This document shows positions 1 to 34,381 of a DNA stretch of 34,381 nt, one piece after another; position 1 is the stretch's first letter; each line of letters opens with the position of its first letter. Source of the DNA: a virus (Duplodnaviria; Caudoviricetes). Location of the stretch: the IMG/VR virus record IMGVR_UViG_3300022187_000109, positions 1 to 34,381 of that record, one strand, 5' to 3'. A program made the translations under genes and the position numbers. The notes beneath the pieces were generated by a model. That model made no database searches. It was not told where the DNA came from and was given only the letters and a program-made list of their open reading frames with translations.

Positions 1-82
1 AATGATAGCAATCCCGCTGCAATTCCAAACCCAAAACCCCAAGGGATTACCGCCGGTTAACGCCCATTAATATAACCCGCAT

Positions 83-116
83 AAAAAAACCCCCCCGCCG
101 ACTAGGGCAAGGGGGG
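83..116 (-). terminator. Intrinsic terminator ending the leftward early transcript
   Basis: GC-rich imperfect stem (CCCCCC-GCC / GGC-AA-GGGGGG) followed on the minus strand by a 7-T run (A83-A89), downstream of ORF 175-465. Confidence 0.65.
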
Positions 117-122
117 CAAGGC

Positions 123-164
123 TGGGGCGGGTTTATAGGGAGGATAGCAACAACCCCCGCCCCA
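123..164 (-). ncRNA. Candidate 3'-UTR stem-loop exposing UCCUCCC (anti-SD-like) loop
   Basis: 9-bp stem TGGGGCGGG(123-131)/CCCGCCCCA(156-164); the 24-nt loop contains GGGAGGA on plus, which is UCCUCCC in the minus-strand RNA. Confidence 0.3.
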
Positions 165-174
165 TGGTTCGCGG

Positions 175-465
175 CTAGCTGTTCGCGGGAACCCCGACAA
201 GCTGCATTGCGCGGGTGAATGGGTCGCGGTCATCAAAGGTTCTTATGAATGTTGGCTGGGTTCCATCAAAGGTAGCCAACCCGCTCTCTAATTCCCCGAA
301 GCGGTTCGCGGCTGCCATCAGTTCTGGGCAATGTTCATCCAAGATTGCCCGCTGGTTTAAATCCATAGATGCAACGGCGGAGTGCAAGCTTTTCACCGCA
401 CACTGCAACGCAAAGATACGGGTATCAACAATGCCGACATTCTGGAGATAAGTTCTAAAAGACAT
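175..465 (-). CDS. Hypothetical early protein (96 aa)
   Basis: ORF track 175..570; start moved to ATG at 465 (MSFRTYLQ) because of the AGAAGGAAACCGAACC-ATG ribosome-binding leader. Confidence 0.7.
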   Translation of the reverse strand: MSFRTYLQNVGIVDTRIFALQCAVKSLHSAVASMDLNQRAILDEHCPELMAAANRFGELESGLATFDGTQPTFIRTFDDRDPFTRAMQLVGVPANS

Positions 466-535
466 GGTTCGGTTTCCTTCTCTAAAGTTAATGGGGACAA
501 GCTGCCCCGTCCCCATTGTTATTACATATCTGCAG

Positions 536-982
536 CTATGATGCAAGCCGGTAAAGTTTCCGGTATTCACTGCGCCCGCTGCCCTTGGTTTCTATCTGGT
601 AACCATGCCGCCGGATATCGTTGATATAGGTCATCAAAGTCCACCGGCTATAGCCAAGCAATCCCCGCAAATACGGAACATTAACAAAACCCCGCTCGAG
701 TTCTGCAATGATGCGATAATGTCCCCTGCAAAGATTGCGCGGGTTCTTCACCTGTTCGCGGCTGGTATCTTCCCCGCTGCGGTCTTCAAATATCCGCAAC
801 AGTTTCTCGCCCCATTCCTTATCGCGCTGGGCATAGCTGGCCTCTAGTTCGGCAACATAACCGCGCCAAATGCGGGTCGCCTCTTCTGTGGCCTTTTCCC
901 GCTCATCGGCACGGATAGCCGCCTCAGCGTCAACAAGGTCATTAGCAAGTGATGCGCGAATTGTTTCGATTGATTTAGTCAT
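536..982 (-). CDS. Coiled-coil protein with C-terminal winged-HTH-like DNA-binding domain
   Basis: C-terminus (LRGLLGYSRWTLMTYINDIRRHGYQIETKG...YRL) fits an HTH_11-like winged helix; the N-terminus is helical and charged; start taken at MTKSIE. Confidence 0.6.
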   Translation of the reverse strand: MTKSIETIRASLANDLVDAEAAIRADEREKATEEATRIWRGYVAELEASYAQRDKEWGEKLLRIFEDRSGEDTSREQVKNPRNLCRGHYRIIAELERGFVNVPYLRGLLGYSRWTLMTYINDIRRHGYQIETKGSGRSEYRKLYRLAS

Positions 983-1018
983 TTCGTGGTTCTTTCTGCC
1001 CATCGGGCGTTGGTTGGT

Positions 1019-1099
1019 TTAAGCAATGAAGACCGCATATATTATCGAGATTATCAACAGCACGGTCAGACTGCGATAAATTACATAGAGAGCTTCCAT
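1019..1099 (-). CDS. Small single-transmembrane peptide (26 aa, MEALYVIYRSLTVLLIISIIYAVFIA)
   Basis: Read manually (below the ORF-track cutoff); AGGA-TAAACACAA-ATG leader; hydrophobic stretch; fills the gap between co-oriented genes. Confidence 0.5.
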   Translation of the reverse strand: MEALYVIYRSLTVLLIISIIYAVFIA

Positions 1100-1149
1100 T
1101 TGTGTTTATCCTAACAAAATCCAAAGCATCAAGAAAAACTCTAGCGGGG

Positions 1150-2151
1150 TCATGCTGCCAACTTTCCGGCAAAGCCCAGCCATGCCTCAGACTGTATAAG
1201 GTCACGAACAGCAATTGAGTTATCGAGCCGTTTCCTTTCTTCCCTGCCGCCTTTGTTCGCGTTTGGTAAATGGGTTGACCAATGGGTCAAAGCATTAAAT
1301 GCCGCCCACATGGTCTCACCTAGTTCGCGGGTTTCTTTGCTGTAAAGGTCGAGCAATGTTGCAAGCTTGCGCTGGTTGACCTTCAAATCGTCATTATTTT
1401 CGGCAACCTTTCCCGCCTTATCAATCAAACCGGAAGCAATCAAAACATCATTAAATTGCTTTTCGGTCATGGTTTTTTCGCGGTAAAGCTGCATCGTTTC
1501 CGATTGTTCAGACCACATATCTAAACCTAAAACGCCTTTTGTGATTAGGGCTGCGCTATTCATGTTTTTTGTATGTTTCATTTTCTGGTGATAGGCCTTT
1601 TCCCCGCCAAAAACCAAGGTATTGCGGCACAAGTCACGATAAGCCCCGCTGAATACCTGCAATGTCCAAGATTTATCGACACTATTGAAGATATCCAGAC
1701 GACACCGGCTCACATCCTCTTGACCTGTTCTCGTCCGGCTGCGGTCGATTAAATCGTGAAAATAGATTGTCCGGTGAACACGCAAACCCTCTTGATATAT
1801 CCGGTCGCAAACTTCCACATTGCCTAGTTTATCCCGCAAACCGGAACCGCTCAAAATGTCGGATTGTTCCTGCATTAGTTCGTGGTGAGGTTTTAAACTA
1901 TAGGTTTCAAGATTAAACGGTACAACATCAACAACCCGATTTGTGCGGGTATTTTGCAAAGCGTGGTATTTCATGCGCTGCATATCAACAATGCCATCTT
2001 GGTCAGTGGTGACCGCTTCCACCGGCACCGGCTCGAAGCTGGCGAATTCATGGTAAAGACTGCAATCATTTATATCGTGATGAACGCTAAAAATATCCTC
2101 GCCTTTTGGTCTGGCGTTTTCGATTGCTTTGGTTGGTATCAAATCAAACAT
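1150..2151 (-). CDS. DUF932-family (phage/plasmid-like) protein
   Basis: 333 aa; FNSVDKS, RDLCRNTL, KHTKN and TMWAAFNALTHWSTH motifs resemble DUF932; AGAAGGA RBS. Confidence 0.7.
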   Translation of the reverse strand: MFDLIPTKAIENARPKGEDIFSVHHDINDCSLYHEFASFEPVPVEAVTTDQDGIVDMQRMKYHALQNTRTNRVVDVVPFNLETYSLKPHHELMQEQSDILSGSGLRDKLGNVEVCDRIYQEGLRVHRTIYFHDLIDRSRTRTGQEDVSRCRLDIFNSVDKSWTLQVFSGAYRDLCRNTLVFGGEKAYHQKMKHTKNMNSAALITKGVLGLDMWSEQSETMQLYREKTMTEKQFNDVLIASGLIDKAGKVAENNDDLKVNQRKLATLLDLYSKETRELGETMWAAFNALTHWSTHLPNANKGGREERKRLDNSIAVRDLIQSEAWLGFAGKLAA

Positions 2152-2207
2152 GGTTAATGTTCCTTCTACTGGTTGTTGGCATGGTAATTGCTACCAGCCT
2201 TGATTTG

Positions 2208-2258
2208 TTTATGCCAGCCCCCGCCAAACCGGTCAACAAAAAAAATCAGATAAAAAAA
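2208..2258 (-). promoter_or_regulatory. sigma70-type promoter with UP-like T-tracts upstream of DUF932 gene
   Basis: Minus strand TTGACC(2236-2231)-17 bp-CATAAA(2213-2208), preceded by two T-tracts. Confidence 0.6.
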
Positions 2259-2360
2259 TGGTGACAGCCCCGCGACTCGCTGCCACCGCCGCCCATGCCG
2301 CGCCCAGTCCCCCCGAACCACCAAGGATACCGCAAACGCACACAAGCCCCAGAAAATTAT

Positions 2361-2384
2361 TTGACAAGGGGGCATTTTTGTCAA
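2361..2384. promoter_or_regulatory. Inverted repeat TTGACAA-N10-TTGTCAA (possible operator or paired -35 boxes)
   Basis: Perfect 7-bp arms at 2361-2367 and 2378-2384, overlapping the stop codon of the Gp88-like gene. Confidence 0.35.
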
Positions 2385-3067
2385 TGCGTAACAAACAAGA
2401 TTTGTTTATCCGGTGCTGACCAACACAAGGTACAGGTCGCGCACGATTCCGCCGCGCCGGTTTGTTCAGGACAAACAATAGATTTTCCTTTGGTCGGCTT
2501 GTACAGGTCGGCACTGTTCGCGCTGAATTGCCAATCCGGTGCGTTGCTATAGCGTACGGAAAAACGTTCACCGAACACGCCGCGAACCGCACGGAGGGCA
2601 AGCCCGATATCACTATTTGGCGCATAGCCGGTGAAGCCCCAAACCGCCAGATTATCAAATTTAGTCAAGAGATGCTGCCACAGTTCGACATAATCGACAG
2701 AATAAAAATCCCCTAGAACATGCAGCCGGACAATCACCCCTTTATAGGTGGCGCATAATTCTTCTATCTCATTTTTTATGCGCTGCTCTAATTCGCTGCC
2801 ATGCTGCAACCGGTGCGCGAACATCATATTGTTCCCGTAACAATTATCCCAATGGTAACAAGAGCGGGGACAGGTGGCGCGTTCTTCTAGTGTCAGGGTA
2901 TAAATGACATAGCCCGCGAACTTGCCTTTTTTAATTACAGGTAATTTATCTTTTGAAAGCTTCGCATTCTTGGATTGCTTTAAAACATTGTGCGAATAAT
3001 CCGCCAGCAGTTTAACGGATTTGGGATACATTGTATTAGCTGGCTTGTTTACATCTGCTTTTTTCAT
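2381..3067 (-). CDS. Gp88-like cysteine-rich phage protein
   Basis: TCPRSC...CY, IVRLHVLGDF and C-terminal CPEQ...CATCTLCW motifs match my recollection of the phage Gene88 family; AAAGGA RBS. Confidence 0.65.
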   Translation of the reverse strand: MKKADVNKPANTMYPKSVKLLADYSHNVLKQSKNAKLSKDKLPVIKKGKFAGYVIYTLTLEERATCPRSCYHWDNCYGNNMMFAHRLQHGSELEQRIKNEIEELCATYKGVIVRLHVLGDFYSVDYVELWQHLLTKFDNLAVWGFTGYAPNSDIGLALRAVRGVFGERFSVRYSNAPDWQFSANSADLYKPTKGKSIVCPEQTGAAESCATCTLCWSAPDKQILFVTH

Positions 3068-3105
3068 CGGTTCGGTTCCTTTGTTGGTTAGTTAGTTTGG
3101 AAACG

Positions 3106-3312
3106 TTACGGATAAAATCCGGTATGGTCAAGCGGTAAAATTCGCTGCCCTTGTCTTTTTAAATAACATTCGGGACAGGAAAGCAAACCATTCTCGTTAG
3201 TCATGGCTGGTTCCCCGCAATCATCACAACGATATGCGGGGTTTAGCGTGGTTGATTTGTCACGTTTTAGCGTGGGCGATTTGTCAAAAGTTTGGCGTGT
3301 AGAATTTGCCAT
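3106..3312 (-). CDS. Small zinc-finger protein
   Basis: CDDC...CPEC pairs; the N-terminus is encoded by the repeat array. Confidence 0.55.
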   Translation of the reverse strand: MANSTRQTFDKSPTLKRDKSTTLNPAYRCDDCGEPAMTNENGLLSCPECYLKRQGQRILPLDHTGFYP

Positions 3313-3486
3313 CGTTCAGTTCCCTTTTTAGCGTGGCTAGTTTGTCACGTTCGGCATTTGTCACCGGTTCACCGTTCCAGTCTTTGTCACTGATTTGTCT
3401 GTTCAAGGTTCGCCATTTGTCAGCAACGTTTGTCAGGCGTGGGTCATTTGTCGCGTTGGGATAGCGTGGCGTTATTGTGCTTGTCA
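3244..3486. repeat. Iteron-like direct repeat array, consensus TAGCGTGG-N3-ATTTGTCA plus extra TTTGTCA half-sites
   Basis: Full or near-full units start at 3244, 3268, 3293, 3329, 3435 and 3462; perfect TTTGTCA at 3256, 3280, 3341, 3357, 3383, 3416 and 3429. Confidence 0.8.
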
Positions 3487-3487
3487 T
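3284..3487 (-). CDS. Hypothetical protein (67 aa) overlapping the repeat array
   Basis: ORF track; ATGA overlap with the upstream ORF 3484-3687. Confidence 0.5.
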   Translation of the reverse strand: MTSTITPRYPNATNDPRLTNVADKWRTLNRQISDKDWNGEPVTNAERDKLATLKRELNDGKFYTPNF

Positions 3488-3687
3488 ATATACTTACTCC
3501 AGTAGTTGTCCCAAGCTTCACGCAACATATCAGCATATTCTCTGTCGTTATGCAAGCCCAAGAAATCGCGGTGCGGTTCCATCTCTTGCATGAACTCACC
3601 AAAGAATTCGCAGTTGCCTATCTTACTGTTGGCAAGATACCAAAAGTCTTCTTCTAGTTGCATTGCCCAAGCTTTGACCTTACCCAT
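3484..3687 (-). CDS. Hypothetical phage protein (MGKVKAW-type)
   Basis: ORF track; GGAGAA RBS; tightly packed with neighbours. Confidence 0.7.
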   Translation of the reverse strand: MGKVKAWAMQLEEDFWYLANSKIGNCEFFGEFMQEMEPHRDFLGLHNDREYADMLREAWDNYWSKYI

Positions 3688-3883
3688 TGCAATTCTCCAT
3701 GTACCACGTTTTGAACCTATGGTAAGCCAGTATTTTGTAGGCTTCTAGGTCGAGGGTTTCCCATTCCTTGAGGTCAAGTCCCTCATATCTAAAACGGGTT
3801 TCCATTTCGCCATCCAGCATTACCATTATGGCGTTAGCTTCTGTGGGCGTTAATTCTATCCAAAGTTTGGTTTGTTTAGCCAT
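3680..3883 (-). CDS. Hypothetical protein
   Basis: ORF track; GAGGAAAG RBS. Confidence 0.7.
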   Translation of the reverse strand: MAKQTKLWIELTPTEANAIMVMLDGEMETRFRYEGLDLKEWETLDLEAYKILAYHRFKTWYMENCNG

Positions 3884-3892
3884 CGTCTTTCC

Positions 3893-4213
3893 TCAATCGT
3901 AGTTATAATACTTGATGTATTCGCACAGTCCCTTGTGCGCTTCTTGAATAGCACCGTATATGTCATCTAACTTGCTGTCAACTATGTCTGCATCTTGCAG
4001 GATTTTTTCTGCTTCAGAGATAGCCCGCAAAGCATCCAAGCAGGATTGTGCGGTGAGGGTGTGCAATTCCCCTTCACCGTCACACTCATCACACTTACCG
4101 TAGGTGCTATCTATCCAGCCACCGTTCGCAAAGTCTATGACCGGTTTGTCATATTCGGCAACCCCGCTGCCGTTGCACACAAGACAGGTCTGTCTAGTTG
4201 TCAAGGTCATCAT
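3893..4213 (-). CDS. Protein with DnaJ-type zinc finger (two CxxCxGxG motifs) and helical C-terminus
   Basis: CLVCNGSG and CDECDGEG; start re-assigned after the GGAG RBS. Confidence 0.7.
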   Translation of the reverse strand: MMTLTTRQTCLVCNGSGVAEYDKPVIDFANGGWIDSTYGKCDECDGEGELHTLTAQSCLDALRAISEAEKILQDADIVDSKLDDIYGAIQEAHKGLCEYIKYYNYD

Positions 4214-4409
4214 CGTCATCTCCAAATTCTGGAAACATATAATCAGCGGTATCACGGATGACATCCCAGTTGATGCCAATGGTTGCGTCGTGCTGCGACT
4301 TCAGAGCAAACAAAACCTCTAGGGCTTGGTCGTCTGTTAGCCAATCACATTCCACCTTGACATCATCCACAGACCAGACGATTGCAATTTCTTCATTACT
4401 TAGCTGCAT
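4194..4409 (-). CDS. Hypothetical acidic phage protein
   Basis: ORF track; AGAAGGA RBS; WSVDDV...LTDDQALEVL...HDATIGINW pattern. Confidence 0.7.
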   Translation of the reverse strand: MQLSNEEIAIVWSVDDVKVECDWLTDDQALEVLFALKSQHDATIGINWDVIRDTADYMFPEFGDDDDDLDN

Positions 4410-4635
4410 CTTCGGTTCCTTCTTCTATTAACTCAGTTGGCATTTTGTCCCATTCACTAAGCCGCATACGAAACTTCTTGTTTTGTATCGGGGTGCAAAC
4501 GCGAACCCACTTCCTTCCGACAACAGCCCAGACGAGCCGTGTGCCGGATACTGGTAATCTCATATCATAGAAATCCACACGGTACAACTTTGCCGTGTTC
4601 CATGTGGCTTCTTTTGGTTTAGGTATATTAGTCAT
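4396..4635 (-). CDS. Hypothetical protein
   Basis: ORF track; overlaps both neighbours in operon fashion. Confidence 0.65.
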   Translation of the reverse strand: MTNIPKPKEATWNTAKLYRVDFYDMRLPVSGTRLVWAVVGRKWVRVCTPIQNKKFRMRLSEWDKMPTELIEEGTEDAAK

Positions 4636-4831
4636 CTGCTCTATCTATAGGCCAATCACTAAGGCTTCCATGCTCCAACGCCCAAAGAACTTCGGCATCA
4701 TACCCATCGACTAGGGCTACTGCCTCTCTCAAGGCTTTTGCTTCTGCCTCATCGAAACCATCCGCGTTGACAATTACCTCACGTTCGGTTGTCATGCGAA
4801 CTCTGACTTTGTAGTCGCCACGATTACTCAT
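4628..4831 (-). CDS. Hypothetical protein
   Basis: ORF track 4628..4834; AGGAG RBS favours ATG at 4831. Confidence 0.65.
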   Translation of the reverse strand: MSNRGDYKVRVRMTTEREVIVNADGFDEAEAKALREAVALVDGYDAEVLWALEHGSLSDWPIDRADD

Positions 4832-4841
4832 CACTCATCTC

Positions 4842-5063
4842 CTACTCTTCAATCAGGGATTGGGCAAGACGATGATAAGCATCATCCATCTTAACGATAT
4901 CATCGAACGTGGGATGACAAAGTTCGCGATAGCTAGATTCTAGGTTGCACCACGCTTCTGCCACCTCTTTTAAAGCCCCCTTCTGTTTTGGGGAAAGCTT
5001 CTTCCAAATTTCGAGACGATTCTCTCTCATTATTTCCCACTCAGTCTTCTGTTTTTTAGCCAT
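4842..5063 (-). CDS. Hypothetical helical protein (73 aa)
   Basis: Start MAKKQK after a GGAGA RBS, just downstream of the promoter at 5094-5122. Confidence 0.7.
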   Translation of the reverse strand: MAKKQKTEWEIMRENRLEIWKKLSPKQKGALKEVAEAWCNLESSYRELCHPTFDDIVKMDDAYHRLAQSLIEE

Positions 5064-5093
5064 TTCATTTCTCCATCGGCTGTTGATACATAA

Positions 5094-5132
5094 CCAATAT
5101 CGGAAACAAAAAGGGGTGTCAACAAAAAAAAA
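5094..5132 (-). promoter_or_regulatory. sigma70-type early promoter
   Basis: Minus strand TTGACA(5122-5117)-17 bp-TATTGG(5099-5094); same TTTTTTTTGTTGAC context as the promoter at 2236. Confidence 0.65.
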
Positions 5133-5158
5133 CGAGGCCAGAAATAAATCTGACCTCG
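5124..5158 (-). terminator. Intrinsic terminator
   Basis: Minus RNA CGAGGUCAGA-UUUAUU-UCUGGCCUCG followed by 9 U; 10-bp stem with one G-U pair. Confidence 0.8.
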
Positions 5159-5256
5159 CTTCCCAACCAACCAAGGAAACAAAGGGTAACCACTCCCCCT
5201 GTTCAACCCTACGAACTTAAATTTAAAGTACAGACATTACTGTCACGCTTCATAAT

Positions 5257-5517
5257 TTAAGCAACCTCGTAAGGTGTCCCTAGTTTTACCAGCTTCTCAC
5301 GGTTGTTGTCAACCCACTTTTTACAATCATTTTCACTTTTTCCCACGAACACGGAAATGTCCAGTAAGTAATCTACACAATCTTTTTTCTTCACCAGTTC
5401 GCGGTCAGTCTCTCCGATTCGAACAGATGAGATAGGTGCATTGACAATCCACGAACCGTCTTTGCGTTGCCATACTTCAATGGTAGGTTTCTTAGTCTGT
5501 AGAGATGTTTGCGTCAT
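5257..5517 (-). CDS. Hypothetical protein
   Basis: ORF track 5257..5559; start at MTQTSLQ is approximate. Confidence 0.6.
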   Translation of the reverse strand: MTQTSLQTKKPTIEVWQRKDGSWIVNAPISSVRIGETDRELVKKKDCVDYLLDISVFVGKSENDCKKWVDNNREKLVKLGTPYEVA

Positions 5518-5701
5518 TATCTTCATCCAATGCTTCAACGTAAAGTTCGATTGCGTCACGAATTAAATCACCTGCACTAACTTGCTCCAAGCTTTTCTTT
5601 TGCAATCGTGCAGCGTGTCCTGCTATTTTATTGTACTGTTCAACAGACATCAACAAACTATATGTCTTTGTCGGTTCAGGTATCTTTGCTGGTCTTCCCA
5701 T
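5492..5701 (-). CDS. Ribbon-helix-helix (CopG/Arc-like) DNA-binding protein
   Basis: MGRP lead, alternating strand KTYSLLM, helix, then VSAGDLIRDAIELYV typical of RHH helix 2; AAGGA RBS. Confidence 0.6.
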   Translation of the reverse strand: MGRPAKIPEPTKTYSLLMSVEQYNKIAGHAARLQKKSLEQVSAGDLIRDAIELYVEALDEDNDANISTD

Positions 5702-5825
5702 CAATAAGTTCCTTCTTTGCTAGTTTATCTAATTTAGATTTCTTTTTATTCGGAATAGTTTTATTCCTATACTTACTATCTCCTAATAGTTTAGCTATAG
5801 GGTTTATTTTAATTATTTTATTCAT
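5676..5825 (-). CDS. Small very basic protein (49 aa) in an AT-rich tract
   Basis: MNKIIKINPIAKLL...; Lys-rich; first gene of the leftward block. Confidence 0.55.
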   Translation of the reverse strand: MNKIIKINPIAKLLGDSKYRNKTIPNKKKSKLDKLAKKELIDGKTSKDT

Positions 5826-5901
5826 AATAGGTTTACCTGTATGGTTACTGTTCATAATGCGTATCACGACTGTCAAGTGTTCGTCAACTAAAAAAATACT
5901 A

Positions 5902-5930
5902 TTGACACGATTTTTTTTGTGGGGTATTTG
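5902..5930 (+). promoter_or_regulatory. sigma70-type promoter for the replication operon (divergent control region)
   Basis: TTGACA(5902-5907)-17 bp-TATTTG(5925-5930), then AGGAGA RBS before primase; leftward TTGACA and TTGACG boxes at 5871-5887. Confidence 0.6.
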
Positions 5931-5950
5931 TCATGGCATAGGAGAAGCCC

Positions 5951-6745
5951 ATGACAGCTTGGTTAAAAGATTATGTGAACGGTTTGTCAATAGCATCGGA
6001 AGGTCGTCTGCGGATGGACTGCCCAGCTTGTGGCAAGAAAAATACGTTTAGTGTTTCGGATACAAATGGTGAACGCTTGTGGTTTTGCTTTCATGCAGAC
6101 TGCGGGGTTCGCGGGCGTACTGGTTTTCGAATCAGAAGCGACACACCATACCATCCCCTGTTGCGAAAGACAACACCAGTTCGCGAACCACTTTGCGAAC
6201 CGGAGTTCCAGCTTCCCGATACTATTGTCCCTGTGTCGCGCAGTGAAGAAGCCGTGCGGTACTTGAAGAGGGTCAATGCCTATGATGCGTACCTTGCGGG
6301 GCGTGTCGATATTCGTTATGACTTCAGAATGAACCGTGTTGTTTACCTGATTAAAGATGGTAGGCGAACCGTTGATGCTGCTGGTCGTAGTTTAGTTAAT
6401 GCCAAACCAAAATGGTGGAGATATGGAAAATCAGGTAATCCTTTCGTTTGTGGTTCCCAACGGCTGGGAGTTATTTTGGAAGACTGTGCTAGTGCTTGTT
6501 ATATTTCAGATATTATGTCGGGAATAGCCCTACTGGGAACCAACCTGCAAGACAGTCACTTGCCAACATTGCGGCACTATGATAGATTGCTTGTTGCATT
6601 AGACAAAGACGCTACCAAGAAAGCCCTCGAACTGGTTCGAAGATTACAGGCCATAAGGCCAACAAGTTTAGTTGTTTTAAACAAAGATGTGAAAGACATG
6701 ACAGATGATGAACGAAAACAAACCTTCCAGAAATACCTCGATTGA
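5951..6745 (+). CDS. DNA primase (N-terminal zinc-binding domain + TOPRIM)
   Basis: CPAC...CFHADC zinc ribbon; TOPRIM-like ILED and ALDKD motifs; directly upstream of the helicase. Confidence 0.85.
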   Translation: MTAWLKDYVNGLSIASEGRLRMDCPACGKKNTFSVSDTNGERLWFCFHADCGVRGRTGFRIRSDTPYHPLLRKTTPVREPLCEPEFQLPDTIVPVSRSEEAVRYLKRVNAYDAYLAGRVDIRYDFRMNRVVYLIKDGRRTVDAAGRSLVNAKPKWWRYGKSGNPFVCGSQRLGVILEDCASACYISDIMSGIALLGTNLQDSHLPTLRHYDRLLVALDKDATKKALELVRRLQAIRPTSLVVLNKDVKDMTDDERKQTFQKYLD

Positions 6746-7946
6746 ACTTCAGGTTCTGGGGTTCCTTTTAAATAACAATTTCTATAACAGGGTAAAGAAC
6801 ATTGTCACTCGCGATATGTTCGAGGGACGGTATGCCACTCTGTTTGATACAATCACCTATGCCCACAAGAATTACGGAACGAACCTGTCCCGTGAACAAT
6901 TGGATTCCCTGTTCATGGACAGGAACCCTGCAATGCCTAGCAGTGCAAAGCATGAAGTCTTTGATATTATTGCACAACTTAGCGAACACGTCAGTGATAC
7001 AGGTGACCTCGAACTAGATGTAACCAAGAACTTCTGGGTTCGTGACCGTGCGCGGCAGATTGGTGAGAAGGCTATTGCCATCTTCACTGGTGAGTCCGAA
7101 CATTTTGGCGAACTCAAGACGCTCATCGATATGGTCGAAGATGGTCGTATGTCCGACAAGACAACCTACAGTGAAATGGACAAAGACTTTGTTCAGCTAA
7201 TAGAAGAGGAGACAGGCGAACCGGACTTTCCCTTCACTTGGGATTTAATGAGCGAACACCTAGCTGGTATGGACAGAGGTAACTTAGGTATTATCTTTGC
7301 CCGCCCTGAAGTTGGCAAGACAACCTTCTGTGCCTTTGTTGCCGCCAGCTACATTAAACAGAAACACAAGGTCGTGTACTGGGCGAACGAGGAACCGGCA
7401 GAAAAGATTAAGCTAAGAATTATCCAAAGCTTTTTTGGCTTGACACGGGAAGAGATGAAGGCAGGGGCTGATGCCTTGTCCCATCGGTACGCAGAAGAAA
7501 TTGCGCCGTACCTTACCGTGATGGATTCGGTTGGTACATCGATGGAAGAACTGAACGAGTATGCCCAGCTAAACGAACCGGACGTAATGTTCTGTGACCA
7601 GCTAGACAAGTTCAGGGTATCCGGTGAATTTAACCGTGGAGATGAACGCCTAAAGGAAACGTATGTCGTGGCTCGTGAGATTGCCAAGCGTAACAAACTA
7701 CTGGTGTGGTCAGTTAGTCAGGCAAGCTTCGAGGCACATGACCGGCAGTTCATCGACTATGCTATGCTCGACGGTTCGCGAACCGGTAAGGCTGGTGAGG
7801 CAGATGTAATCATCGGTATCGGCAAGACCGGTACGTCAGAGGAAGAGAACACCACACGGCACATCTGCATTTCTAAAAACAAACTCAATGGGTGGCACGG
7901 TATGTTTACCAGCCACATTGATGTGCAGCGGGGGGTGTATTACTAA
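6705..7946 (+). CDS. DnaB-like (SF4) replicative helicase
   Basis: Walker A ARPEVGKT, Walker B-like VMFCDQ, VSQA and KNK motifs. Confidence 0.9.
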   Translation: MMNENKPSRNTSIELQVLGFLLNNNFYNRVKNIVTRDMFEGRYATLFDTITYAHKNYGTNLSREQLDSLFMDRNPAMPSSAKHEVFDIIAQLSEHVSDTGDLELDVTKNFWVRDRARQIGEKAIAIFTGESEHFGELKTLIDMVEDGRMSDKTTYSEMDKDFVQLIEEETGEPDFPFTWDLMSEHLAGMDRGNLGIIFARPEVGKTTFCAFVAASYIKQKHKVVYWANEEPAEKIKLRIIQSFFGLTREEMKAGADALSHRYAEEIAPYLTVMDSVGTSMEELNEYAQLNEPDVMFCDQLDKFRVSGEFNRGDERLKETYVVAREIAKRNKLLVWSVSQASFEAHDRQFIDYAMLDGSRTGKAGEADVIIGIGKTGTSEEENTTRHICISKNKLNGWHGMFTSHIDVQRGVYY

Positions 7947-8533
7947 TGAATGTCTTGACCTTCGATGTGGAAACAACCCACAAACCCAAAGCCAATGGTT
8001 CGACAACTGCCTTGCCATACTTCGGAAACTCTTTGGTTTCAAACGGTTACAAGTGGTTGGGTGAGCCGCACGTTCACTATCACTGTTACTACCACAGTGT
8101 TCGCGAACCGCATGAGTTCGCCTTCGAACTGTTCCAAGCTGCTCTTGACAAAGCCGACGTAGTTGTGGGACAAAACATTAAGTTTGATTTATCTTGGATT
8201 CGCGACTGCGGATTCGTTTATGAGGGACACGTCTATGATACAATGGTTGCAGAATATATTCTTGCCCGCTCCCAAAGGTGGCCTCTTTCACTTGTTGCTC
8301 TTGCAGAAAAGTATAGTGATGTGCAAAAAGAGAAAGACCTCATTGCGCCGTATTTTAAGGAAGGCAAGACCTTCTACGACATACCTTGGGAAATAATAGA
8401 AACGTATGGAAAGGCTGATGTCATTTCCACAGAGCAAGTAGCCCTTGCACAACTCGAAGCCTTTGGCACTACATTTGAGGAACTATTCAATGAACAACCA
8501 AACACTCTTGCCCACTTTGCGTCTGTCGCTTGA
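7946..8533 (+). CDS. 3'-5' exonuclease domain of family A DNA polymerase, encoded as a separate gene
   Basis: ExoI FDVET, ExoII GQNIKFD, ExoIII YGKAD; TAATG coupling with the helicase. Confidence 0.85.
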   Translation: MNVLTFDVETTHKPKANGSTTALPYFGNSLVSNGYKWLGEPHVHYHCYYHSVREPHEFAFELFQAALDKADVVVGQNIKFDLSWIRDCGFVYEGHVYDTMVAEYILARSQRWPLSLVALAEKYSDVQKEKDLIAPYFKEGKTFYDIPWEIIETYGKADVISTEQVALAQLEAFGTTFEELFNEQPNTLAHFASVA

Positions 8534-10037
8534 GATGACAGATGTGCTGTCCCGCATCGAACGGAACGGCATCAAGATTAACAGACAAACACTTGCAGAC
8601 ATTCGCCGCGAGTACGAAGACGAACTGTTTACCCTCGAACGCCGCCTCAACGAACTGGCTGCGGAAGCTATGGGTGATACCCCCATCAACTTAGACAGCC
8701 CGGATGACCGTTCCAAGCTGTTCTATTCTTGTAAGGTAAAGGACAAGTCCCGCTGGGCTGGTCTGTTTAACTTGGGTCACGAGATTAGAGGGGCGGGTCG
8801 CAAACCCAAACGCCGTACCCGAATGAGCCGTACAGACTTTAAACGCAACGTTGTGAACGAGACAGAAGTTCTGTTCAAGACCCGTGGTAGCCAGTGTGCC
8901 GATTGCGGGGGCGTAGGGCGTTATACAGCCCGTAAGAAGGATGGGACGCTGGGTAAGGCTATCCGAATCTGTAAGCCCTGTCAGGGGGCTGGTGTGCGCT
9001 ATACATCAACTGGTCAGGTTGCGGGGTTCAAGCTGGTTCCTCGTGACCCTTATGATGTGGCTGCTGCTGGTTTCAAAACAGATAAGGAAACGTTGGAAAG
9101 TATGTTCACATCCCTGCGGGGTGAAGCCCGTGAGTTCGCAGAAGCTTACATCCGGTACAGTGCGGTTCGAACTTACCTGCGTTCTTTCGTTGAGGGCATG
9201 GAGAACAACATGGATGGGCAGGGGTTTATCCACACTGAGTTCATGCAGTGTGTCACGGCTACTGGTCGTCTGTCATCCCGCAACCCAAACTTTCAGAACA
9301 TGCCACGAGGTACTACCTTTATCATCAGGCGGGCTGTTGAAAGCCGGTTCGAGGGCGGGTCAATCCTAGAGGGCGATTACGCCCAGCTAGAGTTTAGGGT
9401 GGCTGGTTTCCTTGCGGATGATGAGGGCATCAAGACAGATGTGGATGCCGGAACAGATGTGCATAGCTATACTGCCAGTGTCATAGGATGTTCGCGGCAA
9501 GATGCCAAGGCTCATACCTTCAAGCCACTCTATGGTGGTGTGTCAGGTACAGATGACCAGAAACGATATTACAATGCGTTCAAGGAAAAGTATAACAATG
9601 TTACCAAGTGGCACGAGTTCCTGCAGAAACATGCGGTAACAAAGAAATACATCCAGCTTCCTTCGGGCAGGCAATACGCTTTTCCTCATGCAAGGTGGAC
9701 TGATTGGGGTACAGCAACCGACCGAACTGCCATCTGCAACTATCCGGTTCAGGGGTTTGCAACGGCTGACCTTCTGCCTATGTCACTGGTTTTGTTGGAC
9801 AAACGAGTTCGCGAACTGAACTTGCGTTCGGTTATCTGCAACACGGTTCACGATTCCATCGTCATGGATGTGTACCCCAGCGAAGAAAAAAAATGTATTG
9901 ACGTGATGGCTGAATGTATGTTAGCTATCCCGTTGGAATCAAAGAATAGGTACGGGATTACCTATGATATGCCAGTTGGTATCGAACTAAAAATGGGTAA
10001 AAACTGGCTTGACTTGGAAGAGGTACTTACTGTATAA
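8490..10037 (+). CDS. Family A DNA polymerase (polymerase domain) with DnaJ-type zinc-finger insert
   Basis: TATGRLSS, motif A DYAQLEFR, motif B KAHTFKPLYG, motif C VHDS; CADCGGVG and CKPCQGAG; own GAGGA RBS before ATG 8490. Confidence 0.93.
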   Translation: MNNQTLLPTLRLSLEMTDVLSRIERNGIKINRQTLADIRREYEDELFTLERRLNELAAEAMGDTPINLDSPDDRSKLFYSCKVKDKSRWAGLFNLGHEIRGAGRKPKRRTRMSRTDFKRNVVNETEVLFKTRGSQCADCGGVGRYTARKKDGTLGKAIRICKPCQGAGVRYTSTGQVAGFKLVPRDPYDVAAAGFKTDKETLESMFTSLRGEAREFAEAYIRYSAVRTYLRSFVEGMENNMDGQGFIHTEFMQCVTATGRLSSRNPNFQNMPRGTTFIIRRAVESRFEGGSILEGDYAQLEFRVAGFLADDEGIKTDVDAGTDVHSYTASVIGCSRQDAKAHTFKPLYGGVSGTDDQKRYYNAFKEKYNNVTKWHEFLQKHAVTKKYIQLPSGRQYAFPHARWTDWGTATDRTAICNYPVQGFATADLLPMSLVLLDKRVRELNLRSVICNTVHDSIVMDVYPSEEKKCIDVMAECMLAIPLESKNRYGITYDMPVGIELKMGKNWLDLEEVLTV

Positions 10038-10038
10038 T
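10009..10038 (+). promoter_or_regulatory. Internal sigma70-type promoter upstream of putative ssb
   Basis: TTGACT-18 bp-TATAAT overlapping the 3' end of the polymerase gene; AAGGAGA RBS at 10061. Confidence 0.6.
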
Positions 10039-10073
10039 CCCTTTACGCTAACGCTCATCTAAGGAGAAACGAC

Positions 10074-10931
10074 ATGAGCAATGAACTACAAATGTTGAAT
10101 GATGAAATGAACACCTTCCTGACTGCATTCGAGTCAGGTAACGAAGAAGCCCTCATGGAAATGAGTGGACAGGCTGACCCAAACAATAAGCCGAAGATTG
10201 GTCTGCCTAGACTAAACATTAATTACGATACAGAGACAGATGATGGCACATTGCTGAGACGCGGTGCATGGCGTATCTGGAACGGTTCTGCACCTGTGTA
10301 TGCAGATAAGGTCTTTGTTCGTCCCCTGCTGCGAACTTTCGAGTGGTCAGTGTGGAATCAAGAAGAAGGTAAGTTTTCTTGCAAGTCTGTGCAGAAGCGC
10401 AAACTAGCTGGCGACTTTCCTGATACACTAGGCGGTAACAAGTGTGGTCGCCTTTCAAAGCCAGAAGAAGATGCGCTAGGTCAAGACGACCCACGGGTTT
10501 TGTTGAGCCGCTCTGTTAGCTGCAATCAGGTAATCTACGGAATCATCGATGCACCTGAAGCAGCATACGCAGATGGTACTGCAGCACCTGTAGAGCAGAT
10601 GCCGTTCATGGCATACTTCAAGCGTTCGGGCTACCGTCCGGTCAACGACTTCATTCAGAAGCAGCTTACAGACCGTAAGATTCTGATGCACAAGGCGTTG
10701 ATTGAGTTCACCACAGAGAAGCAGAAGAACGGTGGTGTTGTCTACTGGACACCGAAGCTTGCCTTTGTAAAGGAAGTGTCAGGTACAGAAGAAACTGACA
10801 AGCCTTTGATGAAGGACTTTGCCGACACCGTTAACGCTCACAACGAGTCTGTGTTCGCAGAGTACAAAGCTGCTCAAAAGTCTATGGCTTCAGCAGACGA
10901 CATTGATTTGTCAGAACGTCTGGCTGGCTAG
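10074..10931 (+). CDS. Putative single-stranded DNA-binding protein
   Basis: Lies after the polymerase; beta-rich with aromatic residues; acidic C-terminus; strong RBS and promoter. Function is inferred. Confidence 0.5.
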   Translation: MSNELQMLNDEMNTFLTAFESGNEEALMEMSGQADPNNKPKIGLPRLNINYDTETDDGTLLRRGAWRIWNGSAPVYADKVFVRPLLRTFEWSVWNQEEGKFSCKSVQKRKLAGDFPDTLGGNKCGRLSKPEEDALGQDDPRVLLSRSVSCNQVIYGIIDAPEAAYADGTAAPVEQMPFMAYFKRSGYRPVNDFIQKQLTDRKILMHKALIEFTTEKQKNGGVVYWTPKLAFVKEVSGTEETDKPLMKDFADTVNAHNESVFAEYKAAQKSMASADDIDLSERLAG

Positions 10932-10933
10932 TT

Positions 10934-11827
10934 ATGTTACAACTCGTAGAAGTCCAAGACTTTCTACAGAAAGCGGGGCGGGGGGAGATTGACTCCTCTC
11001 GCCTCGAACATCTGATAGAACAGTTTGGCGAGGACTGTAAGGCTGCTATGCGGAAACAGTTCTCTAGCCGTGGCGATTACCGGATTCGTATGTCCGGTGT
11101 TGGTCGCCCCTTGTGTCAACAACAGCTTGAAAAGCAGGGCAACAAACAAGACGTTGCCTACAATGATATTGTCCGGTTCGCAACCGGCGACCTCTTAGAA
11201 GCATTCGCCATTCTTGTGATGCGGGCTGCTGGCCTAGATGTCGTTGCGGAACAGAAGAAGTGTTCCCTCGAACTGGGTGGGCAAACCGTCAACGGAACCC
11301 TAGATGTCATCCTGAACATAGATGGTGAAGAAGAAGTCTGGGATATCAAGACAGCAAGCCCGTGGTCGTTCGAGAACAAGTTTTCTGGACGTGGCGGCTA
11401 TGACGTTATCAAAGAAGATGACCCGTTCGGTTACGTTATGCAGGGACACCTGTATGCGGAATCGGAAGGTAAAAGGTTCGGGGGATGGATTGTAATCAAC
11501 AAATCTACAGGTGAGTGGGATTTCGTAGAGGCACCCCGCGAACAGTCTGAAGACCGCAAAGCATACCTAGAGGATGCGAACAAGCGTGTCGAGGCAATCA
11601 TCAATGACGCACCGTTCAAAGTGCCGTTCCAATCTGAGCCTGAGACAACTACCATTGACAGACAAAAGGTCGAGACAGGCAACCGCCTGATGCCCAAGAC
11701 TTGCACCTTCTGTTCCTTCAAGACAAAGTGCTGGAAGAATGCAGAACTAGCCCCGAAGATAACATCGAAGGCACGGTTCAAGCCTCACGTCTGGTACACA
11801 AAGCTTGTGAAGCGGGAACTAGACTGA
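10934..11827 (+). CDS. PD-(D/E)xK exonuclease (Cas4/RecB-like)
   Basis: RMSGVG..C, GTLD, WDIKTAS, GYVMQ...Y and CTFCSFK..C motifs. Confidence 0.8.
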   Translation: MLQLVEVQDFLQKAGRGEIDSSRLEHLIEQFGEDCKAAMRKQFSSRGDYRIRMSGVGRPLCQQQLEKQGNKQDVAYNDIVRFATGDLLEAFAILVMRAAGLDVVAEQKKCSLELGGQTVNGTLDVILNIDGEEEVWDIKTASPWSFENKFSGRGGYDVIKEDDPFGYVMQGHLYAESEGKRFGGWIVINKSTGEWDFVEAPREQSEDRKAYLEDANKRVEAIINDAPFKVPFQSEPETTTIDRQKVETGNRLMPKTCTFCSFKTKCWKNAELAPKITSKARFKPHVWYTKLVKRELD

Positions 11828-12222
11828 TGCCGGTTTTGTACACACGGGAGTACCCCCACGAACTGTTCGACTTGAACCCGCAGCTTTACTGTGTGTTCGT
11901 GGAGTCACATGAACGTCGTGGGGGTGGTCGTTCTACTGTTAGGGTTCGTGGCTTGGAAATATCCTTGCCCCTTACTTTACGAGACAATTACTCGCCAGAC
12001 GGTTCCTTGAAGTCAGACACAGAAGTACGGGACATAAAACTCATAGAAGAGGAATTTCAGAACATTGTTCATCACTTGCGACAGGGGTTGGTAGTATGCC
12101 TACCGACAATGGAAATCTCAAAAGAAATATCGCAGCTAGAAAAACGGTCCCCAAAAGTAGGACAGTATCTGTTAAAAAGGCTAGAAGGGGTGAAGGCGGG
12201 ATTTCCGCTGCTAGGATTATGA
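11827..12222 (+). CDS. Hypothetical protein (131 aa)
   Basis: Start MPVLYT coupled to the upstream stop; overlaps the next start. Confidence 0.7.
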   Translation: MPVLYTREYPHELFDLNPQLYCVFVESHERRGGGRSTVRVRGLEISLPLTLRDNYSPDGSLKSDTEVRDIKLIEEEFQNIVHHLRQGLVVCLPTMEISKEISQLEKRSPKVGQYLLKRLEGVKAGFPLLGL

Positions 12223-12593
12223 GGCAAACCCGTTACCGTTCACAGTTCGAGATTAACCTTGCAAGGTCGCTGGCAGAGAAGAAGATTGCCTTCGAGTACG
12301 AACAAGCAAAGCTACAGTACATACCCAAGCCGCGAACATATACGCCAGACTTTTATTTACCTGAACAAGATATCTACATAGAGGCGAAGGGTCATCTGGA
12401 TAAGGGCGACAGGGTAAAGATGCAGCTAATAAAACAACAATACCCCGACTTGGATATTCGCTTTGTATTCGTTCGGGCCACGAACAAGATTTACAGAGGC
12501 AGCAAAACTAGCTATGCTGATTGGGCGAACCGTTATGGTTTCCCGTGGGCAGAAGGTAGTGTGCCAGAGGAGTGGTTTAAAAATGACGGATGA
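12219..12593 (+). CDS. T7 endonuclease I-like Holliday junction resolvase
   Basis: YRSQFE, YTPDF, IEAKG, DIRFVF and YADWA motifs. Confidence 0.88.
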   Translation: MRQTRYRSQFEINLARSLAEKKIAFEYEQAKLQYIPKPRTYTPDFYLPEQDIYIEAKGHLDKGDRVKMQLIKQQYPDLDIRFVFVRATNKIYRGSKTSYADWANRYGFPWAEGSVPEEWFKNDG

Positions 12594-12936
12594 TAGGGAT
12601 TATGAAGTTGGTAGCTTGTTGCCTGACCGGTGGTACATCATCTTAAAAAGAACGGACGATGAAAGTTTTAAGATGACAGCATACGATACAACTGCTATAC
12701 CAGAAGATGAAGATTATATGGACGCAGGGTTCGTGGCGCAGCAAGGGATTGTTGAGATGCTAGAGAACGACTTCGACAGACTCATACAAGCAGGGTTAGC
12801 CCGTATATCTTTTATGGAAATGAAGGATACTATCCTACAGGAACTAGAGGATGAGGGCGTGGAGTTCGAACCCCGTGACCGTATAACAAGCCGTGATGAA
12901 AACATAGTTAAAGTAGATTTTGGAACAAAGCAATGA
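12583..12936 (+). CDS. Hypothetical acidic protein
   Basis: Start MTDDRD after GAGGAG; C-terminal NIVKVDF. Confidence 0.7.
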
Positions 12937-13253
12937 AACTAGATGAGTATCAGATGCGGGCAGAAAGCACCGCAGTTTATCCGCAAGAATATAATGTTCT
13001 GTATCCGACACTGGGTTTAGCTGGAGAAGCAGGCGAGGTTGCCGAAAAAGTAAAGAAGCTTGTTCGCGACGGTGAACCACACCTTTTCTATAAAGATGAT
13101 ATTGCAAAGGAACTAGGAGATGTGTTATGGTACGTTGCAATTTTAGCAAGAGACTTAGGCTACAGCTTAGAAGAGGTCGCGCAGCGCAACTTAGACAAGC
13201 TAGAAGACCGCAAGAATCGGAACATGTTGCAGGGAAGCGGAGACGACAGGTGA
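12933..13253 (+). CDS. mazG: MazG-like nucleotide pyrophosphohydrolase
   Basis: [24 protein letters not shown] and GSGDDR. Confidence 0.88.
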
Positions 13254-13537
13254 GACATGAAGCATACATGAAGATGATGGAAGACGAAAACGAACAGGCC
13301 GGTAAGATGGCCTATGGCGGCGTTGATATGGTCAACAGCCCGCCCCATTACAACGCAGCGGGAACAGAGTGCATAGATGCAATCCAAGCTGCAACCCTTG
13401 ACGGGTTCGAGTATTACCTGCAAGGAAACATAATGAAATACCTTTGGCGATATCGTTACAAGAATGGTAACGAAGATTTGAAGAAAGCGCAGTGGTATTT
13501 AAATAAACTATTAGAGGTTCGAGGAGAGAACAAATGA
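13250..13537 (+). CDS. DUF3310 protein (T7 gp1.7-like, putative nucleotide kinase)
   Basis: [24 protein letters not shown] and [10 protein letters not shown]; GTGA overlap start. Confidence 0.8.
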
Positions 13538-15462
13538 GCAACCAACTACCCACACCGTATCAACAATTCATTCACAAGTCACGCTATGCTCGCTGGATAG
13601 ATAGCGAACAGCGCAGAGAGAACTGGGGCGAAACTGTAGACCGCTACATATCTTTCATGCTAGAGCAGGTAAAGGATAAGTGCGGTGTCGAACTGTCTAC
13701 ATCTGTTCGCGAAGAGATTGAGGAAGGCATCCTGTCCCTGAAGGTGATGCCATCTATGCGGGCAATGATGACTGCAGGCCCTGCCCTTGCACGGGATAAC
13801 GTCTGTGGTTACAATTGTAGCTACATTCCTGTAGACAGCCCTCGTGCTTTTGATGAGTGTATGTACATCTTGATGTGCGGTACAGGTGTTGGTTTTTCTG
13901 TCGAACGTGAGAACGTAGATAAGTTGCCTGTGATTAGCGACAACTTTAACGATTCAGATACTGTGATTAAAGTTGGTGACAGCAAGCCCGGATGGGCAAA
14001 GTCACTTCGCGAACTGATTGCGCTACTCTACGCTGGTCAGGTTCCTTCATGGGATATGTCAAGTGTTCGTGAAGCTGGTGCGCGGCTAAAGGTTATGGGT
14101 GGACGTGCTAGTGGTCCACAACCTCTTGCAGACCTCTTTAACTTTACTGTTGAGATATTCAAGAAGGCACGGGGTCGCAGACTGTTCCCAATTGAGTGCC
14201 ACGACTTGATGTGTAAGATTGGTGAGATTGTGGTTGTAGGCGGGGTTCGCCGCAGCGCACTCATAAGCTTGTCGAACCTCAACGATGACCAGATGGCACA
14301 CGCTAAGTCTGGCATGTGGTGGGAAACAGAGCCACAGCGGGCGTTGGCGAACAACTCTGTGTCTTACAAGACAAAGCCTGAGATGGGTACGTTCATGCGT
14401 GAATGGCTTGCCCTATACGACAGCAAGTCTGGTGAGCGTGGTATGTTCAACCGTGAGGCTGCTGACAAGCAGGTTGCCCGCAACGGTCGTCGTGAAACAG
14501 GCCACATGTGGGGTACAAACCCATGTTCTGAGATTATCTTGCGGGGCTACCAGTTTTGCAACCTGTCGGAAGTAGTGGTTCGCGAAATGGATTCCTTGGA
14601 AGACTTAAAGGCAAAGGTTCGGGTGGCTACCATTCTTGGAACCTTGCAGTCAACCCTAACTGATTTTAAATACTTGAGGAAGATATGGAAAGACAATACA
14701 GAGGAAGAGCGTTTGTTAGGCGTGTCCTTGACTGGTATCATGGACCATCCCGTTTTATCCAAAAATGTAGACAGCAAGCGTTGGCTCGAAGAAATGCGCG
14801 AAGTCGCAGTGGAGACGAACAAGGAGTTTGCGAACATGCTTGGAATCCCACAGTCGGCTGCAATCACTTGTGTCAAGCCGTCGGGTACTGTATCACAACT
14901 GGTGGACGCAGCAAGCGGGATACATGCAAGGCACAACGACTACTTCATCAGAACCGTTCGCGGGGATAATAAAGACCCCTTAACACAGTTCCTGATTAAT
15001 AGTGGTGTCCCTGCAGAGCGTGACGTTATGAAGCCAGACTCTACAACTGTCTTTAGCTTCCCTATGAAGTCACCAGACGGTGCCGTTACACGAACACAGA
15101 TGACTGCCATTGAGCAGCTAGAGTTGTGGAAGACTTATGCTATCCACTGGTGCGAACATAAGCCATCTATCACTGTGTCTGTAAAGGAACACGAATGGAT
15201 GGATGTGGGGGCTTGGGTCTATGAGAACTTTGACGTTGCCTCTGGTGTGTCGTTCTTGCCTCACAGTGACCACACGTACCAACAGGCTCCGTATCAGGAC
15301 ATTGAAGCTGATGAATACTTGGAGTGGAAACAGCGCATGGAAGTTGTCACGATTGACTGGGATAAGTTGTCTGAGTTCGAAAAGGAAGATAACACCAGTG
15401 GTTCGCGGGAACTAGCCTGTACAGCGGGGGTCTGTGAGGTTGTTGACCTGAGTGCGGCATGA
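13534..15462 (+). CDS. nrdJ: Class II (adenosylcobalamin-dependent) ribonucleotide reductase
   Basis: GGVRRSA, TNPCSEI, TCVKPSGT and C-terminal ACTAGVCE; no small subunit nearby. Confidence 0.88.
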   Translation: MSNQLPTPYQQFIHKSRYARWIDSEQRRENWGETVDRYISFMLEQVKDKCGVELSTSVREEIEEGILSLKVMPSMRAMMTAGPALARDNVCGYNCSYIPVDSPRAFDECMYILMCGTGVGFSVERENVDKLPVISDNFNDSDTVIKVGDSKPGWAKSLRELIALLYAGQVPSWDMSSVREAGARLKVMGGRASGPQPLADLFNFTVEIFKKARGRRLFPIECHDLMCKIGEIVVVGGVRRSALISLSNLNDDQMAHAKSGMWWETEPQRALANNSVSYKTKPEMGTFMREWLALYDSKSGERGMFNREAADKQVARNGRRETGHMWGTNPCSEIILRGYQFCNLSEVVVREMDSLEDLKAKVRVATILGTLQSTLTDFKYLRKIWKDNTEEERLLGVSLTGIMDHPVLSKNVDSKRWLEEMREVAVETNKEFANMLGIPQSAAITCVKPSGTVSQLVDAASGIHARHNDYFIRTVRGDNKDPLTQFLINSGVPAERDVMKPDSTTVFSFPMKSPDGAVTRTQMTAIEQLELWKTYAIHWCEHKPSITVSVKEHEWMDVGAWVYENFDVASGVSFLPHSDHTYQQAPYQDIEADEYLEWKQRMEVVTIDWDKLSEFEKEDNTSGSRELACTAGVCEVVDLSAA

Positions 15463-15617
15463 ACTGCTGGCACTGCAAAACTGAACTTATTTGGGATAGT
15501 GATGTTGACAGGGATGATGATTTGTACTACATTATGGTCACATTCCTGCACTGTCCCAAATGTGGCGCAGATGTAGAAGTTTGGTTACCTAACATTGAGG
15601 AGAACACCAGTGAGTGA
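15459..15617 (+). CDS. Small zinc-ribbon protein (52 aa, MNCWHCKTELIW...HCPKCG)
   Basis: Read manually; ATGA overlap with the nrdJ stop; two CxxC pairs. Confidence 0.7.
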   Translation: MNCWHCKTELIWDSDVDRDDDLYYIMVTFLHCPKCGADVEVWLPNIEENTSE

Positions 15618-15834
15618 AGAACAAAAAGACATCATCACGATTGATGGAACAGAGTACGATTTTGATACTTTGGAAGACAAGCAGAAGTACATCATCAACC
15701 AGATTCGTGATTTGAATGGTAAGATTGCACATGCGCAGTTTGGCATCGACCAGCTTCGAACAGCACAGTCTGCCTTTACGAACATGTTAGTTGCTTCTAT
15801 CCAAGAGAAGAACGAAGAGGGAGAGGCAGCATGA
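15610..15834 (+). CDS. Hypothetical coiled-coil protein
   Basis: GTG start after GAGGAG; ITIDGTEY motif then heptad pattern. Confidence 0.7.
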   Translation: MSEEQKDIITIDGTEYDFDTLEDKQKYIINQIRDLNGKIAHAQFGIDQLRTAQSAFTNMLVASIQEKNEEGEAA

Positions 15835-16256
15835 CTTCGATGGAACCAGCAGTCTGTGACCGCAAGAAGTTCGATATCGATTTATCCTACGGCAAGGTTC
15901 GCGAACAGCAAGTTGCCGACATGCTTACGGATAAAAAGATTGAGGTCAAATCTGAACGTGGCATGTGGATGAAAACTGGCAACATAGCCATAGAGTACGA
16001 ATCCTATGGTAAGCCCAGTGGCATAGAAGCAACTGAAGCAGACTACTGGTTCCACAATCTTTGCATTGGTGATGAAACCTTTGCAACCTTGGTGTTCGAC
16101 GTGCCGTCCTTGAAACGCATCATAAATAATTTAGATTACAAAAAATCCGTGAGCGGCGGAGACAACAACGCTTCACGGATGTACCTTCTGAATCTACAGA
16201 AGTTGTTTTCAACAGATGTAATTAAGGCGTACAAAAATGAGCAACAAGCATCCTAA
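15831..16256 (+). CDS. Conserved phage protein, PD-(D/E)xK-like fold
   Basis: IEVKSE, TGNIAIE, GKPSGI and ADYW. Confidence 0.6.
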   Translation: MTSMEPAVCDRKKFDIDLSYGKVREQQVADMLTDKKIEVKSERGMWMKTGNIAIEYESYGKPSGIEATEADYWFHNLCIGDETFATLVFDVPSLKRIINNLDYKKSVSGGDNNASRMYLLNLQKLFSTDVIKAYKNEQQAS

Positions 16257-16461
16257 AGCTGAACTCTTTAAGCTTACAGCCCATCTAAATGACAGAGGTA
16301 ATGTAGAGATGGATTTGGAGTGTGTAGACCCTGACCAGTTTGCTCGCCTAATGGAAAAAGACCTGCCACAGTATGAAGGAACCTTCAAGGTAGCAAGTCT
16401 TTTACGTTATTTAAAGTCTGTAGGAGACGAGATGATGGAGAAGTCTAGCCGCTATATTTAG
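16237..16461 (+). CDS. Hypothetical protein, last gene of the rightward block
   Basis: ORF track; its stop overlaps the convergent stop at 16458-16460. Confidence 0.6.
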   Translation: MSNKHPKAELFKLTAHLNDRGNVEMDLECVDPDQFARLMEKDLPQYEGTFKVASLLRYLKSVGDEMMEKSSRYI

Positions 16462-16479
16462 GCGGCTTCTTCTTCTTTT
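16447..16479 (+). terminator. Possible terminator at the convergence point
   Basis: AGCCGC/GCGGCT 6-bp stem enclosing both stop codons, followed by TCTTCTTCTTTT. Confidence 0.35.
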
Positions 16480-16643
16480 GGCTCTAAGCCTTTTAATTCC
16501 GCATCAATCTTATCGCGAATGGCTTTGAGGTATTTAACACGAGCAGCATTTTGCTCTTTCTTTATTTCCTGAATTACAGCTTCACTAACAACCATAACGG
16601 GGCTGCGGCTGTAGAAGTTCAGGATATCAGTCAAACCGTACAT
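16458..16643 (-). CDS. Small hypothetical protein with its own promoter (61 aa)
   Basis: ORF track 16458..16655; GGAGAG RBS favours the MYGLTD start at 16643; AAC-rich leader. Confidence 0.65.
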   Translation of the reverse strand: MYGLTDILNFYSRSPVMVVSEAVIQEIKKEQNAARVKYLKAIRDKIDAELKGLEPKEEEAA

Positions 16644-16678
16644 GATTCTCTCCATTGGTTTGTTGTTGGTTTTGTTGC

Positions 16679-16707
16679 CATATGGGAGTTCGCGAACCGT
16701 TTGTCAA
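16679..16707 (-). promoter_or_regulatory. sigma70-type promoter containing GTTCGCGAAC in its spacer
   Basis: Minus TTGACA(16707-16702)-17 bp-CATATG(16684-16679); palindrome at 16688-16697. Confidence 0.55.
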
Positions 16708-16868
16708 CCCTTTTTGTGTGTTTCTTGCACAGTAAATCTAGCCCGTAAACTAGACCCCTTGTGACGCTTATAGCCGTCCTTGGGGTTTTTCATTAGCTGG
16801 TATCCACTGCCCTTCTTCATCCAGTGATAGCCTTTGGGTGCCGGAACGGTTTTGATTTTAGTAGCCAT
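16704..16868 (-). CDS. Small basic protein (54 aa, MATKIKTVPAPKGYHWMKK...)
   Basis: Read manually; overlaps the upstream ORF stop; open to TGA at 16704. Confidence 0.65.
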   Translation of the reverse strand: MATKIKTVPAPKGYHWMKKGSGYQLMKNPKDGYKRHKGSSLRARFTVQETHKKG

Positions 16869-17049
16869 TCTTCTTCTTGGCCTTTCCGCCGTACATCATA
16901 CCCACCACCTTTTTGTCTACAGGGGGTTGCATACCCGTCTGTTCGCGGGGTTGCATTGGGTTGAACATGGTCGTCATGCTTGTCTCTGGGTTCATAGGGC
17001 TGCGAACCATTGAGCCATAGGCATAGCCCTTGCGTTTCATGTTTTTCAT
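16858..17049 (-). CDS. Small basic Met-rich protein
   Basis: ORF track; ATGA overlap with the 1603-aa gene; GGAG RBS. Confidence 0.65.
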   Translation of the reverse strand: MKNMKRKGYAYGSMVRSPMNPETSMTTMFNPMQPREQTGMQPPVDKKVVGMMYGGKAKKKNGY

Positions 17050-20000
17050 TGTGCCATCTCCTGAATAGCTTTTCCAGTATCAACTGCCATTTCTTTGGCA
17101 ACACCCATAAATTGCTTTGTTCTTTTTACAACTGCTTCTCCAACTACTGGAACAGCCGTCTCTATCACCTCTTCTATGGGCATCTCTTCGCCCGTCATCA
17201 TCATTTCTTGACCTTGCATAGCCAGTTCAGTGAACAGGTAATTCTCTGCAATCTGTTCGAACTTTGAAAACTCTTGGGTGGTCATTAAGTTTGGATTCGC
17301 AATCATCTTGTGCAAGATAATAGCAGCTTCCTTGTCTTGAACTGCCAGCTTCATCAAGCTAATCTGTCCTGCCTTTGCTGCAGTAATCATGTATTCTGTA
17401 GCAATGTAAACAGGGCTGACGAACCCCTTGACGCCGTTCCACAAACGGCTAACTACACCGGCTTCTGTAATGCCTTTGTAGTCGTTCGTCTGTGTAGATG
17501 CGCGAACAACGTGGGTGCTTTCATTCATAACCCGCAGCATGTCCTCTAAGAAAAGGGTGGCATCTTCACCTAGCAGGTCATCCATAGCTTTACGGGTAGC
17601 AGGGTCTTCCATAGCAAGCAAAGCATTCTCTGGAGACTGTATTTGTTTGGCTACAAGTTTACCTTCGTCACCTGCTTCACGAATAACCTTACCACCTACA
17701 GCCTGTACACCTGCCAGTTCGTAAATTCCCTGAATTGTATATATAGTAGCAATCTTCTGGAAATCTTCTACGGCTGCTTTCGGGTCTTTACCCGCAGCTT
17801 TTGCTGTTTGTGTAACAGCGTTCTTGAGCATCTGGATGCCACCACCCTCACCTGAAAGGATGTAGCGGTCTACAAAGTCTTTTGCACTCAGGTCACCAGC
17901 AATGTTTTCTAGAAGCTTGGCACCCTCTAGTTCGCGGCGTTCCAACTCTTTGATTTGCTCTGTGCTTGTTTTTTTATAAGCCTTGAACCTATCCTTCAAG
18001 CCATCGTACGCTTTGCGAACCAGCGGCTGTTCTTTTATAGCCCGCTGTAAAGACATAGACGCATCTACAGCATCCATCATGTCTACGATAGGCTCTCTGA
18101 CTATTTTGCCGTCTCCATAATCTATAGGAATTGTCATAGCCTCCATAGTCTTATCCATGTCTTGCATGAACTCATAGCCGCTTTGTCCAGCAAGCGCAGT
18201 TGGGCGTGTCTTAGATTTTACCTTTTTATACTTATCAAAAAAGTCGCGGCCCATCTTGGAATACAGAACTTCCCGCATTACATCCCTGAACTGTTCTAAT
18301 TTTTGGGCACCTTCTGGTGTGGAAGCGTCGAACACATACTTACCATTCTTGTATGTACCGTAGGAATAAACAAGTTTTTCAACAGCGTTTTGTAGGTCTG
18401 CAGGCCGACCTTTTGCTCCCGGCATCATAACATCCGACACTGCCTTACCAAACTCATCGAACATTTGAATAGGTTCGAACTTGTCGCGGTAGATATTCCG
18501 AAGAGACATGCCACCCTTTTCACCCGCAAGAGTGGCGGGTAGTCTACGCTCACGCATACTGAACAGCTTGTCCAAATACATTGTAGGAGTGGTTGGAACG
18601 CCCACGATAGCCTCGTATTCTTTACGAGCAGCAGATATCTTTTCGGACCATTGGGGGTTTGCCTCTTCCACAAAAACATCTAACTTGTCAGCAAAGTTAC
18701 CAAACTGATATGCAAGGTCAGACTTTCCTTCTTTTGCGTAGCTATCTGCTGTTCTCTTAAACGCACGACGCATCAACTCAAGGTCGTAGGGGTTCGCAAC
18801 TTTGAACGGGTTAAAATCTGGGTTCCGTTCCATCATTGCAATGGCAAGGTCTAGGTCGTCAGATTTTCGGATGCGGTCAATTTCTCTACCAGAAGCCTTA
18901 CTTTTAATAGCCTTGTTTAAAAGCTGGTTGCGCATGTCCGCCATGTCTGTTGCACTAAAGCTGCTGTGCAGGATGTTCTCGAACGCTTCCCGCGCCTTTT
19001 CACCCGCGCTTCCAAAAAATAGTTCGGATTCAGGACCTAAGAAACGTCTGATACCATCAATGCCGCGACCCGCAGCAAGTTCTTGAACCAATGGTTTTAT
19101 ATCCAATGGGTCTATAGTTTCGGCAAATTTCCGTGCGTCATCATATATTGCATCGCCTTTTGCCCGGATGCTTGCATCATGCCCAAGATTAAAAGTCTCA
19201 ATGAGCTTGTTTACGGACTCTGTGTGGCCTGTTTGGTTACGCAACCGTTTAGCAGATTTCAATGCCCCGTCGATGCGGTTGTTAATTGACTTGTCCATCG
19301 ACTTAACAAGAAGGTTCTTGTCCAGAATCTCACCAAGAGAATCTGTGAGGGCACCGCGATAGCTAATCAGGGACGCGATAGTACCGTCGTCTAGACCGTT
19401 ATCCCCAAAGTTGATGATGTAATCTTGTAGGTTATCTAGGCTCTTTAAACGCTGTTGGCGAGTTTCAACTATCTCATTCTTAATATTCTCCAACCCCTGC
19501 CTACGGGCACGAACCCATCCCTCTATAATCTCGCGATTCGCAACGCTGTCTATACCAGCAGTCATCCCAGTTAGCTGTTCCAAGGCATCCTCTGCCAAGG
19601 TTATCAGGTTTTGCTGGGCCTTCAAGTTCTCTTCCATATCCTTGATGTCGTATTTGCTCAAGGCTTTTAGGTCGAGGCTTTTGCTGCTGTTTAGCTGTCC
19701 TGCAGCGACCAACGTAAGGATACCAGATGTATGTTCGTAAGTGTTTATCATTAGCTCACGAGCTTTTTCCTGTTTAGCAGGAGTATCATAGCGGCTTGCA
19801 AACCGGTCAATTAGATTGAAGGTTTCGGCCTGAGAACGCAAAGCGTCGGCTCTGTCTGCAGGTTTTAGTGTTTTATAAAATTCAACGATGGTGCGAGTGT
19901 GTCTGCGCTCTACCTCGCTCATCGTGCGTCCAAGAAACTGTTCCATGTTCTCTAGGGTCTTATCAACAAGGATAGGACCGGCAACAGGAATACTTGCAAC

Positions 20001-21857
20001 CACATTGCGAATCATTGTAAAAGGCATAGCAACTTTGCCGGACAAACGACTTGCACCGGCAACAGCCCCCTTTGACCGTAAGTTGCGGGCACCGTACAGG
20101 ACAGGACGATAGCCTCCCAAACTTGCAAAGATATTACCAAATGCCTCATTTGTATCGGGGCTGTCAAACGGACCATTTTCACGAAAGACTGCTGTTACGG
20201 CAGCAATAGCCAAGCTGGTTTCGGTTGCATCTTTGGCGTAAGGCAACAGTCGTCCCGAAAGAAACGCACGGTTGCGAACCCCTGTTAGCTGTTTTAGTTC
20301 GGCTGTCAAGCGTCGTGTGTGGTCCTGCTTGGTTAGGCTAACTACACCTTTACCACTTGGAGATGGCAAGTCTACCATCTGTGAAGGGGCTTCAGGACGA
20401 TTGTTCAGGTTATCAAGCTGGTCGCGAATCTCTGCGATACGGGTATTCACACTGCGAAGTTCACTGTTGGTTCTATACTGTGCAAGCCCAGCGTCAAAGA
20501 AACGGTCAGCCTTGAACCGTTTATCATACTGAACCAAAGTTTGTTGAATAGTTTCAGGGTCCGTAATTCCTTGAAGAAGGTTTTTGTATTTGGGAGACTG
20601 TGCTGCCCGTTGCATAGATTTTATTCTTTGGGCACCGCCTACAATACTAGCCCCTCCTGTAAGAAGACCATAGAAGCCTTCTTCTCCGCCAAGAACACTA
20701 AACTTTTCCCAGTTGTTCAGGGAATTAAAGGTCAAGTCATTTATGTTGTACGCCGCATCTTCGGTAATAAAGTCTTTCTTTATCTTGTTGCCTTTGTCAT
20801 CAACAAGGAACTGACCTGTTTGGTCTTTTTCAAAAGCGAGGTTGTCATACTGTTCGCCCTCGAACTTTTCTTCTAGGATACCGTGGATAGATTCGTTGTA
20901 ATACTGAGCCAAGGTAGCAGCAGGAACATTATCACGAACCCAACCCTCAAAATCAATGTAGTTCTTACGAAATTTTTCAGACTGTACTGCGTATTCGGCA
21001 TTGAACGCATCGGTTCCCGGAAGCGAACCGGACTCCATAATAGATGCAATTACAGGATTAGTTGGGGATTCGGGAACTTTTCCCGGAGTAGACGGAACCC
21101 CCATCATCATAATCAAGAAGTCAGGAATCTGTGTTCCCGTGAACCTGCCTGCTTCAGCTAAACGCTGAGCTACTTGTTGAGACACACTGAAATCTATGTT
21201 TTCGACAACAATCTGACTAATTTCATCTGATACATTTTGTTTTTTTAATTCCCTTGCGATACCCTTGCGTCCAGTGTAGTTGCGCAACATCTTTGAATAG
21301 AGTTCAGGATAATTCTGTGCCTTTGCAAAATCGAACTCGCGGGCTGCTGTTTCCATAGGAAGCACAGGACCTTCTTTAGAGGCAGGGGCAGCACCGGATA
21401 CGCCATACAAAGTTTCTAGATTTAAAATTAGGGTATCATCACCCTGCAGTTCACCCGTCTGTTCGTTAACTGTAATGTCTGCCACAACTTCTGGGGTAAT
21501 AAGAATATCACCCAACATGTCATCAGTGCCAGTTGTTTGAATGTTCTTAACCCAGTTCGCAAAACTTGGACGAGTAGCTGCAGTTTCTTTTCGCTGGGCT
21601 ACATCTTCCATTTCTATTTGCGTTACGGTTTTTGCAGCAGGGGGTGCGACTTCTGTTTCAGAAGGCATAGCCATAGTATTAGGCGCAACAGTAGTTCTGC
21701 GAAGTCCTGTTTTTTGGTCTACGGGCAGTTCTCCAACAGTTTTGGCTTCAGCTTCGCCGGGTGGAAGCGTTTGCGTAGCAGCTTCTTCAGCAGTTACCTG
21801 AGTTGTTTCTTCTGGAGATAGGATTACTGGAGAATCGTCTTGAGGAAGTTCAGCCAT
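17046..21857 (-). CDS. Large internal virion (ejectosome-like) protein, 1603 aa
   Basis: Very long helical ORF at the end of the structural block, positionally like T7 gp16; no catalytic motif recognised. Confidence 0.6.
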   Translation of the reverse strand: MAELPQDDSPVILSPEETTQVTAEEAATQTLPPGEAEAKTVGELPVDQKTGLRRTTVAPNTMAMPSETEVAPPAAKTVTQIEMEDVAQRKETAATRPSFANWVKNIQTTGTDDMLGDILITPEVVADITVNEQTGELQGDDTLILNLETLYGVSGAAPASKEGPVLPMETAAREFDFAKAQNYPELYSKMLRNYTGRKGIARELKKQNVSDEISQIVVENIDFSVSQQVAQRLAEAGRFTGTQIPDFLIMMMGVPSTPGKVPESPTNPVIASIMESGSLPGTDAFNAEYAVQSEKFRKNYIDFEGWVRDNVPAATLAQYYNESIHGILEEKFEGEQYDNLAFEKDQTGQFLVDDKGNKIKKDFITEDAAYNINDLTFNSLNNWEKFSVLGGEEGFYGLLTGGASIVGGAQRIKSMQRAAQSPKYKNLLQGITDPETIQQTLVQYDKRFKADRFFDAGLAQYRTNSELRSVNTRIAEIRDQLDNLNNRPEAPSQMVDLPSPSGKGVVSLTKQDHTRRLTAELKQLTGVRNRAFLSGRLLPYAKDATETSLAIAAVTAVFRENGPFDSPDTNEAFGNIFASLGGYRPVLYGARNLRSKGAVAGASRLSGKVAMPFTMIRNVVASIPVAGPILVDKTLENMEQFLGRTMSEVERRHTRTIVEFYKTLKPADRADALRSQAETFNLIDRFASRYDTPAKQEKARELMINTYEHTSGILTLVAAGQLNSSKSLDLKALSKYDIKDMEENLKAQQNLITLAEDALEQLTGMTAGIDSVANREIIEGWVRARRQGLENIKNEIVETRQQRLKSLDNLQDYIINFGDNGLDDGTIASLISYRGALTDSLGEILDKNLLVKSMDKSINNRIDGALKSAKRLRNQTGHTESVNKLIETFNLGHDASIRAKGDAIYDDARKFAETIDPLDIKPLVQELAAGRGIDGIRRFLGPESELFFGSAGEKAREAFENILHSSFSATDMADMRNQLLNKAIKSKASGREIDRIRKSDDLDLAIAMMERNPDFNPFKVANPYDLELMRRAFKRTADSYAKEGKSDLAYQFGNFADKLDVFVEEANPQWSEKISAARKEYEAIVGVPTTPTMYLDKLFSMRERRLPATLAGEKGGMSLRNIYRDKFEPIQMFDEFGKAVSDVMMPGAKGRPADLQNAVEKLVYSYGTYKNGKYVFDASTPEGAQKLEQFRDVMREVLYSKMGRDFFDKYKKVKSKTRPTALAGQSGYEFMQDMDKTMEAMTIPIDYGDGKIVREPIVDMMDAVDASMSLQRAIKEQPLVRKAYDGLKDRFKAYKKTSTEQIKELERRELEGAKLLENIAGDLSAKDFVDRYILSGEGGGIQMLKNAVTQTAKAAGKDPKAAVEDFQKIATIYTIQGIYELAGVQAVGGKVIREAGDEGKLVAKQIQSPENALLAMEDPATRKAMDDLLGEDATLFLEDMLRVMNESTHVVRASTQTNDYKGITEAGVVSRLWNGVKGFVSPVYIATEYMITAAKAGQISLMKLAVQDKEAAIILHKMIANPNLMTTQEFSKFEQIAENYLFTELAMQGQEMMMTGEEMPIEEVIETAVPVVGEAVVKRTKQFMGVAKEMAVDTGKAIQEMAQ

Positions 21858-23929
21858 TATTGGTTCCTTTTCCTTCTTTGTTCGCGGAGCAGTCTATTTT
21901 CATTAGCGTCTGCAGGAATAAGTCCGTCAGGAGTTTCAACATACCATCCTAAAGGTGGATTGCCGGGTCTTCCTGCGCTAAACACCATATTCTTAGTACC
22001 TTGTCCTTCAACGGTAAGGGTATCTGTTATTGTTGGTTTGAACCCTTCGGGAACCGGAACAACTTGCGGACTTTTTAGAACATCAGCATCAACGTCCGCT
22101 GGGGCACCTTCCTTCTTGATTTCAGGAAGCGGTGGAACAATACCACGGGCAGACAACGCCCTTTGATTTTTCATCGTTTCGCGAACCTTTTGAACACGAG
22201 TAAATGCAATAAGCATCTTGCGGTCCTGAATGTCAATATTGTCCTTGTTGACAAGTTCAGCAAGAGGCTGCATGTCAGCTCTTTTCTTAACCAAAACATT
22301 CAAGGTTTCTTGCAAACCAGCAAGCTGTCTGGTTTTCGAACTGCCAAGGAAACCAGCATCACCCAAAAGTTTGAGAGCGTTGTCAAAGTCTTGGTTCGAC
22401 AAGCGGCCTGATGGGTCGGCAGCACGGGCAAGCTTCATGGCTAGGTTGATGCGAAGCGTTTGTACCCTACCCAGAGTTCCCTCTAGGCTATAGCCATTTG
22501 CAAGAGCAATGCGACGCAGCGAATCCGCTGTGGTTGCCTCTCCCAAAGATATACCTTCTTTCAAATTAGTGGTGAAGCTTTCGGTGCCCTCTATCTTTTC
22601 AGTAAACCCGAATATTTGGTCGATTGTACCGCCTTCAGATATGAGACCGCTAATACCGGACTGGATTGACCGAACAATGCCGGAAGTCGTATCAAGTTCA
22701 GCTTCATACTGGAACAGACGCTCCATCAAATCCGCTGCATCTTTAGTGGCACTATAGGTGCTTGTGATTTCAGACGGCTTGTGGCCTTTGCTCGTAAGAA
22801 ATTCTGAACCAGAAGGTTGGGCACTTTCGAGACCCATATCTGGTTCTTTTTCAATTTCCACATGTGGATACATTGCGCGAACCTGTGCGCCCACATTACC
22901 AATATAAAAGTTCTTTTCGTTTTCTCCGCCAACCCGTTCCAAAACTGTACCCATTCCAATTACATCGTTGATTGGAGTTGCGAAAGTTCGGTCTAGGCTT
23001 TCAGGGCGATAAGGTGCAAGGTATGAGGCGTTAATCATACTTTCAACCTGTGTCTGGGGGTTTTTAGACATGGTTCGCGAACTGACAAAGTTACTGTCGA
23101 GCAGCATGTGGCTTCCAGATTTGTAGCCCTGCTGAGTGGCAAAAGTGTTGACTAATTCTGCTTCAGCGTCATCTTTGAGGGGTTTTATGGTAATGGTAGA
23201 TGTGTTTGGACTGTCGGGTATAGCTACAGCTATGCTGTTCTGGGGTACACCTCTACCTTCCGTTACTCTATCTAAAGCACTGTCCAGTATGATATCACGC
23301 GAAGATACATCCGTGCCTTGATTAAAGACACTAAACAGGTCATTAAAGTATGGAACATTGTTGAAGTTTGGAATTGCACCCTTTACAATTTTGGTTCCCG
23401 GACCTGCTTCTCTAGCACTACGAGTTTCGTGAACATACGCTGTGTAGTTTATGTGGGATGAGTTTAAATAGTTTGCCCATTCTCTGCCTGCACCTTGCGG
23501 GTCTGCTTTGATGGTATTTATAACTGTTGTTCTGTTTTGAGGTTTCGACAACCAGTTGTTCAGGTTATTCATTTCTAGGTCAGGACGACCTTTTTCAAAG
23601 GTAACCCCAGAATTGTTCCAAGGAAGAGTTACGCCGCCAACTACTTTTGTTTCTTTGGCATCTTGCATCATGCTGGTTAAATCGCCAAGACCGGTTACGT
23701 CCATGCCTGCTTTCTGTAACGCAGCGTTAGCTAAAGCTGGGTTTTTTGCAGAAATACCTGCTTTAAAAACATCTAACCACGCATCCCGTGTCTTCTGCTC
23801 TGCTTCTCTATCTAGCTTTTCTCGTTCGGCAATAGCTTTGTTTTCTGCAATTTTGCCTTCTATTTTTGCGTCAAAATAGCCCTGCGCTACGGGTACTAAT
23901 TTTTGTAATACTTTACTCAACCCTTTCAT
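21857..23929 (-). CDS. Putative internal virion protein, 690 aa
   Basis: Position and coupling with neighbours; ARAADPSGRLSNQD motif. Confidence 0.55.
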   Translation of the reverse strand: MKGLSKVLQKLVPVAQGYFDAKIEGKIAENKAIAEREKLDREAEQKTRDAWLDVFKAGISAKNPALANAALQKAGMDVTGLGDLTSMMQDAKETKVVGGVTLPWNNSGVTFEKGRPDLEMNNLNNWLSKPQNRTTVINTIKADPQGAGREWANYLNSSHINYTAYVHETRSAREAGPGTKIVKGAIPNFNNVPYFNDLFSVFNQGTDVSSRDIILDSALDRVTEGRGVPQNSIAVAIPDSPNTSTITIKPLKDDAEAELVNTFATQQGYKSGSHMLLDSNFVSSRTMSKNPQTQVESMINASYLAPYRPESLDRTFATPINDVIGMGTVLERVGGENEKNFYIGNVGAQVRAMYPHVEIEKEPDMGLESAQPSGSEFLTSKGHKPSEITSTYSATKDAADLMERLFQYEAELDTTSGIVRSIQSGISGLISEGGTIDQIFGFTEKIEGTESFTTNLKEGISLGEATTADSLRRIALANGYSLEGTLGRVQTLRINLAMKLARAADPSGRLSNQDFDNALKLLGDAGFLGSSKTRQLAGLQETLNVLVKKRADMQPLAELVNKDNIDIQDRKMLIAFTRVQKVRETMKNQRALSARGIVPPLPEIKKEGAPADVDADVLKSPQVVPVPEGFKPTITDTLTVEGQGTKNMVFSAGRPGNPPLGWYVETPDGLIPADANENRLLREQRRKRNQ

Positions 23930-24459
23930 TCTTCAGGCTCCTCTTCACGCTCAGACAAAAAACCACGCTCTTCTACTGGTTCCTGACCTGCACGAATAGC
24001 TGCATTGATTGTTTCTTGCATCGCCTCGAACATTCTAGGATTGTTTTCGTAAAGCATACGCAAGAATGTCTGGTCATCAATTTCATTTTCACGACCGGCA
24101 TTGTCATTTTCGAACAGCCGGTATGGTATGCTATTTTCTTCAGCTAGGTCTGCAATATATAGCCCAAGAGGTGCTTTTATAAGCATTCCTACATCTGGGC
24201 TAAATATTCCGTCTCTAAATGAACGAAACACAAGCCCTTCTACAATAACTTCAATAGATACACCCACTAATAGAAGTTTAAACAGTTCTTGTTGTTTGCG
24301 CTCGTCATCTAGACGCTTTATCATATCATCTAAGGCTTCATTAGGGTCTGCAAACTTAGGTGGTTGACCCCAAGGCCATTGGGTATTATCTGACGTTAAA
24401 GAATGTCCGGGCGGGGCAGCCGCGAACATGTCCCCATATCTTGGGCTAACAGATGACAT
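23926..24459 (-). CDS. Conserved hypothetical structural-module protein
   Basis: PPGHSLT...WPWGQPP motif; coupled to neighbours. Confidence 0.7.
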   Translation of the reverse strand: MSSVSPRYGDMFAAAPPGHSLTSDNTQWPWGQPPKFADPNEALDDMIKRLDDERKQQELFKLLLVGVSIEVIVEGLVFRSFRDGIFSPDVGMLIKAPLGLYIADLAEENSIPYRLFENDNAGRENEIDDQTFLRMLYENNPRMFEAMQETINAAIRAGQEPVEERGFLSEREEEPEE

Positions 24460-24977
24460 TATGCTATATCCACTTCTTTAGATTCTGTTCGAACTGAGGC
24501 AGCGGGGGCTGCTGCTACACGAGATACAGTCGGAGATGGGGTTCCAAGAGTACGTCTGCCTTGCTGCACGGTTAAGTAGGTTCGCGCAATGTCGGCAGTT
24601 TGCGGATTTAAGTTTGTGCGGCTTGCAAGACGGTTCACGGCGTTACGAAAGGCTTGGTTGTTCTCTCCTACAAAACGAGGTGCAGCAGTCCGTGCTGCTG
24701 TAGTGGCACCCGGACCCTCTCCTATTTTAATAAGAAAGTCTTGAGGTTTTCTTTTCTCTTTTTCTTCGATGCCTGTGAGGTAGCTTGCCGCTAACTTGCC
24801 AGCCGGAGAACTAGAACTCAAAAAGCTGTCGCCATATCCAAATATATCGCTAATAACACCGGAGGTTCCGTAGTCTTCCCCCATCCCTTCATCAGTTCCG
24901 AACAACCAGTTTGCAACGTTTCCAATTCCGGTTTCAATACTTCCAAAAAAATTTGCAACACTATTAAAAAAATCCAT
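24459..24977 (-). CDS. Hypothetical protein, possible small internal virion protein
   Basis: GAGGTG RBS; amphipathic N-terminus. Confidence 0.6.
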   Translation of the reverse strand: MDFFNSVANFFGSIETGIGNVANWLFGTDEGMGEDYGTSGVISDIFGYGDSFLSSSSPAGKLAASYLTGIEEKEKRKPQDFLIKIGEGPGATTAARTAAPRFVGENNQAFRNAVNRLASRTNLNPQTADIARTYLTVQQGRRTLGTPSPTVSRVAAAPAASVRTESKEVDIA

Positions 24978-24990
24978 ACTTAATCACCTC

Positions 24991-26313
24991 TTATATAATT
25001 TCTAGCCATCTGCCGATGGTTTCAAGTAGCTTATCCTGCTGTTCTTGATTGTATAGTTTTTCAGCGTTGGCATATTGAAACGCAATACGGGCAAGGTCGT
25101 GTTGGCGAGTCAGTGCGCTTTCACTCTTTTGAAAGTTCCAAGCCGCATCATCGCGATACTCTTGCCACAGATTGTTCATGGCGGTCATAGTCATGTTGTA
25201 CTGGTTTTGAACATTCATGCGGTTGGTTTCGTTTTGGATAGCCGTGTTCGCAGTGTTAATTTCCCTGCGCCAAACGACATTAGATTGGTCAACCGCGAAC
25301 CGCATAGAGGCGTTGAACTTTTGACGAGAATCTTTTAGGTTCGCGTTAAACTGGCTCATTGCATTTGTTTCAGATGTATTGAACTGCCGCATAGCAGCAA
25401 CACGGTTAGCGTTCGCAGTGTCTACCTGTGCGCCTAGTTCCGCAAAGAACTCTTCTACTTGTAGTTCGTTTTTGGCGTTGAACTGACGACGGGCGTTTTC
25501 TTCAGCGGCATCCTTGAACAGCCCTTGAACCAAAGCGTTGTAGGTCAAGGTGCTTGCTTTTTGTTCGTTGTCCAAGTTTTTCAAATCAACAGAAAGCAGG
25601 GATTGTGCGTTTGTAACGGCAGCCGTCATGCGGGCATTCAAATTAGCCTTGTCCATTGCCGCGAACGTAGCAGCGTTAGCAAGGGCAGTTTGCTGCTTGT
25701 TGTTCAGGTTCGCTAACTGGATGGTTGCGTACTTGTTCGCATCTTGCTGGGCAATTGCAACCCCAGATTCCATCAGGGCCTGTGTCATGGCGGCGGCTGC
25801 CATCGAACTCGAACCAAGACCACGAGCCTGCATAACGGAACCAATTTTGCGAACCGCTGGGGCAGCCCAAGCAGGCATTGGCGCACCACTTTGCAGAGAT
25901 GCCATTAGCTGGCCTAACTGGTACTGTGTGGTAGCCCGTGGGTCTAGCTGGTCTGTTGCTGCAGTAGCAATAGCCCCTGCAGAGGGGCCAGCTTGTACAC
26001 CTGTCATATCAACGTAAGGGCCTGTGGGGGTTAGGGTTGCCGCTTGCATGGGTCCCAAACCTTGAACCCCTGTTGTGACATCTTGAATACCAGAGATTTG
26101 TCCAACCCCCGGAGCAACGCCAGTGGGGGCTGTGGTGGTTAAACCAGAGGTACTGGCAGTGGCGGTTCCGGCAGTCGGGGCTGCACCCACAGTCTTACCG
26201 GAGGTATCCATTATAGTGTCTGGAGTTTCCGAAATAAGGGTCGGGGTTACCGTCGGCATGTTCGTGGCGTTGCCAGCGGCTGCTTCTTCCATTTCTGTTA
26301 CTATGTCTACCAT
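24991..26313 (-). CDS. Putative internal virion / DNA pilot-like protein (Ala/Gln/Asn-rich)
   Basis: T/P/G-rich N-terminus, RGLGSSSMA motif, and long helical A/N/Q region with QFN repeats. Confidence 0.55.
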   Translation of the reverse strand: MVDIVTEMEEAAAGNATNMPTVTPTLISETPDTIMDTSGKTVGAAPTAGTATASTSGLTTTAPTGVAPGVGQISGIQDVTTGVQGLGPMQAATLTPTGPYVDMTGVQAGPSAGAIATAATDQLDPRATTQYQLGQLMASLQSGAPMPAWAAPAVRKIGSVMQARGLGSSSMAAAAMTQALMESGVAIAQQDANKYATIQLANLNNKQQTALANAATFAAMDKANLNARMTAAVTNAQSLLSVDLKNLDNEQKASTLTYNALVQGLFKDAAEENARRQFNAKNELQVEEFFAELGAQVDTANANRVAAMRQFNTSETNAMSQFNANLKDSRQKFNASMRFAVDQSNVVWRREINTANTAIQNETNRMNVQNQYNMTMTAMNNLWQEYRDDAAWNFQKSESALTRQHDLARIAFQYANAEKLYNQEQQDKLLETIGRWLEII

Positions 26314-26316
26314 ACC

Positions 26317-26541
26317 CTAGTCCCTTTGCAAAACCTTATCCAACTTATCCTCGACCCGATGCAAGGCTTCCATGACTTGTCGCATATCATTGCGAACATC
26401 TTCACGAGTTGCGTACTCTTCGCGTGTCTTGTTAACCAAAATACTCAAGCGTTTCTGTTCGCCGTTCTGTTCCTTTAGGAACCACGCCAGACCAGCCACG
26501 AACAGGCCGATGAGCATATCGATGAGGCTGGTCATTTCCAT
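26317..26541 (-). CDS. Small membrane-anchored coiled-coil protein
   Basis: N-terminal hydrophobic helix (LIDMLIGLFVAGLAWFL), then a coiled coil ending RVEDKLDKV. Confidence 0.65.
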   Translation of the reverse strand: MEMTSLIDMLIGLFVAGLAWFLKEQNGEQKRLSILVNKTREEYATREDVRNDMRQVMEALHRVEDKLDKVLQRD

Positions 26542-26544
26542 CGC

Positions 26545-26889
26545 TTACCAACCAGCAGGTACTTTTTGTACGATAGGTGGGTTAGCAAGGTTGTCAATCT
26601 GGGTGTCCAGATTTGCCTGTAAATCAGCTTCTGTTTTACCCAGTGAAGCAAGAACCTTTTCTTTGCACCAGTCTTTTGTGATGCTATTAAATGCTACAAA
26701 GTTATCTGGGTCTAGTTCAGGGGATGCTGTACCGTATGATGATGCGGACAGATAGTTACCCTCTGCATCTTGCTCACTGTCACTGACAGCAGTGATGCGC
26801 CAGTGAATTGTTTTGATTACGTCTGACAAGCCATCTTCAGAAGGGGCTGTGTCTAATGTTGGGAAGTCCCATGTATATGTGTTAGCCAT
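26545..26889 (-). CDS. Tail-fibre-associated hypothetical protein (possible assembly chaperone)
   Basis: Start MANTYTW after AAGGAGA; directly downstream of the tail fibre gene. Confidence 0.65.
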   Translation of the reverse strand: MANTYTWDFPTLDTAPSEDGLSDVIKTIHWRITAVSDSEQDAEGNYLSASSYGTASPELDPDNFVAFNSITKDWCKEKVLASLGKTEADLQANLDTQIDNLANPPIVQKVPAGW

Positions 26890-26903
26890 TTGTTTCTCCT
26901 TAA

Positions 26904-29378
26904 TTAGCAAGCCATCAAGACACACGGCACAAGATAGCTGCCATCGTCATAGGTATGCGAAACGTGCGTTGATGTGACCTTTGCAATGGTCTTGCTGCGA
27001 ACAATATCATCGCCCTGCGGCTTGGCCGTGCCGTCACCAGCAGACATCAGCAAGTCGCCTCGTGTCACTGTCGTGCCTTGTGCAATTCGGATAACAAAAT
27101 CACCTGTCATGGCGATTGTCATGTCATCATAGTTGTCATCGTCTTCATCCCAGCTATCCATGACGCCAGCGACATTGACATCACCTTCGACAGACGAAAC
27201 AGCCATGCGGTTTAGCTGTTCGTTATCTTCAGCAACGACTGTGCCGGTAACATCACTATCTTCAAACTGTACAGTGACGGTCTGACCAACGTCTGCATCG
27301 CCGCCGTATCCAGTTTTTTTCGGTATAATTCTCTGATTGCCTTCATCGTCAGTAATGACATAATCAAAGCTAACTTGTTTCCACTCGCACATTTCGTTGA
27401 GGTTGGTCATCACTGTGCCACGAACAATGCTCGTATCTTTTGAGCCATCGCTAGTTTGCGACCAGCGGGATAGGTGACCACCGACAAGACTGACTGTTGA
27501 GCCGCTGACGTTTATATTGCCTTCTGCCGTCCCGTCTTGATAAAAAGTAACAATAGCCCCATCGTTTCCCGTTCTGTTGAACGCAGCCGGGTCGCCGTTG
27601 TATCTTGCGGCGGAAAATAGTCCTAGATTAAAGGCATTGAGAACGGTGGCTGGGTCGTCACCTGAATTATTGTATGGACTTGCATCTGCATCGCCGCTGA
27701 CAGTGACAGCACCGCTAGACAAAATCCGCATACGTTCTGTGTTGTTAGTGCCAAATATCAGCGGATTGTTAGACACATTTTTAAGAGTGCTTCCACCGCT
27801 AGACGCAAGAAGCTGAACAGTGTCTGTGTTTACTAGCTGTAAAACACCAGTGCCCCGAACATCAAGTTGAACACCTCCGCTTGGCGAACCCGTACCAATG
27901 CCAACGTTGCCGCTTCCCTGCACAGCAAGCAAAGCATTACTACCGTTATAATCTTGCACAACAAGCGCATTTTGTGACGATGTAGAACCACCACGAATGG
28001 TCAAACCCTCGCCTGTTGCGCTGGTGTTATAAATTATTGCTCCGTAGGCTCCTGAAGACGATGTTGATACTTGAAGTTTTGCATTTGGTGAACTCGTCCC
28101 AATGCCCACGTTACCGCCGCTGCCGATGCGGAGGCGTTCTGCGTCGTTCGTATAAAAAATAAGGCTATTAACCGTAGCACCTACTCTTGGGGCTGTCGAT
28201 GTGCCGCTACCGGCAAGCTGGATAAAGCCTTCTGTGGCAGATGAGCTAAACCGCCCTACCAAATTAGATGCGCTATCAACGTGCAAAGTTCTGATAGGAC
28301 TGCTAGTACCAATGCCCACGTTGCCGCTGCTGTCGATGCGCATACGTTCTGAGCCGTTGGTATATGTAGCAATAAAACCATTTTCACGATTAATTATATA
28401 ATCATCTGCACCTATTTGAATAATTTCAAAACCATTGCCGGTTCCAGCACCGCTTGTACTGTCAGTGAGCCTTAAATTAGCACCACTTGTTCCTGTATCG
28501 TGAATTTGTAAAACATTTCCATAGCTAGTAGCTGGCGAACTCGTCCCAATGCCCACATTGCCGCTGCTGTCGATGCGCATTGCTTCTGTACCATTAACAT
28601 CAAATTCATAGTTATAACCACTACCAATATTAAAACCTAAAGAGGTAGGTGAAGCTAATTGAACTGCACCTGCACCCAATGGTTCTACATTAAAAGTACC
28701 TGCACTTGTTTTAACTGATAAAGTTGAACTAGGTGAACTCGTCCCAATGCCTACGTTGGCATCTAAAACAATGTCGCCAGTGCCATTTGGGTCGATGGTG
28801 AGGTTACCGTTCGTGTCGGTGCTTGAGATGGTGTTGCCATTGATGTTAATGTTGTCAACGTCTAGGTCACCAACTACGTTAGCAGAGCCTGTGATTGTGA
28901 GTGTGGCAGTATCAATGGTTACAGCGGTAGAGGCATCAATGTCAACTGTGGGGGCTACAACTTCCAGTTCAACGTCTGCGTCAATATCGAGTTGACCGTC
29001 TACGCTAGAGTTGATAAACAGGGCTGTGTCCCGGAATTGTACTTTCTTGTCGGTTGCAACCAAAATATCTTCGCCCAAACCGTCAATATAGGCGGTTCCA
29101 TCAAGATACATATCCTTGAACTGCAGGGAAGCGGTTCCAATATCCAACGTGTTCGTGGTCTTCGGCTTGATTTCTGTGGCACTTGCAATGAAATCTTGAA
29201 CCGGACCAAGCACGGTAATCGGCGCACCTTCTGCTGCCGTGCCATCGTGGGTGTGGCCCGTTGACTCGTTAAACGCAGCTTCAATAGCGTCATACTCAGA
29301 ATCTATATCTGACGCATTGATTATGTTCCCGTCTGCAATATTATTCAGCGTATCCGCTCTAGTATACCCGGTTCCCAT
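26904..29378 (-). CDS. Tail fibre protein with repeated GNVGIGTSSP modules
   Basis: N-terminal GHTHDG anchor-type region; five NVGIGT(S/G)SP repeats; C-terminal GDLLMS...KTIAKV chaperone-like domain. Confidence 0.8.
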   Translation of the reverse strand: MGTGYTRADTLNNIADGNIINASDIDSEYDAIEAAFNESTGHTHDGTAAEGAPITVLGPVQDFIASATEIKPKTTNTLDIGTASLQFKDMYLDGTAYIDGLGEDILVATDKKVQFRDTALFINSSVDGQLDIDADVELEVVAPTVDIDASTAVTIDTATLTITGSANVVGDLDVDNININGNTISSTDTNGNLTIDPNGTGDIVLDANVGIGTSSPSSTLSVKTSAGTFNVEPLGAGAVQLASPTSLGFNIGSGYNYEFDVNGTEAMRIDSSGNVGIGTSSPATSYGNVLQIHDTGTSGANLRLTDSTSGAGTGNGFEIIQIGADDYIINRENGFIATYTNGSERMRIDSSGNVGIGTSSPIRTLHVDSASNLVGRFSSSATEGFIQLAGSGTSTAPRVGATVNSLIFYTNDAERLRIGSGGNVGIGTSSPNAKLQVSTSSSGAYGAIIYNTSATGEGLTIRGGSTSSQNALVVQDYNGSNALLAVQGSGNVGIGTGSPSGGVQLDVRGTGVLQLVNTDTVQLLASSGGSTLKNVSNNPLIFGTNNTERMRILSSGAVTVSGDADASPYNNSGDDPATVLNAFNLGLFSAARYNGDPAAFNRTGNDGAIVTFYQDGTAEGNINVSGSTVSLVGGHLSRWSQTSDGSKDTSIVRGTVMTNLNEMCEWKQVSFDYVITDDEGNQRIIPKKTGYGGDADVGQTVTVQFEDSDVTGTVVAEDNEQLNRMAVSSVEGDVNVAGVMDSWDEDDDNYDDMTIAMTGDFVIRIAQGTTVTRGDLLMSAGDGTAKPQGDDIVRSKTIAKVTSTHVSHTYDDGSYLVPCVLMAC

Positions 29379-29878
29379 TACATGTACTCCTGTAGCAATT
29401 TATTCTGCTTTTTAAGGTTGACCTCTGCCGGTATAACCTGTAGGTTTGTGTGTATATGCAGACCGCATACATTAGCACCCGCTAAAGGTATTATATGGTC
29501 TACATGCAAATTCAAATTAAATGTTGTATTTAGCCAGTTACAATGGTCGTATATGTATTTTATTCTACTTAAATTAGCCCACGCAGGAGTAGCTTTTTTC
29601 TTTCGTGCTCTTCTAATAGCAGTGTGATAATTTACAAGACCTCTATTATTACTTTTCCAAAGTCTTCTAGCTAAATCGTGTTTCTCTTTATTCCTGTTAG
29701 ACCAGCTTCTATTAGCAAGCAATACCCGGTCTTTGTTTTGTATATATCTAGTTCTGCCTATTTTTGATGAACATACCTTGCATTTAGATTGTACACCTGT
29801 TTTATTTCGCGAACATTTATGGAATCCATCAAGAGATTTTACTGTGTCGCATTTTCTACAAAGTTTACCGTCTTCCAT
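29378..29878 (-). mobile_element. Free-standing HNH homing endonuclease gene
   Basis: CRKC...CKVC N-terminal zinc motif, ATPAWA and HVDHIIPL...CGLHIHTNLQ...NLKK; visibly AT-richer than its flanks; start uncertain (29878 or 29887). Confidence 0.8.
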
Positions 29879-32033
29879 AAGTACCATATTCGAGCGTAAC
29901 TGCGTCCAAAGAGTGTGGTGGGTTCGTTGAATTCGCACGGAACTGGAGCGAAACAACATACCCAGAGCCTACCATCTGGCTCTCAAATAATCGTTGAATT
30001 GTACCACCATAACTACCTGTTCCATAAATAGCGGTTCCATAAAATGCCGGGACGTTTGCCCCTGAAGTGTTGTCGAACACGACGGGGGTAGGTTGGATAA
30101 TTCCCAACTCGTCAAAATCAAACAGCAGGTTTACTTCACTGAAGAAACTGCCATCTGGGTCCGTGTACAAAAACATCTTGTAGATGGTCTTGCGAATCCG
30201 GGGGTCGTTGATTGGGATGTACGGGGTAGCAAAGGTCGAATAAATCTGCGCCCCATCCAAGCTGTTTCCCGACTCCATCTGGTAAACGTATCCGGTTGTG
30301 TTCGCGAACACGATGGTTTCAATTCCTTCGTAGAGATTGCTACTGGCAACGTATGCCTTGAATCCCCGCAACTCTGCCCAGTTGATTCCCTGCTCCACCT
30401 GCGAACCGATGATACCCTGTGATGCGTCTGCCGAAAAGTTCGTGTTGTACCCAAGCAGCCTGTACTGGCTCTTAGGGCGAATCACCACACTGCTAAATGA
30501 GGTGTTGCGGTTCACGAAGTCGGTTACGTCATCTTGTATCGGCTTTGATGCAACAGCAAGGTTGAAGTCCCCCACCCTGTCGGTTGCAGACAAGCTTCGT
30601 ATTCCATCTGGTCCCAAGTAAAGTACGTCCCCGCCAATCTCTTGAATTGTGTCAGTTTCTGTACAACCGGTGTCCAGAGTGATAGGCTGAAGCTGGAAAT
30701 CCCCAATCGTATTGCCTACCAATCGCTTGATAGACCTCTCACTAAATATTATAAGCTGTTCTCTAAAAATAATCAAGCCCGTAATTGCACTTCCGACATT
30801 TATTGTTCCTGCGCCACTTGCTGCAGAGAAATCATCGTAGGTGTAGGGGGCTGTAAACAGCAGGTTCGAACCCTTTGCAAAGAAAAGCTGGTTCTTGAAG
30901 TTTGCTACGTGGCCTGCGCCGTTACCGTCCGTAGGAATACCGTCGAGGGCGGTAAAGAACGTTCCGTCGTACACAAATGGTACGTTGGCCCCATCAACCC
31001 CTACCATGTAGTCGGTTCCGCTGTAGTTGAAGTTCACGAACCGGTGTTTGTCCATGCCGGTACGGTCTACAGAAAGGAACGTCAGGGCTGCGTTGTCTGC
31101 GGGGCTACTGTTCAGGGCAGGGTCGATAGCAAAGGTTGCAGAGCCGCTGGTAACTGTTGGGGTAGCTGTCAAGGTGTAGATTAGGTCTACGCCTGCAATC
31201 GTAAAGGTGTCGCCAACCTGTGGTGTTCCTGTGATGCCATCCACAACCAAGCTAGTTCCGGTTTGCGAACCACCGTCTACCAAGACAGTACCATAGTTTG
31301 GCGTGTTTATTTTTGTCCAACCGGAACCCGTCGATTTAAACAGGTCTGAACCCCGTGCTGCAATCACTGCGCTTTCGAAGGTGTGTACCCCTTGAATGAT
31401 TCCAGAGCCAGATACAAAGGTTAGGGCATCTTGGTCAGAGGGGTTTACGACCATCGTTTGGTCTAGGGTCAAGGTAGCCCGTTTGTTCACGGAACTAAAA
31501 GAGACACCGCCAGATGCAATCGTGTAGCGGAACGACAGAACAGCATCATCTGCGGGTGCTACTGTAATTGCCGGAGTGATGGTCAGGGTGGATGCCGTAC
31601 CTACGAGAGCGGTTGCGGCACTCACTGTGTAAACTGTGGTATCCCCAGCGATAGTAAATGTGTCGTTTGCAGATGGGGCAACATCCAAGCCATCTACGTT
31701 TAGGCTCGTTCCTGTTTGTGCTGCGCCGTCTACAGCCCCGCCAGCAAGAGAAAACACGTCGGTTGCGGCAGGTGCAGTGTAGATGTTGCCGACAATCAGG
31801 GTTGTGCCGCTCTGTCCGTTACCGTGAACCAGTGGCGCACCATACGGGGGAACGATGTCCGGGTCGTACTTATCGTAGCCTTGAATCGAACGATAACCAC
31901 CCTCGATAGATGGTTCGTAATTACGAAGGATACGAGCCGACCCCGGAGCATTGATACCATGCTGCAACGGGGACATGTTCGTGATGAGGCCACCTTTAAA
32001 TTCGATGGCGTATGTTTGCCAACGGTCAGGCAT
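29865..32033 (-). CDS. Tail tubular/nozzle protein (beta-propeller-like) with three inserted ~70-aa modules
   Basis: GGL N-terminus; LIIFSE, GC...TIQEIGGDVLYLGPDGIRSL pattern; follows the adaptor gene. Confidence 0.7.
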   Translation of the reverse strand: MPDRWQTYAIEFKGGLITNMSPLQHGINAPGSARILRNYEPSIEGGYRSIQGYDKYDPDIVPPYGAPLVHGNGQSGTTLIVGNIYTAPAATDVFSLAGGAVDGAAQTGTSLNVDGLDVAPSANDTFTIAGDTTVYTVSAATALVGTASTLTITPAITVAPADDAVLSFRYTIASGGVSFSSVNKRATLTLDQTMVVNPSDQDALTFVSGSGIIQGVHTFESAVIAARGSDLFKSTGSGWTKINTPNYGTVLVDGGSQTGTSLVVDGITGTPQVGDTFTIAGVDLIYTLTATPTVTSGSATFAIDPALNSSPADNAALTFLSVDRTGMDKHRFVNFNYSGTDYMVGVDGANVPFVYDGTFFTALDGIPTDGNGAGHVANFKNQLFFAKGSNLLFTAPYTYDDFSAASGAGTINVGSAITGLIIFREQLIIFSERSIKRLVGNTIGDFQLQPITLDTGCTETDTIQEIGGDVLYLGPDGIRSLSATDRVGDFNLAVASKPIQDDVTDFVNRNTSFSSVVIRPKSQYRLLGYNTNFSADASQGIIGSQVEQGINWAELRGFKAYVASSNLYEGIETIVFANTTGYVYQMESGNSLDGAQIYSTFATPYIPINDPRIRKTIYKMFLYTDPDGSFFSEVNLLFDFDELGIIQPTPVVFDNTSGANVPAFYGTAIYGTGSYGGTIQRLFESQMVGSGYVVSLQFRANSTNPPHSLDAVTLEYGTYGRR

Positions 32034-32037
32034 GGGC

Positions 32038-32718
32038 TTACGATGCCCTCATGTAGATGTTTTCATTGACCGTTACTGTTCTCATCTGTTTAATACCCTC
32101 GTCGAACTTGCGTTGTGAAACCGATGCCATCTCTAGATTGTCACGGAACATGTAGGCATAGTACATAGCCCCATCGATGATTACATGACGAAACCGCTCT
32201 GGAATTGTCGGGACATCCGTATTAAGGATGAGGTCAACAGGGTCCATGAAATACTCAAAGTCTACCTGATAGGCTTTGTCTGGCATGGGAACCACGCCCC
32301 ACTCACCGTTTTGGGTACGGAACACACGCTCTGGAACTGCACCTAGAGCCGTGTTGGTTTCGTCCTCTTGGTCGATGAACCGGTCTATATATTCATCGTA
32401 ACTAATCTGAGTTAGGTGTTCGGCTCTGCCTAATCCCAACGCTGCATCTCTGCGAACACGAAACGTATCAAAATCAACGTACTTTGCCTGAGACGGAATA
32501 GGGTATCTGGTAACCCCTGCAGTTAAAGTTTGCTGGTATGTGTTGTGATTGAAAGGCCAGCCAAAGTGCGCCTGATTGATGTGACGAATAGAGGAGTTCA
32601 CAGCCTCTTTGATTGCGCTGTAAAACCCCGTAGCTGACGCAAAGTTCGCAGAGGTTAGCTGCGTCTCATTTAGGCGTTTGGCAACATCGTTGGTTAAACT
32701 GAGATAATCATAGGCCAT
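32038..32718 (-). CDS. Head-tail adaptor / tail tubular protein A-like
   Basis: YLSLTNDV..RLNE, WPF, PMPDKAY and IPERFRHVI motifs; position in the structural block. Confidence 0.7.
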   Translation of the reverse strand: MAYDYLSLTNDVAKRLNETQLTSANFASATGFYSAIKEAVNSSIRHINQAHFGWPFNHNTYQQTLTAGVTRYPIPSQAKYVDFDTFRVRRDAALGLGRAEHLTQISYDEYIDRFIDQEDETNTALGAVPERVFRTQNGEWGVVPMPDKAYQVDFEYFMDPVDLILNTDVPTIPERFRHVIIDGAMYYAYMFRDNLEMASVSQRKFDEGIKQMRTVTVNENIYMRAS

Positions 32719-32720
32719 AG

Positions 32721-33068
32721 TTACCGGGTCCTTACTTTGAGGTTAACGGAGCGAATAGCTGTGCTGCCTGTGGTGTCTGTCATCGTACAATAAAACGTGT
32801 AGTTTCGGGTGTTTACTCCGCTGCCGATATTGATGGTGGCAACCGTGTTGGTCTGTGTTTGGGACACATTCTGGATGCTGTCCGTGGTTGCCCCGCCTGA
32901 TGCGGTAGTCAGGTCCTGACCCGAAGCCAAAACTGTACGGGTAGAGTATGCGTCGGTCTCGACAGACCAGACGACTGTGGAGATGGTTGCAGCACCAAGA
33001 AACCGCGACCAGTCCATGCTATAGTCGAGCGTCTCTCCGGGGTCTTTGAAGGGCCATTTGTATGACAT
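32721..33068 (-). CDS. Putative virion structural protein (KDPxExLDYxxDW type)
   Basis: KDPGETLDYSMDW motif; beta-rich. Confidence 0.6.
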   Translation of the reverse strand: MSYKWPFKDPGETLDYSMDWSRFLGAATISTVVWSVETDAYSTRTVLASGQDLTTASGGATTDSIQNVSQTQTNTVATINIGSGVNTRNYTFYCTMTDTTGSTAIRSVNLKVRTR

Positions 33069-33071
33069 AAA

Positions 33072-33179
33072 TTACTCCACGTAAACTGTTCTTGTAAAGC
33101 TGTTGCCGATACTTTCTACCGCAACAACCCGTGTTTCTTGGGGAACGTTGATTGTTCGTTCGTAAGTTGTAAGTGGCAT
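33072..33179 (-). CDS. Small hypothetical peptide (35 aa, MPLTTYERTINV...RTVYVE)
   Basis: Read manually; exactly fills the gap between co-oriented genes, and its end supplies GGAG for the next gene. Confidence 0.5.
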   Translation of the reverse strand: MPLTTYERTINVPQETRVVAVESIGNSFTRTVYVE

Positions 33180-33181
33180 TT

Positions 33182-33892
33182 TTAAGCTGCCCTGTCTATC
33201 ACTGAGGTACGCCGTCTATCATATAGTTCGCGAACCGCGTTAAAATCGAATTGTACTCCGGTATAAGTTCCGGTTCCGACAGTAAAGGTTCCTTGTACAC
33301 CCGAAATTCCAGCGGTGGTGTGAAGCGTTAAACTTCCAACGGCACCTGTGGCTGCTACCCCTGTCGCTATTCTTTCGGTTGGTTGGTCTTCTACACCACC
33401 GCAAGTTACTGTTCCTTGAACACCTGTTAGCGTGAGAGTGTTACTATGCTCAAGTGTTCCTATCGAACCTGTTGCAGTTACACTACCAAGTATTTCTGTA
33501 ATGTTAACCTGAACTGTGTTAACTGTGCCTGTTGCACTCACACTGCCCAAAGCTTCAGTCGGCTTTTCTTCTACAGTGTTCACAAAGCCAGTGGCTTGTA
33601 CTCCTGTTATTGGAGTATTGATGTTTTCTTTTACGGTGTTAACTGTACCTGTTGCTGACACGCCTACAACAGATACTTTAATAAATATGTTTACGGTCCC
33701 TATCGAACCTGTAGCACTAACACCTGTAGAAATACGTTCTGTAACATCTACTTCAAACCCGCCTGCAACGAGAGGGGCTATCGCACCAGTCGCAGAAACT
33801 CCAGCTATGCTTGCTGTGATATCTACTTCGCCGTATCGGGATGTGCCGTATATGCCTACCCCGTACCGCGCTGACTGTGCTATGATAGCCAT
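33182..33892 (-). CDS. Gly/Val/Thr-rich repetitive virion protein
   Basis: About ten GV(S/Q)ATGx(V/I)(G/N)T-like repeats. Confidence 0.7.
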   Translation of the reverse strand: MAIIAQSARYGVGIYGTSRYGEVDITASIAGVSATGAIAPLVAGGFEVDVTERISTGVSATGSIGTVNIFIKVSVVGVSATGTVNTVKENINTPITGVQATGFVNTVEEKPTEALGSVSATGTVNTVQVNITEILGSVTATGSIGTLEHSNTLTLTGVQGTVTCGGVEDQPTERIATGVAATGAVGSLTLHTTAGISGVQGTFTVGTGTYTGVQFDFNAVRELYDRRRTSVIDRAA

Positions 33893-33902
33893 AGCCGTCT
33901 AC

Positions 33903-34340
33903 CTACGCAATGCGAATTACGGCGTTGCTTGCATCCGCAGCAGGGAATTCAATAGTCAAGTCACCGGCAGTTGCGCTAACAGTTCCGCCGAAGTCAATAA
34001 CAGCAATGGCTGCATTACTAGCCGCTGTGTTGTAGATGATACAACCGTCTGCAGATACGGTAACGTCTGCAAACACTTCGTCTGTAAAGTCGACGATTGC
34101 GGTAGAGCCGTCCAGAGAAATAGTTGCACCGTCAAGAACCTGACCGCCCGTTGTGTAGTTGGTTCCGCTGGCTTCGTCGCTGTTGCCGGTTACATCTGAA
34201 TAGTTGGTTGTGCTGGCGTTGTAGGTGCCAGTGGGGGATGCTTTAATTAGAGCAAGTTTCAAGGAATCGGTATCCAAATCATGGACACCACCAAGAACCT
34301 CTTGCTTGAAGCTATTACACATTGCAGTTGTAATTGCCAT
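33903..34340 (-). CDS. Conserved virion structural protein
   Basis: MAITTAMCNSFK...KLAL...YTTGG...IYN...VIDFGG pattern; AGGAGA RBS. Confidence 0.7.
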   Translation of the reverse strand: MAITTAMCNSFKQEVLGGVHDLDTDSLKLALIKASPTGTYNASTTNYSDVTGNSDEASGTNYTTGGQVLDGATISLDGSTAIVDFTDEVFADVTVSADGCIIYNTAASNAAIAVIDFGGTVSATAGDLTIEFPAADASNAVIRIA

Positions 34341-34381
34341 GATTTGTGTCTCCTAAAGTGAGGTTTCGAAATATTCTTCTA

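What the first reader, a model, noticed from the sequence alone, without database searches (positions are those of the whole stretch)
167..33235. Genome-wide highly iterated palindrome GTTCGCGAAC: a HIP1-like signal in a phage
Seen: perfect 10-bp GTTCGCGAAC at 6179, 7774, 8099, 9807, 15897, 16688, 23073, 30300 and 33226. There are 9/10 variants with an intact TTCGCGAA core near 13705, 14006, 14578, 22178 and 29806. GTTCGCGG or its reverse complement occurs about 19 times (e.g. 167, 181, 304, 754, 1323, 2580, 2914, 5397, 6107, 9490, 14956, 15401, 16941, 17930, 21880). A rough base-composition estimate gives about 0.03 copies of the 10-mer and 3-4 of the 7-mer in 34 kb, against 9 and about 43 counted by eye. 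It is read in all three frames (V-R-E in primase and polymerase, S-R-T in helicase and the 690-aa protein, F-A-N in the tail protein) and intergenically, so the protein sequence does not explain it. Established: phages usually avoid palindromes because of restriction pressure, and cyanobacterial HIP1 (GCGATCGC) is the classic over-represented palindrome. Inference: these sites are positively maintained, for example as binding sites for a phage or host DNA-binding protein (genome organisation, ejection, packaging, protection or decoy), or through a methylation-linked process. I know of no description of this motif in such phages.
Basis: partly seen in the sequence, partly recalled or inferred. 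Interest (0 to 1): 0.88.

Follow-up and report, generated by a model that had tools for sequence, protein, structure and literature searches.

The report
Phage genome stamped with packaging word

Summary
Real and selected, but not HIP1-like. All 9 palindromes are there (about 0.5 expected). The unit, though, is a one-way word, (G/T)GTTCGC(G/A)(G/A). It is enriched on both strands and in all six frames, and GTTCGCGGG outranks the palindrome. Synonymous losses are cut to 0.11x (7-mer) and gains change amino acids. The word marks one clade of HMO-2011-type phages (84 of 84 sequences); it is at chance in HMO-2011 and 80 subgroup-I loci, and far sparser in 401 bacterial genomes. No methyltransferase was found. 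New here: just beyond window base 1, upstream of the small-terminase operon, a conserved non-coding core is flanked by inward-pointing clusters of the word (171 of 172 sites in 53 junctions; left repeats mostly 20-22 bp apart). Where the junction word changes to GTTGCCGG, the genome-wide word changes too (3.6x vs 0.7x). In relative phiM6 the pac cut is predicted at the same position. Best reading: a packaging-signal word, likely read by TerS, iterated genome-wide.

The parts
167..33235 (.). Genome-wide iterated asymmetric word (G/T)GTTCGC(G/A)(G/A): 221 GTTCG, 66 GTTCGC-R-R and 53 GTTCGCG on both strands, randomly spaced
6179..6188 (.). Perfect palindrome GTTCGCGAAC (primase gene, V-R-E)
7774..7783 (.). 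Perfect palindrome (helicase gene, S-R-T)
8099..8108 (.). Perfect palindrome (3'-5' exonuclease gene)
9807..9816 (.). Perfect palindrome (DNA polymerase gene)
15897..15906 (.). Perfect palindrome (141-aa gene)
16688..16697 (.). Perfect palindrome (intergenic)
23073..23082 (.). Perfect palindrome (690-aa gene)
30300..30309 (.). Perfect palindrome (tail gene, F-A-N)
33226..33235 (.). Perfect palindrome (236-aa gene)
1..313 (.). Left edge of the conserved junction: GTTCGCGG copies at 167, 181 and 304 and the early-operon terminator (stem about 90-115, minus strand). The junction continues just beyond base 1, in G012/L112 4433-4960: left cluster about 4508 and 4529, conserved core about 4600-4690, right cluster about 4699, 4748 and 4781 on the other strand, divergent sigma-70-like promoters at 4877 and 4930. 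The TerS gene is at 5200-5601.
536..1003 (-). Coiled-coil plus winged-HTH early gene.
5951..6745 (+). Primase with a clade-conserved zinc-binding domain; rival reader
7946..10037 (+). PolA split into an exonuclease ORF (7946-8533) and a polymerase ORF (8490-10037); marks the clade that carries the word

Best explanation
The one-way word (G/T)GTTCGC(G/A)(G/A) is kept by selection across the whole genome and forms inward-pointing clusters around a conserved non-coding core that is likely the phage's packaging-start (pac) site, so it is probably a double-stranded-DNA binding site for a phage packaging protein, most likely the small terminase. Shown: enrichment on both strands, slowed loss and faster gain, restriction to one clade, the oriented clusters, and joint change of the junction word and the genome-wide word. 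In a very large population such a small advantage would be enough. The palindrome appears only where GTTCGCGAA fits both strands, and mainly in lineages whose right-hand junction sites end in A.
For: Word and selection: all six frames; synonymous loss 94 vs 193 for GTTCG and 4 vs 36.6 for GTTCGCG; gain 71 vs 43; rank 5 of 394 5-mers and 2 of 221 7-mers; non-synonymous gains 8 vs 1.6 and 13 vs 4.5. Clade restriction. It is 2-4.7x in most vertically inherited genes and 0.5-1.2x in the swapped tail cassettes, the MsmA-like gene and the 81%-HMO-like gene. Junction: in 53 non-redundant junctions (of 79 with a core hit), 78 of 79 left sites and 93 of 93 right sites point at the core; 44 of 53 have both clusters; 22 of 34 left spacings are 20-22 bp, about two helical turns. 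Covariation outside the junction: GTTGCCGG is 32/8.9 where the junction uses it (17 loci) and 9/13.4 where it does not (35 loci); Spearman 0.67, n=52; GTTCGCGA is 10.1x vs 2.2x according to the right-site tail. Pac analogy: phiM6 TerL is 53% identical, and PhageTerm set its pac cut at base 1, 600 bp upstream of TerS (PMC6256558, main text); our core starts about 620 bp upstream of TerS in the window's close relatives. The core's best match in HTVC033P and CRP-1 is also at the late-operon start. TerS: Terminase_2 E 1e-4 and PHROG terS E 2e-6; its HTH model superposes on the SF6 TerS domain (2.4 A, 56 columns) and PaP3 TerS. The TerS gene itself is 4.6x enriched. Short pac-like words recruit P22 terminase in vivo, and extra P1 pac sites compete for terminase (PMC11260489, passages).
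Against: No binding or terminus data. The phiM6 pac sequence does not match the core significantly (nhmmer gave no hit there, and it was not among the top windows), so the link is by position only. TerS of pac packagers, including the SF6 domain that is our best fold match, binds DNA weakly and without sequence preference in vitro (PMC4737164 and PMC9611059, passages). The fold matches have E >= 0.1. Two residues at the start of the TerS recognition helix vary among phages with the same word, and no residue tracked the GTTGCC variant. Enrichment does not fall with distance from the junction (the 440-aa gene is 4.7x). HTVC033P and HMO-2011 do not iterate their own junction words. The covariation rests on related genomes and is not phylogenetically independent; 5 of the 17 'GTTGCCGG' loci belong to the window's own subclade. 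The 7-mer synonymous gain was not raised (8 vs 6.7).
Confidence: 0.45

Rival explanations
1. The junction is a replication origin, and the word is an iteron or a long primase start site. Outward-facing primers would be made at the two clusters, and scattered copies would serve lagging-strand priming.
For: The 20-22-bp repeats around an AT-rich core resemble iterons (general knowledge). The 5' GTT with a weak G/T preference at -1 and none at -2 fits primers that start with A-A-C or A-C (inference). The primase zinc domain is nearly invariant in the clade and differs outside it. Density is about 2x higher in the early and replication half. Primase sites do leave a signature in T7.
Against: The T7 control is weak and on one strand only: 166 vs 130 sense, 185 vs 191 antisense. 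Here it is 2.3x on both strands, with no strand switch at the junction and no even spacing (CV about 1). The leftward transcript ends at a terminator before the core's G-run. No initiator gene was recognised.
Confidence: 0.25
2. A host factor reads the word: a Chi-like site of the host's recombination nuclease, or a nucleoid protein that this clade recruits at the junction.
For: Lambdoid phages without recombinases over-represent host Chi (PMC3784561, abstract). Host bending proteins act at some packaging sites (recalled). The true host was not identified.
Against: HMO-2011 shares the total avoidance of GATC, CCWGG and CCGAG and up to 87-90% identical lysis and tail proteins, yet lacks the word. 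The GATC-tolerant subclade keeps it. In 401 genomes of the class of a Parvibaculum-titled MAG, the top densities were about 10 per Mb (10-mer) and 38 per Mb (GGTTCGCGG), against 262 and 175 per Mb in the window. The number of SAR116 genomes in that sample is unknown.
Confidence: 0.12
3. Another clade-specific phage protein (an early regulator, or an ejected or condensing protein) coats the genome at these sites and also controls the late promoter.
For: Two conserved copies sit just downstream of the late promoter. Several clade-only ORFs have no family. Precedents are stoperators and the Cluster O repeat.
Against: The one recognisable early HTH swaps its recognition helix between strains. The sites lie in coding DNA in both orientations, intergenic DNA is not specially enriched, and no integrase was found. 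The fold of the 5257-5559 protein gave no match.
Confidence: 0.12
4. A HIP1-like methylation and repair process, or a polymerase mutation bias, creates the word without any binding function.
For: The clade has an unusual split PolA. HIP words track methyltransferases (PMC4390886, abstract).
Against: The word is asymmetric and graded. No methyltransferase was found in the ORFs scanned. Loss is slowed up to ninefold, and the non-coding clusters keep their position and orientation. The word persists across different restriction-avoidance profiles.
Confidence: 0.06

Closest known systems
SPP1/SF6 pac site (boxes a, b, c around pacC, overlapping the terS promoter region)
   Same: Repeat boxes on both sides of a conserved core at the head of the terminase operon; a Terminase_2-type TerS with an N-terminal HTH (PMC4737164 passages).
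   Different: Here the boxes are inverted across the core and the same word recurs through the whole genome. The SF6 TerS domain showed no box preference in vitro.
Sinorhizobium phage phiM6 pac (HMO-2011-related)
   Same: TerL 53% identical; predicted cut 600 bp upstream of TerS, the position of our core.
   Different: No significant sequence match to the core, and no such word iterated in phiM6.
HIP1 of cyanobacteria
   Same: A short word written through coding DNA far above chance.
   Different: HIP1 is a true palindrome tied to cognate methyltransferases (PMC4390886 abstract). This word is one-way, phage-clade-specific, has no methyltransferase, and has a home cluster.
Chi over-representation in lambdoid phages
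   Same: Phage genomes selected to accumulate a short asymmetric word (PMC3784561 abstract).
   Different: Chi is the host's word and is abundant in the host. This word was not found enriched in the sampled bacteria or in HMO-2011, which probably shares the host family.
Mycobacteriophage stoperators and the Cluster O 17-bp repeat
   Same: More than 20-30 copies of a phage-specific site across the genome. The Cluster O half-site also contains GTTCG (PMC4351075 passages; PMC9283540 search listing).
   Different: Those are long, near-invariant sites, mostly between or at the start of genes. This word is short, graded and inside genes, and shows no spaced-dyad form. The shared letters are probably chance.

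Membership tests
HIP1 / alternate HIPs | Strong genome-wide over-representation inside coding DNA | tested here: met
HIP1 / alternate HIPs | The iterated unit is a palindrome | tested here: not met
   GTTCGCGGG 18.2x > palindrome 13.4x; the palindrome is below the square of the one-strand value 6.1x; the mismatch scan is asymmetric
HIP1 / alternate HIPs | A cognate methyltransferase in the same genome | tested here: not met
   None in 49 window ORFs, 24 further ORFs (21 from G012, 3 short window ORFs) and 63 G001/G002 ORFs; host enzymes not tested
pac site of a headful packager | Lies at the head of the terminase operon | tested here: met
   core about 370-680 bp upstream of terS across the clade
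pac site of a headful packager | Terminase of a class with pac-type packaging | tested here: met
   TerL 53% identical to phiM6, which is predicted pac-type; TerS Terminase_2-like, below the Pfam cut-off
pac site of a headful packager | Virion DNA ends map to the site | tested here: inconclusive
   Only contigs are held. 16 of 23 nearby contig starts fall within -70 to +290 of the core, but assembly breaks would do the same.
pac site of a headful packager | TerS binds the flanking boxes | not testable with these tools
   needs EMSA, SELEX or a packaging assay
Primase recognition site (T7 type) | Enriched on the lagging-strand template only | tested here: not met
   T7 control is one-stranded; here both strands, no switch
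Chi-like host site | Strongly over-represented in the host chromosome | tested here: inconclusive
   Not found in 401 sampled genomes of the class, but the host was not identified
LexA box (alphaproteobacterial or Gram-positive spacing, recalled) | Half-sites paired at a fixed spacing | tested here: not met
   GTTC direct pairs at 11 bp: 23, similar to other distances; CGAAC-N4-GTTCG: 0
Stoperator | Intergenic sites oriented with transcription, temperate repressor | tested here: not met
   Sense and antisense equal; 3 of 53 GTTCGCG counts intergenic; no integrase found

The most novel reading that the evidence does not exclude
This clade has turned the recognition word of its packaging site into a genome-wide identity barcode. 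Its small terminase reads the word on any part of a concatemer, so DNA carrying more copies is packaged first, and the word spreads by selection or by packaging drive even at the cost of amino-acid changes. If so, the iterated words seen in other phages may also be read off their packaging sites, and each names the sequence specificity of an uncultured phage's terminase.
Probability: 0.35. Interest if true: 0.9.

Novelty: new variant of a known kind. Interest (0 to 1): 0.74.

Why it matters
How pac-type terminases tell phage DNA from host DNA is unresolved: genetics shows specific sites, while in vitro binding is weak and non-specific. This clade offers a defined word, a graded preference table, a natural variant (GTTGCCGG) and a measurable selection signal, which together make the question testable with one small protein. 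It also gives the first concrete home locus for a highly iterated phage word; several such words in this scan have no known reader. The word marks foreign modules in an abundant marine phage group.

Tried and rejected
Palindrome as unit: rejected. LexA-type spaced boxes: rejected; 9 GTTCG direct pairs at 11 bp against about 3 at other distances is not backed by GTTC pairs and comes from related genomes. Even spacing: not seen. Early wHTH gene and DUF932 as reader: disfavoured, both are swapped between strains with the same word; a literature search gave no function for DUF932 (listing only). A Parvibaculum-titled MAG holding a phage contig is not enriched (3 copies in 4.8 Mb) and is probably mis-binned. 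G213, the top 10-mer outlier, is at chance for GTTCG (440/425 in 108 kb; those stretches were picked to include known matches). A search for a SAR116 handle with the MsmA-like protein gave one short contig and no host. Other viral lineages: of 80 long loci from a pattern scan that covered 15 of 64 parts of IMG/VR, only L163, a clade member, was enriched; 40 short loci were uninformative. Terminus mapping from four runs: contigs only; a 200-300-bp piece left of the core had about twice the depth in three runs and half in the fourth, inconclusive. Sequence homology between the phiM6 pac and the core: not significant. Structure of the 5257-5559 protein: pLDDT 59, no match. Rfam on the junction: 4 matches, all far below threshold. 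The protein atlas did not answer. A UUCG-tetraloop reading was rejected: both strands are equal and the -1 and +7 bases do not pair.
Full report
Observation. The counts and coordinates hold: 9 perfect 10-mers, 20 GTTCGCGG and 53 GTTCGCG on both strands. In 32.2 kb of coding DNA, shuffles that keep the protein, codon usage and codon junctions give 1.0 against 16 strand-counts (10-mer), 9.0 against 48 (7-mer) and 87 against 208 (GTTCG); none of 300 shuffles came close. An independent contig, G012, is 99.96% identical and supplies the missing 18 kb of a genome of about 52 kb.

What the word is. GTTCG is the top 5-mer, equal on sense and antisense strands and raised in all six frames. Changing any of the first five bases of GTTCGCG drops the ratio from 7.1 to between 0 and 1.9, while positions 6-7 are graded. 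Around GTTCGC, position -1 prefers G then T, positions 7-8 prefer purines, and -2 and -3 show little preference. GTTCGCGGG (18.2x) beats the palindrome (13.4x). The palindrome is below what two independent one-strand matches would give (6.1 squared), and other 10-bp palindromes are depleted, 173 against 305. So the palindrome is a by-product. Spacing is random, and no LexA-type pairing was seen (the LexA spacings are recalled).

Whose word. The phage is HMO-2011-type, with no integrase found and a PolA split into two ORFs. It has no GATC, CCWGG or CCGAG, as in Puniceispirillum phage HMO-2011, and its clade shares lysis and tail proteins of up to 87-90% identity with that phage, so a SAR116 host is likely (inference). 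On a polymerase tree, all 84 clade sequences have GTTCG observed/expected of 1.3-3.0, and the 4 isolates 0.7-0.9; a subclade that tolerates GATC keeps the word. Eighty subgroup-I loci pool to 550/624, although two short ones reach 2.0. Most vertically inherited genes are 2-4.7x; swapped tail cassettes, the MsmA-like gene and an 81%-HMO-like gene are 0.5-1.2x; the capsid (1.5x) and 690-aa genes (1.3x) are low too. Only 1 of 80 long loci from a partial IMG/VR pattern scan was enriched, and it belongs to the clade. How many of these were SAR116 is unknown.

Selection. On 749 short branches from up to 16 core genes, using the 67 sequences with GTTCG ratio of 1.8 or more, synonymous loss was 94 against 193 for GTTCG and 4 against 36.6 for GTTCGCG. 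Gain was 71 against 43 for GTTCG and 8 against 6.7 for the 7-mer. Against all words, these rank 5 of 394 (median 0.98) and 2 of 221 (median 0.75), so other words reach similar ratios on smaller counts. Amino-acid-changing gains were 13 against 4.5 and 8 against 1.6. Slower loss with faster gain fits weak positive selection or drive better than targeted mutation.

The home locus. Window base 1 lies at the edge of a non-coding junction between the end of the early operon and the start of the terminase operon. In order, it holds a terminator, 1-3 copies of TGTTCGCGGGG, a conserved core of about 100 bp, 2-3 copies on the other strand, and divergent promoters. In 53 non-redundant junctions (79 had a core hit; near-duplicates and truncated ones were dropped), 78 of 79 left sites and 93 of 93 right sites point at the core. 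44 of 53 junctions have both clusters, and 22 of 34 left spacings are 20-22 bp. Some distant members have decayed or different clusters. In some lineages the junction uses GGTTGCCGGG; outside the junction those loci carry GTTGCCGG at 32/8.9, the others at 9/13.4. Junction site number tracks enrichment elsewhere (rho 0.67, n=52). Lineages whose right sites end in A have GTTCGCGA at 10.1x against 2.2x, which explains why the palindrome is limited to part of the clade. These loci are related, so this is not independent evidence of co-evolution, but it ties the scattered word and the junction word to one reader.

What the junction likely is. TerL is 53% identical to that of Sinorhizobium phage phiM6, whose pac cut PhageTerm placed 600 bp upstream of terS (PMC6256558, main text read). 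Our core starts about 620 bp upstream in the window's close relatives. The sequences do not match significantly, but the core's best window in HTVC033P (score 31.8, mean 18.2, SD 2.1) and in CRP-1 is also at the late-operon start; in HMO-2011 it ranks third, and in CRP-3 fifth. Boxes on both sides of a cut site at the terS promoter are the SPP1 plan (PMC4737164, passages). The gene is a TerS, and its modelled HTH matches SF6 and PaP3 TerS, though at E 0.1 or worse. PaP3 TerS binds its site specifically, whereas pac-type TerS bind weakly and without preference in vitro (PMC9611059, passages). In vivo, short pac-like words raise P22 packaging almost 10,000-fold, and extra P1 pac sites lower phage yield (PMC11260489, passages). 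Read ends could not be mapped. Neither HMO-2011 paper searched mentions termini or this motif in the passages seen (PMC9038755; PMC6918029).

Mechanism. Most likely, a phage protein binds the word on double-stranded DNA. The phased clusters build the complex at pac, and scattered copies make phage concatemers better than host or competitor DNA at capturing terminase. The first step is well supported; pac is likely; TerS as reader is the weakest link (0.45 overall). The main rival is origin or primase use (0.25). My T7 control (site recalled) shows that primase sites leave only a 1.27x signal on one strand, unlike this case. Host factor (0.12), another phage protein (0.12) and a methylation or mutation process (0.06) follow.

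Known or new. It works like other iterated genome words (HIP1, PMC4390886 abstract; lambdoid Chi, PMC3784561 abstract; stoperators, listing; Cluster O repeat, passages), but it is not a member of HIP1: it fails the palindrome and methyltransferase tests. Searches found no report of this word, or of a packaging-site word iterated through a phage genome; the library lacks most subscription journals. Earlier notes of this scan list other phages with iterated words and unknown readers; they are unchecked leads, and none shown mentions a cluster at terS.

Verdict. The feature is real, selected and clade-specific, and it is better described as an iterated one-way junction word than as a palindrome. 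It ranks high because it gives a testable handle on terminase specificity; it is held back by the unproven reader.

Noticed in passing
window 7946-8533 and 8490-10037: PolA is split into separate exonuclease and zinc-finger/polymerase ORFs with overlapping ends across this clade; it is one ORF in HMO-2011, CRP-1, CRP-3 and HTVC033P. It could be a true split or a programmed frameshift.
   Followed up: partly
L112 4730-4850 (minus strand), just beyond window base 1: A leftward sigma-70-like promoter and a terminator, both visible in the aligned relatives, would give a transcript of about 110-120 nt beside the core; no Rfam family.
   Followed up: partly
window 536-1003: A coiled-coil plus winged-HTH early protein whose DNA-binding half is swapped between close strains, with at least four recognition-helix types.
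   Followed up: partly
whole window: Complete absence of GATC (0 vs 115), CCWGG, CCGAG, CAGCTG and GGTACC in coding DNA: strong restriction avoidance, largely shared with HMO-2011.
   Followed up: partly
window 175-5876: The early operon is inverted relative to HMO-2011 and HTVC033P; it points away from the primase gene and towards the terminase junction.
   Followed up: no
L248-L327 (subgroup I loci): Weaker iterated words in subgroup I: CTACG about 1.6x on both strands, and CCGACA/ACCCCGA 2-5x, the latter resembling the 3' end of distant junction sites; partly due to homologous codons.
   Followed up: partly
L127 13875 and 14804; L082 52-75 and 1253-1276: HMO-2011 has a 17-19-bp operator-like repeat four times in its early region.
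   Followed up: no
window 1-4000 and G012 TerS/TerL genes: Near the junction the word is about twice as frequent on the template strand (84/44 and 73/38 pooled over six related genomes); not corrected for relatedness.
   Followed up: partly
window 15831-16256: A highly conserved 141-aa protein (about 80% identical to HMO-2011) with what looks by eye like a PD-(D/E)xK nuclease motif; no Pfam hit.
   Followed up: no
L112 8352-10724: A 790-aa protein of no known family sits between TerL and the portal in this clade.
   Followed up: no
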